Shown in pieces: positions 1 through 64,000 of a stretch of 64,000 nucleotides of DNA (its first letter is position 1; every line of letters begins with the position of its first letter). This DNA is from an uncultured virus (IMG/VR IMGVR_UViG_3300012954_000006). Its lineage: Duplodnaviria > Heunggongvirae > Uroviricota > Caudoviricetes. The notes under the pieces are model-generated. The model was not told the origin of the DNA. It saw nothing but the letters and a program-made list of their open reading frames with translations, and did no database searches. Where the stretch lies: the IMG/VR virus record IMGVR_UViG_3300012954_000006; one strand, written 5' to 3'. The position numbers were made by a program, and so were the translations under genes.

Positions 1-12
1 GTCAATAATGGT

Positions 13-120
13 GTTTGAGGCGTTAGCAAAAATGCAACGGCACTCAAACTAGCGTAAGCAAGCATTTCAAGACTTTCAGTCGCCAAAGTAACCTACCTAC
101 TTCTAGTAGGTAGTATTTAA
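13..120 (+). mobile_element. Probable right end / omegaRNA-like region of an IS200/IS605-family element (body upstream of window)
   Basis: Hairpins GTTTGAG..CTCAAAC (13-49), GACT-TTC-AGTC (71-81) and CTACCTAC-TTCTA-GTAGGTAG (93-113), then TATTTAA. This resembles subterminal hairpins of IS200/IS605 right ends (recalled pattern). Confidence 0.45.
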
Positions 121-129
121 GTTTTACAG

Positions 130-1371
130 TTATGCACATGGGTCTATTATTGCAGGGTAAAAGTCAAAAGTAATGTTTTCTATCAAAGCATCTGTACTAT
201 CTTTATCTCCTAAGCATATTAAGTTAAAAGGCTCGCTTAAACCCTTTGCATTCAACGTGAAATCAAATGCCTCAAATTCATCAAATCCATCAATGCCGAG
301 TTTTTGCTCTACTATTTTATGTAACTTTAAACCTCCACCAATGCCGATAATTTTATATTTTTCACTATCATCGTCATTAAGTATCACTACAACATCATTG
401 CCTATTATACTTTTTAGCACATTTAGGCTGCTCCCATATATCATGGCATCTTTGCAACTGATTTTACAGTCAGTTGTTGTTGCTACTATATTCAAATTAT
501 TTTCAGCAATGCCAATTTCGTAAAACAAATTATCTGTACTACCATCAACATTAGTAGGGTCTAGGTCTGGATTATTCATTATGATGTCCGTAATAAATTC
601 TTTGCCATCCTTGCCTGTTTGATAAACATAGTCAGTAATAGCATCTAAATCTGCAATCTTAAAAACTACATCGTTTGATTTTGCATTACTTGCCTCCGCA
701 AATATCCATTCAAACTTTTCAATATCCTCAACATCAAATTTACTAGGGCGAAAATCAAATACCTTAGAATTGTCATATGTAAACGCATCTAGTGTTACTT
801 CGCTTTTGTTACCTATAATACGCGTTACTTCGCTATGATTATCATTCAATAGTAATACAATAGGCTTTTGTAATAAATCTCCTACTTTTGCTCTTGTTGT
901 TAAATCCATATCTTCAAAATCGCACATAAGACGTAATCCTTTGTGATTTTGAACTTTATGCAAAATGTATTTTTTTACTCCCAAGTTTATTATGTCGCCT
1001 TCTACATGCCAAATATCGCCACTCTTTTTTCTTTTTATTACTATACTGTCTTTTGGCATGATTAGCACTTTACCATCATAATTAAAGTGCGGTTCGTGTA
1101 AAAAATTAAAAGGACATCTTTTGGCATTAGCTGTGCCGTAACACCGCCCCGCTACCATGCATCCTGTTGGAGTAATGTATGTTTTATTGCGATTCCTTTT
1201 TGTGTACTCGCCATAAGTGTTTTTGCTGACATAACTTGTTGGAACAAATGTTGATTTCCTTTTTTTTGTACTACCTATATTTTTGTTAGAGTAACAAAAT
1301 GTTTCTAAAATCCAAAGATAGCAGACAATTATGATTACCACTGCTAAGACATTTGCTAAATAATAAGCCAT
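130..1371 (-). CDS. Membrane-anchored paralogue of the tail-tube-like protein (one clear and one degenerate tube-like domain)
   Basis: N-terminal hydrophobic helix. The C-terminal ~180 aa align with ORF 10945-11604 (YVYQT..GxEFITDIIMNNPDLDPTNxxG; IxGIGGGL; IExITFDxxxAxIDPC). Confidence 0.8.
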   Translation of the reverse strand: MAYYLANVLAVVIIIVCYLWILETFCYSNKNIGSTKKRKSTFVPTSYVSKNTYGEYTKRNRNKTYITPTGCMVAGRCYGTANAKRCPFNFLHEPHFNYDGKVLIMPKDSIVIKRKKSGDIWHVEGDIINLGVKKYILHKVQNHKGLRLMCDFEDMDLTTRAKVGDLLQKPIVLLLNDNHSEVTRIIGNKSEVTLDAFTYDNSKVFDFRPSKFDVEDIEKFEWIFAEASNAKSNDVVFKIADLDAITDYVYQTGKDGKEFITDIIMNNPDLDPTNVDGSTDNLFYEIGIAENNLNIVATTTDCKISCKDAMIYGSSLNVLKSIIGNDVVVILNDDDSEKYKIIGIGGGLKLHKIVEQKLGIDGFDEFEAFDFTLNAKGLSEPFNLICLGDKDSTDALIENITFDFYPAIIDPCA

Positions 1372-1449
1372 TTTCTTTTTTTATTAAGTAATTGTTAATA
1401 TGTATATGTAGTGATTGTTGTTCATTATTTAATGTAAGTCGTTAATGTC

Positions 1450-1710
1450 GTTTTTAAAAAACAGTCTCGAAGTTACTTGGTTTACTTTTGGTTACAGGTA
1501 ATATAGGTGTTGAATCAAAAAAGGCTACATTTTCTAACCCTATAAGTATTTGTGTTTTTAGAAAATTATTTTTTTTGTCTTCACAGACTATTTCAACATC
1601 ATATCTGTGCTTAGTCCTGTAATTCTACTGTTTTCCAATAAAGGTCTCATAGTTTCCCAATCATTATTTTCTATGGATTCTGTAATTACCTGTTTGTCTT
1701 TCGTATTCAT
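1450..1710 (-). pseudogene. Disrupted small hypothetical gene
   Basis: ATG at 1710 (MNTKDKQVITESIENNDWE...) follows the upstream gene. Coding-like sequence continues only across frame changes and stops. Confidence 0.35.
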
Positions 1711-1720
1711 AAGTAAGTTT

Positions 1721-2413
1721 TTAGTTAAACATAAAATTAGCTATACCCTTGTAGGTAATTGATTTTCCTATACTATCTATATAACCATATACCTTATCCT
1801 GATATTCTATCATTCCAAGCATTCTATGTGAAATGTTTTTATCGTAGTCATCTTTCAACCTTAGCGTATTGTAGTTGTGTAAAAGGTATTCTAGGTTAAT
1901 ATTATCATTAAAACAATGCCACTCTAACACGTTTACAGTAGGATATTTTGAAATCTGTTGAAATCTTATTTTTTCATTTTTAAGTATTGTGGCAATAATA
2001 TTAAGATTACCGACTACCTTGCAAACGAACAAATTACCAACTTTTTTTGATTTATCGTACTGTATTACTACTATGTCTCCCATTTCACACAAGAGTTGCC
2101 AAAAAGACAGTGACGCAAAACTATCATTTATTATTAAGTCATTCTCAAAAACATCAAGTAAGTCATTATGTTTGCTGTCAATGGTTAAACATAGTTGCTT
2201 TTCGTTGAATTTTATAAACTTGGAGTTTTCTTTAATGGTAATATTTTTGATAACTTCACAGCCATCTATTTCTTGATATTCAACATTTAAAATATTGCTA
2301 TTTGCTGTAAAGTAGTAATCTATTTCCTTTTCAATAGGTATTGCATTTGGTTTGTTGTCAATAGCAATGTCGCAACTAGACTTTAAGGTTTTTTGTCCTA
2401 TTGTTATTTTCAT
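1721..2413 (-). CDS. Hypothetical protein
   Basis: 230-aa ORF with own TAnnTTTG promoter at 2445-2452. Confidence 0.7.
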   Translation of the reverse strand: MKITIGQKTLKSSCDIAIDNKPNAIPIEKEIDYYFTANSNILNVEYQEIDGCEVIKNITIKENSKFIKFNEKQLCLTIDSKHNDLLDVFENDLIINDSFASLSFWQLLCEMGDIVVIQYDKSKKVGNLFVCKVVGNLNIIATILKNEKIRFQQISKYPTVNVLEWHCFNDNINLEYLLHNYNTLRLKDDYDKNISHRMLGMIEYQDKVYGYIDSIGKSITYKGIANFMFN

Positions 2414-2444
2414 ATTTTACAGTTTAAGTATTTAAAATACACCG

Positions 2445-2452
2445 CAAATATA
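2445..2452 (-). promoter_or_regulatory. Bacteroidota -7 promoter box (TATATTTG)
   Basis: Matches TAnnTTTG about 30 nt upstream of ATG 2413. Confidence 0.75.
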
Positions 2453-2469
2453 ACTAAAATATCTCACAT

Positions 2470-2504
2470 AAAAAAGCACTACACAATTCAATGCAGTAGT
2501 GCTT
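2470..2504 (-). terminator. Intrinsic terminator
   Basis: AAGCACTAC..GTAGTGCTT stem with U-tract on minus strand. Confidence 0.7.
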
Positions 2505-2548
2505 AAAAAGTAGTTATAGCTTGTTGTTTGTCTTATTTATCAATCTAT

Positions 2549-3163
2549 CTATGAAGCAGTTGGAGGAGTTACATAATTTTCAACAAAGCTTTGCCAGTTA
2601 CCGTCTTGGTCTTGGCATCTATAAATACCTTTTTTAGCATCAATAACTTCGTAATCCGCAAGAATATCAGATACGATATTACCATTTATACAAAGTACAT
2701 AAGCACCGCCTACCCTTTGATACGCATAAGAATTTTCGTTAAATATTTCAACATCACTAGCTTTATCTGTTATTAAAACTCCGTTCATATAAAATTCATA
2801 CGACGACAGCAAGTTCTCTTTAAAGGCATAGCAATTATGATTGTATGCAACAACATCATGTTGATATGCCTTAACTAACTTATTGTTTACGAATAGCGAG
2901 TAGCGATAAGTTAGTCTATCTTTTAAGTAAAAGGTAAGTGTATCTGCGTCAACCATAGTAATTTTAGAAGACTTAAAATCGGTATGCACAAAAGCACCGT
3001 TATGCACAATATTTAAAGTAACATAAGGCGTACGAAAGTTTTCATCCCTTCTCCTGTAAACATAAAAGTTTTCAGTAAATGCTTTTGGCTTTACCCTTTC
3101 TATTTCAGTCGCTTGCTCATAGGTTAGCACGCTATTACTTATATATAAATCCATTGTGTCCAT
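2549..3163 (-). CDS. Hypothetical protein with short beta-rich repeats
   Basis: 204-aa ORF; repeated Y-x-L/F-x-x-N-G/N units; promoter at 3191-3198. Confidence 0.7.
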   Translation of the reverse strand: MDTMDLYISNSVLTYEQATEIERVKPKAFTENFYVYRRRDENFRTPYVTLNIVHNGAFVHTDFKSSKITMVDADTLTFYLKDRLTYRYSLFVNNKLVKAYQHDVVAYNHNCYAFKENLLSSYEFYMNGVLITDKASDVEIFNENSYAYQRVGGAYVLCINGNIVSDILADYEVIDAKKGIYRCQDQDGNWQSFVENYVTPPTAS

Positions 3164-3190
3164 TGTAATATCATTTAAGTTAAGCTACTG

Positions 3191-3198
3191 CAAATATA
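3191..3198 (-). promoter_or_regulatory. Bacteroidota -7 promoter box (TATATTTG)
   Basis: TAnnTTTG about 27 nt upstream of ATG 3163. Confidence 0.75.
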
Positions 3199-3215
3199 AT
3201 ACATTTTTTTCAAAT

Positions 3216-3255
3216 AAAAAAGCACCGCTATAAATCAATGTAGCGGTGCTTTTTT
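3216..3255 (-). terminator. Intrinsic terminator ending the virion operon (bidirectional-looking)
   Basis: AAAAAAGCACCGCTA-N10-TAGCGGTGCTTTTTT. Confidence 0.8.
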
Positions 3256-3312
3256 ATTTGTTTATACCTTTAAGGTAATTCTGTATTACAACGTTCTATG
3301 TTTTCATGTTTT

Positions 3313-6300
3313 TTATCGTATGATTGAAATTCTAGCCCGTGCATTAGAACTAGAACCTACAATAATTACATCGTTTTGTAATAGGTGACAGGCATTATTT
3401 TTGGTAATTGGAGTAGTAGGCATTCCTTGTTGCCAGTCATAAGGAGAAGGAACACCTGCTTCGCTTACATTAATACTTCCTCTATCTACCATAATACTGT
3501 AAAAGCAAAATGTATCTCCTGTCAAAGTAACGGTATTGGTGCCGTCAATATAAAAAGTTTGATTATCTCCCACACATTCGCACTCATCGCTAACCGTGCT
3601 GTTTTCTGTTACAGTACCACACAATCCTAGACCGGGTAATGGAGGAATGCTATATGATAAGCCTGTATTGATATTAAAATAATCTTTTGTACCATCTTCA
3701 AACACCCTTACAGTAAAAGGTGTGTTGCCTTCATATATTTTGTTGTCAAGCACTAAAGGAGATAGTAGTTGCCCTGCTGCTATGCTAGGGTCTATCTGCC
3801 ACTTGCAAATTAAATAACTTAATGTTTTAGAATTTTCTTTATCCGTCAACGGTTGTGAAATAAACATTTCCCCCATTTTGCCTTCCAAAAAAGCGTTCCC
3901 TGCTCTATTGCCAAATAGTCTAAAATATTCTCCATCAAGCTGTATAGTAGGTGTATTGACGGTAACTGTAAATCGCAATGTACCATCTAGATATCCACTC
4001 AACTGCATTCCATCGAACACCACAGACACCATGTGCGGTAAGCCATCATTAATATCTGTCCAACTGCCAAATGCTGCCTCTGCTCCCCCACAACTAGGAC
4101 ATGGTATGTTTTCTATGTCTTTACTGGCAAACGGCTGGTCAGCACGAAAAACAAAGGCATTATTTAATCCATCTCTACTGATTTGCCATGTATTGTTTCC
4201 TAGATTGCTTCCTACCGAACCTGTTGAAAGTCCAGATAAAATAGCAGCATTTCCTGTTGTAGCATCAGTAGTGCTAAATACAAAATACAAGTTAAAAGGA
4301 CTACCTGCTCCTACCGCCCCTAAGTCAGCGGCTAACCTATCATCAACACCATCAAAAACTAGTGCATTTACGCCGTTGAGAGATTCGGTAATAAAAGTAG
4401 GAGCGTCATTAGTAGGTAATGGAACGGTAAAGTCAATACCACCGCCACCATTATCTAGCAAAGTATAAACTTGCTCGCCTGAAATGCCCTCAATAGGATT
4501 GTTTAGGATGTCTAGCATTAACGTGGATTCGGCTGCATTTGCCCATGTAGTAGATTTATCTGCTATCTCCGTGTTGTTAGTGGCTAAATCGTCATTACAG
4601 CAAATTTCAATACTTTCTAACACAGGAACTTGTCCATTACCGCAAGCACCGGGATAGGGGCCTCTTATTGATATATCAAACTCGTTAATGGTAAGTTCAA
4701 ATTTCTCGCCCATATTACTAAGTATATCTGTTCTTAGTACCCTATCCAAAAAGTATCTATCTTGAATGTAATCATAATATTGTACCAACTCTACAGGAAT
4801 GCAGTTACAGCCTGTGTAAGCCACAAATTCAAAGCTTCCAAAACTTGTTATCTCACTTATTAGCGTAGCACCGCTTATCGTCAGTATAGCACCTTCTAAT
4901 GTTGCATCTTTAGGGTTGAAAGTGATAATATTATAGTTACCATTAGTAATGGTAATAGCAGTAACAGACTCTCCTAATCTTTCTTGAGCGTTTTGCACTT
5001 CTTTAGCTCTTATAATATCTTTGTAAATACTTTGAGCAAAATTAATATTGGTAAAAGATATGGTGTTACCATTAAAACTAACATCATCAGAAAAAGCAAA
5101 AACAAATCTGGTTGTATCACATTCATCTATATATCCATCTTGGATAAACAAATCAAAAGGACAGCGTATTCTATCAAAAGCAGGATAGTGATTGCCTGAT
5201 TCATCAACAGCAATACTGTCACTTAAAACACCGCTTTCATAAAATAGTCGTATCTCTCCGCTTAAAGTATCTAAAGGGATGCCTGCTATAAAACATATAT
5301 TAGAATGTATCTCCACGTCAAAAGGGGGAGTCTCGCATTTGGATAAGTCATCAATATTTCCAGTAGGCAGTCCTGCTACACCGTTAATATCGACATAATA
5401 AACAACACTCGTACCATTCAAGGTGGTCTGAAAAACACTCCATTGCACTCCATTATCATCAACGATACACCCTAAATCTATTACTTCAGGTGTTGTAGGG
5501 CATACACCTGTTGCTAATGGGCTAGCAATAGGTTCTAAAGATGAACCTATCAAAACAGCAATAGAAAAGCGTTGTGTATTATCATCACAATCCATTACCA
5601 TACTTAGCAATAGTTCTTGTCCCGCAACAATATTTGCTGTACCACCGTTTTCCAAATCAACAACTTCTGTATTGGAAGCACATATTACATTGCTTACTAC
5701 TTTGTCTTCACACTGATTAGCTACTAATATCTGCAATTGTTCTAATATAGCATCACTATTACATTCTTTGGTGGCTAACGCATACCGCTCTTCTAGGCAA
5801 CTTGTATTAGGTAACACTTCTATCTGTGGATTGAGTGATACAAACCATATACTTGAAGGACTATTTCCACTTACTACTGTTACATTTTCCCCATTGCAGT
5901 CAAAGGTGCTGCCTAAAGGGTTATCGGAGTTTAATATATCTACTAAGTCTTGACATGTCCAATTGTCGTTACATATTGTAAGAAAAGCAGCGTTATTATT
6001 ATCAAAATTAACTTTGGTACATGTGCGAGGTACTGCACTAATGTCAAAACCATTATTACAGTCTCCACATCCAAGTATTAAACTGTCTAATGCTGTTATG
6101 CTAACACGCTGAATACCTTGTAGGGTATCATTCATACACTCAAACAGACTTGTGTTTAATGTATATGGTTCAATCTGACCTGTGACTTCGTTTAAAGTAA
6201 TGCGTCCTTTTTCGTTTCCATTTTCATCAACTAACACCTGTAATTTGATAGTATCAACACCATCAAATGTGCAATATGTTTCTGTTAGCTCCGTATCTAT

Positions 6301-6588
6301 TTCACTATGGTCACTTGTGTCACTATCGCAACTTCTTACGTCTCCTGTCGGTGAGTAGCTTATTAGGATTCCATTTTGAGACAACAAGGTATCTATTTTA
6401 TAGTCTCCAAACTTACCTTTATTAATGACAACCAACAAAGTATTAGTATCAGTAGGTGTATATTCACAATAAGTTAGCCATGTTGAGTTTTTTTGCAAAA
6501 ACGCACTATTAGAACTTGCAAATTGTGCATGTAAGTTAAAAGATAAAAATAGTGCAATTAAAGATATTAATATTTTATTTATTCTCAT
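3313..6588 (-). CDS. Large Cys-rich fibre/adhesin-like protein with LamG/ConA-like domain and Sec signal peptide
   Basis: N-term MRINKILISLIALFLSFNLHA|QF; LamG-like segment LNGVNALVFDGVDDRL...YLDG...FLEGKMGEM; last gene of virion operon. Confidence 0.7.
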   Translation of the reverse strand: MRINKILISLIALFLSFNLHAQFASSNSAFLQKNSTWLTYCEYTPTDTNTLLVVINKGKFGDYKIDTLLSQNGILISYSPTGDVRSCDSDTSDHSEIDTELTETYCTFDGVDTIKLQVLVDENGNEKGRITLNEVTGQIEPYTLNTSLFECMNDTLQGIQRVSITALDSLILGCGDCNNGFDISAVPRTCTKVNFDNNNAAFLTICNDNWTCQDLVDILNSDNPLGSTFDCNGENVTVVSGNSPSSIWFVSLNPQIEVLPNTSCLEERYALATKECNSDAILEQLQILVANQCEDKVVSNVICASNTEVVDLENGGTANIVAGQELLLSMVMDCDDNTQRFSIAVLIGSSLEPIASPLATGVCPTTPEVIDLGCIVDDNGVQWSVFQTTLNGTSVVYYVDINGVAGLPTGNIDDLSKCETPPFDVEIHSNICFIAGIPLDTLSGEIRLFYESGVLSDSIAVDESGNHYPAFDRIRCPFDLFIQDGYIDECDTTRFVFAFSDDVSFNGNTISFTNINFAQSIYKDIIRAKEVQNAQERLGESVTAITITNGNYNIITFNPKDATLEGAILTISGATLISEITSFGSFEFVAYTGCNCIPVELVQYYDYIQDRYFLDRVLRTDILSNMGEKFELTINEFDISIRGPYPGACGNGQVPVLESIEICCNDDLATNNTEIADKSTTWANAAESTLMLDILNNPIEGISGEQVYTLLDNGGGGIDFTVPLPTNDAPTFITESLNGVNALVFDGVDDRLAADLGAVGAGSPFNLYFVFSTTDATTGNAAILSGLSTGSVGSNLGNNTWQISRDGLNNAFVFRADQPFASKDIENIPCPSCGGAEAAFGSWTDINDGLPHMVSVVFDGMQLSGYLDGTLRFTVTVNTPTIQLDGEYFRLFGNRAGNAFLEGKMGEMFISQPLTDKENSKTLSYLICKWQIDPSIAAGQLLSPLVLDNKIYEGNTPFTVRVFEDGTKDYFNINTGLSYSIPPLPGLGLCGTVTENSTVSDECECVGDNQTFYIDGTNTVTLTGDTFCFYSIMVDRGSINVSEAGVPSPYDWQQGMPTTPITKNNACHLLQNDVIIVGSSSNARARISIIR

Positions 6589-6612
6589 TATGCTGTACGG
6601 TTATTTAAAAAT

Positions 6613-6654
6613 AGGCAATTAGCAATAAACAGTTACATCTATTGCCAATTGCCT
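6613..6654 (-). terminator. Intergenic hairpin (terminator or processing site)
   Basis: AGGCAATTAGCAATA..TATTGCCAATTGCCT imperfect stem. Confidence 0.5.
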
Positions 6655-6678
6655 TTATATCGTCATATCAACCTTTGT

Positions 6679-7248
6679 CTAGTCCACAAATGTAGTGCCT
6701 AAGAATTGGTTATCTTCAGGAATAGTAATAGGGTTAGCAACAGCGTCTGCCCAGATTAATGCAGCATCGTCAGATGTGCCATCAGTAGCAGAAGGGTAGT
6801 CAGAACCCGGTTGGAAGTAATCGGTAGGTACTGCATCAAGCCTAATGATTAGACCATCTTTATCATCAGTAGAAGTAAATGCTTGACTTGTTCCACGAGG
6901 CAACACAAAGTAAGATGCTTTTGCAGTAGCAGCAGCACCATCTGCTTTTAAGTTTGCCTTGCAGATTAATCGTACTACAAAGTCCACACAGTCAGAGTAA
7001 TTCGTAATAGTTAAGGCACCAGCTTCGGCAGCAGTACCTGAATTGTCAGTTGGTACAGTATTGAATCCTATACCACTAAATACCGTTGTAGAAGCATCAG
7101 GGTTAGTGATTTCTACTTCGTATGGCGAAATCGCTTGAATGCTTTGCCAAATAGCCACATTAACTTTGTTAAAGTCGCCATTTATCAATTTATTCGTTTG
7201 AGCAGCAATAGCATTACCGCTACTTTGAATTGAATTTATAAAAGCCAT
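6679..7248 (-). CDS. Putative virion protein, paralogue of N-terminal domain of 7295-8620
   Basis: Shares MAFxNxIQSSG, SDCxDFVxRxICKANLKADGA..AKASYFxLPRG and RLDAVP motifs. Confidence 0.75.
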   Translation of the reverse strand: MAFINSIQSSGNAIAAQTNKLINGDFNKVNVAIWQSIQAISPYEVEITNPDASTTVFSGIGFNTVPTDNSGTAAEAGALTITNYSDCVDFVVRLICKANLKADGAAATAKASYFVLPRGTSQAFTSTDDKDGLIIRLDAVPTDYFQPGSDYPSATDGTSDDAALIWADAVANPITIPEDNQFLGTTFVD

Positions 7249-7294
7249 TGAATATAAATTTGGGTTAAGAATGGTTATCGTTTTGCTAATTGAA

Positions 7295-8620
7295 TTAGCT
7301 TATTGTAAATGTCTCTGTTCTTGAATTGGTAGAACCTAAAGTTCCAGTAATAGATAGTGTAACTGTTATACTATCTCCATTAGAATAGCCACTAGGTAAT
7401 GAAGCAGTATAGCATATACCATCATACCCAGTAATAGTGCCAGAAGTAGCACTTTCGCCTGTTGTGTTGTTGATTACGCTATATTCATAAGATGCAAAGT
7501 CTTCAAATGCAGGCTGTACACTTCGTATTCCAGACTGCGAACATACTAACAGATAGTCATAGACACCTGCCACTGTTCCTCCTCTGGCAATAGTCTTGAA
7601 TCCTATTTGTACATTATTCGTGGTAAATCCCCCTATAAGAGCGGGCACAATACTATATGAATTGGTGTCACTTATTTGCTCGCCATTAAAATTAGTAGCG
7701 GTAAAAGCATCATTACCTACTAATCTTGTTTCTAGTCCACATATATCTATTACTTTGTAATAATATACTACCTCGTCAAAAGCATTAGCAGTAAATGTAC
7801 CTGTCGCATTTGCACCGATAGCTATTGTCTCTTCGGGATATATCGTGGTAGTCGTAGTATGGTTGTAAGCTTCCGCTGTAACACTTACAATGTCAGCAAC
7901 ATCATCACTAAATAAATTTGATATATTGAAAAATTGCTTCGTGACAAAGTCGTCTGACAAACCTTGCCCACCGGTTACGACAGGATTAAATAAAGGAAAG
8001 ATGAATCCTGTCGTACATGGTGGAGGAGTACTTCCGCCTGCCGTAGTCGTTTCTGCTCCTACAAAGACAACATCGATAAATTGTGTTTTGTCGGTAATCA
8101 TAATAGGGTTTGTAATAGCATCATCCCATATTTCCCTTGCTGTATCAGAACCACCATCTAAAGCAGACACATAACTAGAACCTTTTCTGAAATACTCAAT
8201 AGGAACTGCGTCTAGCCTACAGATAAATCCTCTACCTCCATTATCAGAAGAGGCAAAAGACACGCTTGCACCTCTAGGTAGTAAGAAGTAACTTGCTTTT
8301 GCAACAGCGTCAGCACCATCTGCTTTTAAATTGGCTTTGCATATTACCCTGATAACGAAATCTTCGCAATCAGACCTATTTGTTATAGATAGTGCATTTG
8401 CAAAAAATGAATTTCCGTCGCATTGCGGGGTTTGATAAAAGCCAGCACCTGCAAAAGTTGTGGTAGAGCCATTAGGGTTGGTTACAATTACTTCAAAATC
8501 TCCAGACTGTATCTGTGTCCACCGTGATTGGTCGATTTTACCGTTTGTGCCATTAATACATCTACCAAGTGCCTTGATAAATGTACCGCCACTACTTTGT
8601 ATGTTATTCGTAAATGCCAT
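7295..8620 (-). CDS. Putative virion protein with C-terminal Ig-like extension
   Basis: Paralogous N-terminal ~190 aa plus Thr/Gly-rich beta extension after a TTTAGGSTPPP linker. Confidence 0.75.
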   Translation of the reverse strand: MAFTNNIQSSGGTFIKALGRCINGTNGKIDQSRWTQIQSGDFEVIVTNPNGSTTTFAGAGFYQTPQCDGNSFFANALSITNRSDCEDFVIRVICKANLKADGADAVAKASYFLLPRGASVSFASSDNGGRGFICRLDAVPIEYFRKGSSYVSALDGGSDTAREIWDDAITNPIMITDKTQFIDVVFVGAETTTAGGSTPPPCTTGFIFPLFNPVVTGGQGLSDDFVTKQFFNISNLFSDDVADIVSVTAEAYNHTTTTTIYPEETIAIGANATGTFTANAFDEVVYYYKVIDICGLETRLVGNDAFTATNFNGEQISDTNSYSIVPALIGGFTTNNVQIGFKTIARGGTVAGVYDYLLVCSQSGIRSVQPAFEDFASYEYSVINNTTGESATSGTITGYDGICYTASLPSGYSNGDSITVTLSITGTLGSTNSRTETFTIS

Positions 8621-8652
8621 GAAGTTAGGTTTTTAATAAGGGGGGTGGTGTA

Positions 8653-9081
8653 TCACAGGTTTAGTGTCATATTCATCGCAGTATCATAAGCTAACCTCTG
8701 GATATACAAAAAGTCAGTATAGTCCCCTGCTAACGTAATACCTTGTGATGTTGCAATGCTTTGTCTTGTTGTTGCATCTGCAATAACATCATAAATTAAT
8801 TTCAGATAATATGACCTCAATATATCAGCTTGTTCTACTGTCAAACCATCACTTGAAATTGAGGTTTCTGTTGCATCATAAAATCCTGTAACAGTAGTCC
8901 CTGCTGGGATGCTACCTAATGCAACGGCTATTGTACCACCGACTACTGCTGATTGATGTGCTAATACAACATCGTTTGGCACATTTCCAATACCAAAGAT
9001 GGTTTTAATAGCAGACAACGAACCAGCGTTATCTAATACTGCTTGAAATACCTTTACAAGTAATTCGCCTTTAAAATTCAT
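8653..9081 (-). CDS. Hypothetical virion-operon protein
   Basis: 142-aa ORF coupled to upstream gene. Confidence 0.65.
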   Translation of the reverse strand: MNFKGELLVKVFQAVLDNAGSLSAIKTIFGIGNVPNDVVLAHQSAVVGGTIAVALGSIPAGTTVTGFYDATETSISSDGLTVEQADILRSYYLKLIYDVIADATTRQSIATSQGITLAGDYTDFLYIQRLAYDTAMNMTLNL

Positions 9082-9758
9082 TATATTATGTTTTGTGTAT
9101 TAATAAAGTGTGTATTGACACATTGTTGTTCGCTGCCTAACACTAAAGGATTGATAGGCATATAACTAGATACATCATAAGTACCTGCCGATGTCGGTCT
9201 TTCTACTATACAATAGGTAACCTCTTGCACTACACCACCTAGTTCATCAAAAGAAAAGGAATTGTGAGTGTCTGGATATAGTAATAATGTTTTATTACCA
9301 CCGCCTGTAAAAGTGAATTTTGCATTTACAGAAAAGCAGCCTTTATTGTGAATGTTTACTCCATTGCTATTGTGATAAGGATTAGCTACTCTCTCGCTTA
9401 TTGAAGAACTATTAAGTATAGTTTCAAACCCACTCAATGCCACTTGTTTCGGAAGATTGTATAAGTCACACTTGCTCAATAGGCTGGCGATATATTCCCA
9501 TGTCTTTAGATGTGGAGGCTTTTCAAAACCTTCACATTGCTCGAAATGATAAATATCGCACTCTTTAAAAGTAAATGTCTGTCCGTCAGCAGTTATTATG
9601 CTAAAACCACCATAATAATCAGGAATAACCTTTGCACCATAAAGGCTTACATCAAGGCATTTGTTGTTTACTAGCCTACAATTTACAATACAGTATGTTG
9701 TTCGCTCTCGAATAGGTGGACATTTATCTTTTGGCATCAGCAGTTTTTCTTTATACAA
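9081..9758 (-). CDS. Cys-rich virion-operon protein (start may be MPKDKCPP)
   Basis: 225-aa ORF in operon. Confidence 0.65.
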   Translation of the reverse strand: MYKEKLLMPKDKCPPIRERTTYCIVNCRLVNNKCLDVSLYGAKVIPDYYGGFSIITADGQTFTFKECDIYHFEQCEGFEKPPHLKTWEYIASLLSKCDLYNLPKQVALSGFETILNSSSISERVANPYHNSNGVNIHNKGCFSVNAKFTFTGGGNKTLLLYPDTHNSFSFDELGGVVQEVTYCIVERPTSAGTYDVSSYMPINPLVLGSEQQCVNTHFINTQNII

Positions 9759-10096
9759 TTAGGTAATATTATTCTTTCTTTCACATATACCATTTGGCAA
9801 TGCAAAACAGATTTATTCTTACCTTTTGTAGAAATTTTGGCAAAGCCAAGCTGGAAAGCGTGAAACTCTCCCTTCTCACAGCCTTCTTGCATCTCAAATA
9901 TAGCATTACAGCCACACTTAGTAGGGTAGTAGCACCCCATGCTGCAATCATTAAAAAAGATTTCATACGCAGTAAGACTTTGGCAATTTTCATCAAACAC
10001 AATCCCTTCTAAGCAGGATATTGGAACGCAAATATTAAAAGTCTTACCTTGTATGATATTCAGCATGAGTATTAAATGTTTTTGGCTGTTATACAA
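9737..10096 (-). CDS. Small very Cys-rich protein (11 Cys)
   Basis: 119-aa ORF in virion operon. Confidence 0.6.
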   Translation of the reverse strand: MYNSQKHLILMLNIIQGKTFNICVPISCLEGIVFDENCQSLTAYEIFFNDCSMGCYYPTKCGCNAIFEMQEGCEKGEFHAFQLGFAKISTKGKNKSVLHCQMVYVKERIILPNCIKKNC

Positions 10097-10111
10097 TAGA
10101 CGCTAATACCA

Positions 10112-10462
10112 TTAGTATTGGTAGGTCTGATTAACCTTTGCTAATGCTACTTCTAGCTGTGCAGGAGTAATGTCTTTTATGGCATAAGCATAGGTTAGTA
10201 GAGCTTCTGGGTCTTTTTTTAAGAACGCCTTAAAGTCTTCACCATACAGGTTAGTAGACTCATCATACTCTAGTACCTTTTTTACTTTTACCTTTTGATT
10301 TACCCCACTCTCGTTTGGGCTATCCTCTAGTATTATCGACTGCATCTTTTTTCTTTGAGTGACGTTGTAAGATAAATCCTCTCGTACTAAAGTAAGCTTG
10401 TCGAAGTCGATTTGTGATTTTGCAGTGCCTGTTTTTGACCTGCTTGATGTTTTTGTACTCAT
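10112..10462 (-). CDS. Hypothetical protein (possible assembly chaperone)
   Basis: Second ORF downstream of tail-tube-like gene; charged, Cys-free. Confidence 0.6.
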   Translation of the reverse strand: MSTKTSSRSKTGTAKSQIDFDKLTLVREDLSYNVTQRKKMQSIILEDSPNESGVNQKVKVKKVLEYDESTNLYGEDFKAFLKKDPEALLTYAYAIKDITPAQLEVALAKVNQTYQY

Positions 10463-10470
10463 GTTATGAA

Positions 10471-10923
10471 TTATTTTTTACTTGTTTTTTTTTCTATTTT
10501 AGGTTCAACTTGCTTTGAACGTTGTTTTTGAACACTCTGATATATGGCTATTAATTTTTGGTAAGACTCATCTTTAATAGCCTTCATGATTAGTTTCACA
10601 TCTTCTGTGGTCATGCGATCATCAATACCATACTCATTAGGCATTGCTTGTTTAAATAAAATTTCTTCTTCTTCATACTGTGGTAATCCTTTGAGTGCCA
10701 GCAAACAACCCTTTCCATTTTTTAAGTAATAGATAGGGTTTCTATCAACTGCTACTCTTTTTTTGGGTAGCTTTGCAGAACCTATTTTATAATAGTGTTT
10801 TGTTTCTTGACCATCTACCTTTACTGTGTAACCTTTGGGATTGAATTTTTCAGCAACAACAAGGTGTTTGAAAAAGGTTTTCCAGTCAATTTTCCCCTCT
10901 GGTGAGACAAATTGTAATTTCAT
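10471..10923 (-). CDS. Hypothetical protein (possible tail assembly chaperone)
   Basis: Immediately downstream of tail-tube-like gene; basic. Confidence 0.6.
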   Translation of the reverse strand: MKLQFVSPEGKIDWKTFFKHLVVAEKFNPKGYTVKVDGQETKHYYKIGSAKLPKKRVAVDRNPIYYLKNGKGCLLALKGLPQYEEEEILFKQAMPNEYGIDDRMTTEDVKLIMKAIKDESYQKLIAIYQSVQKQRSKQVEPKIEKKTSKK

Positions 10924-10944
10924 CGTTGAATTTTGTTTTTAGTG

Positions 10945-11604
10945 TTACTGACAAGGGTCTATGGCTGCATTTTCACAGTCAAAAGTAATAGATTCGATAA
11001 GCTCTTCTGTGGCAGCAGCATCTCCTCGCCATATACAGTTAAAAGCCTGTTCGGCTTCCCCTGCAAAAGAAATGGTAGTAAATTTAGCATCTGTTTTAGC
11101 AACACCGTACTCAAATGTTGTTGTACCAAGATACAATCCGCCTCCAATTCCTAATATGTGGTAGTCATCGCCATTGTTTGGCTTGAACATTAATACTACT
11201 TCCTTTAATGCCAAACGCTGAATCTTTTGAGCGATTTCACATGTTACTGTTCCCTCAAAATTCCCTGTTACATTAACAGTATAAGTATAAGAACTTTGTG
11301 TGTCGTTAGGATTACCTACGATATTCACGCCTAGTGTATCTTCTGTCACACATATATTGTAGAACAAATGCTCGGGACAGCCATTTATATTAGTGGGGTC
11401 AAGGTCAGGGTTGTTCATTATAATATCTGTGATAAACTCTGTACCTGCTGCATCTGTCTGATACACATATTCTGAAATGGCGTGCAAGGCAGCGATTTTC
11501 AATTCCGAGCTACCTGCAACATTACTACCATCACAGTTTGTTTTTTGGGCACCGATGCAATCGTTAATTTTGCATCCAATCGCCTGCCCGCATGTTTTTG
11601 CCAT
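10945..11604 (-). CDS. Probable major tail tube / structural protein
   Basis: KEVVLMFKPNNGDDYHILGIGGGLYL..GVAKTD..TISFAG resembles the conserved structural protein of Bacteroidota siphoviruses. Confidence 0.65.
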   Translation of the reverse strand: MAKTCGQAIGCKINDCIGAQKTNCDGSNVAGSSELKIAALHAISEYVYQTDAAGTEFITDIIMNNPDLDPTNINGCPEHLFYNICVTEDTLGVNIVGNPNDTQSSYTYTVNVTGNFEGTVTCEIAQKIQRLALKEVVLMFKPNNGDDYHILGIGGGLYLGTTTFEYGVAKTDAKFTTISFAGEAEQAFNCIWRGDAAATEELIESITFDCENAAIDPCQ

Positions 11605-11622
11605 TTTGATATTTTTTTTGGG

Positions 11623-12651
11623 TTACTGTATTGCTATCTTATATAGATATTGACTAGGACGTATCTCTCCACCTATTTTATCGTACAAAAAACTAGACAA
11701 CGTAAATTCTTCCTCAACACCTATTGATGCTAAGTCTAATAAAAGCGTAGTAGGTTTTGTAATATCTGTTATTGTTTTTGTAAAAATACCTAACAACTTG
11801 TTATTTACATATACTTCAAGATATACATGAAAATCAGAACGTTGGCTAGGACTTTCTTTGAGATTATCATAACTTAATGCAGAGATGGTAACAGCTACGC
11901 TATCGTAGCCATCTTCAATCTTCACAGTATCTATCCGACTATCCGGTCTTATCCATGTGTCATTCCATGACATAGATAACGCTTTTTCTGTCATTTGCAC
12001 CTCTAGCACCTCGCCATCTTCTAAAGAAGCTGTATAAGCTAGTGTACTGTCAATAGAATGCCAGCCATGCTGTACTAGTCCATTTTCTAGTGTCTGAATA
12101 TTTTGGTAAGCATTATCTGACATAATTAATGTACTATCGGTAACATTTTCAATTAGCACTTGCCGTTGGGTATTGACTTTATGGATAGCAAAAAGACTGT
12201 CTAAAGCTTCCTTGATGGTCATTTGATGTCCATTTAAACTGTACTGGCTTGCAAGTGAAAAAGTATCAATATTCGATGTTTTAAATTGTTGTCCACCAAC
12301 AACATTCCATGATTCTAAAGCCCATACTGCTAATTCGCCTGTCTCTGGATTGTACCATAGCACAGGCTTATTAGAAGTGGGTTTGGGAGGTGTTTGTACA
12401 CTAATTTCATAAGGGGTTGTAACAAATAATTTATCTTGAGCATCAATTGTAATATTATTGTTGCTGTTAGGACTGATAAGGTCTTTTATTGATTGATATT
12501 GCTGAACACCTTGTTCGTTAGTACGAATTATAGCATGAGGTACTGTAGAACGCTCTAGGCTTCGCCCAATTTTCATGCGTCCTGACTGTGCCTGTACATC
12601 GTCGAAAGCAAATAGTACCGTAAGTAATACTATGAAATATCGAATAGTCAT
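11623..12651 (-). CDS. Virion-operon protein with Sec signal peptide
   Basis: MTIRYFIVLLTVLFAFDDVQA|QS; LWYNPETGELAVW motif typical of fibre proteins. Confidence 0.65.
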   Translation of the reverse strand: MTIRYFIVLLTVLFAFDDVQAQSGRMKIGRSLERSTVPHAIIRTNEQGVQQYQSIKDLISPNSNNNITIDAQDKLFVTTPYEISVQTPPKPTSNKPVLWYNPETGELAVWALESWNVVGGQQFKTSNIDTFSLASQYSLNGHQMTIKEALDSLFAIHKVNTQRQVLIENVTDSTLIMSDNAYQNIQTLENGLVQHGWHSIDSTLAYTASLEDGEVLEVQMTEKALSMSWNDTWIRPDSRIDTVKIEDGYDSVAVTISALSYDNLKESPSQRSDFHVYLEVYVNNKLLGIFTKTITDITKPTTLLLDLASIGVEEEFTLSSFLYDKIGGEIRPSQYLYKIAIQ

Positions 12652-12654
12652 TTG

Positions 12655-13233
12655 TTAATATGTTAAATGTTGTATGCTAATTTCATCTCCTACATCTAGT
12701 GGAGTTGTCAATGATACTTCTTTCTTACCATCTTCGGTGTCTGTAACGGTATAGTTGGAATTACTTAATAGCCTTCCATTTACAAAAACACCTATTACAA
12801 CGATGGATTTATCAACTTTGCCGACTAAGAATGTGTTATCTCCTGCTACAGATGTAGATGTTGATATTTCAGCAGACAAATTTGCCAAAGGGTCACTAGC
12901 ACAGGAGCAACACACTAATGATTCTAGTGCCTCGCAAACATCTTGCTTTGAGAAACCTGCGGTAACAACATCGCCTATTTTTGTAATTTGCCAATATGCC
13001 ACTCTAAATGGCAGTCTAGCGTCTGGATATGCTCCGATATAAGCGTTGCCATATAGTGCCACAATTTCAATTATATCATCGCCAGTCTTGTTACATTTGC
13101 CACTATTACAACCCCTTAAATGAAAATCACATTTTCCAAAGTGTGCCACCACATCATCGAGGCAGTCTGGCTTGATGATAAAACGCCCACAATGTAGCGG
13201 GTCTTTTAGTATATGATATTTTGTCTTTGACAT
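12655..13233 (-). CDS. Cys-rich structural protein with C-terminal beta-sandwich
   Basis: VFVNGRLL..YTV..VSLTTPLDVGDEISI motif seen in phage tail/baseplate proteins. Confidence 0.65.
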   Translation of the reverse strand: MSKTKYHILKDPLHCGRFIIKPDCLDDVVAHFGKCDFHLRGCNSGKCNKTGDDIIEIVALYGNAYIGAYPDARLPFRVAYWQITKIGDVVTAGFSKQDVCEALESLVCCSCASDPLANLSAEISTSTSVAGDNTFLVGKVDKSIVVIGVFVNGRLLSNSNYTVTDTEDGKKEVSLTTPLDVGDEISIQHLTY

Positions 13234-13259
13234 CTTTTTTCTTTTTGAGTACGAAAAGA

Positions 13260-13529
13260 TTATTTCTTTCTTTTGGTACTTGTTTTGGCTACGGTAAGAG
13301 GTGGGATATTCGCTTGTCCAATTTCAACATTGAAGAAGTAATACTTATCGCCTGCTACTTCTTTTATATCAACGATGGTTCTTCCCGCTACTTCTTCGCC
13401 TACTCGCTCCGTTCCTGACGCATCCGCAAGTTTTCCTTCATTACGAAGTCTCAATAGCCTTTCTGTATTTGGTATAGTGACTTGCGGAGACAGGCTGTCG
13501 AAAAGCACATATTTTGAGTATATAGTCAT
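13260..13529 (-). CDS. Hypothetical protein
   Basis: 89-aa ORF in operon. Confidence 0.55.
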   Translation of the reverse strand: MTIYSKYVLFDSLSPQVTIPNTERLLRLRNEGKLADASGTERVGEEVAGRTIVDIKEVAGDKYYFFNVEIGQANIPPLTVAKTSTKRKK

Positions 13530-13549
13530 TTGATTAATTATGTTTTAGA

Positions 13550-13580
13550 ATATAGCACTAACTAACTGTTAGTGCTATAT
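13550..13580 (-). terminator. Hairpin after capsid/decoration genes
   Basis: ATATAGCACTAAC-TAACT-GTTAGTGCTATAT. Confidence 0.6.
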
Positions 13581-13581
13581 A

Positions 13582-15351
13582 TTAAAGTATTACAAGGTTA
13601 TTGTCTTCGCTGCCAATAAGTTGAGTGCCATCAGAAAATAATACAATTACTTCTGTGCTTATTGGGCCTACATAGCCTCCAGCACCTGCTAGAGTACCAT
13701 AACCATTACCATTGTTATCAAAAACAAAGTCTAAGTCACTTCTTGTTTCTTCAAAGTCCGGTGTAGCGGAAATAACAACATCATGGGTTAGTCGGACGGT
13801 AACCGATTCTATCAAAGCATTAAATCTAGTAGATACTAATGCTTGTACCGATAAGTGTTGCCCTGACGTAGCTTCTTGTCCTAGATTAAACACCAAGCCT
13901 TTTGTAGCTGTACTAACATTTATCAAGCTTCCACCGCTCACATTATATGCTGTACTAAGCAAATCTCGTGTCCATACACCTGCATAGCCTACACATTCAT
14001 TTTCATCTACCACATTGTAAGTAGCTTCTATTGTTTCGCTGTAAGGGAATAATAGCGTTGGAGGGCTGAAATCTGGATTAGCACTAATTCCTAGTTCCGT
14101 TGATGTCGTTAGATTGGTAACAGTCCATGAGTTTTGTGTAATCGCTGTTGAACCAGTAACATTAGCAGTAATCGTTGCATCTCTTCCTGTTGGTGTTTCA
14201 GCACCGCTTGCAATATCAATACCACCATCCAAATCAGTACTGCAAGCAACACTAATATCAGTCGCAAAACTGCCTGTATAATCTTCAGGATAAACAATTG
14301 TAATGCAGCCTGTAACTGTATCTAGTGTAAAGTTACTTTCAGCAAGCCCTAATAGACCTGCTAAGACACTTGCTAAATCGCCTGCGTTATCTACTTTGGT
14401 AGGATTGTCTCCACCAAGCGGAGTTAGATTAAGTTCTACACAAGTAAAATCCGTTACTACAACACCTTTACCATCAACCACCTTAATAACTTGCTCGTAA
14501 CCTTCATCATCTTCTACTACGGCATCTGTATTGTCGCATTTTTGAAAATGAGCCACCGCTTCGCAATTTCCATCTGATGATGTAGCTACTACTCTGATAT
14601 ATGATGCCACATCCGTTTGATTGAGGTCTGCATTGGGCACACTTAGTGTTGTTACGTCGCCACCAAGCACCGTTAGGTCAGTTACCGACTTCGCTTTGTT
14701 GGCGATTAATTCGCTTGATAAGGAACACTTATCAGCTACCATCGTGTTGTCTCCATACCATGCCAATGTAGTACCTGTACCTGTTGCCGTAGCGGTAAAA
14801 ACAGTATCAGTAGCACCTACTTCAAAAGTTAAGGTAACGCCAGCCTCGCACTCAACAACAGTATCATCGGTTGGATAAACCACCACTAGGCAAGAATAAT
14901 CGCTACATGCTGCTGTTACACTAAAAGTATCTTTTTCGTCAGAGCAATGGTCGGCAGTATATGTTAGTGTACTACCTGTAATCTTAGCTGTGCCATGATA
15001 TGGAGTATTTTCTATTACCCAGTGAACACCCGCAGGAAGCTCATAGGTAAGTTCTGGAAAAGCACCAGTCATCGTAAACACACAAGGCTGATTGTATTTT
15101 ACAACAACACATTTGGGGATATTGACGTGACAACAATCATTAGAGTCTAATATAGGAGTAGCCAACTCAAAACTAACTGTTACATAGTCGCCATGCTTGG
15201 CATCTTCTGGCCACTCAACCACATAGGCAAAGCCATTATCCATATCTGCAACACCGCCACCTGTTAAAGTTCCGTCTGCATTAGTGTAGGTGTAGTTAAT
15301 GCTAACAGGACACTTTGTTGTATATATTTTTAAAAAAAGTGTTTGTTTCAT
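13582..15351 (-). CDS. Ig-like domain structural/decoration protein (start corrected to MKQTLF)
   Basis: PYHGTAKITGSTLTYTA..DTFSV (Big/cadherin-like); acidic, Thr/Cys-rich; follows capsid gene. Confidence 0.65.
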   Translation of the reverse strand: MKQTLFLKIYTTKCPVSINYTYTNADGTLTGGGVADMDNGFAYVVEWPEDAKHGDYVTVSFELATPILDSNDCCHVNIPKCVVVKYNQPCVFTMTGAFPELTYELPAGVHWVIENTPYHGTAKITGSTLTYTADHCSDEKDTFSVTAACSDYSCLVVVYPTDDTVVECEAGVTLTFEVGATDTVFTATATGTGTTLAWYGDNTMVADKCSLSSELIANKAKSVTDLTVLGGDVTTLSVPNADLNQTDVASYIRVVATSSDGNCEAVAHFQKCDNTDAVVEDDEGYEQVIKVVDGKGVVVTDFTCVELNLTPLGGDNPTKVDNAGDLASVLAGLLGLAESNFTLDTVTGCITIVYPEDYTGSFATDISVACSTDLDGGIDIASGAETPTGRDATITANVTGSTAITQNSWTVTNLTTSTELGISANPDFSPPTLLFPYSETIEATYNVVDENECVGYAGVWTRDLLSTAYNVSGGSLINVSTATKGLVFNLGQEATSGQHLSVQALVSTRFNALIESVTVRLTHDVVISATPDFEETRSDLDFVFDNNGNGYGTLAGAGGYVGPISTEVIVLFSDGTQLIGSEDNNLVIL

Positions 15352-15374
15352 TTTTTCTGTTTTTTGATTGTCGT

Positions 15375-17033
15375 TTAGTATGATTTTAATGCTGTCGCAT
15401 TGATACGACAATCTTTTATTAACGGAGTGTTTCCTATGCAGAATTGGTCTGGCTGATTAATCAATGGGAAATCTTCTAAGTAGCAATCTCCAGCGTTATT
15501 AGTCATTACCAATCGAGGATTGACAAAGGTAACTCCTGCCATACCTTGATAGGTCATTAGTAAATGATTTTCATAGCAACCGGGCGTTGTCACAACCTTA
15601 AATTCAAGTTGATTAGACGATAGGCGTTTAGATGTTCCATATACCAAATTACTAGGCTCAAATGCCCACCATTGATAACCATCAATATTTTGCATCACCT
15701 TAACTCTAGCAATTCTCAAACTAGTGGCTAGTTGTTCTGGGGTCATTGCATCTTTCACTACATTCATATTTCCAGCAAGACCTTCAACAAGTGTAGCATT
15801 AGAAATCATTTGAAACATCTCTCGTGATAGATATAAAGTATAATTTCCTAGTACAGGGCCAATATGATTGTCAATCTGTGCTTTCTGAAACTGTCGCCTA
15901 ATAGTAAGATAAGCCGTTGCTTCTGTTGGACGTTTATAGGTTGTAGAGAACGGAGTACGAGGAACACCATAGGCACTATAATTAAATAGTTCTACCCTTG
16001 CCGTAGCTGAAGTCATGCCACTTGCCGCAATAACACCGAAATTCTCTAAATCTACAGTATTGTGAGATTCTTTTGCAGTAATCAATATGCTTACTGCCTT
16101 GCCATTTTTCCATACTATTTTAGGAGTATATAATGGCTTGCCGCTCGCTATCCTAACATTTAAAATTTTAGCAGCAACAGCTAAAGCGGTCATGTTGTGG
16201 TCGGTAGTAAATGGTATAGTATAATCTACTGCTCCAGAGCTAAAGCACACACTTTCACCATCTGTAATATCGCCAGTAAAACTTAATAATTTAGTATGGT
16301 TCAATGATTTTGCTCGACTATGCCAAAAGGTTTTCTTGCGAATACCATCAAACAAAGTCAGTCTTTTTTGTGGAGAGTAAACATCACCATCAACAATGCA
16401 TTTATCAATGTCAGTAGCAAGATTGGCTATTAAATCTTCCAAAAAATAATCATATAATGCCTCTCCAATAGCTTCTGCTCTAGCGTCATTTGACATTTCT
16501 GTCAAGTTCATTCCATTTGACACCATTCTACTTAGTACAACATACAATTGACTGTCATAGAGTTTTTTCAAGCAATATTTCCTATTGTTCTGAAAGTAAG
16601 ACATGCATAGATACTCATTGGTAGAAACATCCACATCTACATCCTCATAAGTAGTCTTACATTCTGTTGGAGAATTTGCACCTGCATATATACCTCTAGC
16701 GGACCCCATTACACTAACATAGCCAACTAAAGCTATTTTAGTATCCATGCTTTCTTCATACATTAGATTAGTATATTCGCCTGACTCTTGTTCCAGCCAA
16801 TATCCATATACACCTCTGAAATAATTTACGGCCAGAGACTGCACCGAAAAAGCATCATTAATATTAGGATATTGTGCTGAATACAATGTAACAGACTCGC
16901 CGTTCATTTTTTCAATATATCCTGTGTAGCTGTTGCTTTTATCAAAACATGGGTCTGGCAATCCAATTTTTCCCCCAAGAATTTTGCCGTGAGCAATACG
17001 AGCAACTAAAATTACATTTTTTCTTTTTAACAT
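15375..17033 (-). CDS. Probable major capsid protein
   Basis: Position after protease and scaffold; C-terminal AFEPSNLVYGT..AGVTFVNP pattern compatible with HK97 fold; probable insertion domain. Confidence 0.6.
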   Translation of the reverse strand: MLKRKNVILVARIAHGKILGGKIGLPDPCFDKSNSYTGYIEKMNGESVTLYSAQYPNINDAFSVQSLAVNYFRGVYGYWLEQESGEYTNLMYEESMDTKIALVGYVSVMGSARGIYAGANSPTECKTTYEDVDVDVSTNEYLCMSYFQNNRKYCLKKLYDSQLYVVLSRMVSNGMNLTEMSNDARAEAIGEALYDYFLEDLIANLATDIDKCIVDGDVYSPQKRLTLFDGIRKKTFWHSRAKSLNHTKLLSFTGDITDGESVCFSSGAVDYTIPFTTDHNMTALAVAAKILNVRIASGKPLYTPKIVWKNGKAVSILITAKESHNTVDLENFGVIAASGMTSATARVELFNYSAYGVPRTPFSTTYKRPTEATAYLTIRRQFQKAQIDNHIGPVLGNYTLYLSREMFQMISNATLVEGLAGNMNVVKDAMTPEQLATSLRIARVKVMQNIDGYQWWAFEPSNLVYGTSKRLSSNQLEFKVVTTPGCYENHLLMTYQGMAGVTFVNPRLVMTNNAGDCYLEDFPLINQPDQFCIGNTPLIKDCRINATALKSY

Positions 17034-17054
17034 TTCTTTCTTTTTTGCAGTGAA

Positions 17055-17732
17055 TTACTTAATGTTAGATACTCGTTTTTGTAAAGCATCTATCTTTTCC
17101 ATTACTTGAATGAAAGTGCCATTCTTTTTTGAATTGCTAATAATTTGCTTTAACTCCGTTTCAGACAAGCCTTCTAATTCTAAGGATGCATTAGAATTAC
17201 TTTGGGCATTGTTTTGAGTATTGTTTTGAGACTTGTTATTGAAACCACCTTCATTAAATCCATTACTATCAATAATTTCTTTGTAACGAGCCACTAAGTC
17301 ATCGGCTTTTGCTAACTTATCTTGGGTTTCTAATACCGTTGCATCACGTTCCGCTAACTGTGCAGTAAGGGTGTCATTAGTAGTTTGTAATGTTTGATTA
17401 CCTGACTCTAAGGCTTCACAATCTGCTTTTAATGATTTGTTTGTAGCTTCTAAGCTTGCTAATTGCTCCTTGTAAGTTTGATTAGTAGCCTCCGCTGCTT
17501 CAATTGTTTTTGCTAGTGTAGCTAGTTTTTCTGCTACCGAACTATCTACATCCTCATTATCAGTTGTAGTAGCTACTGTTGTGTCTTTATCTTGGCTGTC
17601 ACTAGACAATTGAATTAGACAGTAATTGTCTCTATCACTCTTTTCTATATCTAAGAAAGTTGAAACAATGTCTTTGCCAGATGCAGCAACAGTATGAGTT
17701 CCTGTAATGGTTTTATTTTTTTCCGTAGCCAT
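17055..17732 (-). CDS. Scaffold-like coiled-coil protein
   Basis: Long heptad region; between S49 protease and capsid. Confidence 0.6.
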   Translation of the reverse strand: MATEKNKTITGTHTVAASGKDIVSTFLDIEKSDRDNYCLIQLSSDSQDKDTTVATTTDNEDVDSSVAEKLATLAKTIEAAEATNQTYKEQLASLEATNKSLKADCEALESGNQTLQTTNDTLTAQLAERDATVLETQDKLAKADDLVARYKEIIDSNGFNEGGFNNKSQNNTQNNAQSNSNASLELEGLSETELKQIISNSKKNGTFIQVMEKIDALQKRVSNIK

Positions 17733-17743
17733 TATTTGTCGTT

Positions 17744-18697
17744 TTATTTTTTTGTATTTTTTTTGTTGTAAATGGAAACAGTTCTTCTAACTGCCAAAGG
17801 GATAGGGTTGCCATCGGTAGCAATCTCGTCAATAAGTCCAATCCTTCTAGCGTCTCTAGCTGTCAAGGTTTGTGCGTTAAAGGCTGTATCTTCATCTAAT
17901 GTGCGATTGCCACTACGTCCGCTTAAAACATTGTTTCGTTTTCTTCTAATGTCAGACTGCATAATATTGTTTATAGCATCTAGGTCAGATGTAATCTTAC
18001 TTAGCTCCTCCTCTGATAGCGGTTTCCCATCTACCCCTATTAGTTTGTGTGTTGATTTAGTAGCTGTAATGTAGGTTACTTTGATACCTATGCTTTCAAG
18101 AAAAGAACTATCATCGATATGGGTAGTATATACTCCAATGGAACCACAAGTAGATAGTTGTGAGGAGGCAATACAATAATCGGTACTTCCAGCTAACCAT
18201 GCTGCTGCCGAAGCAGCCATTTCTATGACTGACACAATGGGTTTGTTGACTTGCAAACTGTTAATGGCATTAATGAGGTCTTTTGTACCATCAACATGAC
18301 CGCCAGGGGAATATATCTTTAGCACCACACCTTTGTTGTTTGTGTTACGCATGATGCTACGAATAGTATTGCTTAGGTCATGAGTAGAGAAGTAACCAAA
18401 CCAATTACGTTCAAACCAATCTGTATAACGTTTAAATACGCCATTTACATTAACAATAGCAACATTGTCTTTGGTAAAGCTAACATCAAAGCCATTAACA
18501 AGCCTATTAACATTATCTTCATCCATGGCTACTATATTGGTAGCTTCTAAATTAGATAATGCAATATCAAAGGTTTTATTTGGTGTAGTTGGTATCGGTT
18601 GTGTAGCAGCATTTACTAACTGCTTTTCATAAAGCCTAACTTTATGTTGTAATTCAAGATACCCTGTAGCTGTTAAAGCAAGTATTTTATTGTTCAT
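17744..18697 (-). CDS. S49 (SppA/ClpP-like) prohead protease (start corrected to MNNKIL)
   Basis: IYSPGG, MAASAAAWL, GSIGVY, GLIDEI motifs. Confidence 0.9.
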   Translation of the reverse strand: MNNKILALTATGYLELQHKVRLYEKQLVNAATQPIPTTPNKTFDIALSNLEATNIVAMDEDNVNRLVNGFDVSFTKDNVAIVNVNGVFKRYTDWFERNWFGYFSTHDLSNTIRSIMRNTNNKGVVLKIYSPGGHVDGTKDLINAINSLQVNKPIVSVIEMAASAAAWLAGSTDYCIASSQLSTCGSIGVYTTHIDDSSFLESIGIKVTYITATKSTHKLIGVDGKPLSEEELSKITSDLDAINNIMQSDIRRKRNNVLSGRSGNRTLDEDTAFNAQTLTARDARRIGLIDEIATDGNPIPLAVRRTVSIYNKKNTKK

Positions 18698-18703
18698 TTG
18701 TTG

Positions 18704-18711
18704 CAAAAATA
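18704..18711 (-). promoter_or_regulatory. -7 promoter box (TATTTTTG) heading the virion operon
   Basis: TAnnTTTG only 6 nt before ATG 18697. Confidence 0.6.
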
Positions 18712-18779
18712 AAATACCTAACTGCTGTATGCAAATAAATTTATATAGGAAAGAAATGTATGGATTGAGATAGGCAAAA

Positions 18780-18828
18780 AAAAGACTTTTGGCACATAAA
18801 ACTCAATTTTATGTGCCAAAAGTCTTTT
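18780..18828 (-). terminator. Long perfect hairpin / terminator
   Basis: 22-bp stem AAAAGACTTTTGGCACATAAAA-CTCAA-TTTTATGTGCCAAAAGTCTTTT. Confidence 0.75.
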
Positions 18829-18860
18829 CCGTATTTATTAGGTACAGGTTATTGGGTGTG

Positions 18861-19529
18861 TTAGATGTATGGCTTTAGCTTTTTTCTGGTTAGCATTTTT
18901 ACTTCATTTTTGGTAACTATTCCATCTTTATTAACATCCATTGGTATGTTCATTGCGTATGTATTAGGGTGTTTAGACTTTGTAAATAAAATACAGTTGT
19001 CTGTACATTCTAATGCAACAGGGTAGTAGATGGCAAACTTTAGGTCTGCCCAGTTTGCAAGTTTTACTTTCCTAGTTCGTTCCACCTCATGTAAATATTC
19101 TTTTATCATAGGTAGTTGAGCAACTCCACTTTTAGGAATAACACCTTTATCTGCTGTCATTTGCATAATGCCTTTAGCAGAACTCTTTTTGTGTTTTACC
19201 GTTTCGTGAAAGGTACTTTCTGTGTATGCCACCGCCATAAAATCATTTGGAGTAAAGTGAAATTCATTACACAACTGTACGACACCTGCCATAAAGTCGT
19301 CTATATGGCAGTTCTTGATGTTTTTCTTCGCTACATCATAAAACCATATCTTGTGATAATCCTTTTTGCTATACTCACTTGGCTTAAATCCTGTATTTAA
19401 CAGCAATAGATTGAACATGTCATTGTTAGCTTTTGCTAAATGTAAGTTCATGTTGGTACTGTCAGGGTTGTTACAGCCAATACGAATAGTAAACACCAAT
19501 AATAATGTTAATGTAATTGTTTTTTTCAT
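18861..19529 (-). CDS. Lytic transglycosylase / lysozyme-fold protein with N-terminal signal (start corrected to MKKTITL)
   Basis: AVAYTESTF, SSAKGIMQM, Y..N..MDVNKDGIVT motifs; promoter at 19560-19567. Confidence 0.8.
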   Translation of the reverse strand: MKKTITLTLLLVFTIRIGCNNPDSTNMNLHLAKANNDMFNLLLLNTGFKPSEYSKKDYHKIWFYDVAKKNIKNCHIDDFMAGVVQLCNEFHFTPNDFMAVAYTESTFHETVKHKKSSAKGIMQMTADKGVIPKSGVAQLPMIKEYLHEVERTRKVKLANWADLKFAIYYPVALECTDNCILFTKSKHPNTYAMNIPMDVNKDGIVTKNEVKMLTRKKLKPYI

Positions 19530-19648
19530 AGTATATTTTTTAGTAAAAAATTTCTTGCACAAAGATAAAAAATAAAACGATGCAAATAATAATTTTAACA
19601 GAAAAAATATGAAAAAATCGACAAACACCAACCTAGTAACAAAAAAAC

Positions 19649-19680
19649 AAAGCAGTATAGGTATCAGCCTATACCGCTTT
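19649..19680 (-). terminator. Intrinsic terminator after ssb
   Basis: AAAGCAGTATAGG..CCTATACCGCTTT. Confidence 0.6.
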
Positions 19681-19747
19681 ATCTAAACTAAAACAAAGGG
19701 CTAAAGGAAAGAAAGCCCATTAAAATAATTGTTTCAAATTTTTTTCA

Positions 19748-20179
19748 TCAAAATGGCAAGTCGTCTCTGTCCTTACTACCACTTTCAGCCGTTGCTACTT
19801 GTGTTCCTTGTGAACTAACCTTATCAACAGCTACTGCTTTTCTATCCGCTATAATATTGAATGCACTAACTAAGACTTTTGCTTTTTGACGTTTTGCATT
19901 GGTATGCTTATCCGTCCAAGTATCATAATCTAGTTTTCCGACTATTGCCACCATCGTGCCTTTTTGAGTGTATTTCAAGAAAAATTCTGCGGAAGCACCC
20001 CATATCTCAATGCGATGCCACGATGTACGCTCTGTCCATTCGCCTGATTTTGCTTTGTATCGCTCTGATGTGGCTAGTGATGCTGTTACCTTGCAAACAC
20101 CGCTATCGAAATAATTTGCTTGTGGCATTTCGCCTAGTCGTCCTATTAAATTGACATTGTTTTTTGGATTAACTCCCAT
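19748..20179 (-). CDS. ssb: Single-stranded DNA-binding protein
   Basis: NNVNLIGRLG, WHRIEIWG, C-terminal DDLPF. Confidence 0.95.
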   Translation of the reverse strand: MGVNPKNNVNLIGRLGEMPQANYFDSGVCKVTASLATSERYKAKSGEWTERTSWHRIEIWGASAEFFLKYTQKGTMVAIVGKLDYDTWTDKHTNAKRQKAKVLVSAFNIIADRKAVAVDKVSSQGTQVATAESGSKDRDDLPF

Positions 20180-21090
20180 ATTTGTTTAATAAATTTTTTC
20201 AGCACATTACCTTTTGGCAGGTCACTTGCTATCTGTATTAGTTGAAGTTGTTGCTCTTTACTAATACCATCGATAACTGACTGTTTGTTGTCAGCATACG
20301 CTAAGGTTATTAGTAGTTGCTGCAAAGATACATCTTTTTCTTTAATATTCACAATTTCTTTTATCAATTGTTCTAGCGAAATAGTAGGCGGTGCTATGCT
20401 GGCTTTTTCTTTTTCTTCTTTGAGCAAATTGGCAGCCCTAGATTCTTCAACAGTAGGAGATTGCGGTATAGCACACTTAGACACACTAGCATTAGCCGCT
20501 TTAAATCCTTTATCTCGCCAGTCAAAGTCAGAGAAGTAGCTGGTCAATCCCACCAGAAAAGGAAACGTGTTATAGGCAATAGTAATAATGGCATATACTG
20601 TGTTTATTTGCCCCACAATATTACTAGGTACACCCACACCTTTAAGGTTAATTGTAAATATAGCAGCAAACAGTAATCCCTGTATTGTTAATATCCATCT
20701 ATAAGGTACAACAATAAACGCTAAAAAAACAGGGATAAGCAATTCCAAGCCTAGTATATAGCCATTTAGTATTAAAGAAGCGGATAGGTATGCCAACACC
20801 AATTGTACAATGGTAAATGGAATGTGGTAAGAAGGCATACAGGTAGCACAACCTATGATGGGGTCGTGCCAGTAAAAATACTTCTCGCCATATCGTTTAC
20901 GCAATCTCATCTCTAGGTCGTGGCTAAATTTAAACAGTATTTTGTTGGCTTTTTTCTCTATGCTTCCTTCGGCAGCATTTCTAATGCCTACCACGCTCAT
21001 GGCTACTAATTTTGCTAAGACTACTGCTACTAAAAGGAATAGCAGCAGCGGTGCAAAAAACGTTAAATAATCTAAATTTTCTACTATCAT
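20146..21090 (-). CDS. Multi-pass membrane protein with CxxC motif
   Basis: Several hydrophobic helices; PIIGCATCMPSY. Confidence 0.7.
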   Translation of the reverse strand: MIVENLDYLTFFAPLLLFLLVAVVLAKLVAMSVVGIRNAAEGSIEKKANKILFKFSHDLEMRLRKRYGEKYFYWHDPIIGCATCMPSYHIPFTIVQLVLAYLSASLILNGYILGLELLIPVFLAFIVVPYRWILTIQGLLFAAIFTINLKGVGVPSNIVGQINTVYAIITIAYNTFPFLVGLTSYFSDFDWRDKGFKAANASVSKCAIPQSPTVEESRAANLLKEEKEKASIAPPTISLEQLIKEIVNIKEKDVSLQQLLITLAYADNKQSVIDGISKEQQLQLIQIASDLPKGNVLKKFIKQIWELIQKTMSI

Positions 21091-21100
21091 TTTTTAGGTT

Positions 21101-21283
21101 TTATGTTTTACAGTTGCTGGCTTTACTTGTTTTGCCAACTATTTTTTTTAATACTTTTCTTTCATCGCATGTACTAGTGATAGGTAATGCAGAATTTTGT
21201 TTGGCACACATTGCATGGTTTTTGATAACTCGCATAACAACATTGCGAGGTTTCTTTTTGGAAGAACACTTAGTAATTATCAT
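21101..21283 (-). CDS. Small basic hypothetical protein
   Basis: 60-aa ORF filling operon gap. Confidence 0.45.
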   Translation of the reverse strand: MIITKCSSKKKPRNVVMRVIKNHAMCAKQNSALPITSTCDERKVLKKIVGKTSKASNCKT

Positions 21284-21288
21284 AATAT

Positions 21289-22047
21289 TTATTTATTTGT
21301 AATGAGTTTGTGAATAATGAGTAAATTAATAAACGGCATAGCGTTATTGGGGTCGCTATGTGTTTTTATTACTCTGTTATATATGTTTAGTACATATTCT
21401 TTAAAAGCTTTTGTAACGGTATGATTTCGACTATATATAGGTGATTTTGTTTGCTGTGACCATACAATAACCACTTTATAAGCTTCTTTTGGCAAATTAA
21501 TATTATCAAGCCTAAATCCTATGTTATCGGCTACATATCGCATCAAAAAGTCAGATGTAATACTAATATTGCCTAGTTCATCTTTTTTGTATTGCTTCAT
21601 GTAGTCATAAACTAAATTTATCTCGTAGTTAATATGGTCATTATTATTAAATACAACCTCCTCCACACTAATATTAGTAGTATCGCTATCTCTTTCATAG
21701 CATGAGTTAGGCGATGTAATAAACCGTTGTGCATCACATTCAGATACAATCAAGTCTGTCCTTTTGCAATGTTTAAGCCACTCTAGCACAGCTTTTTCTT
21801 TGTCGGTACTCAATGTGTCTGCTACTACATGACTTGCATCTAGGTTGAAATGCCCATTCGCTGCAATACCATCAGAGAAATAACTAAAGCTTACACCTGT
21901 TATTTTTTGCTCTGGGGCATCGGGCGGTGTCTGGCTAAGTACAAAATATATTTGCTGGTCTCTAATGTAGCTAAAACGAGCCTTTTCAATAGTTTTCTGT
22001 AGCTCCTTTTTAGAAAAGCCTTTCCTTACTAAGAATGTTTTTTTCAT
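21289..22047 (-). CDS. Hypothetical protein
   Basis: 252-aa ORF in operon. Confidence 0.65.
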   Translation of the reverse strand: MKKTFLVRKGFSKKELQKTIEKARFSYIRDQQIYFVLSQTPPDAPEQKITGVSFSYFSDGIAANGHFNLDASHVVADTLSTDKEKAVLEWLKHCKRTDLIVSECDAQRFITSPNSCYERDSDTTNISVEEVVFNNNDHINYEINLVYDYMKQYKKDELGNISITSDFLMRYVADNIGFRLDNINLPKEAYKVVIVWSQQTKSPIYSRNHTVTKAFKEYVLNIYNRVIKTHSDPNNAMPFINLLIIHKLITNK

Positions 22048-22702
22048 TTGCTGTGATTTCTTTTGATACGATTCTTTTAAAATGATACTTGTCTAGTAAA
22101 TCTTCTATTGTGGCAGAAGTCATGCCATACCACTTACCTCCCACATTATAATCTTGCAACTCTTTTTTTATCGCACTTTCGACAAACACATATAGGCTAC
22201 TTTTTTTAGTGGCTATCAGTTCTATTTTTTCATGACAGTTACTTTGTATAGAAGACAAACGAGATTTCGGATTGGTAGTATTACCTATTTTGTAATAACA
22301 CTTATCACCTTCCACAACCTTAACGACATATATCAATCCAATAGTATTAAACTGTCGTCTAACAGCTTGTGGCTTACGTTGTGGCAAAAGCGGTGTTTCT
22401 TGCTTTTCAAAACCAAAAGAAAGGATAATGTCGTTTACCATGTCTGCTGACAAATCAAACCATTCGCCATGCCTTTGATACGGCTCTAGTAATGTTTTTA
22501 TGTCTTCTTCAACAGTAATGTGGTTATTTGTCTCTTTGATAGCATAGATAGTAACAATATCGTAGCAACAACTTTGAATACATCGTAATCTAGCCATTAC
22601 ATTAGTAGAATACCCTATTTTGTAAATAGGCTTGTTTAGCACTTTTAATATATACACCTTTCCACTCTTTGCAGGGGGGTGTTTACGCTTTATCTCCTTC
22701 AT
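22010..22702 (-). CDS. Tandem GIY-YIG (T5orf172/MUG113-like) domain protein
   Basis: Two copies of VY..YKIGxxxN..RLxxIQS..E..GE/KWF/Y. Confidence 0.85.
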   Translation of the reverse strand: MKEIKRKHPPAKSGKVYILKVLNKPIYKIGYSTNVMARLRCIQSCCYDIVTIYAIKETNNHITVEEDIKTLLEPYQRHGEWFDLSADMVNDIILSFGFEKQETPLLPQRKPQAVRRQFNTIGLIYVVKVVEGDKCYYKIGNTTNPKSRLSSIQSNCHEKIELIATKKSSLYVFVESAIKKELQDYNVGGKWYGMTSATIEDLLDKYHFKRIVSKEITANEKNILSKERLF

Positions 22703-22711
22703 ATTATTGGA

Positions 22712-23797
22712 TTAATGACTACATAATTTATGCCGAAATACATTTGGTTGGTCTAAAAAGACATATCCAAAACTATTGATAATATCTGCTTTTGCTATAC
22801 TAAGTATATCATTACCTATGATACCTGTAATATAAGTGCCGTCTAACAACTCATCGTACTGCCCAAATATACCCCCATCTTTATCAAAAATCATCATATC
22901 GCAGCTAAAGGTGTCTGATGTTTCATTAAAGGCAATTTCAAAACTACAATATCGAGCATCCTCTTCTTGCCCATCTAACCCCATATATGTTGCACTACTA
23001 AAGTATCGTCCTTTTTGAGGTTGGTGGCGTAACAAGCTAGGCAAAGCTTCTTGATTAATCATAGAGGCTGTAGCTCCTGTATCTATCACAAACCACCTTT
23101 TTTTGCCTTCTATGTTAATTCTTATAATAGGATGGAAAGAGTCACTTGATATATCGTCTTCTAGTAATGGCAAATGATAGCTAATCGGTATAACTATTCT
23201 ATCTTTTGTCAAGGCAGGGGCGTTTAGCCCTACATAGTCACAAAGCACTCTTTCATAGATTTTTTGGTCTTGTGTGGAGGCTATTGTAGCATATCCTCTG
23301 TGATAGGCTTCTCTTAATATCGTTTCATCTGTAAGGTAGCAATCTAGCAAGGTCGCTTTTTGTGGCACTAAAGTATCTACAATATCCATGATACGTCTAG
23401 CTAATGACAACGGCAGTTCTCGCCTACGGTCACGGACTATACTGTCTGTTTCTAAATACCACTCTTTTGAAATATTATCTATTGCTAAGTAGGAGTAGAT
23501 GTATATATTTCTTATCACTCCTTGAAAGTGCCACTTAAAAACCGTTACATAATCATAATCGTGTACTAAATGGCTAGGCTGTATAGTAAATGACTGACCT
23601 TCTTCGCCTATAATAATAACGGTGTCAGCCTCCATATCTAAAAGGGATTGTGCTATGACTTCTGTATAAACATCTAATTCATCTTTGGTACTAGGTAGCA
23701 TAGTTACAATAGCACTCAACTGTAATGCGTTTACAATAGCGAAATTCAATATCGACTCAGGCGTATCTGGAATAATTATCTTATCACAATATATCAT
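22712..23797 (-). CDS. Degenerate DNA methyltransferase-like domain fused to retropepsin-like aspartyl protease
   Basis: C-term FVIDTGATAS and GIIGNDIL. N-half LPLSLARRIM..ATLLDCYLTDETILREA..GY mirrors FPxxLxxRLI..VLDPFxGSGTTxxAA..GR without the SAM motif. Confidence 0.7.
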   Translation of the reverse strand: MIYCDKIIIPDTPESILNFAIVNALQLSAIVTMLPSTKDELDVYTEVIAQSLLDMEADTVIIIGEEGQSFTIQPSHLVHDYDYVTVFKWHFQGVIRNIYIYSYLAIDNISKEWYLETDSIVRDRRRELPLSLARRIMDIVDTLVPQKATLLDCYLTDETILREAYHRGYATIASTQDQKIYERVLCDYVGLNAPALTKDRIVIPISYHLPLLEDDISSDSFHPIIRINIEGKKRWFVIDTGATASMINQEALPSLLRHQPQKGRYFSSATYMGLDGQEEDARYCSFEIAFNETSDTFSCDMMIFDKDGGIFGQYDELLDGTYITGIIGNDILSIAKADIINSFGYVFLDQPNVFRHKLCSH

Positions 23798-23824
23798 TTA
23801 CTTATTTTTATTCTATAACTAAGG

Positions 23825-23940
23825 CAAAAATAGTGTTTTTTTTTGGTTTTTACAAATAGTCTATTTTCTCGTAAATAACAAAAAGTTTCGCTTGTCTTAA
23901 TGGTGTTTATTTTGCGATGTTATAGATATAGCTATATTTG
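23825..23940. promoter_or_regulatory. Divergent promoter pair
   Basis: Minus-strand box 23825-23832 and plus-strand TATATTTG 23933-23940. Confidence 0.7.
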
Positions 23941-23971
23941 CTTAATTTAATTTAACAAATAAATAGATTTA

Positions 23972-24391
23972 ATGAATACTTCACAAAAGACAAGAGGTCA
24001 GAAATGCAATAGCGAAAAACTAGAACTAATATTAAATGTTCTAAAACAGATAGATACCTCGATTGTCGATGATAAAGGTTGACATATAGGAGTGCCACAG
24101 TCGAGATATGATAAGTTGGTACACAAAGCAGTTTTGCTTGACCAAGTATTTAAAATAGCCTTTGATAGTGAGCAAGTACAAAAAGTGGTTTCTAATAATG
24201 TGAATATTGAGCCTGAAATTGAGCAGGTTTGGCGAAAACGAGGATGTTATAAATTTGAAGTAAGAACCAATGAGCAAGTAGCGGAAATAAAAAATAATAT
24301 TGAGATGTATGAATATATAACACATCAGGCTCATGCAGAAGGGGATTTTGGCTACCTTTGTAGTTCTAGGTGGTGTAGGTGCCGCCAATAG
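23972..24391 (+). pseudogene. Hypothetical gene with in-frame TGA at 24080-24082
   Basis: ATG 23972 after promoter is in frame with ORF 24092-24391 (DDKG*HIGVPQ). Confidence 0.6.
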
Positions 24392-24402
24392 CACTCTTAA
24401 AT

Positions 24403-24454
24403 ACCTCTGTGTTCTATAAATAGAACGCTTATTCTATTTATAGAACACAGAGGT
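24403..24454. repeat. Tandem TTCTA-N4-TAGAA palindromic element, copy 1
   Basis: Perfect 23-bp inverted repeat with CGCTTA spacer; copies at 39673 and 61880. Confidence 0.85.
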
Positions 24455-24477
24455 TTGAAACTGTTTTATAGTATAAT

Positions 24478-24508
24478 TTTGAAATATGAACAATAAAACG
24501 TATATTTG
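24478..24508 (+). promoter_or_regulatory. Bacteroidota promoter TTTG-N19-TATATTTG
   Basis: Both boxes present; near-identical cassette at about 39746-39776. Confidence 0.8.
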
Positions 24509-24534
24509 TCCATTCTTTTATAAAAACATAATAT

Positions 24535-24978
24535 ATGGGAAATTGTAATAATGTAGTAGTCGAAGAGATTACATCTAGTGGTAGAACGCATACCGCAAAT
24601 ATACAAAACATCCAATTATTTGCAGAACGCTTTGGTTTAAGTTTTGTGCGAGGCGATACCGTTGGACTAGGAAATTCTTGTGTGGGACTCAAAAAGAATG
24701 GTAAGTGGGTAGAATACAATCCTATGAATTGGAAAACACTTGAAGATATAGATGGCTTTTGTGATGAGCGTTTTACAGATATTGTTCCAGATGGTGCTTA
24801 CACAAAGAAACAATGCTTGGTGGTGCTTGGCACGGACTGTAATGCAATAACACAACTAAGTAATTGGGTAGATGACTTGAAAACATTGAATGTTGTTGTA
24901 GAGAGATTTGACACAGGAGCTACAGGACACCAAGCACTTATTAATGGCAAACATTCTTATGGCGTGAAAATACCATAA
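24535..24978 (+). CDS. Hypothetical protein
   Basis: 147-aa ORF after promoter. Confidence 0.7.
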   Translation: MGNCNNVVVEEITSSGRTHTANIQNIQLFAERFGLSFVRGDTVGLGNSCVGLKKNGKWVEYNPMNWKTLEDIDGFCDERFTDIVPDGAYTKKQCLVVLGTDCNAITQLSNWVDDLKTLNVVVERFDTGATGHQALINGKHSYGVKIP

Positions 24979-25337
24979 GAATGAATGATAATACCAATGT
25001 GACAATAAAAAGGTCTTGGCTTTCTATGAGTCAAGACCTTTTTATTGCAAGATATATTATATTCAAATAAATTCCTTTTAGCACCGCTCCCTTTTCGATT
25101 TTTAAAAATAACTTTAGGAAATATCTGTTTTAAGTTTTCAATAAACGACTTATTCAATAAAAGAGCGTCAAATAAAATGCTTTTAAGGCGTACTTCTATT
25201 CTTGCTTCATTAGGCTCTTTTGACGAAAGCAAATGGAAAGCAATAAAAGAATAAGATTGTAAGGCAAAGAAAATAGACTCTCTATGTCCTCTCAAATCCT
25301 CTATTTGCATTACTTGATTGTCTATCTCATAAAACAC
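24957..25337 (-). CDS. Hypothetical protein
   Basis: 126-aa ORF at end of minus operon. Confidence 0.45.
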   Translation of the reverse strand: MFYEIDNQVMQIEDLRGHRESIFFALQSYSFIAFHLLSSKEPNEARIEVRLKSILFDALLLNKSFIENLKQIFPKVIFKNRKGSGAKRNLFEYNISCNKKVLTHRKPRPFYCHIGIIIHSYGIFTP

Positions 25338-25362
25338 CTTTATCTGTGGCTGTACTTCACTT

Positions 25363-25548
25363 TTAATTCCAAAAAAACATATCGTTTTCTATGGCTGCTG
25401 TAAAGTGTTCAAAGTATTTGTTCTTTCCTTGATACAAGAATACCTGATGGCAATTAAGGAAATACTCATCAAAATTAGGGTATGTCCTTTCTGTAAAAGG
25501 ATTATAAAAGCCATTAAAAAGTATATCTGTTGTTATTGTTAGTGTCAT
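25363..25548 (-). CDS. Hypothetical protein
   Basis: 61-aa ORF abutting upstream stop. Confidence 0.55.
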   Translation of the reverse strand: MTLTITTDILFNGFYNPFTERTYPNFDEYFLNCHQVFLYQGKNKYFEHFTAAIENDMFFWN

Positions 25549-26301
25549 TTAAGTTGTTGCTTTAAACATTGCAAGGTTTGGGTCAATTCGGAAAAACTCA
25601 TCCAACAGCATATAGTAAATGTGACATTTTTGTAGATTGTTTTTTGAAGCTAGTAACATCCTAACATATATTACTAAATAATCTTTGTGTTTGTGATTAG
25701 ACAATACACGACTAAATACATAACCAATATATTCATTACACGTTTCTTCGTCATCATACATTAGTTCATCTTTGAATAATTGGTAGTTTTTTTCAAGTAA
25801 TTTCTTAAATTCTTTATCGCTATTACTAGCTATTTCTAAATAAGTATTACACAGCAATTCGTAAATAGTGCTATCGTCTAATAAAGATAATCCCTCTCGC
25901 AAGTCTGACACTAATGCTTGCATTACTTTGTTTTTTGACACACTAGATAGAAAGTTAAATAACTCGTCTTTATCTTTAATTATACTTGATATAATATTGT
26001 TAAACATGATAATTGACATATCTTTCTTTGTAGGTGTTCTATAAATATCCTTATTTATATTTGTTGCACTTACCTTGATGTGTTCCAAAGTTTCTGCCAG
26101 CATCTTATCGCAAGTATTTTTCCCTGTACTTTCCTTAAATGTTCTAAGTTTTAAGTATTTAGGTAGCAAACAGAGTACAGTTACTGCGTGTTCATTTGAC
26201 ACAAGCCTATAACAAGCATTTTCAAAAAAACCTACATTTTTCTCTAATAGTATTTCAAGATACTGTGTAATCTGTTTGGTAATTTTATTTTTTGTATTCA
26301 T
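25549..26301 (-). CDS. Hypothetical helical protein (start corrected to MNTKNK)
   Basis: Upstream extension overlaps a palindromic element. Confidence 0.65.
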   Translation of the reverse strand: MNTKNKITKQITQYLEILLEKNVGFFENACYRLVSNEHAVTVLCLLPKYLKLRTFKESTGKNTCDKMLAETLEHIKVSATNINKDIYRTPTKKDMSIIMFNNIISSIIKDKDELFNFLSSVSKNKVMQALVSDLREGLSLLDDSTIYELLCNTYLEIASNSDKEFKKLLEKNYQLFKDELMYDDEETCNEYIGYVFSRVLSNHKHKDYLVIYVRMLLASKNNLQKCHIYYMLLDEFFRIDPNLAMFKATT

Positions 26302-26323
26302 TGATTTTTTTTTAAAGTCATAC

Positions 26324-26379
26324 TTTTGCGTAGCGTGACTATTAACTAAAAATTTAGTTGAAAGCAACGCTACGCAAAA
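26324..26379. repeat. ~55-bp palindromic element TTTGCGTAGC..AACTA-N6-TAGTTGAA..GCTACGCAAA, copy 1
   Basis: Other copies at 41229, 55049, 60266. Confidence 0.8.
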
Positions 26380-26385
26380 ATACAC

Positions 26386-26796
26386 CTATTCACTTGCTAG
26401 TTCTAATATTGTCATTAGACGTTCTTCAACGTCTCGCAACTCATTTCCTATAATATTGAAACTTACCTTATAGCCATTGTAATAGCCAAGTGATAAGTTT
26501 TCGTTGCATGAATTGCGATAGTTATAAGCGGTTTCCTTTATCTGAACAACAAGACCTAGCAATAAATTTAGTTCCGCTATCAATATATCGGACATCATTT
26601 TAGCTAAACTCTCTTTTATCTTTTCGGCTTGTTTGATGGTATCTAGCACTTGTAATAGCAAGATGTTAAAGCCTTTGGTATATTCTGGCACATCATCACA
26701 ATCTAAACATTCTTTAAGGTTTCTATCTAAACGCATTTCAATACCTTCTAGGTGCTGTATTAATACCGTTAAATATGGCGTTAAATTATTTTTCAT
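26386..26796 (-). CDS. Hypothetical helical protein (probable start MKNNLTP)
   Basis: ORF 26386-26868; internal ATG overlaps upstream stop. Confidence 0.55.
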   Translation of the reverse strand: MKNNLTPYLTVLIQHLEGIEMRLDRNLKECLDCDDVPEYTKGFNILLLQVLDTIKQAEKIKESLAKMMSDILIAELNLLLGLVVQIKETAYNYRNSCNENLSLGYYNGYKVSFNIIGNELRDVEERLMTILELASE

Positions 26797-27259
26797 ACTG
26801 TGGCGTGTTAGTGTAGTTAATAATTTTAAGTTGAATTTCCCATTGCCAAGCGTCTTGTATGAATTCAAATATTACAGACAAGTCTGTTATCTTTCTTTCT
26901 TTCAACTCGTCAATATAGTGTCTATTGAAATTGTGATGTGCATGTTTCCACTTTTTCTGTATGAGTGCAACAATGTTTTGAATAGTAGGATTAGCTACAT
27001 AAAAGTCAATAAATATCTCATCTACTCGGCAGTAGCCAATAAAATACAGTCCTTTCTGATTGCTATTTTGTTGGCGTAATGCTTGCTCATCTTTTAAGAA
27101 TTTGTAAAACTGTTCTGTCTCATCCATTAAAATTTTAGTAACAGCAGGAATCTCTTTAGAGTGTGCCATCTCATATATCGCTACTTTGTCTTGCAATACT
27201 GCAATAGACAATAACAATTCCTTGTCTGTCATATCCTTTATACTACTAGGTATGTTCAT
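26786..27259 (-). CDS. Hypothetical protein
   Basis: 157-aa ORF. Confidence 0.6.
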   Translation of the reverse strand: MNIPSSIKDMTDKELLLSIAVLQDKVAIYEMAHSKEIPAVTKILMDETEQFYKFLKDEQALRQQNSNQKGLYFIGYCRVDEIFIDFYVANPTIQNIVALIQKKWKHAHHNFNRHYIDELKERKITDLSVIFEFIQDAWQWEIQLKIINYTNTPQYEK

Positions 27260-27402
27260 ATTATTTTTTGTTTATTATAAATAGTGTATTAAATTATTGT
27301 CTGGGTCATATAACTGCGAAAAGAGCCTTCCAATAGAATAAGTAATGACTAGTATAAATTATATTTAGTTTTTAGTTACTTAGCAGCTATTACCCAGTCG
27401 TA

Positions 27403-28023
27403 TTATTCTGAATTATCCAACTTCAATAATTCTATTTCTTCACGAGGTACAAGTATAGTAGCATTTGCTTCTAGACCTATCATGTACTTACCTTCTTGTT
27501 TGCCAAAGAGACGAACTGTTTTGCCATTGATTTTGTAGCGAACATAATCATGTTGTGATATGTCAATATCAGCATCTTCTACACTTTCATCAAAATAGTC
27601 TGGTACGGTATTTAAAATGAAACCACGCAATTCATTTGCAATTTCATCTGTTGGCGAACCAGTTAAACCGTGTGCGGCCATTATCTCTGCTTCTCTAAAC
27701 AGTCCTGCATTAAAAGCTAGTGCTGCAGCATTACTAAACAAGTTAGAACGAGATGGCTCGTATTCTTCGTTGTTTGGAATGACAAAAGCAACTTTTTTGG
27801 CTAAGTAAAAACCTTGAGTGAATAGTTGCTTTGCTTTACCTGTTTCGCCATGTTTTTTGAGAGTAAATGCTTTATCGGCAATGTCAGCAGCCTTTTTTGT
27901 TGCTTCTCTTATTGCTTGTATTTGCTTCTCATTAAGTTTTACTTCACGTTTCCAAGACATCGAATATCCATTATTACTTTCTGTCATAGCAAGGGAAATA
28001 CTGCCTATATCTTCTTTTTTCAT
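27403..28023 (-). CDS. TPR-like helical domain protein
   Basis: EPSRSNLFSNAAALA..REAE..GL.GSP.DEIANELR resembles a recalled bacterial uncharacterised family (EPTRSxLYRSAA). Confidence 0.6.
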   Translation of the reverse strand: MKKEDIGSISLAMTESNNGYSMSWKREVKLNEKQIQAIREATKKAADIADKAFTLKKHGETGKAKQLFTQGFYLAKKVAFVIPNNEEYEPSRSNLFSNAAALAFNAGLFREAEIMAAHGLTGSPTDEIANELRGFILNTVPDYFDESVEDADIDISQHDYVRYKINGKTVRLFGKQEGKYMIGLEANATILVPREEIELLKLDNSE

Positions 28024-28211
28024 ATTAATTTTTATTGATAAAATTACGAATCGACCTAATCAAGTTATTGTCTGGGTCATAGTCGGCACATACTTCATAG
28101 TGCATTAACACTTCGCAACTGCCATATTCTAATACTTGTGAAAAGACCCATCCAATAGGATAAGCTATGACTAGGATAAATACTATTTTTATAATTTTTT
28201 GCTCATTATAT

Positions 28212-28682
28212 CTAATATTTAATTTTTTGTAGGTATTTTATTTTTGATTCAAAAATATCATTACTTCTCTCAACAAACCTATCTACTTCTGATTGAAGCA
28301 TAGGCATCGGTAAATCCAACCACATTAAGGGAACTTTTAATAAGTATTCGTTTATGCCATTATTGTCATAGCCAAAACTATGAAGCAATACCACATTCTT
28401 TCCTTTAATTTTGTAACGTACACTTATTAGATGTTCGTTGGCTACATAAGAGTTGTCATACTCTTGTAAGTCAGAAGACATATATTTATGTCCGATGAAC
28501 GCTGTTTTTGTACCTACTAAAAATGGAAATTTACAACGAACATGAAAATTACATTGCATTAACTTTTTGTGAAACTTATTAAGTATCAAGTGATGCTCCC
28601 ACGCCTTACAAGCCTTAGCAGTTGAAAATTCTTTGCCATCAAAGGCACAATAAACATCTACGCTTTTTTGAATGGTATTCAT
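28212..28682 (-). CDS. Hypothetical phage protein
   Basis: Y.AFDGKEF....C..WE N-terminal motif common in phage proteins. Confidence 0.65.
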   Translation of the reverse strand: MNTIQKSVDVYCAFDGKEFSTAKACKAWEHHLILNKFHKKLMQCNFHVRCKFPFLVGTKTAFIGHKYMSSDLQEYDNSYVANEHLISVRYKIKGKNVVLLHSFGYDNNGINEYLLKVPLMWLDLPMPMLQSEVDRFVERSNDIFESKIKYLQKIKY

Positions 28683-30098
28683 TTAAAATATAGGTTTGTT
28701 ATTTAATAATAATATCGAATAATCATTTACTACACCTACTGAAATTTGGTTCAATTGCTCAACTGTTATAGGTGTTTTCGGGCATTTATCTAATAACTCA
28801 AAATTATTGCTTGAAGTTTCTCTACACTCAAAAAATAGTAATTCTTCTTTATTGCCATTCTTCCAGTTTCTATAATGCAATATTAATATGTCTTGAAAGC
28901 GATAAATACGCTTTACATCATCCAGTCGAAAACCAACTATTTGGTCGCCACTTATCATATTCCATGTACTGTCACTTCCTTGCTTACAGATAAATAGCCA
29001 TTTATTTATTTTCCAAAGGTACTGGTTATTGCCAATGTACCTTAAACAATCATAACTAGGTTCGGTTCGGAAAGATATATGCCTTAGTATGTCTCTACTA
29101 AAAGTATAATTACTAAAGTTTAAGCCTCGTCTTTGGCAAAGCCAATGATAAGCAAATCGCCATTCTCCATTTGCATTGACATAGCAGACATTCAAATAAC
29201 CTTCATTGTTAGATAATCGTTCAAGGTAGGCACTTTTTAATATCTTACCATCTTTACTGTATATCTCTACTAAATCTTCTGTTGTAACTTTATTTAGTCC
29301 AATAGTCACTAATTTAATACTCGTTTCAGTATGCAATAAAAGATAGGTAAAACCTTTTTGCGTATGCTCTTTCAACTCCTTGTATGGTTCTACGCTATAT
29401 AGCTTAGTTAATGTATTATTTGATGTAATATGATAATACTCTTCTGGGTAGTAATGACCTAGTCGAACTACATTGCCATCTAAAACAGTAATAGATGTGT
29501 TATCAATGTTTTTGAGTTGCAATAATGGCTTTTTAGCATCACTCCCCCATAATTGACGTACTGTACTATTATCATGTGTCCGATGATAACTCAAATTGAC
29601 ATAAGGCTTGTTGTCACTCAAATAATAGTGTTTGCTTGACGCTGACTTTGATAGGTATTTATCAGCAGGCAAGTCATTTTCAAATAACTCCCCATCATGC
29701 ACTTCAAAAAGGTTTTGATACTCCTCTTTACAAGGTATAATTTCCGCTAACACATATTTACCATGTATCTCAATATGTCGAATATTGCTACATTGAACAG
29801 CAGTCAAAAATTTGCCAAAATCAACGACATGGAGTTTGCTATTTTTATAGTGCAGCAAATAGGCATTACCTTCATGTTTATCAAGCCCTAACCTAACAAC
29901 AAGGTAGTTATTGCGTTGCTCGACATGAATATTAAAGCCTAATGAGTAGTTTTTGTAATCAAAGATTTTTTTAATAGCTTTAGTTGCTAATAAATTTTTA
30001 GGTGTTGTTAGTTTCTGCCAAAAACTTCTATTGTCTTGGCGTGCCTCTACTGCAACAATGCCATTTGCAGCATTGTAAATTTTGAATAAGTTTTTCAT
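28683..30098 (-). CDS. Hypothetical beta-rich protein
   Basis: 471-aa ORF. Confidence 0.7.
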   Translation of the reverse strand: MKNLFKIYNAANGIVAVEARQDNRSFWQKLTTPKNLLATKAIKKIFDYKNYSLGFNIHVEQRNNYLVVRLGLDKHEGNAYLLHYKNSKLHVVDFGKFLTAVQCSNIRHIEIHGKYVLAEIIPCKEEYQNLFEVHDGELFENDLPADKYLSKSASSKHYYLSDNKPYVNLSYHRTHDNSTVRQLWGSDAKKPLLQLKNIDNTSITVLDGNVVRLGHYYPEEYYHITSNNTLTKLYSVEPYKELKEHTQKGFTYLLLHTETSIKLVTIGLNKVTTEDLVEIYSKDGKILKSAYLERLSNNEGYLNVCYVNANGEWRFAYHWLCQRRGLNFSNYTFSRDILRHISFRTEPSYDCLRYIGNNQYLWKINKWLFICKQGSDSTWNMISGDQIVGFRLDDVKRIYRFQDILILHYRNWKNGNKEELLFFECRETSSNNFELLDKCPKTPITVEQLNQISVGVVNDYSILLLNNKPIF

Positions 30099-30101
30099 GC
30101 T

Positions 30102-30599
30102 TTATTTAAGATTTAAGCGGTCAAATAATAGTTTCTTTAATGCCTGCACACTACCTTCTTCGTTTATGTCGCAAAACACTGTTATCATGCCAAAATGTCT
30201 TTTCATTATGGCATCTATCGCATCATCAGGCAAATCATCTATTCGTTTACCATTTAGTTCTTTCCAGTATTCCAATCCTTCTAAAGCAAACTTCTTTGTT
30301 AGAAAGTCATATATAGCCATCAGTTGATTACTGCCATTGATAGCTTGGTAGGAAGCATAATCTTGTTCATAAAAATAAACTGGTGGTATTGGTATGTTCA
30401 AAATCAAAGATTCGATAAGTCTTGATTTTTGAATATTATTCCAACGTGTTTGCGATTCAAACTCGGAATACAATATATGTTTCTTCTTACCTTTATATGT
30501 ACTGTCTAGTTTTTCAACAAATTCATGTAAATGGAAGTATCCTCGACACACAATGAGCCGATTTTTTCGATATTTTTTATAGAACTCTGTATCTGTCAT
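30102..30599 (-). CDS. DUF262 (ParB-like, GmrS/NsnA-type) domain protein with degenerate DGQQR motif
   Basis: W..QKSRLIESLILNIPIPPVYF then INGSNQL where IDGxQRL is expected. Confidence 0.8.
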   Translation of the reverse strand: MTDTEFYKKYRKNRLIVCRGYFHLHEFVEKLDSTYKGKKKHILYSEFESQTRWNNIQKSRLIESLILNIPIPPVYFYEQDYASYQAINGSNQLMAIYDFLTKKFALEGLEYWKELNGKRIDDLPDDAIDAIMKRHFGMITVFCDINEEGSVQALKKLLFDRLNLK

Positions 30600-30600
30600 T

Positions 30601-30807
30601 TTATTTTTTTGAGTTATTGAAATATTCCTTATTAGGTGAGTTAGGTATTTTGGCATTAGCTATCATTTCCAAATAACTTTCATATTGCCTTATAATATCT
30701 TCTAGCCTATCTAGTTCGCCTAATACTATTTTGGCTACGTTGTCATCGTTTAACATTTGAAGCAACTCACCTTTTTGTCTTAACGTTAGAAATACTGTCT
30801 TTTTCAT
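30601..30807 (-). CDS. Hypothetical protein
   Basis: 68-aa ORF. Confidence 0.5.
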   Translation of the reverse strand: MKKTVFLTLRQKGELLQMLNDDNVAKIVLGELDRLEDIIRQYESYLEMIANAKIPNSPNKEYFNNSKK

Positions 30808-30821
30808 AGTTATTACTTTTA

Positions 30822-31412
30822 TTAAATACTTACAATTGAAAACATCAGATACAATCGCTCATAAATTTCTTCCCACAAATCGTCACTATCTTGTATCATT
30901 TCTTTTGATAATAAAAAGTCATAAATCATATCTCGCAAATTATAAAAATCACTTATAAGCACTTCTTTTTGAAGTATTTTGTCAAAATAAAAGTACACCA
31001 AAATATTATTTAGCCTAAGTACATATATATCTTCTGGCAGTTCCCAATGTGACAAATGAGTTGGTTGGTTTGCATGAGTCATTAAAAGAACGTCCATTAA
31101 ATTAATATTAGCATCTAAAGGATATTGTGCTTTTTGTTCGTGAGTAGATAGGTTAGGTATGTTTATAGCATACACAGGTTTACTATCATGGCAAGCAATT
31201 TTAATGTTTTGGCGTTCTGCTTGATTAAAGTTTCTTGGTATATAGTGCAATGTATAAAGCAGACTATCTGCTATCTGACGTTTTGCACTCTCATCTTTTT
31301 CAATACATTTGTTGAAACTCATTAAATACTGACTAAAATCCCAATTAGATATATCAGTAATAGCTAATATACGGTTGATAATGTTTTGTTGTACGGCTTT
31401 GTATGAAACCAT
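30822..31412 (-). CDS. Hypothetical protein (start corrected to MVSYKA)
   Basis: Promoter box at 31440-31447. Confidence 0.65.
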   Translation of the reverse strand: MVSYKAVQQNIINRILAITDISNWDFSQYLMSFNKCIEKDESAKRQIADSLLYTLHYIPRNFNQAERQNIKIACHDSKPVYAINIPNLSTHEQKAQYPLDANINLMDVLLMTHANQPTHLSHWELPEDIYVLRLNNILVYFYFDKILQKEVLISDFYNLRDMIYDFLLSKEMIQDSDDLWEEIYERLYLMFSIVSI

Positions 31413-31439
31413 GTTTTTGTATTTTATTTTAACGATATA

Positions 31440-31501
31440 CAAAGATAATGTTTTTTTTGATTTTTTCACATTTTTTGATAGTTTTATTTTTCGTATCTTT
31501 G
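31440..31501. promoter_or_regulatory. Divergent promoter pair (TATCTTTG on both strands)
   Basis: Minus 31440-31447; plus 31494-31501. Confidence 0.75.
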
Positions 31502-31512
31502 CTAGAAAAACA

Positions 31513-32919
31513 ATGATAGGCAATACTTATGAAATTAAAAAGGTAGGTAGCAGGTATGTTTATCCTAGAATAAATCAACAAAACAGTATCATTACTTACT
31601 TGCTGTACTTTAAAGAAACGCCTAATACAGTTTATATAGGCATTAGTAAGTCTTTAATGATAAGAATTTCACAGCACATTTCAAGTGTTAAGAGAAATAT
31701 AAAGAAAAATAAAACGCTGTCCTCAAAAGAGGAATGGTTGCACACCAACCTACAAGAGGCTATACTTATAGTAAAGGTTTTGAATTTAAATATCAACATC
31801 GAAAAGGCTCGAAAGGATGAAAAGCAAAAAATAGAACAACATATTAAGAGAGGGTACGAATTGGTAAATGGTAATAATGGAGGAGCTTATTATGACCACG
31901 ATAAGCCTGTATGTCAATACAACAAAGACGGTATGTTTATTAATAAGTACCCATCAATATTATCAGCATCATTAGCAGTAAATATATCAGCAAGTGCTAT
32001 TTCAAAGGCCTGTAGTTGCCCTACTAGAATAAGTGCTAAGTATTATTGGCGGAGAAATTATTTTGAGCAAATAAATGTATCTAAAAAGATAAGTAAAGGA
32101 CAAGTAATAAGTGTCTATTCATTAAATGGCAAAAGAATACAAACATTTACTGATATTAATGCAATATCTAAATTTTTACAATGTCACAAGACAAATGTTT
32201 ACTCCGCTATTGCTAATAGGAATGCATGCAAAGGGTATTTGATTAATTATGGGACTCGAGACAATATTGCAGTAAGTACAAAGTTAAGACGAAGACGAGG
32301 AGGACGTATCGCTTCCTACGAACTTAATGGTAAGTTAAATAATATTTATCAAAACATAAAAGATGCTAGTGAATCTGTAAATGTTAGTTGTCATGCAATC
32401 AATCAAGCCATCAGAGGCTATCGAACGGCAGGCTCGTTACAATGGCGAAGGCATTTAAAAGAGGAGGATGTTGTAAGCAAAATACCTGCTATCAATACTT
32501 ATAAAACAATACCTGTATATTCTTACTGCAAAAAAGGCATTTTTGTTTGCAGTTATGAAAGTGTTAGTGGTGCTGCTACTGCTTCAAATACTTGCGTGAG
32601 TGCCATCAGCAGGGCTTTAGATAAAGGAAAATTAGCTGCTGGCTATCAATGGAGTAAACGAAAAAAGAATGCTATCAAACCATATAGCAGACGAAAGACT
32701 TACTTTGCTTATCATAAAGATGGTTGCTATATAATGTCTTTTGATAGTCCTAAAAGAATAAATGCTTTTTTTTCAAGGGAAAGAGCTATTAGCAGCGTTC
32801 GTAATGCTATAAAAACTAAAACAATGGCTTATGGCTTCCAATGGCGTTTATTTAAAACAGAGAATATTGAGCCTTACAAAAGAAAAGGCAGAAGTAATGC
32901 ACAGAAGGCTATAACTTAA
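31513..32919 (+). CDS. GIY-YIG homing endonuclease with multiple NUMOD1 repeats (start corrected)
   Basis: ITYLL..VYIGIS..RISQH..E; about five K.VxxYxxxG.FIxxYxSIxxA..I..A..AxGYxW repeats. Confidence 0.85.
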   Translation: MIGNTYEIKKVGSRYVYPRINQQNSIITYLLYFKETPNTVYIGISKSLMIRISQHISSVKRNIKKNKTLSSKEEWLHTNLQEAILIVKVLNLNINIEKARKDEKQKIEQHIKRGYELVNGNNGGAYYDHDKPVCQYNKDGMFINKYPSILSASLAVNISASAISKACSCPTRISAKYYWRRNYFEQINVSKKISKGQVISVYSLNGKRIQTFTDINAISKFLQCHKTNVYSAIANRNACKGYLINYGTRDNIAVSTKLRRRRGGRIASYELNGKLNNIYQNIKDASESVNVSCHAINQAIRGYRTAGSLQWRRHLKEEDVVSKIPAINTYKTIPVYSYCKKGIFVCSYESVSGAATASNTCVSAISRALDKGKLAAGYQWSKRKKNAIKPYSRRKTYFAYHKDGCYIMSFDSPKRINAFFSRERAISSVRNAIKTKTMAYGFQWRLFKTENIEPYKRKGRSNAQKAIT

Positions 32920-32935
32920 TTGTCATAGCCTTTTT
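32905..32935. terminator. Terminator between convergent genes
   Basis: AAGGCTAT..ATAGCCTTTTT. Confidence 0.55.
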
Positions 32936-32961
32936 CTGTTTTTGTTTTGAGTGAGTTAATA

Positions 32962-35190
32962 CTAGAACAAAGCCGCTTGTGCTTGCATTGCTACTGCATT
33001 GTTGCAGTTTTTGATAGCTGTTTCGTAATACTTATCTTTGAGTTCGATGCCGATACCTTTTCTGCCCAGCTTCACACTTTCATACACTTCACTTCCAATT
33101 CCTAGAAATGGCGTAAAAACAGTTTCGCCTACGTTGCTCCACATTTGCACACACTTTCTGATGACAGATAGCTGTAATGGTGCAATATGCTTTTCATCAC
33201 CTAATGCAGTACCTTCTCTATTATTTAGTACGTCTGTTCTTTTAATATCCATCCATGTCTGTTGCTTAAACCCTTTTAAGATATTATTGTAATGCTCTAC
33301 ATCTTTAGGCTCGACATTCCACACAGGACTTGCCCATCTTTGCCACGTCTCTAATGGGAAGTTGTCTGTATTTTTGTTGTTTACAGGTGTCCATGATTTC
33401 TCATCCCCTTCCCACTTTCTAAATACTGTACAATACTCTGGCAATCCTACTCCAGTATAGGTACTATCTTTTCTTAGTTGCTTATATAACAGCCTTTGCG
33501 TTTTTGTTCTTTGCATTTCAAGTATGGGGTCTGTCCAAATGTTGATTTTAGAATGGTACTTAAACCCTGCTTCCTGCACACTTCTTGAATGGTCTGCTGT
33601 AAAGTCATACAATCCAGAGTAGCCACTTGAATTTTTATATACTGCCAAATCCTTAGTGTGACAAACCATCAGCCTGCCAGGCCGTAGTATTCGATATAGC
33701 TCCTTTAAAAGAAATCCGTACTGCACAAAAAACTCCTCATGGCTATCATTATTCCCCATATCATGGATATAGTTAGAATAAGTAAATAGAGAACTAAACG
33801 GCGGAGAGTAAATTATCAAATCTACACTATTATCAGGCACTCTTTTTATCTCTATTGTAGAGTCGCCTTTCATCAAATGAAAATCCTTTGTTTTAAATTC
33901 AGCGAAATCATAACTATCTAACAAGCCAAATTTATCCCCATTGATAAACTTATTCATTTCTGACTGCATTTCATTAAATTGAGCTTGCTTACGCTCAATA
34001 GACCTTACTACATTTTCCATAGTATCTGTTGTTATTATGTGAATATTTACATCATTGATTTGCCCAAATCTGTATGAGCGTCTTATAGCTTGGTATAACC
34101 CTTCAAAAGAAAAGTCTAAAGCACAAAATATTTGATTGTAGCAATTTTGGTAATTGAGTCCAAATTGTGCTATCTTCTTTTTGGTAATTAATACTCTAAA
34201 TTCATTTTTTGCAAACCCTAGCAGTTTGGCTTTCTTGACATCTGCCTTTTCCGAACCTGTTACAACTTTAGCGTCTGGGATTAACTTTAAAAGTAGTTTT
34301 TCCTCTGCATTTTGATTAACCCATACGATATATTGCTTATCGTCTGAATTGGCAATATCAGCCGCTAATTGACACCTATCTACTAAGGTTCGCTTTAACT
34401 CCCTATTGAAAGATGTTGCATTGACATTCCCCTCATTGAATAGCAATCCATTATCTCTACGCTTGGTAATCACTTGATGCTCATGGTAAATTAATTGCGG
34501 TAACACATAAGCATCGCCACAATACCCTATATCACTTGGGTTAGAAACCATCATTGCCCATGAGCTAATCCAGCCGTAAAAATCACGTTTTGCATGACCT
34601 TTTAGCCTGTAATTATTCATGCCTTCGTCTCGCACAAACCATTTGGCTCTCATGTCTTGAGCATCTAAGACACCTAAAAACTCTGAATGATTACCTATTT
34701 CATTCAAGTCATTTGGACTTGGTGTAGCAGTACAGGCTAGTTTGTATTCCGTGTCAGCGAACAACTCAATGATGAGCCGCTTATATTTGCCTGTAAAATT
34801 CTTTAAAATAGAACTCTCATCTAAAACTACACCGCTATAAATGGATACATCTATATTGTGAAGTTGCTCATAATTGGTAATATCAACATTGGATATGTCA
34901 ATATTGAACTTGCAAGCCTCTATTATTGTTTGCTCAGTTACTGCCAGAGGTGCTAATATCAGGACTCTACCTTTCGTGTGTTTGGCTACTTGATTAGCCC
35001 ACTCTAGCTGCATAAATGTCTTTCCTAGTCCGCAATCCATGAATAGTGCAAATCTCCCTTTAGATAATGCAGTCTTTACAGCATGTTTTTGCCAGTCAAA
35101 CAGCAAGGGATTTAGTAGGGGGAGGGGTATATCAAATCCGCTATGGATGTGACGTTTTGTTTTAGTTTCTAAAAATTCATTATAATTCAT
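32962..35190 (-). CDS. SNF2-type helicase fused to N4/N6 DNA methyltransferase
   Basis: DCGLGKT, LDESSILK, TATPSPND, QAIRRSYRFGQ; then YSPPF and TPFLGIGSE. Confidence 0.9.
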   Translation of the reverse strand: MNYNEFLETKTKRHIHSGFDIPLPLLNPLLFDWQKHAVKTALSKGRFALFMDCGLGKTFMQLEWANQVAKHTKGRVLILAPLAVTEQTIIEACKFNIDISNVDITNYEQLHNIDVSIYSGVVLDESSILKNFTGKYKRLIIELFADTEYKLACTATPSPNDLNEIGNHSEFLGVLDAQDMRAKWFVRDEGMNNYRLKGHAKRDFYGWISSWAMMVSNPSDIGYCGDAYVLPQLIYHEHQVITKRRDNGLLFNEGNVNATSFNRELKRTLVDRCQLAADIANSDDKQYIVWVNQNAEEKLLLKLIPDAKVVTGSEKADVKKAKLLGFAKNEFRVLITKKKIAQFGLNYQNCYNQIFCALDFSFEGLYQAIRRSYRFGQINDVNIHIITTDTMENVVRSIERKQAQFNEMQSEMNKFINGDKFGLLDSYDFAEFKTKDFHLMKGDSTIEIKRVPDNSVDLIIYSPPFSSLFTYSNYIHDMGNNDSHEEFFVQYGFLLKELYRILRPGRLMVCHTKDLAVYKNSSGYSGLYDFTADHSRSVQEAGFKYHSKINIWTDPILEMQRTKTQRLLYKQLRKDSTYTGVGLPEYCTVFRKWEGDEKSWTPVNNKNTDNFPLETWQRWASPVWNVEPKDVEHYNNILKGFKQQTWMDIKRTDVLNNREGTALGDEKHIAPLQLSVIRKCVQMWSNVGETVFTPFLGIGSEVYESVKLGRKGIGIELKDKYYETAIKNCNNAVAMQAQAALF

Positions 35191-35336
35191 TAATTTTACG
35201 TTTTAGTTTAAATCTAAAATCAATACAATGTAGCACAAAGATAGTTTTATTTTTAAAGTTTGCATAATTTTAACAACTTTAATTTTAAACATATCTTACT
35301 TATACCTTTTTCTGTTTGTAGTACAATCATATTGCT

Positions 35337-35543
35337 TTAAATTCGGAATCCATAGTCTCTTCTCATTACATTGTTCCCAATAACGCTTGGGTACTTTTCT
35401 TTAAACTGTTTAAATGTCATTACATCTTCATTTATATTCAGAGGATGCTTAATATAGTAAATAGGCTTAAAATAGGCAACTCCCAATGGTTTACTATAAC
35501 TAACAATGCCTAACGTATCGTTAGCTGGCAAGTATTTTGTCAT
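35337..35543 (-). CDS. Hypothetical protein
   Basis: 68-aa ORF, ATGA overlap. Confidence 0.5.
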   Translation of the reverse strand: MTKYLPANDTLGIVSYSKPLGVAYFKPIYYIKHPLNINEDVMTFKQFKEKYPSVIGNNVMRRDYGFRI

Positions 35544-35845
35544 TTTCTTGAAAAACTTTTTTGATGTTGATAATTGTTATGTTCTATCAAGTGATGTATT
35601 TCAGCGTCTATAACTTTCATTTCTTCGGAAGTAATATTATTAGATTTGCAAAGTATGTGGCATATTCCATCTATAATATGTATAGCTTTGCGTCGAGGCA
35701 TATTACTGTGCTTCACAATATAACCATCTACTTGACGATTAATGTATTTTACCAATTCGTTTTTTGCAGTTTGGAACTCACTATAATCATCAGCCCATAC
35801 AATCTCCACAACTTTAGGAGTAAAAGCATTATATTTTCTTTTCAT
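35540..35845 (-). CDS. Hypothetical protein
   Basis: 101-aa ORF. Confidence 0.55.
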   Translation of the reverse strand: MKRKYNAFTPKVVEIVWADDYSEFQTAKNELVKYINRQVDGYIVKHSNMPRRKAIHIIDGICHILCKSNNITSEEMKVIDAEIHHLIEHNNYQHQKSFSRK

Positions 35846-35883
35846 TATATTTTTTTTAAATAATTTTTTAGTGATAAATACCC

Positions 35884-36008
35884 TTTTGGCATATACTCAA
35901 ATGCGATAAAACAACTTTGAAGTATATTGTCGTTAATATCTTTTGAAATAACAAAAATACTACGGAATCGTTCAATACCTGCAAATACGATATTTTACAA
36001 TCAACAAA
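35884..36008 (-). pseudogene. Decayed duplicate of 3' half of gene 36317-36667
   Basis: Shares TATATTGTCGTTAATATCTTT and TACCTGCAAATACGATATTTTAC with 36356-36480. Confidence 0.8.
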
Positions 36009-36055
36009 CTACAATTATTTGTTTTTTTAAAAAACTATTGAAATATCACTTTTAA

Positions 36056-36301
36056 CTAACTTAATTTAAATAGCTTGTCAATTTCCTTTTCCCATTCAAA
36101 GTCTTTTTCGCTATTGGTATATACTCTACTGTGACCGAATTTTATTTTTATTTGCATATAATAAAAATCGGGATTGACTTCAAGCTCTTTAGTAAACTCG
36201 CTGTCTAGGTATTCAATCACTTTTATATGATTAATGTCTAATCCATAATACCCTTGTAATAAATAATTTCCCCATTTAGTGTTGAAATCCCATACAGTCA
36301 T
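36056..36301 (-). CDS. Conserved small phage protein
   Basis: QIKIKFGHSRVY resembles the QxKEKFGxLRxY family. Confidence 0.65.
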   Translation of the reverse strand: MTVWDFNTKWGNYLLQGYYGLDINHIKVIEYLDSEFTKELEVNPDFYYMQIKIKFGHSRVYTNSEKDFEWEKEIDKLFKLS

Positions 36302-36316
36302 AAATGTATTTGTTTT

Positions 36317-36667
36317 TCATTTCTTTAAATAACTATTTTCTGATGGTAGGTAATATTTTGGCACATTCTCAAATGCAACAAAACGACTGCGAATTATATT
36401 GTCGTTAATATCTTTCGATACAACAAAAATACCTATGGCATCGTTCAGTACCTGCAAATACGATATTTTACCATCAACAAAGTGTTGCAGTATTTTTAAA
36501 TCAACAATACTATGTAAGTATGTTAGTATGTTTTCTTCTATATTATCTTCCGCTAAAGATACTATGATGTTTTGCCCTATTCTGTTTTTGCCACTCCATA
36601 AAACAGGCTGCTCATCAAAATGCAATACTTGTTTGTTTCTCGTAATGCTATATATTGGACTGTTCAT
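36317..36667 (-). CDS. Hypothetical protein (DUF6575-like)
   Basis: DxPxL..N..G..F..G.I..YLP.....L pattern. Confidence 0.55.
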   Translation of the reverse strand: MNSPIYSITRNKQVLHFDEQPVLWSGKNRIGQNIIVSLAEDNIEENILTYLHSIVDLKILQHFVDGKISYLQVLNDAIGIFVVSKDINDNIIRSRFVAFENVPKYYLPSENSYLKK

Positions 36668-36735
36668 TTGTTTTGTTTTTTAAAAATAACTATCTTTACT
36701 TACTGTTTTAGAGTTTAATAGTTAAAGCAATCTAT

Positions 36736-37314
36736 TTATTGGCAGTAAGGAAAAACATCATTGTCATAAAATTTCTGCATTGCATTAAAGCAAAATTCAA
36801 TATCTTTCTCTGATACAGGCTTAAAGTGCCAAGCATCAACACCCACATTTATTAAGTCCCTTTGGACTTTCCATAAAGAGTGTATATGACCTGTAATCCC
36901 CAACTTTGCATCTTTCATTAAATCAAGTGCCTTTGTTGGGTAGTGGTTTAGGTAGCACAATCCAAAGTTAAAATAATCAAGCATTTCATCATCCAAAACC
37001 TTATCAAAAAAACTATTAAGAATAGGCATCTTATCGATTGTGTCATAATTGCCTTTTATTAAAATCAACTCTGAATTTGGATAAGAGTTCCTTATGTCTT
37101 TAAGCACACTCCTACTACTGTTTGATAGGCTATAAATAACATCCCCTAAATGATAAAGGGTATCGCCGTCTTTAAATCCTGATTGCTTAAACTGTTTTAA
37201 AATTTCAAAATCTTGTTGAGCAATACTTTGAAACGGCCTATAAAATAAATTAGGTTTACCGTTTATTCCTATCCTGTCTTCCCCTAAGTGCCAATCTGAC
37301 GTAAAATATACCAT
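36736..37314 (-). CDS. Calcineurin-like metallophosphoesterase
   Basis: SDWHLG, HLGD, GNYD, NHYP, GHIH, NVGVDAW. Confidence 0.9.
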   Translation of the reverse strand: MVYFTSDWHLGEDRIGINGKPNLFYRPFQSIAQQDFEILKQFKQSGFKDGDTLYHLGDVIYSLSNSSRSVLKDIRNSYPNSELILIKGNYDTIDKMPILNSFFDKVLDDEMLDYFNFGLCYLNHYPTKALDLMKDAKLGITGHIHSLWKVQRDLINVGVDAWHFKPVSEKDIEFCFNAMQKFYDNDVFPYCQ

Positions 37315-37401
37315 ATTTTTTTAAAAGTTTAAAAGTAATCTTTTGATTTTACAGCAATTACACTACTGCATTCTTAATGCAAAGATAGTATTTTTTTTAA
37401 A

Positions 37402-39582
37402 TTAAGGCAAAACTCTAAAATTAACAGTCGTGAGTTCTTGCCCCCCCAAAATATAGTTTAAGTTTTCTATGTAGGCATACGCCATTTGCCCACACACTTG
37501 TGTTACTATTTTAGCACTACTCATTATCAAACTATAAATATCTGCATCACACAAATATACTTCACAACTCAATAGAAAACCACAGTCGATAATCTCAAAT
37601 TCTCGACACCAAAAGCGATTAATTAAACCTGTGCCATGCCTATCAGAAAAATCAAGGCTAAACCTATCTATATCATAAAAATAAGCATAACTATAACGTC
37701 CTAACCTAGTAACACCATCACCTAGCGTATAAGTATATACATAAGGTCTGTCGTGTATCAATATCCGAGGTGTTGTTTTGTCATTGGGTGCATCGCCTAT
37801 TTGTGCCACAGGAATCAATACACCACCATCTGCTGGAAACTCGCCCATAGGCGTAGCTGAAAAAATGCCACCACCATTAAAGTCTGTATCTTCATCTTTT
37901 AGGTTTGCATCTTGCAATTCATAGCATCCCCTGCCTAGCGTTATCTCATTTCCTCGCTCCTCCTCATATTCCTTAATAAAATCGTCACTATCATTATTAT
38001 ATCCTATACACAAAAAGCGAGTATAGCGATTGCTAATACGCTCTTCGGTGCAAGACTTGCAATCTATCTTGTCTCGCCAATCCTCCGCTTTTTTATAGAC
38101 ATTCCAATCGTCACCATAAAAATCTTTGCTGTGTATCATACACACTTCTTTATTGTCATTATCTGTCAAAAACAGAAAGCCATATTTTTTTTGTAAGAAA
38201 TCAATGGTGTCTATAACCTTTATATTTAGGCAGTTTAAATCTAAACTCACAGGATTACCTAAGCAAACGCCTTGTTCTCCGCTACTCTTATAGCCTACAT
38301 AGATACTTAGCTTAGGCGAAATATCATCATTATTAAAAGGGTCGTCTAAAGAACCATTATTATAAATATATAGTACATCTGGATTGGTGCTTAGATAAGA
38401 ATCTTCATTAAATATTTCGTATGTTTCGCCATCGAAAAAGAAAGACAAAAAGTTGTTGCTATTAGCGTCTGTCGCTCCGCTAAAATCAAAGACATATCCT
38501 GCTGTCAAGCACTCACAGTCTAGTTCTTTGGTAACAGTAATTCTTTCTGTTAAGTTTCTAATCTCCGTTACAGAAGTAGTCGTATTTGTGCCAAAGCCTT
38601 GCACGACTACTTGCATAGCAATAGTTAGGTTAATGAGTATCGTAACTTCATACTTCCCTTTCGTGATAGCACACAAGTTACCATCTCTTTGCATGGTATG
38701 AGAATAGTCACTAAAGGTAGTACCGTTGATATTCCATTGAGCTATACCATTTTCATCATCTGGTAGCAGTTGCACATTAGAGCCATTACCTAATATATTG
38801 CCATATATCACAGGTATCAAATCAGAAGGGTCTTGACTGCCATAGATTAAGTTATTCGTTCCTTCATTATTGTAAAAGTCAAAGAAAAAGGCTTCGTCTA
38901 ATGTTGTACCTGCTAATCCGACATTCTCGTGAAGGTCTGCTCCTACAATATTTTGACGTTCATCTAAAACCACGCCATTGAAAAAAGGAATAATCAAATC
39001 CCTTATCTCATTACTCAATGCGATGTCGCCTTTATACTTAAAAGTGTAACCAATAGCATCAAAAGCAGCGATAAGGTGCTGTTTGATAAAGTAGGCAGGT
39101 TTTAGTTCTAAACTGCCACCGTAGTTGATGGTAGGATAAGTATATAGTTCGCCTGTGTCGCCATTCCATGTTTGAGTTATTGATGTATGTATTGTTGTAT
39201 AATTATGTTTACCATAAGTTATTAAATCGCAAAATTCCTTATCTCCTAAGAGATTACGCCATGCCAACTCGTCTCCTATAACCTGAATATTCCTATCACA
39301 GTTTCTCGCACGTTTATTAACTTGTATCAGTCGCAATCCTTTCAATATCTCTAAGCCACTAGATTTGATGATAGTGGATATTTGGGAGCGTTCACACTTT
39401 TCTAGCGATTTCAATAACTCAAAGTTATTCGGAGTGTCACGCACACAGATAGGAAAGGTATAGTCACTAGATACGGCTGCTATATTGCTAAATATCTCGT
39501 TGGTTTTGATAATCTCAATTCGTTGGTCTTCACACAGGTCTAAGGATTCGCCGGATGGAAGTACACATACACATACGCTCAT
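37402..39582 (-). CDS. Cys-rich tail/baseplate-like structural protein, outside main virion operon
   Basis: LDL..I....F.NI....SDYTF....TPNN, YTYPTINYG, LKPAYFIK..AAF..IGY pattern of Bacteroidota phage tail proteins; own promoter 39611-39618. Confidence 0.65.
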   Translation of the reverse strand: MSVCVCVLPSGESLDLCEDQRIEIIKTNEIFSNIAAVSSDYTFPICVRDTPNNFELLKSLEKCERSQISTIIKSSGLEILKGLRLIQVNKRARNCDRNIQVIGDELAWRNLLGDKEFCDLITYGKHNYTTIHTSITQTWNGDTGELYTYPTINYGGSLELKPAYFIKQHLIAAFDAIGYTFKYKGDIALSNEIRDLIIPFFNGVVLDERQNIVGADLHENVGLAGTTLDEAFFFDFYNNEGTNNLIYGSQDPSDLIPVIYGNILGNGSNVQLLPDDENGIAQWNINGTTFSDYSHTMQRDGNLCAITKGKYEVTILINLTIAMQVVVQGFGTNTTTSVTEIRNLTERITVTKELDCECLTAGYVFDFSGATDANSNNFLSFFFDGETYEIFNEDSYLSTNPDVLYIYNNGSLDDPFNNDDISPKLSIYVGYKSSGEQGVCLGNPVSLDLNCLNIKVIDTIDFLQKKYGFLFLTDNDNKEVCMIHSKDFYGDDWNVYKKAEDWRDKIDCKSCTEERISNRYTRFLCIGYNNDSDDFIKEYEEERGNEITLGRGCYELQDANLKDEDTDFNGGGIFSATPMGEFPADGGVLIPVAQIGDAPNDKTTPRILIHDRPYVYTYTLGDGVTRLGRYSYAYFYDIDRFSLDFSDRHGTGLINRFWCREFEIIDCGFLLSCEVYLCDADIYSLIMSSAKIVTQVCGQMAYAYIENLNYILGGQELTTVNFRVLP

Positions 39583-39672
39583 AGTAAGTATTTTGTAATC
39601 AGTAGTCTTGCAAAAGTAGGCTTTTATAGTGAATTATGCAAAACCATTCGATGTTGCTTATGTCTATTTATT

Positions 39673-39718
39673 TCTGCGTTCCATTCATAGAACGCTTATT
39701 CTATAAATAGAACGCAGA
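39673..39718. repeat. Tandem TTCTA-N4-TAGAA element, copy 2
   Basis: TCTGCGTTC..CGCTTA..GAACGCAGA; outer arms changed in concert relative to copy 1. Confidence 0.8.
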
Positions 39719-39745
39719 GCTTTTAGTGCTGTTTTATAGCGTAAT

Positions 39746-39776
39746 TTTGAAATATGGATAATAAAACGTATATTTG
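39746..39776 (+). promoter_or_regulatory. Bacteroidota promoter driving plus-strand island
   Basis: TTTTGAAATATGG..AATAAAACGTATATTTG, duplicate of 24478-24508 cassette. Confidence 0.8.
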
Positions 39777-39811
39777 CATATCCTAAACTAAATAATACAA
39801 GTACACTTAAA

Positions 39812-40585
39812 ATGATTAAAAACATTTCTGAAACAATCAGCGAAATAATGCAACAAGTGTGCAGTATCAAACATAATATAGATATTTCTGTAAAGTCACA
39901 ACACGAAAAAGACCCTTTGATGCTTGGCTTTACCTTTGGAACAATATACTCTGCTGCCCATAGATGCGAAAAGAAGCTAACAGAGCTTAACAAGCTGTTA
40001 GGACAGCCAAAAACAATAAGAAAAGACGATGCCTTATAGCTGTGTAAAGACTATGGCATCAAAGAAGTTTGGTTTAACTATTTTGAATTGACCAACTTGC
40101 CAGAAGATGTGGTTTGGAATGTTATGCTTAACATTGAAAATGGCATAATCGGTGTGAGTACAGGTTTGATGGCATACACTCACTATCAAGGCAATTATTA
40201 TATCGGGTCTTACGAAGAAATCAATTCAAAACTTCCTGATTTGGTTGAAGTGATTTTAGCATTTGGACTACTAAATAATCTTACTGAACACAAGAGTTTT
40301 ATTACCTACCATTATGGAGTTGCAGGGCATCTTACTGTCGATAGTATGCTTAGAAAGAACTCTGGTAGCTTTAAAATAGAATATATTAAACGACCAAATA
40401 CAAATAAATTGGATTTTATTCATTCGATACAATCAGATTTACAATCAGGCAAGTGGCATTTTTTGAAAAACAATAAGTCACTTGGCAACATAATCAATCA
40501 ATTAACTAACTATCCTCATGTTGAAAATGACAAGACTGCTATGTCTTTGGCATTGATACACGAGTTTGTTAGTAATCATCAATAA
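39812..40585 (+). CDS. Helical N-domain plus inactive terminase nuclease-like domain, interrupted by in-frame TAG 40037-40039
   Basis: ORFs 39812-40039 and 40088-40585 share a frame (DAL*LCKDYGIKEVWFNYF). NK..I..LQSGK..IINQLTNYP..END mirrors TerL C-terminal DK..R..IESG..F..E..FPxxxHDD without the acidic residues. Confidence 0.6.
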
Positions 40586-40603
40586 TACAATAAAATACAC
40601 AAA

Positions 40604-41224
40604 ATGGACAAATCAAGAAAAACAGATGGTGCTGCTGCCATTTTAGATTATCTAGGTGATGCGAAAGTTATGCTATCAGAGATAGCAAAGGTAGCTGACA
40701 CTCCTCCAGTAATGGCTTTTACATTGGGGCGAATTTATGAGCTTATTAGAGACGCACAAGCAATAGCAACAGACTTATATCACAAGAATGAAATAGCTGC
40801 AAGCAATGAAGTGACAACAGACAACTCTGTATCTAAAACATCGTCTAAGTTTACCAAAGAAGGGAAACTCAAATATTATTTTGATGTTCGTACAATTGAG
40901 CAAGGACATCATTATCAAGTACCACAATATCAACTTGCAGGACTTGATAGCACCGAAATACTGGAAAGCTTGCCATCACAACCGCTTGATATAAAGTTTG
41001 TTCGAGGTAGTGTGTCAAAAGATGACAACACTCTACCAAAGACTGGCACTTTGCACGAACATTTATTAGTAGTAATGATACAAGACTTGCGGTATAAAAA
41101 TGCGCTAGTACCATCTACACAAACAACTATGGTTATTCAAAAGTTAGAGGAGGCATACGACTTAATTTTAGAGCGTAAAAGCGATAGAACCAATCGTGGA
41201 GTACTTGGAACTTATGAAAAATAG
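40604..41224 (+). CDS. tad1: Tad1-like cyclic-nucleotide sponge (anti-Thoeris/CBASS) with N-terminal extension
   Basis: HHY..IKFVRG..G..E.LL.V.I..L....PS......KLEEA......R..DR..RGVLGT matches recalled Tad1 family. Confidence 0.75.
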   Translation: MDKSRKTDGAAAILDYLGDAKVMLSEIAKVADTPPVMAFTLGRIYELIRDAQAIATDLYHKNEIAASNEVTTDNSVSKTSSKFTKEGKLKYYFDVRTIEQGHHYQVPQYQLAGLDSTEILESLPSQPLDIKFVRGSVSKDDNTLPKTGTLHEHLLVVMIQDLRYKNALVPSTQTTMVIQKLEEAYDLILERKSDRTNRGVLGTYEK

Positions 41225-41228
41225 TGAC

Positions 41229-41282
41229 TTTGCGTAGCATCACTTTCAACTATATTTATGGTTACTACTGATGCTACGCAAA
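41229..41282. repeat. ~55-bp palindromic element, copy 2 (inverted)
   Basis: TTTGCGTAGCATCA..TGATGCTACGCAAA. Confidence 0.8.
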
Positions 41283-41380
41283 AAAGCAGTTTCCGAAACC
41301 TCATAAGTGGAAGGAAAAGAGGGCGTAGTGGTTCGTCCAACAAACAAAAGCTTGTGAATCTACTTAGCAAACCATCGTTT
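41283..41380 (+). ncRNA. Candidate structured RNA motif, copy A
   Basis: AAAGCAGTTTCCGAAA..AGAGGGCGTAGTGGTTCGTCCAACAA..TTGT; recurs at 42372, 60381, 61226. Confidence 0.55.
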
Positions 41381-41416
41381 CTTCGCCGACTGAAAATCCT
41401 AAAAGCAAACTTAAAT

Positions 41417-41728
41417 ATGACAAAAACAAACATCGTAAGCAGAGCCACATTAGATATTTTTGAAGACAACAAACAATTTGTGCAAGAGGCTAATAAAATA
41501 CTCCTACAAATAGAAAAGACAAAGGCTTTGAAAAATGATTTCAAGGTAATGCTTTCTAATCATATTGCGTTTTTGGGTAAAGATAAGAACCACGAATCCG
41601 TAAAGCAAATTAATACTTTAATTGGCATCTGTGACGTTACATTAACAGCAGCACAATATGTACTGCGACAGGAATTTGTAGATTTGACCGTTAATAAAAT
41701 AGTTCCTGATAATTATGCAAATGATTAA
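41417..41728 (+). CDS. Hypothetical protein (start corrected to MTKTNI)
   Basis: Upstream ORF extension overlaps repeats. Confidence 0.6.
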   Translation: MTKTNIVSRATLDIFEDNKQFVQEANKILLQIEKTKALKNDFKVMLSNHIAFLGKDKNHESVKQINTLIGICDVTLTAAQYVLRQEFVDLTVNKIVPDNYAND

Positions 41729-42395
41729 GTATTACGACAAACACAACAAGCTATTAAAGCGAGGGTATATAGTTAGGCTGTCGATAGGCAATGATAATCT
41801 TATTGGTATAGTATCTTGCTATAAAAAGCAATGGTACATATACTGCTTGTATCACACCTACAACGGAGTTCAATATGATAAAGAGTGTATTGTTTTGGGT
41901 AACTTGCCTTACGTTGTTGTTGATGGGAAACGCACACTAAGAGATGTCACAATAGAAAAAGATAAGCCCTGTATTACCGAATGTATTTACAATTACAGTT
42001 TTATATACTCTGGCAAAACAAGGTTTAAAGACAAAAAAGAGCGTGACTTTTGGGTAGGATACATGTGTCATTGGAATGGTTGTATTTACAACAATACATA
42101 TTGCCATCTGTTTCTGTATAAACAAAATAGCCAACATAAAGACACATTTTGTAATTATGGCTGCGACTTTATTCCTTTAATCATTAGGGAAGTTTATAAT
42201 GACAGATGCTACTATATATTATCATTGTTCACACCTGACGATGAAACCATTAGCGATATGTATTTTCATAAGCAACATTTACTGGAAGTGAAAAGTATTA
42301 TAAGTAAGTATTACAAAAATAATGAATGGTTACAAATGTTGTATCGAAAAGATTATATCTCACATCTACACAAAGCAGTTTCCGAAACTTCATAA
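41715..42395 (+). CDS. Hypothetical protein (YopX-like N-terminus)
   Basis: YDKHNKLLKRGYIV resembles DKNGKEIYEGDIV. Confidence 0.55.
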   Translation: MQMIKYYDKHNKLLKRGYIVRLSIGNDNLIGIVSCYKKQWYIYCLYHTYNGVQYDKECIVLGNLPYVVVDGKRTLRDVTIEKDKPCITECIYNYSFIYSGKTRFKDKKERDFWVGYMCHWNGCIYNNTYCHLFLYKQNSQHKDTFCNYGCDFIPLIIREVYNDRCYYILSLFTPDDETISDMYFHKQHLLEVKSIISKYYKNNEWLQMLYRKDYISHLHKAVSETS

Positions 42396-42469
42396 GTGGA
42401 GGAAATAGAGAATGTAGTGATTCATCCATCAAGGTGTACACCTTGTAAATAATAAGCATCACAACTGCA
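42372..42469 (+). ncRNA. Candidate structured RNA motif, copy B
   Basis: Same motif; stem CAAGGT-GTAC-ACCTTG replaces ACAAGT-GAAA-GCTTGT. Confidence 0.55.
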
Positions 42470-42499
42470 AACGTTATTTTTGAAAGAACATAATACAGT

Positions 42500-43411
42500 A
42501 TGAAATTACTAGATTTAATAAAAGCAACTAAACCTAACTTTGTTATATCAAAACCAATAAAAAAAATATGCAAAAAGTTAGATGATTTTGTAAGTGGCAA
42601 AATAAAAAACCTAATCATAGCAATCCCCCCTAGAACATGTAAAACAGAGCTAGGTGTGCGTAGTTTTATCCCATTGTTGTTGGCAGCAAAAAACAATGGC
42701 AACATAGCCATTGCTGCTCAAACGACATATCGAGCAGAACAACTAGCATTGGATGTAAGAAGAATTATTAACAGTAGTGAATACGAGTCGTTTCTACAAC
42801 AACATGGATATAATAACAGTCATTTAAGTCACATTAAAGATAGTTATTGAGAGAATACAAGGCAAAAAAGGTTATACACTACGACGGTTGCAAGCAGTAT
42901 AGTGGGTAAGAATATTAAATATTTGGTAATGGATGACATCAGTTCTAATGAGCTACTTTATGAGAATAACAATAAAACATTCGAGCAATATATTTATTCA
43001 TTACGAACTAGATTGAATAATAATAGTCAGCAACTTGTAATTACTAGCAGGAGTGCAAGGTTCGATTTTGTAGGAATGTTGCTACATTTAGATTTAGATG
43101 ATTGGACGTATTTAGCTATTCCTGCTGTAAAACAACGCAAGAAATCTCAAGCTAAGTCTTTATGGAAATATAAGAACCTATATGATTTGAAATACTTCTA
43201 TAACAATGCCACCCATTCAGGTGTAAGCATATTTAGTTCTTTTTACCAACAAGACCCCAAAGAGACTGATATTGATAAACTCATTGAAGTTGTGTTGTAT
43301 CATAAATACAGAGATAAATATACTAGACCACGTCAAAAAGCACGTATCATTAATACATTAGAAGGCGTTATTAAGAAAATGGAATCCCCAAAAAGACAGC
43401 CAACTATTTAA
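42500..43411 (+). pseudogene. Degenerate terminase large subunit ATPase domain, in-frame TGA 42848-42850, no nuclease domain
   Basis: NLIIAIPPRTCKTEL (cf. MPPRHGKSEL), LVMDD, ITSR..FDFVGMLL (cf. TRWHEDDLxG), LAIPA, FSSFYQQDP; both ORFs in the same frame. Confidence 0.8.
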
Positions 43412-43712
43412 TGCAATGAACAGTAAAGTAAATGTAATTGAACTACCAAAAGCTAAACAGGTGGAATTTGCTAAATACATTGAGCTTAATGTTTCTTAGT
43501 TATAGACAATAACTTAAAAACAAAGACAGATTCAAAACCCAAGTAATTCTTAAATGGAACATGGTGGCGGTTGATTGCACTAACTGATAGCAAGGTAGGA
43601 AGTGCCGTTCTTGTTCGTCAAAATTTCAAAGGCCGAAAGGATATGAGCGTTAGAAGCCAACGATAAAACTCTTTAAGTGAGGAACAATCAAATCTGTTAA
43701 AAAAACAAAAAT

Positions 43713-43958
43713 ATGAAACGATACTTAATCTTCAAAGGAACCTATTATTACCCTATTGGTGGAATGGAAGATTTTTTCAAAGATGTAGGTAGTATTGAAT
43801 CTTACAAAGAAGCAATAGATAATTTCGTATTACAGGAGTACGAAAAAGAAAAAGACATTTTTAGTAAACAGGAGTTTTTAAAATACTTTTATGAAGAATT
43901 TTGGTTTCAAGTTTACGATACCGTTAAGCAGGAAATAGTATATAAAACATATAGGTAA
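43713..43958 (+). CDS. Conserved small phage protein
   Basis: KRYLIF...YYPxGGMxDF motif. Confidence 0.7.
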   Translation: MKRYLIFKGTYYYPIGGMEDFFKDVGSIESYKEAIDNFVLQEYEKEKDIFSKQEFLKYFYEEFWFQVYDTVKQEIVYKTYR

Positions 43959-43968
43959 AACAATAATA

Positions 43969-44205
43969 ATGACTAAAGAAGAGATAAAGACACTAAGTAA
44001 AGGTAGCTTAATTTTCTTTGCTGGCTATACATATAAGTTTGCCGAAGTTAAAGAGTTTCCTCATGGAGTAATGATAGGCATATATGATGAACACGACACT
44101 AGCCACATTGATTATCTTAACCCAGAAAATTGTGAAATTGTAAACCTATGCCATAATTGTCAAAATGGTTGCCCAACTTGCAACGGTTATGGTTGGTATT
44201 GCTAG
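43969..44205 (+). CDS. Small protein with C-terminal CxxC/CxxCxGxG zinc motif
   Basis: CHNCQNGCPTCNGYG. Confidence 0.65.
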   Translation: MTKEEIKTLSKGSLIFFAGYTYKFAEVKEFPHGVMIGIYDEHDTSHIDYLNPENCEIVNLCHNCQNGCPTCNGYGWYC

Positions 44206-44240
44206 GTAAAATATTACCTCAATGCAATAGCGATAAATAA

Positions 44241-44283
44241 TAAAGTGTAAGGCTGTGGTTTAAAAATACAGCCTTACACTTTA
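44241..44283. terminator. Bidirectional terminator between convergent operons
   Basis: TAAAGTGTAAGGCTGT..ACAGCCTTACACTTTA 16-bp stem. Confidence 0.8.
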
Positions 44284-44343
44284 CGAATCTTTAGCGATAC
44301 CAAACTACTATAATGAAACAGCTAACTTTCATATTGTAATTAA

Positions 44344-44787
44344 TTAAAAATATAACCCATACCCTATACATGCACTAATTGCTACATGGTCATTGATAGA
44401 AGGAATATTAGCTTTACTCCATATCAAGTCTGGCAAAGACAGTTTAATAAAATCCATAATCAAGTCAGCAAAATCGCTTCCGTAAAACTTCCCACCTTCC
44501 ATATAATTATCTACATCAATACCATTGTCAATCAGCTTTTGCTTTGCACTATCCGAAATATAGCAATCTCCATACTCTGTGCAAATGTGCAAGGCAGAAC
44601 CATACCTAGGTAACTTCCCTCCTGTAAAGTCTCTACTGTGATTGAATTGTACGCCTACTAACTTACAACTAGCTTTATAAGCTGCTCTAATTTCCTCAAT
44701 AGGCTTATTGACATCGCAAATAAAATCCTCTGTTATGCCATGTCCATCTTGAGAACAGTCTCCTAGTGTTAATTTAACTAATGCCAT
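44344..44787 (-). CDS. Conserved phage hypothetical protein
   Basis: LGDxSxDGH..AYKASC..IGYGLY motifs. Confidence 0.7.
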   Translation of the reverse strand: MALVKLTLGDCSQDGHGITEDFICDVNKPIEEIRAAYKASCKLVGVQFNHSRDFTGGKLPRYGSALHICTEYGDCYISDSAKQKLIDNGIDVDNYMEGGKFYGSDFADLIMDFIKLSLPDLIWSKANIPSINDHVAISACIGYGLYF

Positions 44788-44826
44788 TTTTTGTTTTTTA
44801 AATTTCTATAAAGATAATGTTTTTTA

Positions 44827-45477
44827 TTAAGTCAATATCTTTCTATCTTTTATCAAATAATCCACTTTATCAAAAGCAGATTTCCAAAAGTCAATATCTG
44901 TGGTCTTAATGGTACAATCTATTTTTTGATTTTTCACTCCTCTAAGCAAATCAATAAAACAAATTAATTGAACAACATTTTTTTTGTCTGCATTAACATC
45001 ATAATACTTTATTGTTTTCGTTGGTTCGCTTTCCAATATATTAATCAACACATCCTCTATTGTGTCAAGTCCGTTCATATTATTTACCTGAACAAGCGAT
45101 ATAGTAATATTACTGTCTTTTGGCTCGGTGCGAAAAAATGCTATTTCCTCGCCATCCTCATCTGTTTCAAAAACAACACTCACATTTAACTTTTCAAGTT
45201 GTAATATCCATTCCACTAAAATTTTGATGCTATCCATATTAGGCTGTTCCTCGTCAAGCCTTAGTACGCAAAAGTGATTACGATAAGGAGCTAGTTGTGG
45301 TTTTATTTGATGGAGTGCATCAATAAAATATTTATCTGGATTACCATAACACTCTACATATCTATCTTTGTAAGTCAAGCCTACACATGGGTATTTAGCA
45401 ATACCATAAGTACCATTAAATTCAGCCGTTAAGCCATGTTTATTAGCAAATGCTATAATTATACTCCTGTAATTCAT
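44827..45477 (-). CDS. Hypothetical protein; N-half related to 24535-24978
   Basis: FANKHGL..G..PCVGL..YVE..LVEWILQL.KLNVSV vs FAERFGL..G..SCVGL..WVE..LSNWVDDL.TLNVVV. Confidence 0.65.
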   Translation of the reverse strand: MNYRSIIIAFANKHGLTAEFNGTYGIAKYPCVGLTYKDRYVECYGNPDKYFIDALHQIKPQLAPYRNHFCVLRLDEEQPNMDSIKILVEWILQLEKLNVSVVFETDEDGEEIAFFRTEPKDSNITISLVQVNNMNGLDTIEDVLINILESEPTKTIKYYDVNADKKNVVQLICFIDLLRGVKNQKIDCTIKTTDIDFWKSAFDKVDYLIKDRKILT

Positions 45478-45581
45478 AGTTAATCTAATCGTTTGTTTTT
45501 GCTAGTTTAATAAGTCAATATCTATTGTCTGCCGCTTTTCTTAGTAGCAATTCGTTTGCTTGAAATATATTATACATTGTT

Positions 45582-45944
45582 TTAGTTTTTAATTGTTAAA
45601 TAAGTCATTGTGCCAAAGAGTAGCAAGCAAATTAAAACTGCTAGTATCTGTGAAAAATAATACTCCCAAATATATCCATACTCTAAAGCTAGGGCATCTA
45701 GCCTATTGTTCATTCCTCGTTGTTGGCGTTGCTTGTCTTTTATTTTTTGCTTGTTTGCAGTTGTACTGCTTTTTAAAGTCAATAGGCTATCTATATTTAC
45801 TGCTATATTCTTAGCAACACGCTCCGTCTGCTCAATTTTTACATAATGTTCAATGGCAGCACATCGAGTTTGGTAAGTGCTGTGACAGGCATAACTACAT
45901 ATCAGCAGGATAGAGAGCCATGATAATATTGTAAGTTCTTTCAT
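45582..45944 (-). CDS. Membrane protein (two TM)
   Basis: Hydrophobic N- and C-termini. Confidence 0.6.
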   Translation of the reverse strand: MKELTILSWLSILLICSYACHSTYQTRCAAIEHYVKIEQTERVAKNIAVNIDSLLTLKSSTTANKQKIKDKQRQQRGMNNRLDALALEYGYIWEYYFSQILAVLICLLLFGTMTYLTIKN

Positions 45945-46101
45945 TTGTTTTATTTAAGTGTTTTTGTATAAATATCAAGCATCTGCATCGTGGTATATTT
46001 ATTTTTCCAATTATCATGGCGAGAAGTCCAAATATGATGTCCTGCACGAACTGCATTGGTGTCTAGCCACTCCGCAAACAATAATGCTTTTTGTAACTCA
46101 A

Positions 46102-46821
46102 TCATTGCCGTTTCTTTTTGTCCCATTTAAAAGCGTCTATCTTTATCTCACGAATTATCTCTCGCCACTCTTTCCAACAATTGTAGGCGTGTAACGCCCT
46201 CTTCCATCGCTTTGATAGATATTTTTCAGTCGCTTCTAATTTTTGCCATTCCTTTTCTGATAGTTTAGGAAAGTTGTTAAATACCCCATCGTTTAAGGCA
46301 TAATAATTCTCTTTATTTTCATGGGAAAAGTACCACCTGCCTTCTTTGACGTAGTAAATTTTAGAGTGATACTTTTCATTTCCTCTAATCAAGTATTCTC
46401 CATCAGGTAAACTCTGATACGGAGTTGGATTCGCTACCAAATCGCCAAAATCAGCTTTTAAGTCTTCATGTGAGAGTATTTCTGCAAAATTAAAAGGGGA
46501 GTATTTGATTTTATTCTTCATTGTTACTGCTTTACGCTTACACTCTTTTACTAATATAACTCCCATAAAACATTTCCAACATTGCTCAATAAAACCTTTA
46601 GCTTCTTTCAAAGAAGTGCAAATTTTATGCTCATTTGCGGTATCATTCGACATAGTAGGAAAATAACAGTTAGCTACATAAACAATCTCATCATCTATTA
46701 CTTGCCTATTTATCCATGCGATTGTAATATGATTAAACTTTGCCACTCTCGCCCATCTGCCTCTTTTGTCTGGATAATTCGTATTACTATATCTGTTGTG
46801 ATATATGATTTTGTTTTTCAT
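46102..46821 (-). CDS. Hypothetical protein (possibly two fused small genes)
   Basis: Second MKNKI start-like motif internally. Confidence 0.55.
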   Translation of the reverse strand: MKNKIIYHNRYSNTNYPDKRGRWARVAKFNHITIAWINRQVIDDEIVYVANCYFPTMSNDTANEHKICTSLKEAKGFIEQCWKCFMGVILVKECKRKAVTMKNKIKYSPFNFAEILSHEDLKADFGDLVANPTPYQSLPDGEYLIRGNEKYHSKIYYVKEGRWYFSHENKENYYALNDGVFNNFPKLSEKEWQKLEATEKYLSKRWKRALHAYNCWKEWREIIREIKIDAFKWDKKKRQ

Positions 46822-46894
46822 AACCCCTGATATGTTAGTGGTAGATAAATTAAACTGCTATTATTTATGTTATTCTATAAAATCGTTTAAAAAG

Positions 46895-47485
46895 TTATAA
46901 CTCACGACATATTATACTTGACGCACGCCCACCTAAACAGGCTAACTTAGCCTTAATTACATCAAAATCTGATAAGCCGCCATATACCATTTTTCTAGGA
47001 ATAGTAGGGTCATGTTTCGCCTCCTCTTCATAGTAGTGCAACAACTGATAGAATTGCTACATAAGTATTTCGGTATCTACACTAAAAGCATTGATAAAAC
47101 TATTCCCCAATAGCACCGACTGTATTTCGCTTAAATCCCAACCAACAGGTACGGTTTTATACTGCTCATTATTATTCTCTTCATAGAGTGCTGCTCCTTC
47201 AAAAGACTGCAAGATATAAGGGTCAGCAGTAATCACATCTACCTGTTCGATACTACCTTTCTTGTTTTGGATTGCTAACAGCATATCTTTTACTTTACGC
47301 CTGTTAGCAACTCTTAAATAGTGTTCTGGAAAATATAATACAAAATGCTTTCTATTGCAACGACTGCCATTTCGTATATAATGCAATAAATCCAACTGTG
47401 AAGCACTTGCTAGTTCTTCATTGTGTCTTACATCAATATATAAATTTGCGAAGTCACAATGCTTTATTTCTACTGTTATTTTCAT
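46895..47485 (-). CDS. Degenerate C-terminal half of PtuA/AAA_21-like ABC ATPase, with in-frame TAG 47057-47059
   Basis: VLYFPEHYLR..QVDVITADPYILQS..GWDLSEIQSVLLG mirrors IDEPExHLHP..QFIxTTHSPxILS..GWxxxEIL..MG; frame stays open 53 codons past TAG. Confidence 0.5.
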
Positions 47486-47506
47486 TTTACAAATATACTG
47501 TTATGG

Positions 47507-47860
47507 TTAAATTTCAAAACCTATGGATAATCCACTAAGTATTGTCAATAATGTTAAAACTAATATAATATTAAAGACCTTTTGGTATTGTTGGCTTGCT
47601 TCTTCTATTCTTGATATATCAGTAAAAACTTTTGGTATGGACGTTTTTATTTTTACTGCATCATCAATACATATATTATTATGCAAGACCAACACCTCAT
47701 TTGAAAGTAACGTATCTATTTTGTGAATTATGTTCACTTGATACTCCATGCCTTTTGCTTGCTTTTTCCGAGCAACATCACTTAGATAACCGCTATAGAT
47801 AAATATCACTATATTAACAGCGACTAATACAACATAAATTACTGTCATTATTTTTTTCAT
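47507..47860 (-). CDS. Membrane protein (two TM)
   Basis: Hydrophobic termini; probable start MKKIMT. Confidence 0.6.
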   Translation of the reverse strand: MKKIMTVIYVVLVAVNIVIFIYSGYLSDVARKKQAKGMEYQVNIIHKIDTLLSNEVLVLHNNICIDDAVKIKTSIPKVFTDISRIEEASQQYQKVFNIILVLTLLTILSGLSIGFEI

Positions 47861-47861
47861 T

Positions 47862-48452
47862 CTACAAACCAATTAAGTTTTTATGATATTGTCTTAGTAG
47901 TTTTTGATAGTCGATATTCTCTAAGATAAAAACAAAGGTTTCCATGATGTCAAACATCTTTTTAGGTAACTGCTCTGTTAAAAAAGGAAAAAACATTGCC
48001 AATTCCACCTTAAAGTCATGAGGCTCATCCATGCCATACCAGTCAAGCTTGCTGTACTCTTTTCGCATTGACATATCTAATCGCTTGTCTGTACGAATAG
48101 TAAATCTTAATTCTCTATACTTACTATTCATCTTTTTAAATAGCCAATAATTGTATAGTAGTTTGGTTTCCGTAGGCTTGCGATAAAAAATATCCAAGTC
48201 TATTTCATACTCATAATAGTTGTAATAGCCATACAAGTCTTCATCATCACTTAATAAATATCTATCTGCCATTTGCTCGGCAATAGGATAGGTGTATTTA
48301 TTATCTGCAAGTTCTTTGTGGACACTTCGCCACACCCCTTTTTTATCTAAAAAGGTAGTTGTGTAAATAGGCTTGTTGAAATAACCATCTCTTTTTTCGC
48401 CTGTGTATTGGTATCTAAATATCATTAATTGTATTTTAGCCTTGTACTTCAA
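47862..48452 (-). CDS. Hypothetical protein
   Basis: 196-aa ORF. Confidence 0.6.
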   Translation of the reverse strand: MKYKAKIQLMIFRYQYTGEKRDGYFNKPIYTTTFLDKKGVWRSVHKELADNKYTYPIAEQMADRYLLSDDEDLYGYYNYYEYEIDLDIFYRKPTETKLLYNYWLFKKMNSKYRELRFTIRTDKRLDMSMRKEYSKLDWYGMDEPHDFKVELAMFFPFLTEQLPKKMFDIMETFVFILENIDYQKLLRQYHKNLIGL

Positions 48453-48798
48453 TTAGTGCATTAGGGTGTTTTTTGCAAGCAGCTAAATATGCTTCCATAG
48501 TTGGCACAAACTGCTTGTATTTGCCCCACCCATTTGATGCGTTGTATTTTTTAAAATAAAATGGTCTCTCTTTTAGTTGTGTCAATCCTTTTTCAAGATG
48601 ACTGATAATATCTTTAGCATATAATTCATTTTGTTGTTGTTTTTTGCGATGCAATAATAAATGAGGCTTCCATAAAGGAATATAAAGTTCAGAATGTTCC
48701 GCCATTGGAATTAAGTTTCTTGTAATATTGGTTTCAAAAACTGTTTCCTTAAAAGGAAAATCATTTGCTGTAATTACCAATTCAATATCTAATGACAT
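48436..48798 (-). CDS. Conserved phage hypothetical protein
   Basis: MSLDI..NITxNL..MA..LW.P..N..NGWG.Y..AC..HP motif family. Confidence 0.75.
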   Translation of the reverse strand: MSLDIELVITANDFPFKETVFETNITRNLIPMAEHSELYIPLWKPHLLLHRKKQQQNELYAKDIISHLEKGLTQLKERPFYFKKYNASNGWGKYKQFVPTMEAYLAACKKHPNALIEVQG

Positions 48799-49073
48799 AG
48801 TGATTTGAATTTATCTATGAAGAAATATATTTTTTTAAAAAAAATATTACTGGACTTTGGAATTGGTGGGTTATCTAGTTGATGCCACTTTTCCATGAGT
48901 ACACAAAGTTTGTTTTGGTCAGTAGATTCAAATGTCAAGATAACAGTATATCTGCCATTGCTATCACTATAAGGCTCATGCTTAAATCTAGCTGTTGGCA
49001 TATTTTCACGCATAAAGGACTGCAATTCAATTAACCTTTCTTTGTTTTTTACAGGAAATCCGTAAGTTATCAT
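48789..49073 (-). CDS. Hypothetical protein
   Basis: 94-aa ORF. Confidence 0.55.
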   Translation of the reverse strand: MITYGFPVKNKERLIELQSFMRENMPTARFKHEPYSDSNGRYTVILTFESTDQNKLCVLMEKWHQLDNPPIPKSSNIFFKKIYFFIDKFKSLCH

Positions 49074-49125
49074 TTGGTATTATCTTTAATTAATATTTAA
49101 TTATGAAAATTTGGTGTTATTAGTG

Positions 49126-49350
49126 CTAGGATTCATATTTACCTGCTTTAATACTCGCCTGAAACCTAGATACCTCAATAACACAAAAAAAAGGAATGCA
49201 AATCTCTAATATCCAATATTTTTTATGATTAATAACTTCCCCTTTTCTGAAAATTATAGGAAATTGAAATACATATCTTGAGAATATACTCAAATAAACT
49301 TCTATGCCTTCTGGGTGGTCATAGTAAAAATGAAATAATTTAAAGTACAT
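49126..49350 (-). CDS. Hypothetical protein
   Basis: 74-aa ORF. Confidence 0.45.
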   Translation of the reverse strand: MYFKLFHFYYDHPEGIEVYLSIFSRYVFQFPIIFRKGEVINHKKYWILEICIPFFCVIEVSRFQASIKAGKYES

Positions 49351-49387
49351 AATTTGTTTCTTTATTTAACACACCAATTTATAATAT

Positions 49388-49594
49388 TTAAACAATTGGA
49401 TTTGTAAATTCTAGCTCATTGCATCCACTCATCCAATAGTATATATTTTGAATCTCATGTACATATTCTATCGAAATCCAACATCTGTTTAGGTAAGTGT
49501 AATACCTAAATTCGCCATCGGCAAAAATGGATGTCGAAAGCGGTTTATTTTTTTTTGATAAATTAATATTTTGGGAACACGTGCTAAGTTACAT
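49388..49594 (-). pseudogene. Small phage gene with TAA at codon 2
   Basis: ATG TAA then open frame ending IEYVHEIQNIYYWMSGCNELEF (cf. IKYVHQLQNLYFxLTGxEL family). Confidence 0.55.
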
Positions 49595-49597
49595 ATT

Positions 49598-51661
49598 CTA
49601 TTTATCAATACCAAGTAATTGATAAAAATCTTGCTCATTAATAATCTTGACACTAGAAATACGTTGTGCTTTAGCAAGTTTAGAACCTGCTTTTTCGCCT
49701 GCCACCAAATAGTTTAGTTTTTTACTAACGCCACTCAATACCTTTCCGCCGTACTCTTTGACTAGCTTTGTCGCATCACTTCGCTTCATGGTTTCAAACC
49801 TTCCTGTAAACAAAAATGTCTTTCCTTCTAACAGGCTGTTGGCATCTGCCTTTACAGGTTCATCTTTCCATGTCTGCACACCATAAGATTGTAGCCGTGC
49901 TATCATATCACGATTTATTCCTCTATCAAAGTAATCAAAAATTTGCTGTGCTTTCTTTTCGCCCACCTTATCAATGGCTTGCAAATCAGCTACTGACATC
50001 TTATACAACTCCTCAATACTATTGATTTGCTCAACTAAAGCAGTTGCAATAGTACGTCCTATGTCTTTGATACCTAAACCAATAATTAGATTTTTCAAAG
50101 GCATTCTTTTAGAACGCTCAATATTTGCTTTCATCTTCTCTACGGAACGTTCTCCAAAGCCACTAAGGTTCATTACGCTGTCATAGTCTATATTGTAGAT
50201 GTCTGGAATATTTTTTATAATACCTGCCATATACAACTGCTTAACAGTCTCTTCGCCCAAGCCTACAATATTCATAGCTTTTTTAGATGTGAAAGCTATC
50301 AATTGACCCATTAGCTGGTCATCACAACTAGCATTATCACAACGCCATACACTCTCGTCATCCCATCTAAAAATAGGTTTTTGACAGCAAGGGCAGTTAT
50401 CTGGAAATCTTACCGCTCGTTCTGTGCCATCTCGTTTACTTTTATCTACGGACACGATATAAGGTATAACATCGCCTGCTCGCTCCAATAGTACAGAGTC
50501 GCCATAATGAATATCTTTGTCAAGCATAAAATCTTCATTATGTAAAGAAGCTCTAGTGATAGTTGTACCACCTAAGTTTATCGCTTTCAAATGAGCTACT
50601 GGCGTTACAATACCTGTTTTGCCTACTTGAAAAACAACATCTTCTAGTGTTGTATAGGCACGTTGAGCGTCAAACTTTAACGCTATCGCCCATCGTGGAT
50701 GATGAGATGTGCTACCTAGTTGCTGCTGCTGTTCTGCTTGATTAACCTTAATGACTAGTCCATCTATCTCATAAGGATATTGCTCTCTTTTAGATTGCCA
50801 TGATTCACACACGTTAAGTACTTCATAGATGTTTTTGCAGATGATAGGCTCATGAGTAGGAGTAGTAAATCCTAAGTTACGCAACAACTCTTGTTTCTGT
50901 TCTTGTGTATCTGTTAAAGGTGTACTTTCAATATCGCAAACATCGTATATCACAGCAGATAATTTACGTTCTGCTACCTTTGCACTATCTTTCTGACGTA
51001 ATGCACCAGATGCTGCATTTCTAGCATTAGATAGTCCTAGTTTACCTAATGTGGCAAAATCAGACTTTGAAATCAGCACCTCTCCCCGCACAACAATTCG
51101 TGGCAAGTTATATATGAAAGCGGGAACGTGCGTAGGTACATCTTTAACTGAAACGGTATTATCAGTCACGTTATCCCCCACATGCCCGTCGCCACGCGTG
51201 AGTGCCATTACTAGCCTATCATCTTCATATATCAGCTCTATGGCAATACCATCCAACTTAGGAGCTAGTTCGTAAGTAACATTTGAGACCTCTAATACTT
51301 TGCGATTGCGTCTATCCCAGTCTAGTAAGTCTTTGTGTGTATATGCTTTGTCTAGCGAAAGCATAGGGCTAGGGTGTTTTACCTTGTCAAAAACTCGGTC
51401 ACTACTAGCATAACCTACCGTTTGTGTAGGTGACGTAATAGATGTGTGTTGAGGATATACCTCCTCTAGTTCTTTTAGATAATCAAACAATTGGTCATAT
51501 ATGGCATCTGAAACATCTGATGTAGCCCTTTCGTAATACATCAGATTGTGATAATTGATAGCCTGCACCAATAGTGCCATACGCTCTTTAGCATTCGTAC
51601 TATTGGTGGAATTGTGCTGTCTCCACGACAGCGCTTCTTGTGTTAATGTTTTCGTTTCCAA
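49598..51661 (-). CDS. ligA: NAD-dependent DNA ligase
   Basis: HPSPMLSL, KLDG, TRGDG, RNAASG, YEIDGLVIK, HhH, BRCT (AGSKLAKA). Confidence 0.97.
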   Translation of the reverse strand: METKTLTQEALSWRQHNSTNSTNAKERMALLVQAINYHNLMYYERATSDVSDAIYDQLFDYLKELEEVYPQHTSITSPTQTVGYASSDRVFDKVKHPSPMLSLDKAYTHKDLLDWDRRNRKVLEVSNVTYELAPKLDGIAIELIYEDDRLVMALTRGDGHVGDNVTDNTVSVKDVPTHVPAFIYNLPRIVVRGEVLISKSDFATLGKLGLSNARNAASGALRQKDSAKVAERKLSAVIYDVCDIESTPLTDTQEQKQELLRNLGFTTPTHEPIICKNIYEVLNVCESWQSKREQYPYEIDGLVIKVNQAEQQQQLGSTSHHPRWAIALKFDAQRAYTTLEDVVFQVGKTGIVTPVAHLKAINLGGTTITRASLHNEDFMLDKDIHYGDSVLLERAGDVIPYIVSVDKSKRDGTERAVRFPDNCPCCQKPIFRWDDESVWRCDNASCDDQLMGQLIAFTSKKAMNIVGLGEETVKQLYMAGIIKNIPDIYNIDYDSVMNLSGFGERSVEKMKANIERSKRMPLKNLIIGLGIKDIGRTIATALVEQINSIEELYKMSVADLQAIDKVGEKKAQQIFDYFDRGINRDMIARLQSYGVQTWKDEPVKADANSLLEGKTFLFTGRFETMKRSDATKLVKEYGGKVLSGVSKKLNYLVAGEKAGSKLAKAQRISSVKIINEQDFYQLLGIDK

Positions 51662-52266
51662 TCTTCTCTAATTTTAATATGTGATAAAAATTCGTTACAT
51701 GGGCTAACTTCTAGGTGGTCATTCATCAAAAACACATCCGTGGTACCATGATTTGCAAAGGTAGCCACATCGTAAAAGGTGTGATGACTGTAATTTCTAG
51801 TATAGACATATTTATCAAAAAATGCCTTATCTTTACTAGCGTTTCTATCTTTACTTTCAATACCAATGTCACCACAAGAATACTTCATAAAAATATTAAA
51901 ATGTGGCAGCCATTCACTTTTAGGAAAAGAACGTAAGCCACGAAAGTACATTCCCAGATATTCAAACGATGCCCACTTTCTTAGATAACTTCGTCTTTTA
52001 ATGACTGCTAATGCTACTTGATGAGCGATAGCATCACATTGTTGCAAAGTAAATCTAGGTATTATCGCTGTTCGCATTTCTAAGGAGTACTTCTTAGGGT
52101 AACCATTTCTAAATGCTTTAAGGTTATTCTTTTGACGTGCTTCTTCCAATATGCTTGGTATAGATACAATAGGCACATCAAAGTCTGATGTGCCTATATC
52201 GGTAATAGTTATATTGTGTTGTAGAGGAAATAATAATCTCAACTCTACTGCTCTAATTTCTGTCAT
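51643..52266 (-). CDS. Hypothetical protein
   Basis: 207-aa ORF. Confidence 0.6.
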   Translation of the reverse strand: MTEIRAVELRLLFPLQHNITITDIGTSDFDVPIVSIPSILEEARQKNNLKAFRNGYPKKYSLEMRTAIIPRFTLQQCDAIAHQVALAVIKRRSYLRKWASFEYLGMYFRGLRSFPKSEWLPHFNIFMKYSCGDIGIESKDRNASKDKAFFDKYVYTRNYSHHTFYDVATFANHGTTDVFLMNDHLEVSPCNEFLSHIKIREDWKRKH

Positions 52267-52663
52267 ATTTATTTTTTACTTCTTCAAGGCATTTGAGGTA
52301 GCCTGTGTGTTTCATGGAGCGATTAAATTGCTGATAATGTCGCACGAGTTCCATAAACTCCTTATAATAAAAGTCATCAGAATCAGCAGGAATAGCTACA
52401 ATATGTCTCCAATCATCTATTCTTATTTTGAAATAACTGTTACTCCTTAATGAGAATAATTCAATGCGTTCATTTGCAAGGTCATATCTATCCTGTGCTT
52501 TACAATAGCTGCCACGCATTTGTGGAGGCAGGGTAAACATAAATGACCTTTCACCTACAAGTACCAAGAAATGTTTACAGGTATTGTTTTGCAATATGAC
52601 ATTGATAATTCGGCTTTTGTATGCTTTTTTTGATTTGGTATTACTTACTTTAATCTCTTTCAT
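52253..52663 (-). CDS. Hypothetical protein
   Basis: 136-aa ORF. Confidence 0.6.
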   Translation of the reverse strand: MKEIKVSNTKSKKAYKSRIINVILQNNTCKHFLVLVGERSFMFTLPPQMRGSYCKAQDRYDLANERIELFSLRSNSYFKIRIDDWRHIVAIPADSDDFYYKEFMELVRHYQQFNRSMKHTGYLKCLEEVKNKYDRN

Positions 52664-52934
52664 CTTCTAATTTATAGTGTTTAATAAAAAATTGAAAAAG
52701 AAAATCACTGGCAAGTTCGCACTCAGCTAAATCATAATATGCTGGAAAAACATAATGGTCTTCTATGGTGCAGATGCTACCTAAAGCATACTCTTGATAA
52801 TCGTTATCATTTATCATTGTTCGCTCAATGACTATATAATCAGATGCTTGTGGCTTTTCTTTGACTTTAATTAAATAAAGCTCTTGCTGATAATTTAATC
52901 CTGCTGTCATGGCATATACTTGTATCTTTTTCAT
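52650..52934 (-). CDS. Hypothetical protein
   Basis: 94-aa ORF. Confidence 0.55.
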   Translation of the reverse strand: MKKIQVYAMTAGLNYQQELYLIKVKEKPQASDYIVIERTMINDNDYQEYALGSICTIEDHYVFPAYYDLAECELASDFLFQFFIKHYKLEDERD

Positions 52935-53134
52935 GTTTTGTTTTCTAAATTTTCTAAATAATACTTTACCTCCAAAAGAAAATTACACCTTTTGTATGCT
53001 TTTCTTGATTCAGTATCACCATCATATTCTTCAAGTAGCAAATCAACTACACGGATTGATTTTGCTCCAAATTCGTTAAAATATTGCAAAGCAGCATCTT
53101 CTACTCTTTGCTTAAATGATTTTAGTTCTAGCAT
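52931..53134 (-). CDS. Hypothetical protein
   Basis: 67-aa ORF. Confidence 0.55.
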   Translation of the reverse strand: MLELKSFKQRVEDAALQYFNEFGAKSIRVVDLLLEEYDGDTESRKAYKRCNFLLEVKYYLENLENKT

Positions 53135-53167
53135 TGTTTAATTAAAATTTTTATAAATTTAAGCATA

Positions 53168-53770
53168 TTATTCTATTTCTTCTAACATTTTATTAGCAAC
53201 ATACTTCAATACATAATGCCCATTGATGTAGTCGGCTAGTAGTTTATGAAACTCTCTTCTTTCTATGTCTGTCATGGATTCATTTTCAGCATACCCCATT
53301 GTAATATAATCTTGTTCCCAAATATTCTCTAGTAAACAGAAAGTCATACTTAGAACTGGCTCTGTCAATATAGACATGAAATTAGCATTATTTGTTTTAG
53401 CAAATAAGTAACATCCAAACCCAATAGCGTATCTACCTATTATTGTATGGAAATCTAAATAACTGCTCTCAAAATACTCTGTAAAACGTTCGCCTTCGTA
53501 ATACTCATAATCTAATATACTCTTATCATTTATATCTGGTAGGGTATATGCAGTTGTTGCGTCAAAACTATCACTAGAATATTCTTCTATTCGACGCTCT
53601 TCAAAGTCTAACTGCTCATCTTTCCATACAACACTATATGTGGTTTCTATTAGAGTACCATCATCCTCATAATGATTCGAAACTTTCATTATGATGTACC
53701 AATTTTTATTTTCTTTGTGTTGTATAATATTACCAATAAGGTAACTATTTTCTACTGTTTTGTTTTTCAA
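53168..53770 (-). CDS. Hypothetical acidic protein
   Basis: 200-aa ORF; decayed paralogue at 54504-54952. Confidence 0.65.
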   Translation of the reverse strand: MKNKTVENSYLIGNIIQHKENKNWYIIMKVSNHYEDDGTLIETTYSVVWKDEQLDFEERRIEEYSSDSFDATTAYTLPDINDKSILDYEYYEGERFTEYFESSYLDFHTIIGRYAIGFGCYLFAKTNNANFMSILTEPVLSMTFCLLENIWEQDYITMGYAENESMTDIERREFHKLLADYINGHYVLKYVANKMLEEIE

Positions 53771-54491
53771 TTTTAATATCTTTTAAATCATTAATATTAT
53801 AATGTAAAAAGTCAGTTACAACACTAAAGTTTAGTTCGCTATCGCAACTAACCATACCTAATTCTCTATCAAGAATAATGGTCTCGTTTGGAAATTTCAA
53901 CTCTATGTGAAAAGAAATGACATCGCCATCATACAGGTCAAAGTTAGGATGTTTAACTGCTGATGTGGTTTGTTTTGATAAGTAATCTTGATAGAACGCT
54001 TCAATATTAGGATATGCGTTTTCAAAATAGTTCGTTTTGTGAGCGTCATTAAGTGCTAACAGAAATGGCAATAAGTCTGCTATATTATCGCTTTCTATCA
54101 ATGGCTCATAAGGTAGTTCCATATAAACATCGCTATGATGAGTATTCCATACCTTACAATACACCATTTTTACTTTCTTCTTCTTTCTATAAACACGCTT
54201 TTTAAAAGGCTTACCAATAACCTCAAGTATAACGGCAGGAATAAACTTTCTATATGTATTTTTCACAATAGGGTCACAATAAAGACGTGGAATTTCAAAG
54301 CCTCGACTACGTCCTACTGGATAAGCACTTTTCCAGCACTTTACTTTTTCCTTTTTAGGTATTTCTACACAACTGCTAACGTCTATTGGGAAGACATCTA
54401 CAAATTGCTCAACACTTTTCTTACACTCCTTATGGTCATCTATTCCTAGATGAGCGTATTGATTTGATTTGGCTATAAAATATTTTTTCAT
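53745..54491 (-). CDS. Hypothetical protein
   Basis: 248-aa ORF. Confidence 0.6.
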   Translation of the reverse strand: MKKYFIAKSNQYAHLGIDDHKECKKSVEQFVDVFPIDVSSCVEIPKKEKVKCWKSAYPVGRSRGFEIPRLYCDPIVKNTYRKFIPAVILEVIGKPFKKRVYRKKKKVKMVYCKVWNTHHSDVYMELPYEPLIESDNIADLLPFLLALNDAHKTNYFENAYPNIEAFYQDYLSKQTTSAVKHPNFDLYDGDVISFHIELKFPNETIILDRELGMVSCDSELNFSVVTDFLHYNINDLKDIKIEKQNSRK

Positions 54492-54503
54492 ATCAAATTA
54501 AAA

Positions 54504-54952
54504 TTACATTTGTTCTAAAATTTTATTAGCAACGTACCTTAACACATAGACACTATTAATGTATTGGCATAGCAACTTATTGAATGAAGCGATAGCAGCG
54601 GATTTTTGTTCCCATTTTTCTAATGGCTCTGCTTCGGCAATTAATAGGGTGGAAAATGACTGTGCTATCATCTAAAGATTCGGCAAAACATTCCCTCAGT
54701 CTCATACTCATAATATTCTATTTTTTCTAGAGTTAAGTTTGGTAAATTAACTTTGTTACTTTTGTCAAAAAATATCTTTTAACTTTCTAACTTGCCTCTG
54801 GGCAAAATCTTTGCTGTCGTCTTTCATTACCGATTTATAATAAGTAACAGAACTCCTCCTTTTTTGTAACGCTTTACAACGCCAACAATCACACATTCTT
54901 TGTTTTGCCATTCTGTCAAGTCAGACGTTGTTTTTACAATACTATTTATCAT
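54504..54952 (-). pseudogene. Frameshifted paralogue of 53168-53770
   Basis: Ends FNKLLCQYINSVYVLRYVANKILEQM vs FHKLLADYINGHYVLKYVANKMLEEIE. Confidence 0.75.
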
Positions 54953-54984
54953 ATTTTATGAAATTATTTTTTTGAAATAATATT

Positions 54985-55151
54985 CAAAGATAATGATTTT
55001 TTTTGATTTTTCATATTTTTTAGCATTTTTTTTACACAAAACTATCCTTTTTGCGTATCGTCAGTAGTAGCAATATTTATAGTTGAATGCAATGATTGAC
55101 AATAATATATTTGACTGCCCTTTGCAATATCAACAGAAATTACTACCTTTG
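54985..55151. promoter_or_regulatory. Divergent promoter cassette with central palindromic element (copy 3, 55049-55102)
   Basis: Minus box 54985-54992, plus TACCTTTG 55144-55151; cassette duplicated at 60193-60367. Confidence 0.75.
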
Positions 55152-55189
55152 CAACTATTCTATAAAGGAATATCTAAAATATAAAAACA

Positions 55190-55444
55190 ATGAAAGATAC
55201 TATTAATTGCTGTGGAATTGTATGCGAGTATTTGGGCGTAAACATAAAGCCTCATACCGTAACCTTAGATAGTGAAAGTAAAAAACTGCACTTTGAAAAA
55301 TACAAATATTACGATGCACAATGCACAGGCAATATGACGTATATATGTGAGCGATGCGAAATGGCTGGTGAAGAAGATTATGCTGACGGTTGTCATGATG
55401 AATTTACTCGGTATCAAAAACACAATAGGTTTGATTGGGAATAA
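55190..55444 (+). CDS. Small Cys-rich protein
   Basis: 84-aa ORF between promoter and terminator. Confidence 0.65.
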   Translation: MKDTINCCGIVCEYLGVNIKPHTVTLDSESKKLHFEKYKYYDAQCTGNMTYICERCEMAGEEDYADGCHDEFTRYQKHNRFDWE

Positions 55445-55462
55445 AACTTACAAGCAAAGCCT

Positions 55463-55498
55463 AAAAAAAGCAACTACTAATAGGTAGTTGCTTTTTTT
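55463..55498. terminator. Bidirectional intrinsic terminator
   Basis: AAAAAAAGCAACTAC..GTAGTTGCTTTTTTT. Confidence 0.85.
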
Positions 55499-55513
55499 AT
55501 AATTACATATTCA

Positions 55514-55849
55514 TTATCTTAGCAATCCATACTCTTCAACTTTGCCTCTTGCAAAAGCAATGTCACTAGACAGACTGTTGTGTATATCTAATCTATGCCA
55601 CCCTCCTACATCATCATAGCATTCAAAAACAGTCCAATCGTCTTGCTCTGTAATAACTACTCTTGCCTTACTTAATTTGCTAGTGGGATTTTCTTTTATC
55701 CATTCCCAACTAACACATAGGTGAGTAAACATATCACATCCCTCGCCACCTATCAAATCTATTGTAATGCAGTCAAACTTTTTTATTCCTGCAAATCCTT
55801 CACGATTATATATAACAGGATAAAGCGGTGTTGTATTTTTATTATTCAT
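55514..55849 (-). CDS. Hypothetical protein
   Basis: 111-aa ORF. Confidence 0.6.
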   Translation of the reverse strand: MNNKNTTPLYPVIYNREGFAGIKKFDCITIDLIGGEGCDMFTHLCVSWEWIKENPTSKLSKARVVITEQDDWTVFECYDDVGGWHRLDIHNSLSSDIAFARGKVEEYGLLR

Positions 55850-56397
55850 TATGATTTGATTTCTTGAATAAATTTATGAGTGTCTAATGCTATTTTAGCT
55901 TTCCTTTCTCTGTAATTTTCAACATTTGTAACAAGTAAATCCGAAAGAAACTTGTCATCAATTGATACTTTCAAATCTGTGATAGTTTTGATATACTCTT
56001 TAAAGGTAGTAAGGTGAAAGACATTAAGTAATTTAAACATCTCTTTTACTTTAACATTTTTTAGCATGATTTGATGTTCTCTTTTTCTTAATACAGAGTA
56101 ATTTTCAACCATTGCCTTAATATGAGCTTGTAGAAAAATCTCGTCCTCTTTTGTACCTTGCACTCCACCATTACTCTCATTCAAATTACATTCATAATCT
56201 TTGTGCATGAATGATATAAACAACTCTTCTGGCAAAGCATTATCAAGCTCCGCTTTTGTAATTGTCTTGGTAAGAAACATCTCTAATGCCTTAGTAATCA
56301 GTTTTGTGCAAAATGGATTTTTCAAAGCGCCTTCCAAGGTAGCTGAATTAACGATGTCTAATTTTGCTTGCTCTAATAATGATTGTATTTTCGTCAT
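55849..56397 (-). CDS. Hypothetical protein
   Basis: 182-aa ORF. Confidence 0.6.
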   Translation of the reverse strand: MTKIQSLLEQAKLDIVNSATLEGALKNPFCTKLITKALEMFLTKTITKAELDNALPEELFISFMHKDYECNLNESNGGVQGTKEDEIFLQAHIKAMVENYSVLRKREHQIMLKNVKVKEMFKLLNVFHLTTFKEYIKTITDLKVSIDDKFLSDLLVTNVENYRERKAKIALDTHKFIQEIKS

Positions 56398-56659
56398 AAT
56401 TGATTTTTAAATTAAGTTTTTGAATAGTTAATATTGGAAATTACTGGTTACCTTCTACAATTTGTCGCATCACAGCCATTCCCCATTTAAAGCCATGCAT
56501 TATAAGTATTAACTTCTCATCTTTTGGCGACTCTTTGTCTCGCTCATAAAAAAGGCTACACATTTTTTTATGTCTTTATCTGTGATACGTTGTCCGCCTT
56601 TGTGTTTTTCTTGCAATCTGGACAACTCTTCTCTGATAAGTGCTGATGTCATATTGTTG

Positions 56660-56854
56660 TTAATTATCGTTTTCTGTAAATACTTTATTTCCTACTGCTA
56701 CTAATAAGCATGAATTTTCTGCTTTGGGCAATATGATTAAATTTTGCTTTTTGCGGTTCGTGCAGGCAATAACTGATAATCTACCTTTGTCATCAAGGCA
56801 AATGTAAAAATCGCCTATATCGTAACCTGTATTTGCTTGAAGTTTACTATTCAT
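56660..56854 (-). CDS. Hypothetical protein
   Basis: 64-aa ORF. Confidence 0.5.
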   Translation of the reverse strand: MNSKLQANTGYDIGDFYICLDDKGRLSVIACTNRKKQNLIILPKAENSCLLVAVGNKVFTENDN

Positions 56855-57185
56855 TATTTAGTGTATTATTAGTGTGAATGCTTTGTCCTGCTGGTGTTAA
56901 GCGTTGTTCTTTAAAGTATGCTAATGTCTCTTCTATGTCGTAAAACTCAATACCTTTGGTTCTGTCCTTTTGAAGCTTATAGCCGTGCATAGCCATCTAC
57001 CACAAAAAGATGTCTATTGTAAACTCCTGTGCGTCTCGCCAAGATATATTATCAAAAACAGGGTGTCTATCTTTGTCAGATGCTAGGTGCTGAAATATCG
57101 TTTTAAAGACTTGCTTTTGGTCGTGAAAATCACGCATCCAATCAGGTAGATGCTGTTGCTTTGCAAAATAATCTTTCTTTTCCAT
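56847..57185 (-). pseudogene. Conserved phage protein with in-frame TAG 56997-56999
   Basis: LPDWMRDFHDQK..IDIFLW*MAMHGYKLQK; recalled family motif FLWxMAxHGYxLQK spans the stop. Confidence 0.7.
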
Positions 57186-57191
57186 TTGGTT

Positions 57192-57473
57192 TTATTTTTT
57201 CATTACTATATAAGTACCTAAAAGACCACCTAGTAAAGAGGCTATTAGCACAGGTAGATATTGTAGTTCAAAGTTTTTGATTATCTCATACATAGAAACC
57301 GCACTTACGCCCAATGAGATTAAATAAGCAATATGTACCAACGCACCGCTTAGTAATGCTCCGAAAATATCTTTGTTGGCGATACAAGTAATATTCCATG
57401 TACGAAAACCAACAAAGAAAAATTGCACGATAAATATAGTAATGGAGTAGGTAACAACAGTCGTGCTTATCAT
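57192..57473 (-). CDS. Small membrane protein
   Basis: Three hydrophobic helices, GGLLGTY. Confidence 0.7.
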   Translation of the reverse strand: MISTTVVTYSITIFIVQFFFVGFRTWNITCIANKDIFGALLSGALVHIAYLISLGVSAVSMYEIIKNFELQYLPVLIASLLGGLLGTYIVMKK

Positions 57474-58225
57474 AGTAAGGCTCTGGCATTAAGTGAAAAT
57501 TCATCAAACATACCATCTGGTACTTCACTCATACGTCCATTTCTATCAAATTCAATTTCAGTATTAAGACCTAAAAAAGAATCGTAGTAAAACGCTGTGA
57601 CGATATTAAAGTCAATGCGATTATTTTTAATCGCTACTCTAATACTGTCAAAAAGGTGCGATGATTCTACAAACAACAATACTTGATGCCCCAAATCAAG
57701 TATATCACGAATGATATTAGCATAGTTACTTTGTGCCGCTTCTGGGAGAAATACCGTTGGTTTGTCTAGCAATATGCTTGATGGTTTATAATGATTGAGA
57801 TTCAAGAACTCCACCATTCTCAATAATCCTGTTAGAATGTAAGCATCCTTTAGTGTAAGTAGGTAATCATGGTTTATTTTGTGCCTTTCACAAGGCATTA
57901 CTTGCGTAAAAAAAGCCTTACCTTCCTTTACCAATAGCTGCAACTGTCTTTCAGGAAACAGATAAGCCAACCATTTATTAAATATCGTTATGCTATCTAT
58001 ATTGGTACAATCAGACAAATAGGTATGGTAATGCTTGGCAGAAAACAATAATATTCTATGTATCTGCTCAAACTCGATAACCTTGCAGTTGTATGACTTG
58101 CTTTTGAGTTCCTTCTTTAAAGAATTTTGAAAGCCTAACGATTCTGATTCCACAAACATCGTTAGTTGTGGAATGTCAGCACTCCACAAGAGTGTTTTTA
58201 ATTCTACTTCTATTTCTTTAATCAT
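57470..58225 (-). CDS. Degenerate DUF3696-type AAA/ABC ATPase lacking Walker A
   Basis: ILLDKPTVFLPEAAQS..GHQVLLFVESSHLFDSIRVAIK..DRNGRMSEVPDGMFDE mirrors IENPEAHLHPxxQS..GVQxIIETHSDHILNGIRVAVK..DxxGRIxxWPxGFFD. Confidence 0.7.
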   Translation of the reverse strand: MIKEIEVELKTLLWSADIPQLTMFVESESLGFQNSLKKELKSKSYNCKVIEFEQIHRILLFSAKHYHTYLSDCTNIDSITIFNKWLAYLFPERQLQLLVKEGKAFFTQVMPCERHKINHDYLLTLKDAYILTGLLRMVEFLNLNHYKPSSILLDKPTVFLPEAAQSNYANIIRDILDLGHQVLLFVESSHLFDSIRVAIKNNRIDFNIVTAFYYDSFLGLNTEIEFDRNGRMSEVPDGMFDEFSLNARALL

Positions 58226-58229
58226 TGTT

Positions 58230-58481
58230 TTATCTGTATTTTTCTGCGTTAGATTTGGCTCTGTATATTTCTATGGGATAGTTGTCTTCTTTTGAGGAAA
58301 AAGAATTAATGATGCACTTCTCGACAATGCAAGCATACTTACCTCCTCTATAACTACAATAGTCGTCTGCCATTTTTATAGCAGGATGTTTTTTAGTATA
58401 AATACCTATATTGTAAGAATGAGCATCTCGCTCTCCATGTCTTAGTGCTGATACAATATAATGTTCTTTTGAATTTGGCAT
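58230..58481 (-). CDS. Conserved small phage protein
   Basis: RHGERDAHSY.IG..RGGKY motif. Confidence 0.65.
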   Translation of the reverse strand: MPNSKEHYIVSALRHGERDAHSYNIGIYTKKHPAIKMADDYCSYRGGKYACIVEKCIINSFSSKEDNYPIEIYRAKSNAEKYR

Positions 58482-58486
58482 AGAAT

Positions 58487-58678
58487 TTATTTTTTACTAC
58501 ATTTTCTAGGTTTATGAATAATATTAGGATAAGAACTAATAAACGGAAGACGAAAGCCATCAACAGTAAAATTGTAGATACTGTCTTTTTGCACAATGCC
58601 ATACCAACTTGATGATTTGTAGTTTTCTCGCACCCAATCATCCATTATAGTGAACTCGCCTGCCGTTGTGTATATCAA
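58487..58678 (-). CDS. Hypothetical protein
   Basis: 63-aa ORF. Confidence 0.4.
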   Translation of the reverse strand: MIYTTAGEFTIMDDWVRENYKSSSWYGIVQKDSIYNFTVDGFRLPFISSYPNIIHKPRKCSKK

Positions 58679-58827
58679 GTAATATGACCTATATTGTGTT
58701 GCTATACACTCTTTATGAATTACCTTGACACAATGATATTTTTTTGATATTACGATGCTCTAAGCTTTTAATACCTAATATTATTAGCACTACAATAAGC
58801 AGTGTTTTTATTTCGGAATGTTTGTCT

Positions 58828-59136
58828 TTATTCTTCATTGTCTAACATCTTTTGTTCATTATAACTTATAAATCCACCTTTATCTTCTGGCAGTTCTACA
58901 AACTCAACAACACCCAACCTTTGAGCAATACGAATCAAATTGCTTTTATCCCCTAGTTTATCATAGAAATTTCTACAACAAACATCTTGCCCACATACTG
59001 TTGCTTTGTGACAAATAAAGTAAGTGCCATTTTGCAAAGATTCATCTACTATTGCTTTTACAGCTTCTGGAGAAACTAACATATCCTTTGTCAATAGACA
59101 ATTGTTGCACGATTCGTTATATACTTTCAAGCTCAT
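58828..59136 (-). CDS. Conserved Cys-rich phage protein
   Basis: CxxCL..FICHK..CCRxFY. Confidence 0.7.
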   Translation of the reverse strand: MSLKVYNESCNNCLLTKDMLVSPEAVKAIVDESLQNGTYFICHKATVCGQDVCCRNFYDKLGDKSNLIRIAQRLGVVEFVELPEDKGGFISYNEQKMLDNEE

Positions 59137-59728
59137 GTATGATATTTTTATTGATTAAATATGGAGTGATATTATCTAATTGCTGTTCTTTATTCAAATG
59201 CCATTTTATTAGTGTCTGAACTTCATCTAATACCTTATAATGCTTGGCAGGTACAAGAGTTTTGTTTTCAAATAAGACGTTGCAGAAATTAACAGCCAGT
59301 ACATCTCTGGTATAGTGATAATGCTCACAGGCATCAAATCGCTGTGACATGGTGCTATTTTCACTCTTTACTAACTTCTTCCAATCTCCAAAAGCTTTTT
59401 CGCATATTACCCAGTCTTCTATTATGCTATCAAAAATAGGCATATCCTTAAAAGAAATAACAATCATAAAATCAAGTAAATAATCATATACCTTGCCATA
59501 AGATATGGTTGTATTATTGTGCCTTTCTATCAATTTCTTTTGACGTAATAATGCAAGATACTTATGAAATACCAAGAAATCGCAAGCAGTATCGCAATAC
59601 AAACTCCAAAAATACTCTTCACTTATAGTGTCGTATATTGAAGTAGCAATAGTACCTGCTCCTCGAATGTCTCTTAGTACCAAGTTTTTATTATTAACTT
59701 CATTTTTATCACTTAAAATTATATGCAT
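59117..59728 (-). CDS. Hypothetical protein
   Basis: 203-aa ORF; N-terminus similar to next gene (ILSDKNE). Confidence 0.6.
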   Translation of the reverse strand: MHIILSDKNEVNNKNLVLRDIRGAGTIATSIYDTISEEYFWSLYCDTACDFLVFHKYLALLRQKKLIERHNNTTISYGKVYDYLLDFMIVISFKDMPIFDSIIEDWVICEKAFGDWKKLVKSENSTMSQRFDACEHYHYTRDVLAVNFCNVLFENKTLVPAKHYKVLDEVQTLIKWHLNKEQQLDNITPYLINKNIIHELESI

Positions 59729-59737
59729 TAATTAAAA

Positions 59738-60163
59738 TTATCTTTGGTTAGCCACCAATCGTTTAGTATTGATGAGCCTTTTGATATTTGGCTCAATAAT
59801 AAAATTACCTGCCATCTTGAATTTAGATAACATTTTAAACCCTAATGTCAATTTAATAGGAATGAATAAGTCAGCGAGTATGTTGCAGCAGTTTCCACGA
59901 ATGATACGTTTGCTTTTTGCTAAAACGGTATTTGAGTGCTTGACACCACAATTAGTAAGATAACTATTGATAGTGTGCTTAGTACCATCATGCAAAGTCA
60001 CAGCATATTGATTTACTTGAAAACTTACAATATCTTTTACATTTGCTACTCCTCGTAAGGCTAGGTAGTTATTGTTATTTACCTTGTAGCCTTGTAAAGA
60101 TGCTGTAATTTCAACAATATTATTAGTGTTGATATATTCGTTTTTGTCGGTAAGTATAAGCAT
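59738..60163 (-). CDS. Hypothetical protein
   Basis: 141-aa ORF after promoter 60193-60200. Confidence 0.6.
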   Translation of the reverse strand: MLILTDKNEYINTNNIVEITASLQGYKVNNNNYLALRGVANVKDIVSFQVNQYAVTLHDGTKHTINSYLTNCGVKHSNTVLAKSKRIIRGNCCNILADLFIPIKLTLGFKMLSKFKMAGNFIIEPNIKRLINTKRLVANQR

Positions 60164-60192
60164 ATCTAAGTTGTTATTTTATTGATGATATT

Positions 60193-60367
60193 CAAAGATA
60201 GTTGTTTTTTTTGATTTTTTCAAATTTTGTCGCACTTTTTTGTGTAAAAACAGCAAAAAGACTTCTTTTGCGTAGCGTCAGTAGTAACTATAATTATAGT
60301 TGAAAGCAACGATTCGCAATAATAAAAGACCTATACTTTGATATGTCAATAGAAATTACTATCTTTA
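60193..60367. promoter_or_regulatory. Divergent promoter cassette with palindromic element (copy 4, 60266-60319)
   Basis: Homologous to 54985-55151. Confidence 0.75.
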
Positions 60368-60380
60368 CAATACAACTGTA

Positions 60381-60479
60381 AAAGCAGTTTCCGAAATCTT
60401 TTAAGGTAAAGGGACTAGAGGACGTAGTGGCTTGTCCAACAAGTGAAAGCTTGTAAAGCCTTTTGGTAAATCATTGTGA
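60381..60479 (+). ncRNA. Candidate structured RNA motif, copy C
   Basis: Begins about 14 nt after promoter box; best-pairing copy. Confidence 0.6.
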
Positions 60480-60558
60480 AAAAAGAGTTTGTCACTCATT
60501 CCAGAACTTGCTTTTGGAAAAATCATATACATTCATCTATACAAACTAAATCATAAAT

Positions 60559-61095
60559 ATGCCTTCTAAAAAAGACATCGCAGAATACTGGAAAAACAAC
60601 ATGCCATACAACGAAATGGAATTAAACTTTGATTGGGCAGATGCTGAATTTTGCTGCTGGAATTGTGGAGAAGATAAAAGGCGTAAGGAGCGTGCAAATC
60701 GTTATGACTTAGCAAGATTAGAGAGATGTCATATTCAACCAAAACAGTTTAAAGGAAGTAATGACCCTAGTAATTTTGTTTTATTATGCAAGCAATGTCA
60801 CTCTCAAGCACCCAATTACAATTCTCTAAATGCAAGTAAATATTTTTGGGAATGGATAAAATCCAATAAAGTCATGTTTCCGCTTTCCAATTCTTATAAT
60901 TTTTCAAAAGGATTAGAGATGTTTGAATATGTTAGAGAAGTAGATTTTTTATATTTTATACAAGAGCATAATATTGACTTTTCTTTAATCCAGCAAAAAA
61001 TTAAAAACATCGGCACGCATGGTGCAACATTTAATCCATCAACTTACTTTGCTATGTTTTGTGATATTTACGACAATCATGTCAAGACAATATAA
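60559..61095 (+). CDS. HNH endonuclease
   Basis: CWNCG..LERCHIQP..GSNDPSNFVLLCKQCH. Confidence 0.85.
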   Translation: MPSKKDIAEYWKNNMPYNEMELNFDWADAEFCCWNCGEDKRRKERANRYDLARLERCHIQPKQFKGSNDPSNFVLLCKQCHSQAPNYNSLNASKYFWEWIKSNKVMFPLSNSYNFSKGLEMFEYVREVDFLYFIQEHNIDFSLIQQKIKNIGTHGATFNPSTYFAMFCDIYDNHVKTI

Positions 61096-61146
61096 TTCAA
61101 TCATTGCGTTTTTGAAAAGCTAATTCTTAGCAGTTGGTTTGGAATT

Positions 61147-61186
61147 AAAAAAGCTACACAGTCAATTTCAAGTGTGTAGCTTTTTT
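61147..61186 (+). terminator. Intrinsic terminator
   Basis: AAAAAAGCTACACA..TGTGTAGCTTTTTT. Confidence 0.8.
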
Positions 61187-61225
61187 TGCATTTTTTTATT
61201 GATTTGAATCTCTCTAGCACATTGC

Positions 61226-61320
61226 AAAGCGATTACTAAAACTTTCATTATTTAAATAGATGGCATAGCGGTTCGCTAACAAGTGAAAACTTATAAAGTT
61301 TTTTGGCAAATAATTACTGA
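61226..61320 (+). repeat. Degenerate copy D of candidate RNA motif
   Basis: TAGATGGCATAGCGGTTCGCTAACAAGTGAAAACTTATAAAGTTTTTTGGCAAA. Confidence 0.55.
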
Positions 61321-61790
61321 ATAGCATCAATATCATTATCAAATAAACGTTCTATTTCATCAAGAAATACTACACTCTTGTCTATCATATCCATAGTAAA
61401 AGACCTTAATGTTGTCTTTCTAGTATTTTTTAAAGGTTTTATAAATTCTCCATTGCAATTACAAATATAACATTCTCTACACGAACCTGTACCACTTGCT
61501 ATTTTCAAAAACAATTCGCCTTCATAGTAAACATTTCCTGTTTTGCGATTATGTGTTTTTTCAAATGTCAGCTTCTTCTTATCCACGACGGACAACATCT
61601 TACAAATAGCTTCTTTTTCTTTGAGCCATGCTTTAATGTGTTTTACCAATACCCAATCACGAGGGAAGCTTCTAAATGGCAGATGATAACCCATAAATAC
61701 AAGATTATTGTGTTTATAAGTGCCTATTAACTCATTTTTCCAATAGATATTAGCTTCATACATTTCTGGTTTTTCTACTCTCATTCTCAT
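61314..61790 (-). CDS. Hypothetical protein
   Basis: 158-aa ORF; promoter 61834-61841. Confidence 0.65.
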   Translation of the reverse strand: MRMRVEKPEMYEANIYWKNELIGTYKHNNLVFMGYHLPFRSFPRDWVLVKHIKAWLKEKEAICKMLSVVDKKKLTFEKTHNRKTGNVYYEGELFLKIASGTGSCRECYICNCNGEFIKPLKNTRKTTLRSFTMDMIDKSVVFLDEIERLFDNDIDAIQ

Positions 61791-61879
61791 ATGTATTTTT
61801 TTAATGTTAAATTAATGCTTAAAATACAACATGCAAATATACAAAAAACATTTTACATAGCAGCTAAAGCGTCTTTTAC

Positions 61880-61927
61880 TTCTGTGTTCTATTTATAGAA
61901 CGCTTGTTCTACTTTTAGAACACAGAA
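61880..61927. repeat. Tandem TTCTA-N4-TAGAA element, copy 3
   Basis: TTCTGTGTTCTATTTATAGAA-CGCTTG-TTCTACTTTTAGAACACAGAA. Confidence 0.8.
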
Positions 61928-61932
61928 AATGA

Positions 61933-64000
61933 TTAAGTTAAAATGGCATCCAACAAAACCCTTTCATTAAGTATTCGTTCTTCCAGTTTATTCAAGTAAC
62001 TCAAAACGGCTGACATTATCTTCACTCGTGCTGTGGTACTATGACAAAATCTCATTAAATCATTAGCATCATCAATTAAAAGATACCCTTGAATAGTGAT
62101 GTTTACATTACCTAAATAAGCATTCTCACTAAACAACTGCTTTGAACTCCTAATACTGGGAAAGTATTTTTTTAGATAGCAGAACTCATAAATACTACCT
62201 TTGCGTGTTTTGTTTTTTGCTGTTAAAAAGACAAAAGGTATTTCTTGAAACAAATCCTTAACAGTAGTTTTGAAACGCCTAAACACTAAATTATCTTCTT
62301 CAATACAGTCTATTGTCTGCTCACTCAAAACGTCCTCAATATTAATTTCATCCTTGCCAAAAGTCACGACGATAGCCTCCTCCGCTTTGTATGTCTCAAA
62401 GGTTCGGAATTTTCTTTTTGTATGAGCTTTTCTTTTCTGCTTTGGCTTACCTAGTTGTTTACTGACATTAATCTCGCCTAATACGATGTCCTTTTGTGCT
62501 ATCTCTTTCTTTAACTCTGCCACATAAGACCTGTTATTGTTGCAATAATAATAAAAGGATTCCAATACTTGTAATTCTTTTTGTGCTACTTCATCAAAAT
62601 GTCTTTTTCGTGATAGGTGGTCTTGATAGGTAAAAGGATAGTATCTTACACCACGCCCAATAAGCTGTACTTCTGAAACGGTACTAGCTGCGACTTTCTT
62701 TGACTTAGATACGGTCTTTTTCTCATTGTTATACAACATCACAATATCGTACAGGTTCTGCACGTCCCACCCTTCTGTCAATCGCTTACAGGTAAACACC
62801 GCAGTAATATGGTTGTGTGGCTGCTCTAAACTATTCAACATAGCATCTTGTTCAGCAGTAGTTTTTTCTTTGCCTACCTTAGTCTTTATATAGCGAAGCT
62901 TTGAATGCGTCCGAATACAATTACTAGCATCAAACCTTGCCTGTGCAAATACTAACAAGTCTTGAAAGCCATCTTTGCTGCCAAGCAAATGATGTAATGC
63001 GTCGAAAAGTTTATTCTTACCTTTGACATATCTTTGCTTATTATATCCTAAGCTCTTCAAAAAAGCAAAGCTTTTTACATTTAGTTGGCTAATGGTTTCA
63101 ACAAACAAGTGATAGTCACTTTCTATGTTATCCGTTGGATGTGTTTTCATTTCGACATACTTGCTACGAAACAATATGATTGGTTTAAATTGATTAATGC
63201 CATGCTGCTCTGCTAGTCGCACTCGATACCAATTCATCAATAATGCTAGTAACATTCGTTCCCTTTTAGCTAAGTTGTTGCTCATTAGATGTACGGTTTT
63301 GGTATATCCATCTAACATAAACCGCTTCATGTCGTACTTGTAAAATACTTTGTCAGCATACTTCGCCACGACTTGCTTGTGCTTAGGGATAGTCGCTGTT
63401 AATTCTAGCAGCACGTTATTGTTTTGACTAGCACCGTTTTTGCGTAATAACATTTCGCATATTGTGTATTCCCAACTTTTATTGATACTGTCCCTGCTCG
63501 CATTGTTTTTTAGTAAATCTAGTGTACTGTTAGTCTTTTTAGTAATAGTATTAAAGTGATGAGCTTCATCTGCTAGTATCACTAAGTTCAAAGCCTGTAA
63601 TTCTTCTAGCGAGTTACTATTCTCTCTAGCAGCATGAATCTCGTTATGCAGTTTATGAATGGATGTTATCCGAATTTCCATGTCATCTGTATTGGTATCA
63701 AAATAATCTACATGACTAATATTTACCTGCTTACCATCTACATAGACATCCTTAAATAAGGCTTTGTCATAAGCATATTCAGATACCGCTAGATTGCCTT
63801 TCGTTTTTTCTAGTATGTTTTTTTGATTAGAGATAAACAGAAAGTGGCGATACCCTTGTTTGTAATAGTATAGCATCATACATGCCATCATTAAGGTTTT
63901 GCCTCCACCTGTGGCAATATTACAAAGCAAATGCGTTGGCGTATTGTATTGATGTATGTGTTGTTGATAGGCGAGAAAGTGGAGGAGGCAATCCTCTTGG
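61933..64000 (-). CDS. Type III restriction Res-like DEAH helicase, 5'-partial, apparently lacking C-terminal nuclease
   Basis: ATGGGKT, ADEAHH, LTAT, LTEGWDV.NLYDIV, QLIGRG; frame open to window edge; no PD..ExK motif before stop. Confidence 0.8.
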   Translation of the reverse strand, partial: QEDCLLHFLAYQQHIHQYNTPTHLLCNIATGGGKTLMMACMMLYYYKQGYRHFLFISNQKNILEKTKGNLAVSEYAYDKALFKDVYVDGKQVNISHVDYFDTNTDDMEIRITSIHKLHNEIHAARENSNSLEELQALNLVILADEAHHFNTITKKTNSTLDLLKNNASRDSINKSWEYTICEMLLRKNGASQNNNVLLELTATIPKHKQVVAKYADKVFYKYDMKRFMLDGYTKTVHLMSNNLAKRERMLLALLMNWYRVRLAEQHGINQFKPIILFRSKYVEMKTHPTDNIESDYHLFVETISQLNVKSFAFLKSLGYNKQRYVKGKNKLFDALHHLLGSKDGFQDLLVFAQARFDASNCIRTHSKLRYIKTKVGKEKTTAEQDAMLNSLEQPHNHITAVFTCKRLTEGWDVQNLYDIVMLYNNEKKTVSKSKKVAASTVSEVQLIGRGVRYYPFTYQDHLSRKRHFDEVAQKELQVLESFYYYCNNNRSYVAELKKEIAQKDIVLGEINVSKQLGKPKQKRKAHTKRKFRTFETYKAEEAIVVTFGKDEINIEDVLSEQTIDCIEEDNLVFRRFKTTVKDLFQEIPFVFLTAKNKTRKGSIYEFCYLKKYFPSIRSSKQLFSENAYLGNVNITIQGYLLIDDANDLMRFCHSTTARVKIMSAVLSYLNKLEERILNERVLLDAILT

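Follow-up and report, generated by a model that had tools for sequence, protein, structure and literature searches.

The closest described relatives of the proteins analysed here are subunits of anti-phage modules. PD-T4-2 is listed with a DUF262 protein and a PF18735 HEPN protein in the available text of a review (PMC10952713), and a HEPN survey of 2013 recorded a "Ribo L-PSP-HEPN ... operon with ParB" (PMC3710099). For Menshen, the available text of Li et al. 2025 (PMC12065111) reports AlphaFold3 models in which DUF3696 is predicted to hold the inPIN domain of NsnC, and predicts that NsnB tetramerises. Precedents for defence-subunit homologues acting against their own system are viral cas homologues, which render the complexes they build defective (Katz et al., bioRxiv 10.1101/2023.06.24.545427), and AcrIB4, described as "complex subunit poisoning" (bioRxiv 10.1101/2025.06.06.658234), both according to the available parts of the preprints.

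The window analysed here is a stretch of 64 kb from the 192,865-bp (ca. 193 kb) contig of a large marine phage for which no close relatives have been sampled. It carries truncated homologues of such subunits, namely a DUF262-like, an NsnB-like and a Res-like protein (Table 1), whose partner genes were not found in the window. The original prediction of an arsenal of five catalytically dead defence homologues was overstated: two of them, the DUF262-like and the NsnB-like protein, are indeed such homologues, the Res-like protein has lost its nuclease only, and the supposed methyltransferase and PtuA-like ATPase half were misidentified. The GC content of the candidate genes (31–36%) matches that of the phage, and the genes are spread across 40 kb without forming a cluster. 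Gene packing is tight, as the TGA stop of the NsnB-like gene overlaps the next ATG and a gap of 3 nt follows the DUF262-like gene. The codon-model scores of the candidates (0.10–0.18 bits per codon) are at the low end compared with the mean of the window genes (0.24) and inside the range of other small ORFs of the window. Searches of very large protein sets with the DUF262-like, NsnB-like and 361-aa proteins returned the query alone as a close match.

Table 1. Positions of the candidate genes, reassessed reading frames and intact controls in the 64-kb window
Feature	Position	Strand	Remark
361-aa protein, C-terminal half (ca. 191–355) retropepsin-like aspartic protease	22712–23797	-	DTG intact
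Stand-alone ParB-DUF262 domain protein, 184 aa (PD-T4-2_A / NsnA-type sensor N-domain)	30102–30656	-	
SNF2 helicase-N6/N4 DNA methyltransferase fusion	32962–35190	-	motifs present; intact control
142-aa ORF, guess for the intended "PtuA-like ATPase half"	47057–47485	-	no family assignment supported
NAD-dependent DNA ligase LigA	49598–51661	-	intact; control
Menshen NsnB-type ABC-ATPase pseudo-enzyme, 251 aa	57470–58225	-	
Type III Res-like SF2 helicase, at least 688 aa	61933–64000	-	5' end outside the window

The DUF262-like protein

The DUF262-like protein matches the PADLOC models NsnA (1.2e-27) and PD-T4-2_A (3.8e-07) as well as phrog_2598 (4e-25); its Pfam GmrSD_N score of 26.5 bits lies under the cut-off of 33.2. 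The predicted conversion of DGxQR into NGSNQ (..AINGSNQL..) in motif II was confirmed against homologues, 43/43 of which possess the D and the QR. Moreover, the QR of motif I is replaced by ES, and motif III (FDRLN) is retained. The polypeptide terminates directly past motif III (..FDRLNLK*), where full-length relatives continue with ..RLNSGG.. and about 200 residues, and is devoid of the C-terminal ParBDB DNA-binding domain; remnants of this domain or of a HEPN partner were not detected in the window. The short DUF262 proteins P0002 and P0003 and a 147-aa protein of Microcoleus phage My-WqHQDG end at the same point, which suggests that the terminus may correspond to a domain boundary rather than to a random break.

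The losses selectively spare the scaffold. In comparison with 43 diverse homologues, 22 of 29 family-conserved columns are kept and all seven losses are located in or beside the NTP-binding motifs I and II; 7/9 columns in or flanking these motifs are changed compared to 0/20 conserved non-motif columns. The Fisher p-value for this focus is ca. 2e-5 with a broad motif definition chosen post hoc, and 0.016 with the strict published motifs. Such a pattern is more readily reconciled with the retention of a non-catalytic protein than with random decay.

The 184-aa protein shares 39% identity with cellular DUF262 proteins of 375–408 aa, and 37–41% with the N-terminal half of such cellular proteins. 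These are likewise matched by PADLOC PD-T4-2_A (2e-36), and in 25 of 32 loci the next gene downstream encodes a RiboL-PSP HEPN protein. Judged by these nearest relatives, the gene apparently derives from DUF262+HEPN (PD-T4-2-like) modules and not from GmrSD or Menshen, the original GmrSD label holding at the superfamily level only. The term "PD-T4-2-like" is based on domain content and not on the curated model, since the cellular HEPN partner genes gave no match to PADLOC PD-T4-2_B at E ≤ 0.001.

The NsnB-like and Res-like proteins and two further reading frames

The best PADLOC match of the 251-aa protein is NsnB (2.7e-13); it also reaches 23.3 bits with Pfam DUF3696 (cut-off 22) and 80.7 bits over positions 110–343 of a custom HMM built from 14 relatives. 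Its AlphaFold2 model (pLDDT 78.1) adopts an ABC head fold, and the Foldseek comparison recommended with the original prediction recovered this head, with PtuA and SMC/Rad50 heads as top matches. Alignment to relatives bore out the claimed lack of Walker A and the erosion of Walker B (ENPEAHLHP to DKPTVFLPE) and the H-loop (ETHSDH to FVESSH), and revealed that the GxG motif is gone as well. The Walker A region has been deleted, and at the P-loop region the protein falls ca. 90–110 residues short of its relatives. Its C-terminal DUF3696 segment (DRNGRMSEVPDGMFDEF..LL) remains conserved and retains 6/7 conserved columns, the seventh showing a conservative exchange of F to M. The middle part is heavily eroded (22/40 aligned conserved columns changed), and the retention of the C-terminus relative to the rest is borderline (p 0.055). 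Among IMG/VR sequences, 25/25 relatives of the NsnB-like protein keep the motifs, as do 67/67 DUF262 N-domains, a count biased by a scan with two patterns of which one required DGxQR; the dead state of both window proteins thus appears not to be the family norm.

The Res-like protein matches PADLOC REase_III (6.3e-73, profile positions 69–640 of 873) and also phrog_16, annotated as "DNA helicase". It aligns to residues 43–671 of plasmid Res proteins (867 and 876 aa) whose genes adjoin Mod, with 30–31% identity over ca. 630 aa, and to a chromosomal locus of Neisseria with 43% identity over 514 aa; close relatives were absent from the scanned viral and metagenome contigs. The sequence stops ahead of the PD..E-x-K block, so that the C-terminal endonuclease domain (ca. 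195 aa) is absent as predicted, and the corresponding block of plasmid Res matched nothing anywhere in the window. The claim of a dead enzyme did not hold: helicase motifs I, II, III and VI (GGGKT, DEAH, TAT and QxxGRGxR) are all intact, which characterises the protein as domain-deleted and not catalytically dead. The upstream gene, at the expected position of Mod, lies beyond the window edge.

The 361-aa ORF had been regarded as a dead DNA methyltransferase. Its sole recognised domain is a retropepsin-like protease (Pfam RVP, 26.0 bits, cut-off 20.7), which is supported by Atlas structure rows for residues 191–355; no Pfam methyltransferase model matched, and PADLOC MTase_II reached just 17.6 bits (E 3.6e-4). 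PADLOC models of PtuA matched 0/53 ORFs of the window at E ≤ 0.01, and profile searches and follow-up comparisons gave no support for the 142-aa ORF as a PtuA-like half. By contrast, the claim that LigA and the SNF2-methyltransferase keep their catalytic motifs was corroborated when the translations were read by eye (KxDG in LigA; GKT, DESS, SPPF and FLGIG in the fusion protein). The fusion protein likely serves self-methylation.

Possible roles of the truncated homologues

We tentatively propose, with a probability of roughly 35%, that the phage keeps non-catalytic derivatives of mobile anti-phage module subunits as decoys or subunit poisons. This role is plausible because the losses in the DUF262-like protein spare the scaffold and concentrate on the NTP-binding motifs. 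The ParB-DUF262 "sensor" of a DUF262+RiboL-PSP-HEPN (PD-T4-2-like) module would be reduced to this single domain, with NTP binding and hydrolysis and the DNA-binding half lost; the Menshen NsnB-type ABC ATPase would be stripped of every ATPase motif and left with the DUF3696 tail, which contacts NsnC in literature models; and the type III Res translocase would act without nuclease. If expressed in the host, each protein might still engage whatever partner or ligand its active counterpart binds, namely the HEPN or NsnC effector, oligomers of NsnB, or Mod. The bound protein could not be activated or could not cut, and the dead-end complexes formed would blunt the host system by subunit poisoning or effector sequestration. 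If true, look-alikes of defence proteins may jam host defences. Counted against this proposal are the scattered genes, the two of five claimed members which are not defence homologues, the lack of close relatives in the sets searched and hence of conservation across phages, the low-end codon-model scores, the eroded middle of the NsnB-like protein and the post hoc motif definition behind the strongest p-value.

The same genes might be functionless truncated leftovers of mobile defence modules (DUF262+HEPN, Menshen, type III R-M) of the phage or an ancestor, which we consider doubtful. (Pro)viral contigs commonly carry DUF262+HEPN and nsnA-nsnB operons in intact form: the DUF262 gene is accompanied by a HEPN partner at 20 IMG/VR loci, an NsnA-like gene is found upstream at 22/25 NsnB loci, and a Vibrio temperate phage has DUF262+RiboL-PSP-HEPN adjoining its cI gene. 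According to the available text of Li et al. (PMC12065111), 27.9% of Menshen operons adjoin BREX, type I/III R-M or methylase genes, a mix matching that in the window. Decay would also agree with the truncated, partnerless state of all three genes in the window, with the lack of close relatives of the dead forms in the protein sets searched and with the strongly eroded ATPase core of the NsnB-like protein. However, the frames have stayed open although the sequences have diverged by more than 60% and the DNA is AT-rich; a simple composition model gives open frames of 184 and 251 codons in DNA of 33% GC chances of ca. 6e-7 and 4e-9. Uniform neutral decay would not leave the DUF262 scaffold untouched next to altered motifs and flanks, nor does it account for the truncation point common to other short DUF262 proteins or for the intact helicase motifs of the Res-like protein. 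Frameshifted remnants of the missing domains were not found in any of the six frames of the window.

An exaptation to non-defence phage functions is unlikely in our view. The Res-like protein would then be an SF2 translocase of replication, recombination or packaging, and the ParB- and ABC-like scaffolds would be adaptors that bind DNA or proteins in processes of the phage itself. This would suit the fully intact Res-like ATPase with the nuclease alone missing, its helicase annotation and the location of the candidates among replication and accessory genes (LigA, SNF2-methyltransferase, phosphoesterase). Short DUF262-only proteins with intact motifs (L114, L117, L125, L127 and L128; 170–192 aa) are encoded on large viral contigs, and stand-alone ParB-DUF262 domains may thus have some phage role. 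Yet all three proteins have their nearest relatives in defence operons and not among housekeeping proteins, ParB-DUF262 domains have no known activity beyond the one abolished together with the NTP pocket, and no known phage process needs an ATPase-dead NsnB. Highly improbable is a working phage-encoded defence or superinfection-exclusion system with its catalytic partners in the ca. 129 kb of the contig outside the window, where the gene in the Mod position also lies. Known systems need both the NTP motifs of the DUF262 sensor and the P-loop of NsnB, both lost here; mutation or deletion of the DUF262 gene abolishes defence by Menshen and Dazbog, as stated in the available text of the review (PMC10952713); and the dispersed genes form no operon.

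Comparison with known systems

The DUF262-like protein and its cellular relatives resemble PD-T4-2 modules in matching PADLOC PD-T4-2_A, but in the window copy the N-domain stands alone, motifs I and II are gone and a neighbouring HEPN gene is missing. With GmrSD, BrxU and SspE, which combine DUF262 with a DUF1524 HNH nuclease, it shares the ParB-DUF262 fold family, active members of which carry the three motifs; it lacks DUF1524, and its nearest relatives are not of the GmrSD type. The NsnB-like protein has the ABC head fold and the conserved DUF3696 tail of Menshen NsnB, and its relatives share the unusual EN Walker B and the GxG and sit downstream of NsnA-like genes. In contrast, the window protein has no Walker A, has exchanged EN for DK, and has lost GxG and the H-loop His, and its gene has neither NsnA nor NsnC neighbours. 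The Res-like protein possesses all helicase motifs of type III Res from plasmid Mod-Res operons but not the C-terminal PD..ExK endonuclease block, and the Mod position is outside the window. The cas-derived anti-CRISPRs differ in being directed against CRISPR-Cas and experimentally tested, whereas the phage proteins described here are known from sequence. According to the available parts of both preprints (bioRxiv 10.1101/2023.06.24.545427 and 10.1101/2025.06.06.658234), they nevertheless share the concept of the proposed subunit poisoning, in which a complex is made defective when a defence-subunit homologue from a mobile element enters or obstructs it.

Genomic setting and coding state

The window is low in GC (ca. 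0.30-0.40) and tightly packed with ORFs, the minus strand predominating; its phage hallmarks, among them LigA, the SNF2-MTase fusion and the T5orf172, GIY-YIG and HNH endonuclease genes, are compiled in the table together with the ORFs discussed below. In the protein collection, the window proteins are placed on a single contig of 192,865 bp. No record of the phage collection resembled the window at the DNA level, LigA shows at most 38% identity to any phage record, and tRNA genes were not found in the window. An exact 51-nt word taken at the window edge did not occur in the viral or metagenome contig collections. One sequencing run, labelled as marine metagenome, contains window DNA and may be its source; no RNA run containing it is listed. 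Profile scans of 53 ORFs between 22 and 64 kb against Pfam, PHROGs, PADLOC and NCBIfam recovered the DUF262-like, the DUF3696-containing NsnB-like and the Res-like ORFs as candidate defence relatives. The GIY-YIG and HNH genes lie on the strand opposite to their neighbours, and the 471-aa and 726-aa ORFs gave no match in any of the four profile collections.

A codon model built from 27 further genes of the window gave the candidate ORFs positive frame-1 scores of 0.10-0.18 bits per codon; the mean is 0.24, and other small ORFs span 0.06-0.27, which includes the candidates. The GC content of the candidate ORFs is 31-36%. An alternative code with TGA read through was considered and rejected, as the SSB ORF ends DDLPF-TGA-TAA and the NsnB-like ORF terminates at the end of its family, so that TGA is taken as a true stop in the window. 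Promoter and terminator scans around the DUF262-like and NsnB-like genes gave counts no different from those of shuffled sequences.

Coordinates and assignments of features in the window
Feature	Position	Strand	Length	Remark
Head-maturation protease	17744-18706			phage hallmark
Baseplate-hub-like protein				phage hallmark
SSB				phage hallmark
LigA				profile match (Pfam, PHROGs)
SNF2-MTase fusion				profile match (Pfam, PHROGs)
T5orf172/MUG113 duplicate-domain protein	22010-22702	-		homing-endonuclease type; profile match (Pfam, PHROGs)
361-aa ORF	22712-23797	-	361 aa	presumed 'MTase' of the original prediction
471-aa ORF	28683-30098	-	471 aa
DUF262-like protein	30102-30656	-	184 aa	candidate defence relative
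GIY-YIG protein with NUMOD1 repeats	31375-32919	+		homing-endonuclease type; profile match (Pfam, PHROGs)
116-aa ORF	36317-36667	-	116 aa
726-aa ORF	37402-39582	-	726 aa
Plus-strand island	40088-43958	+		contains the terminase-like ORF
Terminase-large-subunit-like ORF	42500-43411	+		in-frame TGA at 42848-42850
169-codon ORF past the TGA	42902-43411	+	169 codons
142-aa ORF	47057-47485	-	142 aa	likely 'PtuA-like half' of the original prediction
NsnB-like protein	57470-58225	-	251 aa	candidate defence relative
HNH protein	60559-61095	+		homing-endonuclease type; profile match (Pfam, PHROGs)
Res-like protein	61933-64000	-		candidate defence relative; runs past the window edge

The DUF262-like protein and its source module

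The DUF262-like protein is matched by the PADLOC models NsnA (E = 1.2e-27, profile positions 34-184 of 385) and PD-T4-2_A (3.8e-07), by phrog_2598 (4e-25) and by our own HMM (1.3e-43); the Pfam score for PF03235 GmrSD_N (26.5 bits) lies under the gathering cut-off of 33.2. Three motifs have been described for DUF262, of which DGxQR is the predicted nucleotide-binding centre (Li et al. 2025, PMC12065111). The predicted replacement of this centre by N-G-S-N-Q was borne out in an alignment with 26 proteins from the collection, 8 from genome loci and 9 from viral loci; in all of these 43 diverse homologues, the D, Q and R of motif II are invariant. Motif I (QRxxxW) reads E-S-Q-T-R-W, with Q67 changed to E, R68 to S and W72 kept, and motif III (FxxxN) is present as F178-D-R-L-N182. 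Within the part covered by the phage protein, 29 columns are at least 80% conserved and 22 of them are retained; the seven changes (P64S, Q67E, R68S, V105A, D107N, Q110N and R111Q) are all located in or directly flanking motifs I and II, and the 20 conserved columns elsewhere are unaltered. Fisher's exact test gives p = 2.3e-5 for this pattern under a broad grouping chosen after the fact, and p = 0.016 if the three published motifs alone are counted, motif III being kept. The full preservation of the scaffold next to a dismantled nucleotide pocket argues, at the level of sequence, for a protein retained in a non-catalytic state.

The polypeptide ends two residues past motif III (..FDRLN-LK*), at a position where the 396-aa collection protein P0007 (39% identity over residues 6-182 by BLASTP) runs on as ..FERLNSGGDKL... 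The ParBDB C-terminal DNA-binding domain is absent and the missing half is unmatched in every frame of the window; the 471-aa ORF beginning 3 nt downstream is unrelated to it. Among 5.8 billion clustered proteins, the sole close match is the protein itself and the next best is 40% identical. Its longer relatives are cellular DUF262 proteins of 360-508 aa, with cyanobacterial ones on top.

The DUF262 alignment retrieved 69 IMG/VR loci, in which 68 ORFs match our HMM; DGxQR is present in all 67 ORFs with an N-domain, a count biased by the fact that one of the two scan patterns required DGxQR. An intact motif is also seen in five short ORFs of 170-192 aa from this set, and the short collection proteins P0002 and P0003 likewise stop right past motif III. 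In the 163-kb record of the Microcoleus phage My-WqHQDG, a 147-aa DUF262-only protein (L062:2441-2884) terminates just past motif III, at the same place as the window protein, and carries partly altered motifs (TPR for FQR and DGHWR for DGxQR), possibly as a second phage domain-only DUF262 protein drifting from NTP binding. As other short DUF262 proteins stop there too, the end point looks like a usable domain boundary. Complete loss of the pocket motifs is limited to the window copy among the DUF262 sequences compared.

The source of the gene was judged from 32 genome loci encoding the closest relatives. PADLOC labels the DUF262 relative as NsnA in 3/3 scanned loci (up to 3e-70), and the gene directly downstream encodes a RiboL-PSP-HEPN protein of 319-374 aa (Pfam, 5/5 tested), not NsnB. 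This HEPN partner gene was detected by our own HMM in 25 of the 32 loci. An ABC ATPase neighbour was found at one genome locus alone (L035), where a PtuA/AriA-like ATPase and an AriB-like gene replace the HEPN partner. The DUF262 and HEPN pair also adjoins a cI repressor gene in a Vibrio temperate phage and recurs in 20 IMG/VR loci. The two-gene module, a DUF262 protein of 340-445 aa followed by a RiboL-PSP HEPN protein, was observed among the genome loci L004-L035, at L061:2815-5086 and among the IMG/VR loci L063-L105. No PADLOC model, PD-T4-2_B included, matched the cellular HEPN partner genes at E ≤ 0.001, and automatic annotation would therefore mislabel such modules as orphan Menshen NsnA. 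A review table (PMC10952713) gives DUF262 and PF18735 HEPN for PD-T4-2, and the 2013 HEPN survey refers to 'Ribo L-PSP-HEPN ... operon with ParB' (PMC3710099).

Since its relatives pair with HEPN genes, the DUF262-like gene is best regarded, from sequence, as encoding the N-terminal sensor domain of a DUF262-HEPN module of the PD-T4-2-like type. A GmrSD or Menshen source does not fit the HEPN, not NsnB, neighbours of its relatives; the scanned ORFs gave no DUF1524 HNH nuclease match. Derivation of the DUF262-like and NsnB-like genes from one Menshen operon was rejected for the same pairing; the two genes are 27 kb apart, with no Menshen nsnA-nsnB-nsnC order. The HEPN partner itself had no match in the six frames of the window (own HMM, best E 0.29). 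A complex prediction of the phage DUF262-like protein with a cyanobacterial HEPN partner scored 0.26 against a mark of 0.32, which is evidence in neither direction.

The NsnB-like and Res-like proteins and the remaining ORFs

The NsnB-like protein is matched by PADLOC NsnB (2.7e-13, residues 146-250 on profile positions 234-342 of 345) and by Pfam DUF3696 (23.3 bits, cut-off 22). An exhaustive phmmer search of 1.84 billion representatives returned 124 proteins at E ≤ 0.001; the protein itself is alone below 1e-30, and the best other match (1.3e-10) is 35% identical over the C-terminal 117 residues. The relatives comprise 300-450 aa and carry the Pfam domains AAA_15, AAA_21 and DUF3696 (3/3 tested). 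Our HMM of 14 relatives aligns the whole phage protein to positions 110-343 with 80.7 bits; positions 1-110, the P-loop part, found no match in six frames of the window, and the 83-aa ORF just upstream is unlike the P-loop segment by eye and absent from the HMM matches. In the alignments, the N-terminal strands MIKEIEVELKTL are retained and the P-loop block after them is deleted, which removes Walker A (GxxxxGKS) and leaves nine conserved N-terminal columns without counterpart. In addition, R is changed to S in the YxSAxRxGP loop, Walker B reads LLDKPT for IENPE (DKPTVFLPE for ENPEAHLHP), the GxG signature is lost (KDAYI for VGFGL), and so is the H-loop His (FVESSH for ETHSDH). The EN Walker B and GxG are named as NsnB hallmarks by Li et al. 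2025 (PMC12065111). The relatives in IMG/VR are full length with ENPE in 25/25 cases and have Walker A in 24; an NsnA-like gene lies directly upstream in 22 of these 25 loci, two of the three exceptions beginning at the locus edge.

In the alignment with 90 homologues, 49 columns reach a conservation of at least 80%; in the phage protein, nine of them are deleted, 22 changed and 18 kept. The DUF3696 tail retains six of its seven conserved columns (G230, P236, G238, F240, D241 and L250), and retention amounts to 12/19 from residue 165 on versus 6/21 before, a borderline difference (p 0.055). The AlphaFold2 model, calculated from a 61-row alignment, reached a pLDDT of 78.1 and a pTM of 0.76. Foldseek recovered ABC heads with E. 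coli PtuA (8sux, E 4.7e-5), SMC, cohesin and Rad50 ranking top, the TM values of just 0.35-0.45 being as expected for a partial ABC head; a PDB search by sequence gave a weak Rad50 Walker B stretch alone (E 0.67). The anticipated DUF3696 ATPase without Walker A and with eroded Walker B and H-loop is thus confirmed by alignments and HMM. Published AlphaFold3 models place NsnB in a tetramer whose paired DUF3696 tails clamp the inPIN domain of NsnC in 23 of 24 systems (PMC12065111); on this basis, the phage protein would keep the predicted effector-holding part. Its open frame, confident fold and preserved tail form a weaker argument for non-catalytic retention than that available for the DUF262-like protein.

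The Res-like protein is matched by PADLOC REase_III (6.3e-73, profile positions 69-640 of 873), and retains intact SF2 helicase motifs I, II, III and VI (GGGKT, DEAH, TAT and QLIGRGVR). In the plasmid collection, tblastn recovered 225 records, 176 of them with at least 80% query coverage; the two records opened encode 'DEAD/DEAH box helicase' proteins of 867 and 876 aa with site-specific DNA methyltransferase genes upstream and are classic Mod-Res pairs. Residues 43-671 of the plasmid Res align with 63978-61987 of the window, and the endonuclease part from residue 672 to the end found no tblastn match there. Past the point where the phage ORF ends, the homologues carry ..PDF..(x)..EPKG.., which we take to be the PD..ExK block of type III Res. 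As the ORF extends past the window edge, the first 45 or so residues of the protein are located outside, as would be any Mod gene. The viral and metagenome contig collections contained no relatives; one truncated match came from a Lactobacillus phage, adjoining a transposase, and solved structures gave nothing at E ≤ 0.01 by sequence. The best match (43% identity over residues 19-532) is to Neisseria gonorrhoeae chromosome records within the plasmid collection (H17/H18); the collection's table lists no gene there, which may reflect a pseudogene or a gap in the annotation. Downstream of the truncated Res-like gene, the HNH gene follows at a distance of 0.8 kb. The C-terminal PD-(D/E)xK nuclease is indeed missing, as claimed, but the designation as catalytically dead is wrong in view of the intact helicase motifs, and the protein is probably a nuclease-less, active translocase.

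The 361-aa ORF, presumed to be the claimed DNA methyltransferase because it opens the claimed range, has no MTase match in Pfam or NCBIfam, just 17.6 bits to one PADLOC model (MTase_II), no similarity to the window's own MTase, no relative among 5.8 billion clustered proteins and chance-level matches alone in the PDB by sequence. The faint likeness of residues 148-181 to a beta-class MTase motif I region is an unsupported impression by eye. Pfam RVP is exceeded with 26.0 bits (cut-off 20.7), the catalytic triplet lying in VIDTGAT at 238-244. As leads only, the neighbours by feature and by structure in the Atlas are aspartyl proteases and include several phage proteins, the structure neighbours reaching a TM by target of 0.67-0.78 across residues 191-355; a single-sequence AlphaFold2 model (pLDDT 35.6) is too low to judge the fold. 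The recognised part is accordingly a retropepsin-like aspartic protease domain of clan AA with intact DTG, preceded by an unassigned 190-aa N-terminal region; neither a profile match nor motifs I and IV speak for a dead MTase. The gene is situated between the T5orf172 endonuclease gene and a block of uncharacterised ORFs.

For the claimed PtuA-like ATPase half, PADLOC PtuA models matched none of the 53 ORFs at E ≤ 0.01. The likeliest counterpart, a guess based on by-eye resemblance to the C-terminal half of an ABC ATPase, is the 142-aa ORF, which gave nothing in Pfam, PHROGs, PADLOC, NCBIfam, PDB, Atlas or against the NsnB profile; its Atlas model is poor (pLDDT 0.40) with uninformative matches. 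Possibly, the split terminase-like ORF was meant. This ORF is matched on residues 9-101 by phrog_4758 (2.4e-15) and phrog_38 (1.6e-10), sits on a plus-strand island within the minus-strand genome and is broken by an in-frame TGA, past which the frame runs for 186 more codons (17, then the 169-codon ORF) before breaking up; ..YLVMDD.. in the continued frame looks like a Walker B, and the gene may be split, decayed or recoded. The 116-aa ORF could be a further partial defence-protein relative on thin evidence, namely a weak PADLOC match to PD-T4-10_B (4.3e-6, residues 54-115 aligned with profile positions 60-121 of 353) and, below threshold, Pfam DUF6575 (E 0.039, 13.8 bits, cut-off 26.6).

Interpretation and comparison with known systems

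Of the five dead homologues originally predicted, the DUF262-like and NsnB-like proteins stand; the Res ATPase is intact, and the MTase and PtuA half are unsupported. The sequence evidence speaks for two true pseudo-enzymes and for one enzyme that has lost a domain, all of them from defence modules. The most specific reading is a role in poisoning or sequestration, plausible by analogy with tested CRISPR precedents, namely viral cas homologues (10.1101/2023.06.24.545427) and subunit poisoning by AcrIB4 (10.1101/2025.06.06.658234). In this scenario, PD-T4-2-like DUF262-HEPN systems would be the target of the domain-only, NTP-blind DUF262 sensor. In Menshen, NsnC would be sequestered or NsnB tetramers capped by the motif-less NsnB-like protein, whose DUF3696 tail would still be live, and the nuclease-less Res would occupy host Mod. 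Nearly as likely, the genes are decay remnants of defence modules, which are common temperate-phage cargo, or have been exapted to unrelated roles; the selective loss of the pocket in an otherwise preserved DUF262 scaffold argues for retention, and the corresponding argument for the NsnB-like protein is weaker. We assign a probability of about 0.15 to the full proposal that a virulent marine phage keeps pseudo-enzyme mimics, each poisoning a different host system.

If the mimic reading is true, these proteins would be the first described inhibitors of Menshen and PD-T4-2, and the 'viral cas gene' principle would reach beyond CRISPR to other defences. In the literature collection searched, no phage counter-measure or inhibitor for Menshen or PD-T4-2-type DUF262-HEPN systems was found, and the terms 'decoy', 'truncated', 'prophage' and 'anti-defense' are absent from Li et al. 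2025 (PMC12065111). The mechanisms of both system types are still largely predicted, and two natural motif-dead, scaffold-intact subunit copies offer ready-made probes. If inhibitory, they would show which surface matters: for NsnB, the DUF3696 tail, which sits on NsnC in models, and for the sensor, the ParB-DUF262 core devoid of the NTP pocket. Defence-gene capture with inactivation, known for cas genes, would then be a general route to anti-defence proteins. If inactive, they would record the decay of mobile defence modules inside lytic phage genomes.

Compared to GmrSD of type IV restriction, the DUF262-like protein lacks the C-terminal DUF1524 HNH nuclease; compared to Menshen NsnA, it lacks the ParBDB C-domain and the following nsnB and nsnC; and compared to PD-T4-2-like modules, it lacks the adjacent HEPN gene found at most of its relatives' loci. 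The Res-like protein shares the SF2 helicase motifs with Res of type III R-M systems but not the C-terminal PD-(D/E)xK endonuclease. Finally, the NsnB-like protein differs from Menshen NsnB by the loss of Walker A, the EN Walker B, GxG and the H-loop His, whereas the DUF3696 segment and, according to the model, the ABC head fold are common to both.

What the first reader, a model, noticed from the sequence alone, without database searches (positions are those of the whole stretch)
39746..43411. Plus-strand island pairing Tad1 with separate, inactive terminase nuclease and ATPase domains
Seen: one promoter heads a TerL nuclease-like domain without acidic catalytic residues, then a Tad1-like gene, then a TerL ATPase-like domain with altered Walker A (PPRTCKT) and no nuclease. 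The domain order is reversed relative to a real terL, and the island is far from, and opposite in strand to, the virion operon. Known: Avs STAND NTPases sense terminase large subunit, and anti-defence genes cluster. Inference: these are terminase mimics that bind sensors without triggering them, or inhibitors of competing phages' packaging.
Basis: partly seen in the sequence, partly recalled or inferred. Interest (0 to 1): 0.85.

Follow-up and report, generated by a model that had tools for sequence, protein, structure and literature searches.

The report
Split, catalytically dead terminase beside Tad1
A large marine phage carries, in a small accessory operon, the two halves of a DNA-packaging enzyme in swapped order and without their catalytic residues, flanking a Tad1-type immune-signal sponge gene, which suggests enzyme mimicry for counter-defence, though nothing has been tested.

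Summary
40040-40585 is a terminase large subunit (TerL) nuclease domain: 38% identical to an intact 539-aa TerL (E 4e-35), and the model's best PDB match is PhiV-1 TerL. It lacks four conserved acidic residues. 40604-41224 ends in a Tad1-family domain (profile against PDB Tad1 chains, E 2e-7). 42500-43411 is a TerL ATPase domain with no nuclease.

- an in-frame TGA (42848-42850) cuts the ATPase;
- an in-frame TAG (40037-40039) lies six codons before the nuclease homology, so that ORF can only start at TTG 40088;
- two unknown ORFs lie between Tad1 and the ATPase;
- Walker A "PPRTCKT" is within family variation; the lost motifs are NWHH and R.HE.D.

The halves match complementary parts of one TerL profile (positions 15-282 and 284-455). 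Each keeps under half of the family-conserved residues yet stays almost free of stops. A neutral simulation makes that very unlikely, so both evolved as selected non-catalytic proteins. Plain pseudogene debris is disfavoured but not excluded.

An Avs-decoy role is untested. The published Avs3 mechanism, which reads active-site residues, argues against simple decoy binding. No intact terL lies in the window. The rest of the 163-193 kb contig was unreachable. Earlier scan notes report dead TerL-ATPase copies beside Tad1 in other phages.

The parts
39669..39718 (.). 50-nt palindromic element. It is one of 3 copies in the window (the others at 24402 and 61877) and marks the left edge of the island.
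   Evidence: Repeat family D4; inverted repeat I6; extra short high-depth contigs match it.
39746..39776 (+). Promoter-like site TTTG-N19-TATATTTG (Bacteroidota type). It is the only such site on the + strand inside the island.
   Evidence: 19 matches in the window against 4.23 +/- 2.27 expected. It is shared at 92% with 24461-24508 (family D14). That this is the Bacteroides promoter consensus is recalled, not tested.
39812..40039 (+). 75-aa first ORF ending in TAG (40037-40039), in the same frame as the nuclease-like piece. It has a weak likeness to the N-terminal extension of the Tad1-like protein.
   Evidence: BLASTP E 0.004 over 25 residues; no family match.
40040..40585 (+). TerL nuclease (RNase H-like) domain without its catalytic acidic residues. 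Homology starts at 40058; the first usable start codon is TTG at 40088.
40604..41224 (+). 206-aa protein with an about 85-aa N-terminal extension and a Tad1-family domain (residues about 90-206).
   Evidence: phrog_2428 E 2.6e-15; Atlas lead; relatives P0019-P0021; profile against PDB Tad1 E 2.2e-7; Cellulophaga phage phi17:2 gp072 38% identical.
41227..41286 (.). Long hairpin element, one of 4 copies in the window (the others at 26323, 55048 and 60265).
   Evidence: Family D2; inverted repeat I1; other contigs of the run end in it.
41283..41376 (+). 61-nt leader element (copy 1) plus the adjoining 38-nt element. The same pair precedes the HNH endonuclease gene at 60382-60475.
   Evidence: Families D3 and D8 (2 exact-pattern matches, 0 expected).
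41417..41728 (+). Unknown ORF. The longest frame starts at 41258, but its first 40 codons are the repeated non-coding elements.
   Evidence: The choice of start codon is inference.
41715..42395 (+). Unknown 226-aa Cys/His-rich ORF.
   Evidence: no family. The same protein appears in the JGI, ENA and Logan assemblies.
42372..42432 (+). 61-nt leader element (copy 2, 84% identical to copy 1), 68 nt before the ATPase start codon.
42500..43411 (+). TerL ATPase domain interrupted by an in-frame TGA at 42848-42850. Homology ends near 43276, followed by a 44-aa tail with no detectable homology.
43713..44205 (+). Two small ORFs that end the island: 81 aa (phrog_1411) and 78 aa with CxxC pairs.
44241..44283 (.). 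21-bp-stem hairpin between the island and the convergent minus-strand genes.
   Evidence: Inverted repeat I4. The only Rfam matches are chance miRNA-like hits on this hairpin.

Best explanation
The island holds the two halves of one terL gene of a rare TerL lineage (closest intact relative P0005). The gene was split at or near the inter-domain linker and its halves were placed in swapped order, probably by recombination among the repeated regulatory cassettes that bound the island's units.

Neither half can still work as an enzyme of DNA packaging. The nuclease half has lost its metal-binding acidic residues. The ATPase half has lost the NWHH and R.HE.D motifs.

Both reading frames were nevertheless kept open while more than half of the family-conserved residues were replaced. 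That means they evolved as selected, non-catalytic, TerL-shaped proteins (pseudoenzymes).

The nuclease-like protein is transcribed from the island's single recognisable promoter, directly ahead of a Tad1-family sponge. The most likely role is therefore an accessory one in phage-host or phage-phage conflict that works by binding: the protein occupies a partner that normally meets TerL, such as an immune sensor, a small terminase subunit, a portal or DNA.

The ATPase half now carries one nonsense codon. It is either being lost or is made only by read-through.

Shown here: identity of the parts, loss of motifs, and open frames beyond neutral expectation. Inferred: selection for a binding role, the rearrangement route, and the conflict function.
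For: Parts come from one gene.
- An HMM of 5 intact TerLs, run against all six-frame pieces of the window, hits only three pieces. These cover profile positions 15-113, 137-282 and 284-455.

Loss of catalytic and conserved residues.
- Searches show the residue changes.
- In leave-one-out tests, intact TerLs keep 43 of 48-53 residues conserved in the others. The window nuclease keeps 20-24.
- The window ATPase keeps 20 of 46.

Frames kept open.
- In a neutral simulation started from the relative's gene, falling only to 70% identity gives a mean of 4.1 stops in 175 codons, with P(no stop) 0.011. For the ATPase part it gives 6.3 stops in 281 codons.
- Observed: 0 stops in 181 codons and 1 stop in 303 codons, at 38% and 26-29% identity.

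Fold and assembly.
- The nuclease half still folds confidently: pLDDT 84.5, with TerL nucleases as top PDB matches.
- The arrangement is not an assembly artefact. The same proteins occur in JGI, ENA and Logan assemblies, and one Logan contig spans 38500-45000 with no differences.

Context.
- There is a Tad1-family gene between the halves and a single promoter at the head.
- Repeated cassettes bound the units.

Literature (passages read).
- Stand-alone TerL-ATPase-like phage proteins exist (T4 vs.8, Ksap1/2). Their authors suggest an anti-defence role (PMC13601566).
Against: - One in-frame stop lies in or directly before each TerL-derived frame (TGA 42848; TAG 40037).
- The nuclease ORF has no ATG. 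It must start at TTG 40088, inside the region of homology.
- The ATPase model is poor (pLDDT 51.5).
- Only one genome carries the island. The JGI and ENA/Logan versions have the same protein sequence, so no dN/dS or population test was possible.
- The simulation ignores indels, uses one starting sequence and uses a simple mutation model.
- No partner, no expression data and no binding evidence exist.
- The loss of conserved residues is not concentrated on acidic residues: 2 of 7 acidic against 17 of 36 other invariant positions are kept. This is also what relaxed constraint would give.
Confidence: 0.5

Rival explanations
1. The pieces are plain pseudogene debris. A second or foreign terL was broken up by cassette shuffling in a hyper-variable accessory region and has no present function. 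Only the Tad1-like gene is functional.
For: - There is an in-frame TGA inside the ATPase fold, between Walker A and Walker B.
- A TAG lies directly before the nuclease homology, and that ORF has no ATG start.
- More than half of the conserved residues are lost in both halves.
- The permuted order makes no sense for a working gene.
- The region is bounded by repeats also found beside homing-endonuclease genes.
- The ATPase model has low confidence.
Against: - Neutral decay deep enough to replace about 55% of conserved positions should have produced many stops. The simulation gives a mean of 4-8 in the nuclease part and 6-15 in the ATPase part. Observed counts are 0 and 1.
- All gaps against intact relatives are in frame.
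- The nuclease half gives a confident, complete fold.
Confidence: 0.3
2. The two proteins are decoys that bind TerL-sensing Avs proteins (Avs1-3) without triggering them, or that block rival phages' packaging.
For: - Both are TerL-shaped and catalytically dead, and they stand beside a Tad1-family anti-defence gene.
- The best PDB match of both models is the PhiV-1 TerL chain taken from its complex with Avs3. This shows fold likeness only.
- Authors of PMC13601566 suggest that TerL-ATPase-like accessory proteins may be anti-defence proteins.
- Earlier scan notes report dead TerL-ATPase copies beside Tad1 in other phages. These notes are unchecked.
Against: - SeAvs3 is stated to recognise TerL active-site residues and the bound ATP, and EcAvs2 to use the TerL ATP site (PMC13601566 passages). 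Exactly these features are lost here, so binding is not expected to be kept.
- T4 vs.8, the published stand-alone TerL-ATPase-like protein, activates EcAvs2; it does not block it.
- The host and its defence repertoire are unknown.
Confidence: 0.12
3. The in-frame stops are read through, either by a suppressor tRNA encoded elsewhere in the genome or by leaky termination. The real products would then be a 257-aa fusion of an N-terminal helical module to the nuclease-like domain, and a 303-aa ATPase-like protein, possibly timed late in infection.
For: - Homology runs straight across the TGA. Read through, the phrog_4758 match rises from E 2.4e-15 to 5e-23.
- The 75-aa ORF and the nuclease piece share a frame.
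- The 75-aa ORF weakly resembles the N-terminal extension that is fused to the Tad1 domain next door.
Against: - The window uses all three stop codons at the ends of long ORFs: 51 TAA, 12 TAG and 7 TGA among ORFs of at least 120 aa.
- No other domain-internal stop was found. The other same-frame pairs are ordinary adjacent genes.
- There is no tRNA in the window.
- Two different stop codons would need two suppressors.
Confidence: 0.1
4. The two ORFs are the phage's working terminase, encoded as separate subunits.
For: - No other terL is detectable in the 64-kb window.
- PHROGs holds half-length 'terminase large subunit' families (phrog_4758 with 243 positions and phrog_5573 with 250 positions).
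Against: - The nuclease lacks 4 conserved acidic residues.
- The ATPase lacks the NWHH and HE motifs and carries a stop codon.
- The island lies in an accessory region on the strand opposite the virion genes.
- About 100-130 kb of the genome is unseen.
Confidence: 0.03

Closest known systems
Large terminase subunit (TerL) of tailed phages, Terminase_6N/6C-type. The closest intact relative is P0005 (539 aa, uncultured marine contig). Solved examples matched are PhiV-1 TerL (8DGC), D6E, G20c, P22, SPP1, T4/RB49 gp17 and Sf6 gp2.
   Same: - Both domains are homologous to it: E 4e-35 for the nuclease and E 2e-27 for the ATPase.
- The nuclease fold matches.
- Walker A Lys-Thr, Walker B Asp-Asp and the YQQxP motif are kept.
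   Different: - It is split into two genes in swapped order, 1.9 kb apart.
- The catalytic acidic residues, the NWHH motif and the R.HE.D motif are lost.
- There is an in-frame TGA.
- It lies outside the virion module.
T4 vs.8 and Ksap1/Ksap2: stand-alone TerL-ATPase-like accessory proteins of phages (PMC13601566 and PMC11564622; passages read).
   Same: These are phage accessory proteins that resemble only the ATPase half of TerL. Their function is unknown, and their authors suggest an anti-defence role.
   Different: - vs.8 keeps its Walker A and B motifs and triggers EcAvs2.
- Here further motifs are lost, a dead nuclease half is present as well, and a Tad1-family gene lies between them.
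- No sequence comparison with vs.8 was made.
Tad1 (Thoeris anti-defence 1), PDB 7UAV and 8KBB-8KBH; Pfam PF24729 Acb2_Tad1_hairpin.
   Same: The C-terminal 115 residues of the 206-aa protein match a Tad1 profile comparison at E 2.2e-7 and share the KF.RG...G.L...LL...EEA..W...R..dR...VlGT pattern.
   Different: - It has an extra N-terminal extension of about 85 residues.
- The window protein itself stays below Pfam's threshold.
- Ligand-binding residues and oligomer state were not examined.
Vestigial nuclease domain of the phi29 packaging ATPase gp16 (recalled from the literature, not read here).
   Same: It is a TerL-type nuclease fold that has lost catalysis but is retained.
   Different: In phi29 the domain stays fused to an active ATPase and works in packaging. 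Here it is a separate accessory gene.

Membership tests
TerL nuclease domain (Terminase_6C / RNase H-like) | Sequence homology to the C-terminal domain of TerL | tested here: met
   E 4.5e-22 to 1.3e-4 to four TerLs; BLASTP E 4e-35; HMM E 2.7e-33. No Pfam or PHROG family hit was found.
TerL nuclease domain (Terminase_6C / RNase H-like) | RNase H-like fold of terminase nucleases | tested here: met
   AF2 pLDDT 84.5; Foldseek hits 8dgc_E at E 1e-7 and many terminase nucleases; Atlas TM 0.87.
TerL nuclease domain (Terminase_6C / RNase H-like) | Metal-binding acidic residues of the active site | tested here: not met
   D31N, D39V, E91H and D168M against 4 intact relatives. Of 7 invariant acidic positions, 2 are kept.
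TerL nuclease domain (Terminase_6C / RNase H-like) | Fused downstream of the ATPase domain in one polypeptide | tested here: not met
   It is a separate ORF that lies 1.9 kb upstream of the ATPase piece.
TerL ATPase domain (Terminase_6N-type ASCE ATPase) | Sequence homology across the whole domain | tested here: met
   phrog_4758 E 5e-23; phrog_38 E 3.7e-22; BLASTP E 4e-28; 125 phage records. Pfam PF03354 reaches only 13.6-14 bits against a cut-off of 23.7.
TerL ATPase domain (Terminase_6N-type ASCE ATPase) | Walker A lysine-Ser/Thr and Walker B acidic pair | tested here: met
   K48-T49 and D145-D146 are kept. The Walker A glycine is Cys, but intact P0007 also lacks it.
TerL ATPase domain (Terminase_6N-type ASCE ATPase) | Other family-invariant motifs (NWHH before Walker A; R.HE.D after strand 4) | tested here: not met
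   NWHH reads SKPI and HE reads AR. Of 46 residues invariant in 3 intact TerLs, 20 are kept. The functional roles of these motifs are not established here.
TerL ATPase domain (Terminase_6N-type ASCE ATPase) | Uninterrupted reading frame | tested here: not met
   TGA at codon 117 (42848-42850). It is present in a 63x Logan contig with no differences.
Tad1 (Thoeris anti-defence 1) | Sequence or profile similarity to solved Tad1 proteins | tested here: met
   The profile of 4 relatives hits 6 distinct Tad1 sequences in the PDB at E 2.2e-7 to 5.4e-6. The single sequence gives no PDB hit.
Tad1 (Thoeris anti-defence 1) | Pfam PF24729 Acb2_Tad1_hairpin | tested here: inconclusive
   1 of 4 aligned members matches (E 6.6e-5). 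The window protein does not.
Tad1 (Thoeris anti-defence 1) | Binding of gcADPR or cyclic oligonucleotides; inhibition of Thoeris | not testable with these tools
Ligand-contact residues were not mapped.
   Nothing was run. Published recognition features (active-site residues, ATP) are the ones lost here.

The most novel reading that the evidence does not exclude
The island is a counter-defence module built on molecular mimicry. Catalytically dead copies of each TerL domain, possibly carried on a shared N-terminal helical module (the 75-aa ORF and the extension of the Tad1-like protein), engage or blind host sensors that watch for the terminase, while the adjacent Tad1 sponge removes alarm nucleotides. 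Together with the scan's earlier, unchecked notes of dead TerL-ATPase and capsid-fragment genes beside Tad1 in unrelated phages, this would define a widespread, undescribed class of 'structural-protein mimic' anti-defence genes.
Probability: 0.17. Interest if true: 0.85.

Novelty: new variant of a known kind. Interest (0 to 1): 0.6.

Why it matters
Bacterial immune sensors such as Avs1-3 and Upx detect phages through the terminase because it cannot easily change. If phages keep dead, terminase-shaped proteins in anti-defence operons, that is a way to answer pattern-recognition immunity that has not been described. It would also give a function to the published orphan TerL-ATPase-like proteins (T4 vs.8, Ksap1/2).

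This locus is a clean test case. Both halves are present, both are dead, and a recognisable Tad1-family gene sits between them.

If the pieces instead prove to be debris, the locus still shows how repeated promoter and hairpin cassettes reshuffle genes in a large marine Bacteroidota-type phage.

Tried and rejected
- Alternative genetic code. Rejected: all three stops end long ORFs. The other same-frame ORF pairs are ordinary neighbouring genes.
- Introns or structured RNA. Rfam found nothing at gathering thresholds and only chance miRNA-like hits on the terminal hairpin at E<=1. The GC-richer stretch 43400-43715 folds no better than shuffles (z +0.89). No tRNA was found.
- Split intein. The sequence at both junctions shows no Cys/Ser or His-Asn boundary (read; no tool test).
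- Remnants of the missing halves. The TerL HMM found no further piece in any frame. MAFFT aligned the 75-aa ORF and the ATPase tail to TerL segments, but no statistic supports this.
- Whole genome and relatives.
  - No genome is held for this window.
  - The window ends are not in viral contigs.
  - No close relatives of the ATPase piece, the nuclease piece or the neighbouring 726-aa protein are in viral contigs.
  - The metagenome scan returned only the 21-kb contig of P0005's near-twin.
  - There is no DNA match in the phage collection, and no protein match for the nuclease piece or the 552-aa virion-region ORF.
  - A Tad1-bearing 94-kb IMG/VR phage has no related TerL piece.
- Sequencing runs. 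One holder was listed, the likely source, and no RNA holder was listed. Laying its contigs showed no alternative joint that would rejoin the halves.
- Composition and codon usage. Island genes look like the backbone, so this is uninformative about origin.
- Cellulophaga phage phi17:2. Only its Tad1-like gp072 matches the window. Its 865-aa TerL and neighbours do not.
- Literature. Searches for terminase decoys, inactive paralogues and split or second terminases listed no paper describing a dead stand-alone TerL nuclease domain. Subscription-only papers are not covered.
- Complex prediction was not used. No specific binding pair is claimed.

Full report
**Setting.** The window is AT-rich (GC 0.30-0.40) and phage-like. 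Nearly all long ORFs lie on the minus strand. They include an S49 prohead protease at 17744-18706, an SSB, a helicase-methylase fusion and an NAD ligase. Its proteins occur on contigs of 163,418 and 192,865 bases, so about two thirds of the genome is out of sight. No whole genome is held. The only run that holds the DNA is a marine metagenome and is probably the source. A Bacteroidota-type promoter pattern (TTTG-N17-21-TAnnTTTG; the consensus is recalled) is enriched: 19 matches against 4.23 +/- 2.27 expected, with 0 of 100 shuffles reaching 19. The plus-strand island runs from a palindrome at 39669-39718 and one such promoter at 39746-39776 to a hairpin at 44241-44283.

**The nuclease-like piece.** ORF 40088-40585 has no Pfam or PHROG match. 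Exhaustive phmmer against 1.84 billion representatives found 5 proteins at E<=0.001. One is the ORF itself. The other four are TerLs of 383-539 aa, all matched in their C-terminal parts. BLASTP against the best of them (P0005) gives 38% identity over 181 columns, E 4e-35. The homology begins at 40058. That is six codons after an in-frame TAG (40037-40039) and ten codons before the first start codon, TTG 40088.

The ESM Atlas model matches Terminase_6C regions at TM 0.87. My AF2 model, built from a 5-sequence alignment, has pLDDT 84.5 and pTM 0.85. Its best PDB matches are the PhiV-1 TerL chain of 8DGC (E 1e-7), then the HCMV, D6E, G20c, P22, SPP1 and RB49 terminase nucleases. At positions where four intact relatives all carry D/E, the window reads D31N, D39V, E91H and D168M. 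Two of seven invariant acidic positions survive.

**The ATPase-like piece.** ORF 42500-42850 alone matches phrog_4758 (terminase large subunit) at E 2.4e-15. ORF 42902-43411 alone matches nothing. The two are in one frame, separated by a TGA at 42848-42850. Read through, the match becomes E 5e-23 over profile positions 31-239 of 243. BLASTP to intact TerLs gives E 4e-28 and 2e-27. tblastn finds TerL genes in 125 phage records, and in 63 of them the match covers at least 80% of the query.

Walker A keeps Lys-Thr, and Walker B keeps Asp-Asp. The Cys that replaces the Walker A Gly is within family variation, because intact P0007 has Ser-Ser there. What is lost is the NWHH motif, the HE of R.HE.D and a GG pair. 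Of 46 residues invariant in three intact TerLs, 20 remain. Homology ends near 43276 (YQQDP). A 44-residue tail follows with no detectable homology, and there is no nuclease. The AF2 model is poor (pLDDT 51.5). TerL ATPases still head its PDB matches (8dgc_E, E 2e-5), but a poor model limits what that means.

**One gene, two halves.** I built an HMM from five intact TerLs and ran it with filters off over 3,088 six-frame pieces of the whole window. It hit only three pieces: 42494-42847 (profile positions 15-113), 42851-43408 (137-282) and 40040-40582 (284-455). The halves are therefore complementary to within about ten residues. BLAST weakly aligns the linker of P0005 to both the ATPase tail and the nuclease head, so a short overlap cannot be excluded. 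No other terL-like sequence exists in the window.

**The gene between them.** The C-terminal 115 residues of ORF 40604-41224 match phrog_2428 (E 2.6e-15). They are 48-51% identical to three short proteins, one of which carries PF24729 Acb2_Tad1_hairpin. A profile of the four sequences hits six distinct Tad1 sequences in the PDB (7UAV, 8KBB-8KBH) at E 2.2e-7 to 5.4e-6. The single sequence hits neither the PDB nor PF24729. Its N-terminal 85 residues are an extension that is absent from two of the three relatives. They weakly resemble the 75-aa ORF that heads the operon (E 0.004 over 25 residues). In Cellulophaga phage phi17:2 the homologue gp072 (38% identity, E 2e-23) lies two genes upstream of that phage's unrelated 865-aa terL.

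**Repeats and rearrangement.** The island consists of units bounded by elements that recur in the window:
- the palindrome and promoter pair is also at 24402-24508;
- the hairpin at 41227-41286 is also at 26323, 55048 and 60265;
- the 61-nt element occurs at 41283 and 42372 (84% identical; 2 matches against 0 expected) and at 60382, ahead of an HNH endonuclease gene.

Short high-depth contigs and the end of another contig of the run match these elements. Such repeats offer a route for cassette shuffling. Which events produced the swapped order is not resolved. One Logan contig of 35,879 bases covers 38500-45000 without a difference. The island's proteins are the same in the JGI, ENA and Logan assemblies. 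An assembly artefact is therefore unlikely, and no second strain is available.

**Decay or selection.** In leave-one-out tests, each intact TerL keeps 43 of 48-53 residues that are identical in the other three. The window nuclease keeps 20-24 of the same sets. The window copy is 37.6% identical to P0005 but only 24-26% to the others, whereas P0005 is 39-45% identical to them. The window copy is therefore the fast-evolving branch.

I asked whether such loss could be neutral. Random substitutions were applied to the P0005-type gene of locus L001 until protein identity fell to a set level. At 70% identity this gave a mean of 4.1 stops in 175 codons, with P(no stop) 0.011. At 38% it gave 8.4 stops. 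For the ATPase part it gave 6.3 stops at 70% and 14.9 at 30%. Observed counts are 0 stops in 181 codons and 1 in 303. The model is crude: no indels, one starting sequence, a simple mutation model. The gap is nevertheless large. I conclude that both halves diverged while selection kept them translatable, which means as proteins with a non-catalytic role.

Three observations count against this:
- the loss is not concentrated on acidic residues;
- each frame has a stop in or right before it;
- the nuclease ORF lacks an ATG.

**Genetic code.** Recoding is not the explanation. All three stops end long ORFs. The other same-frame neighbours are ordinary adjacent genes, or the second piece starts in a repeat hairpin. 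No tRNA lies in the window. Read-through by a suppressor encoded elsewhere cannot be excluded.

**Comparison with what is known.** Passages of PMC13601566 state the following:
- EcAvs2 is triggered by the ATPase domain, with ATP bridging the interface.
- Such proteins might be anti-defence proteins.

PMC11564622 (passages) notes that some factor may prevent terminase recognition during infection. Stand-alone TerL-ATPase-like accessory proteins are therefore a known kind with unknown function. My three literature searches listed no paper on a dead stand-alone nuclease half. Because the features that Avs2 and Avs3 read are the ones lost here, simple competitive decoy binding is not the obvious mechanism. 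Evasion of those sensors by a protein that has another binding job fits equally well.

**Earlier scan notes.** Unchecked notes from this scan report catalytically dead TerL-ATPase copies beside Tad1 in rumen phages and in a 213-kb jumbo phage. They also report capsid or terminase pieces on a helical carrier beside Tad1-like genes in other phages. I could not compare sequences with them; look-ups by sequence found nothing. They are leads that make a recurrent association plausible. They are not support.

**A relative with two terL genes.** The 21-kb contig that holds P0005's near-twin carries two intact TerL paralogues, of 539 and 491 aa, 5 kb apart among ParB-like genes. Duplicated terL genes therefore exist in this lineage.

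**Verdict.** The "mimic" idea survives as the best reading in its general form, a selected dead TerL-shaped protein in an accessory operon with Tad1. The specific Avs-decoy mechanism is untested and somewhat disfavoured. A recent slide into pseudogene status, at least for the ATPase half, is a serious rival.

Noticed in passing
window 24402-24508, 39669-39776, 61877-61926; 26323-26382, 41227-41286, 55048-55107, 60265-60324; 41283-41343, 42372-42432, 60382-60442: Three families of repeated intergenic elements recur across the window: a palindrome with a promoter, a long hairpin, and a 61-nt leader. They bound the small plus-strand cassettes. They look like mobile regulatory cassettes that could drive gene shuffling.
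   Followed up: partly
window 31375-32919 (+), 22010-22702 (-), 60559-61095 (+): There are three homing-endonuclease-type genes: GIY-YIG with NUMOD1, T5orf172/MUG113, and HNH. Two of them lie on the minority plus strand.
   Followed up: no
L001 6041-7660 and 12517-13992: A 21-kb marine metagenome contig carries two intact, 35%-identical terL paralogues 5 kb apart. Between and around them lie three ParB-like genes, an HNH gene and a tRNA methyltransferase-like gene.
   Followed up: partly
L005 (Cellulophaga phage phi17:2, record 84469-85479): The unannotated gp072 of this cultured phage is a Tad1-family homologue. It lies two genes upstream of terL in the packaging operon.
   Followed up: partly
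window 35863-36481: A tandem duplication with a period of about 472 nt (80-88% identity) covers small minus-strand ORFs (families D5 and D13).
   Followed up: no
window 32962-35190 (-): A 742-aa fusion joins an SNF2-type helicase to an N6/N4 DNA methylase. A GmrSD_N-like ORF lies nearby at 30102-30656.
   Followed up: no
window 22712-23797 (-): A 361-aa ORF has a weak retroviral-type aspartyl protease match (PF00077 E 1.1e-5, 26 bits against a cut-off of 20.7). This is unusual for a phage.
   Followed up: no
window 39812-40036 and 40604-40860: The 75-aa leader ORF and the N-terminal extension of the Tad1-like protein share a short motif (PLMLGFTFGTIY against PPVMAFTLGRIY; E 0.004). This could be a common helical module placed ahead of both effector domains.
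   Followed up: partly

Follow-up and report, generated by a model that had tools for sequence, protein, structure and literature searches.

Why does a short non-coding sequence recur, always in the same orientation, beside unrelated genes of a single phage? The question is raised by a 64-kb stretch of phage DNA (the window), for which the original prediction had reported a candidate structured RNA in three good plus-strand copies, starting at 41283, 42372 and 60381, and a degenerate one at 61226. All four copies of this element of ~100 bases were recovered at those positions on the plus strand, and the last was indeed decayed.

41283–41383, plus strand: copy A, intact, R1 score 105.6 bits, 33 nt upstream of the ATG at 41417
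42372–42473, plus strand: copy B, intact, R1 score 93.2 bits, with the ATG at 42500 of a terminase-like ORF 26 nt downstream
60381–60482, plus strand: copy C, intact, R1 score 105.1 bits, with the ATG at 60559 of an HNH gene 76 nt downstream
61226–61322, plus strand: copy D, decayed, R1 score 84.1 bits
41283–41298, 42372–42387 and 60381–60396, plus strand: invariant 16-nt 5' block AAAGCAGTTTCCGAAA of copies A, B and C

The covariance model R1, run with filters off over the window, gave exactly four matches, copies A–D, at 84–106 bits; R1 was built from these copies and recovers them by construction, and the gap to the next best match (19.2 bits, E 0.16) is large. The 15-mer AAGCAGTTTCCGAAA occurs exactly three times in the window, in A, B and C; with up to three mismatches it gave 9 matches against 2.44 expected, a number reached in none of 100 shuffles. 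Copies A–C consist of the invariant 5' block, which contains the near-palindrome GTTTC-C-GAAAC, followed by three short hairpins. The block is identical in the three copies, whereas the remainder of the element is only 60–76% identical, a contrast that implies either selection or conversion in the very recent past. No reading frame survives the indels that distinguish the copies; the element is therefore non-coding, and a small peptide was rejected on the same ground.

We examined whether the copies share an RNA structure. The helices listed in the original prediction were all present as described: ACTT/AAGT in B against ATCTT/AAGGT in C, GGGCG/CGTCC in A against GGACG/TGTCC in C with a TAGTGG loop between the strands, and ACAAGT-GAAA-GCTTGT in C against CAAGGT-GTAC-ACCTTG in B. 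The stems are 5–7 bp long without a T-run, the three helices are compatible in A–C, and pairing was kept in 77.5% of cells over the four sequences, compared with 39–46% when the partners were slid. These stems had also been called covarying. Pairing is kept, but with four sequences covariation did not rise above shuffles: the score of 0.222 (shuffles 0.177 ± 0.048) was reached by 94 of 500, and as many double-change pairs were found in 235 of 500. Most helix changes are one-sided or wobble, the first helix is not true covariation because its 5' strand is invariant, and only three double-sided changes, one per helix, were counted in the structure-tuned alignment. Paired columns varied about as often as unpaired ones (14/38 and 26/60). 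Two helices of copy A contain mismatches, and copy D has lost most pairs, keeping 2 of 5 in helix 1 and 2 of 4 in helix 2. Single-copy folds were not unusually stable (z +0.45, −2.00, −0.54 and +0.69 for A–D). The RNAalifold energy of the plus strand was below that of column shuffles, with z −1.84 on the untuned MAFFT alignment and −4.7 on the hand-tuned alignment, whose tuning biases the figure towards structure; the minus strand was weaker (−0.56 and −2.7, respectively). These results leave a candidate RNA structure plausible.

The element was then compared with known RNA families. A search of the whole window against Rfam 15, which covers hammerhead, twister, twister-sister, pistol, hatchet and HDV-like ribozymes, riboswitches and HEARO among others, returned no match at the gathering score. 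At E up to 10 no plus-strand match fell on any copy, and weak minus-strand matches overlapped copy D only: antisense_SR1 (22.3 bits, threshold 45) and SAM-II (17.3 bits, threshold 44). ARAGORN called no tRNA or tmRNA gene in the window. The earlier statement that the element belongs to no assignable RNA family was thus borne out by the Rfam search of window and copies.

The element might still act as an autonomous RNA, that is, a self-cleaving ribozyme acting on the polycistronic transcript to process it, a riboswitch that senses a ligand, or an sRNA. Small ribozymes typically occur in multiple copies in phage intergenic regions, and the multi-hairpin architecture with its sharp conserved 5' boundary in all copies would suit such an RNA, as would a possible closing helix in B and C and a possible loop-tail pseudoknot with one compensatory change, G-C to A-T, in B. 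The absence of plus-strand Rfam matches on the copies speaks against it, and so does the functional unrelatedness of the downstream genes, which argues against a metabolite riboswitch. No terminator follows the element to define an sRNA, and no conserved unpaired core besides the 16-mer was found in the copies. The loop-tail complementarity was equalled by 508–1055 of 2000 shuffled tails (25–53%) for A–C, and the pseudoknot was discarded as independent evidence. We consider an autonomous RNA very unlikely.

Searches for further copies in metagenomes, to which the original prediction had pointed, and in genomes returned no homologue in the phage, viral, metagenome and genome collections searched. 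Neither copy C nor the region 39001–47000 had a blastn match among 50,697 phage records. The exact 15-mer occurred at at least 118 loci in IMG/VR; among the 118 listed, the sequence continued into the element in none, and the best R1 scores were 20.3 bits (L001–L100) and 18.2 bits (L101–L118). Three longer or degenerate patterns had no match in IMG/VR, and a gapped pattern gave seven loci in JGI metagenomes, all due to chance. In species genomes one pattern had no match and another gave five chance loci, the best scoring 15.1 bits with R1. R1 had no match in a sample of 151 genomes from the phylum of locus L129, the genome of L129 itself included, and at the locus reached via an Acb2/Tad1-like protein (L131) the element was absent (best R1 score 15.7 bits). 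Close relatives of the terminase-like ORF, the helicase and the HNH protein were found neither in IMG/VR nor in the protein collection. This orphan phage lies on a ~193-kb contig, and the element is known from this one genome only; given four copies in one orphan genome, it is a lead, not a discovery.

All copies lie in or beside rare plus-strand accessory units, which make up ~7.4 kb of the window, and all are sense to the genes that they precede. The surrounding genes are as follows.

41417–42395, plus strand: cassette between A and B, consisting of an ORF at 41417–41728 (103 aa) that overlaps a Cys/His-rich ORF at 41715–42395 (226 aa)
42500–43411, plus strand: ATPase ORF resembling a terminase large subunit, downstream of B; an in-frame TGA lies at 42848–42850, and a nuclease domain is absent
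60559–61095, plus strand: gene for an HNH endonuclease of 178 aa, lying between C and D; its PF01844 match scored 28.6 bits (cut-off 21.4)
61147–61186, no strand assigned: hairpin between an A-run and a T-run, with the shape of a bidirectional terminator (−17.5 kcal/mol, z −3.48)

That copies A–C precede genes, as first proposed, agrees with the spacing of 26–76 nt to the next ORF. Copy A directly adjoins a stable palindromic hairpin on its upstream side; the first 24 nt of copy B are the last codons and TAA stop of ORF 41715–42395; copy C is, by position, the 5' leader of the HNH gene. Copy D, with no plus-strand gene downstream, has the HNH terminator on one side and, on the other, the stop of a convergent minus-strand gene (61314–61790). 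The terminator hairpin between the HNH gene and D has a loop exceeding the limit of a simple terminator scan, which left it uncalled. Two copies had been assigned to a Tad1/terminase island. The terminase label applies to nothing more than a truncated ATPase ORF that resembles terminase and contains a TGA in frame, and the Tad1 label derives solely from a sub-threshold Acb2/Tad1 hairpin match in a 48%-identical homologue. Neither ORF between A and B had a family match; for the 226-aa Cys-rich ORF nothing was found in the PDB by sequence, and a protein atlas gave sub-threshold leads only.

The original prediction had missed that the copies form two pairs: A and B, 1089 nt apart, bracket the two-ORF cassette, and C and D, 845 nt apart, bracket the HNH gene and its terminator. 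This arrangement points to a role at cassette boundaries. Among sequencing runs, the sole listed carrier of this DNA was a DNA run from a marine metagenome, possibly the source, and no RNA run was listed. The contigs of that run, in which 41300–60000 is poorly covered and rare variants are dropped, contained no A–B or C–D joint of the kind that recombination between copies, by deletion or as mini-circles, would leave. The pairs would also fit relics at the DNA level, namely duplicates of junction sequence made as recombination or homing inserted or exchanged cassettes, with incidental hairpins and no RNA function; one bracketed gene encodes an HNH endonuclease, copy D is visibly decaying, covariation is not significant and fold stability is ordinary. 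However, the 16-nt block is perfect in three otherwise diverged copies, pairing survives the indels in helix 3 of B and, in helix 2, the replacement of C-G by T-A, and the plus strand folds better than the minus strand. On balance, we regard mere relics as rather unlikely.

The regions upstream of the copies were inspected for promoters. Motifs of the form TTTG-N17-23-TAnnTTTR were enriched (44 against 14.3 ± 4.0 expected), and two of them stand before copies A and C.

41227–41286, no strand assigned: long palindromic hairpin of repeat family D2 (−26.1 kcal/mol, z −5.56), abutting copy A
41229–41258, plus strand: putative promoter, a promoter-like motif (TTTG, 19 nt, TATATTTA) ending 24 nt before A
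60337–60367, plus strand: putative promoter, a Bacteroidota-type motif (TTTG, 21 nt, TATCTTTA) ending 13 nt before C

The last of these agrees with the promoter that had been noted immediately before copy C. The motif before A sits within the palindrome, and a decayed D2 member (60265–60324) lies upstream of the copy C promoter; a palindromic hairpin and a promoter (families D2 and D19) are found upstream of both copies. Copy B, which sits within an operon, lacks an upstream promoter motif. At 54960–55155 lies a paralogous regulatory region that is 82% identical overall to 60168–60370, strongly so up to the −7 box, and that then enters its gene directly without the element. The element is therefore a discrete insertable module.

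This proximity to promoters bears on two further explanations. The near-palindrome might be a DNA operator that binds a dimeric phage regulator after the promoter, as a roadblock or timing switch, with the rest of the element hitch-hiking. It forms a perfect 5+5 inverted repeat with a 1-nt spacer in A and B (C differs by one base), lies 19–30 nt after the promoter motifs in C and A, and has counterparts in other operator-like palindromes beside promoters in the window (families D2 and D4). Copy B, however, carries the site without a promoter motif, ~85 nt of homology with pairing potential are kept past the palindrome, and no regulator gene was found, Pfam giving only HTH_20 at E 0.18 in ORF 40604–41224. 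An operator is thus decidedly unlikely. Alternatively, an RNA of the put/nut type could act on RNA polymerase just past the promoter and cause processive antitermination. The element may resemble HK022 put and lambda nut, A and C are just downstream of promoter motifs, and several copies per genome share hairpins more than sequence. But there is no plus-strand terminator-like site between A and the last ORF of the operon, the only plus-strand call inside the operon (44168) lying within that ORF; a strong terminator closes the HNH unit and must also stop the convergent gene; and copy B again lacks a promoter. We judge antitermination extremely improbable.

Several mobile or variable elements were also considered and rejected. 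A MITE with terminal inverted repeats was dismissed, as GCAGTT...AACTGC is present in B only. No reverse-transcriptase match was found among the scanned ORFs, and the copy differences are not confined to adenines, as opposed to a DGR template/variable repeat. An integron attC-like site was dismissed because the scanned ORFs gave no integrase match and the element does not form a single imperfect palindrome.

Here, we propose that accessory-gene cassettes carry the element as a portable module on the sense strand, either as a 5' leader or between genes, and that its copies double as patches of homology through which cassettes are shuffled; we put the probability of this reading at roughly 40%. 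Among the leader, sRNA and ribozyme originally offered, the leader fits, since the copies are sense and A and C follow promoter motifs by 13–24 nt, and nothing positive was found for the other two or for a riboswitch. The non-coding module would travel with the cassettes of the phage and would be transcribed as the 5' leader (A, C) or intergenic spacer (B) of plus-strand genes. Its invariant 16-nt block may be recognised by a trans-acting factor of the phage or its host, and the three short, individually weak hairpins, kept in pairing rather than in sequence, might present or protect this block on the mRNA. If each cassette has its own copy, adjacent cassettes would be bracketed by direct repeats, as in A/B and C/D, and these repeats may act as homology patches for cassette gain, loss and exchange, as has been shown for the promoter-early stem-loops (PeSLs) of T4-type phages. 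Copy D would then be the decaying leader of a cassette whose gene is gone.

Another version, which we hold to be unlikely, is an undescribed class of phage cis-acting structured RNA, or else a novel small RNA that processes itself and thereby trims polycistronic transcripts at its sharp AAAGCAG boundary. In the former case, a phage factor would recognise an invariant single-stranded 16-nt block on a scaffold of three hairpins, possibly with a pseudoknot, and would control when or how strongly mobile accessory genes are expressed, among them the homing endonuclease and the cyclic-nucleotide-sponge/terminase-like island.

The proposed leader module most closely recalls the PeSLs of T4-type phages. 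In the sections of the two reports used here (PMC2839356; PMC4122927), ORFans and an HNH gene are described with PeSLs on either side, as is recombination between such flanking copies; PeSLs too are short repeated regulatory modules of one orientation beside ORFan and homing-endonuclease genes in plastic regions, and in both systems direct repeats could mediate cassette gain or loss. In the same sections (PMC2839356; PMC4122927), a PeSL consists of a stem-loop that acts as a terminator and, after it, a sigma-70 promoter, whereas our element lies downstream of the promoter, with no promoter motif inside any copy and no terminator-like T-run hairpin called in any. It also differs in its invariant 16-nt block and three small hairpins, and there is no sequence relation. 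Flanked cassettes are found here as well, with two ORFans between A and B and the HNH gene and terminator between C and D, and the palindromic hairpin plus promoter upstream of A and C forms a PeSL-like composite.

Free-standing homing endonuclease genes of T4-like phages (such as mobE and I-TevI) have a structured leader and are inserted against the backbone direction, as is the HNH gene here. Hairpins of the mobE/I-TevI type sequester the ribosome-binding site. In contrast, the start-codon regions of our copies share no common sequestration, a mode that was rejected, and the element also precedes non-endonuclease genes.

The start-associated sequence (SAS) is reportedly 13 bp long and located a few bp from the start codon, whereas our element is ~100 nt long, ends 26–76 nt before the ATGs and has its invariant block at the far 5' end. 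The SAS/ESAS sequences of Cluster K mycobacteriophages are likewise repeated, non-coding, of one orientation, upstream of a subset of genes and extended by inverted repeats, as described in the portion of the report used here (PMC3203893). According to that portion (PMC3203893), SAS is conserved across a phage cluster, unlike our element in its single genome, and its authors, too, could not assign it a function.

Cassette shuffling via repeated regulatory modules is already known from T4-type coliphages and cyanophages. If the proposed reading is true, it would extend to a marine phage that is unrelated to these and carries Bacteroidota-type promoters, and the module would be a transcribed leader rather than a terminator-promoter unit. 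It would thereby offer a handle on the movement and expression of accessory genes, such as the homing endonuclease and the Acb2/Tad1-like neighbourhood, in hosts without Shine-Dalgarno initiation.

Alignment of the four stretches, together with a reading of the sequence, confirmed that an element of approximately 100 nt occurs in four plus-strand copies in the window, as had been predicted originally.

Copies of the element and what follows each of them
41283-41383, plus strand: copy A, intact; followed by two ORFans (103 aa and 226 aa)
42372-42473, plus strand: copy B, intact; followed by a terminase-like ATPase that is truncated and contains an in-frame TGA
60381-60482, plus strand: copy C, intact; followed by an HNH endonuclease
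61226-61322, plus strand: copy D, decayed; no gene to serve

The element was recovered independently by a repeat finder, as its families D3 and D8. A covariance model made from copies A-D (R1), applied to the entire window with filters disabled, returned only these four copies (84.1-105.6 bits); the next best place scored 19.2 bits (E 0.16). Over the first approximately 105 alignment columns, the pairwise identity was 60-76% among copies A-C and 52-66% to copy D. In each of the four copies, the homology began sharply at AAAGC and faded about 100 nt further on. The first 16 nt (AAAGCAGTTTCCGAAA) were identical in copies A-C, and copy D matched 11 of these 16 positions. Since indels among the copies disrupt every frame, the element was judged to be non-coding; ORF 41715-42395 extends 24 nt into copy B and stops at the TAA of this copy.

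The helices listed in the original prediction were present in the copies. Helix 1 pairs TTTCC with GGAAA (GGGA in copy C) and is accompanied by a small inner helix, helix 2 consists of 5 bp closing an 8-nt loop (TAGTGRYT), and helix 3 is CAAG...CTTG with a tetraloop, being one pair longer in copy B. In an untuned MAFFT alignment, standard pairs filled 77.5% of the pair cells, and this value dropped to 39-46% when the 3' partners were slid by 1-3 columns. RNAalifold analysis of the untuned alignment gave an energy below that of column shuffles for the plus strand (z -1.84, with 5.7% of the shuffles as good) and z -0.56 for the minus strand; the structure-tuned alignment gave z -4.7 and -2.7, respectively, values that tuning biases towards structure. 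Several G-U pairs become C-A mismatches if read on the opposite strand. The stems had also been described as covarying, and this was not supported: 94 of 500 shuffles reached the covariation score of 0.222, and 235 of 500 had at least as many doubly changed pairs. In the tuned alignment, just three pairs of copies A-C were changed on both sides: one in helix 2 (C-G to T-A), the inner one in helix 3, and a third in a putative pseudoknot between loop and tail. The complementarity of this pseudoknot was equalled by 25-53% of shuffled tails. No unusual fold stability was detected in single copies (z +0.45, -2.00, -0.54, and +0.69), and paired and unpaired columns varied at similar rates (14/38 and 26/60, respectively). 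From four sequences of one genome, a structured element is plausible but unproven. That it acts autonomously as a ribozyme, riboswitch, or sRNA seems quite improbable.

The original prediction could not assign the element to a known family, and Rfam at gathering thresholds gave no match. At E values up to 10, no copy was matched on the plus strand, and the sole overlaps were weak minus-strand matches over copy D; the element is outside every Rfam family. No tRNAs were found in the window. A blastn search with an 8-kb stretch and with copy C gave no match among 50,697 phage records, and the phage genome is an orphan. The HNH protein and the neighbour protein were singletons, on a 192,865-bp contig. 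Among the matches listed, exact and degenerate element patterns gave chance matches or none in viral, metagenome, and genome collections, and R1 gave none above 20.3 bits on 130 fetched loci. R1 did not match in 151 sampled genomes from the phylum to which a Bacteroidales MAG locus belongs, and the element was absent from the single related locus reached via the neighbouring protein. Further copies may lie in the remaining two thirds of the contig.

A promoter pattern of Bacteroidota type, TTTG-N17-23-TAnnTTTR, matched 44 times in the window versus 14.3 +/- 4.0 expected, a count reached by none of 100 shuffles, and many matches were directly upstream of ORFs. The motif at 60337-60367 ends 13 nt upstream of copy C and that at 41229-41258 ends 24 nt upstream of copy A; copy B has no promoter motif and lies inside the 39812-44205 operon. 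Upstream of copy C, a decayed palindrome lies between two promoters, the first on the minus strand and the second on the plus strand. This divergent-promoter region of approximately 200 nt (60168-60370) is duplicated, the paralogous region 54960-55155 showing 82% identity overall and strong homology as far as the -7 box. Each of the two regions drives a single gene, which is inserted on the plus strand into a backbone of minus-strand genes, and 54960-55155 continues into its own gene (ATG 55190) without the element. Because the paralogous region lacks it, the element seems to behave like a self-contained block that can be inserted between a promoter and its gene. That the element is a put/nut-like antiterminator is highly improbable. 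The duplicated region and the enrichment of the promoter pattern point to a Bacteroidota host. A third module, at 24402-24508, 39669-39776, and 61877-61926, comprises a 50-nt palindrome-rich repeat (D4) and a 48-nt promoter-bearing repeat (D15) ending in TATATTTG. Both parts immediately precede two plus-strand ORFs (24535 and 39812); D4 occurs without D15 at 61877, between two minus-strand genes.

The decayed palindrome upstream of copy C belongs to a second repeat family, a long palindromic hairpin (TTTTGCGTAGCG...CGCTACGCAAAA).

Members of the palindrome family
26323-26382: palindromic hairpin
41227-41286: palindromic hairpin, intact (-26.1 kcal/mol, z -5.56), abutted by copy A
55048-55107: palindromic hairpin
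60265-60324: palindromic hairpin

In two members, which are intact, the hairpin is very stable (-28.7 and -26.1 kcal/mol, z -8.0 and -5.6), and the differences in their arms compensate each other; in the other two, which are located between divergent promoters, the right arm has decayed. The palindrome is not a canonical terminator, because a T-run precedes it and an A-run follows it on both strands. Several contigs of a marine metagenome DNA run, similar in depth, match or end in the copy at 60266-60319, which suggests more palindrome copies elsewhere.

The minus strand carries nearly all genes of the window, with plus-strand ORFs occupying approximately 7.4 kb of 64 kb, and copies A-D all lie in plus-strand units in sense orientation. 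The genes downstream of them are unrelated to one another. The copies are paired: A and B, at a distance of 1089 nt, flank the two ORFans, and C and D, at a distance of 845 nt, flank the HNH gene together with a strong A-run/T-run hairpin (61147-61186). That the copies are relics at the DNA level only is possible but rather unlikely.

The terminase-large-subunit-like ORF 42500-43411 covers the N-terminal ATPase part only, with a single in-frame TGA at 42848-42850, and its sole relative was a 485-aa terminase (30% identity). Possible explanations for this ORF are a pseudogene, a split gene, and local recoding; the presence of long ORFs on the minus strand speaks against a reassignment of TGA throughout the genome. 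The C-terminal approximately 110 residues of the 206-aa protein encoded by ORF 40604-41224 shared 48-51% identity with short phage proteins, among them one with a sub-threshold match to the Pfam Acb2/Tad1 hairpin domain (23.5 bits versus the cut-off of 27). This suggests an anti-defence domain of the cyclic-nucleotide sponge type and an additional N-terminal part; a sequence search of PDB with the 206-aa protein returned nothing. A second free-standing homing endonuclease (GIY-YIG with two NUMOD1 domains; 31381-32919, plus strand) lies among minus-strand genes and has no element copy. A direct-repeat pair (35863-36008 and 36335-36481; families D5 and D13), approximately 472 nt apart with 80-88% identity, probably represents two tandem paralogous small genes.

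We tentatively propose, with a probability of roughly 40%, that the element is transcribed and forms the 5' module of mobile cassettes of accessory genes. The invariance of the 16-mer implies recognition in a sequence-specific manner, which would take place on RNA or on the DNA near-palindrome GTTTC-C-GAAAC; a DNA operator as such is unlikely. In the cassette model, the hairpins 3' of the 16-mer would be kept in pairing and not in sequence. Cassette arrays with one module per cassette would give rise to bracketing direct repeats, through which cassettes could be deleted, inserted, or exchanged by homologous recombination. We infer transcription of the element, a trans factor, a regulatory effect, and recombination.

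Cassette recombination mediated by PeSL (promoter-early stem-loop) has been demonstrated in T4-type phages, with flanked ORFans, an HNH gene, and mini-circles, and the genomic behaviour of the element is closest to that of PeSL (PMC2839356, PMC4122927). However, the element has neither a terminator hairpin nor a promoter inside the repeat, both of which define PeSL. It also resembles the start-associated sequences (SAS/ESAS) of Cluster K mycobacteriophages in its association with gene starts (PMC3203893), but differs in length and start-codon distance. The observation of the repeat is sound, and lineage-specific intergenic repeats of this type are common in large phage genomes; we regard the element as a new variant among phage repeated regulatory or cassette-boundary modules.
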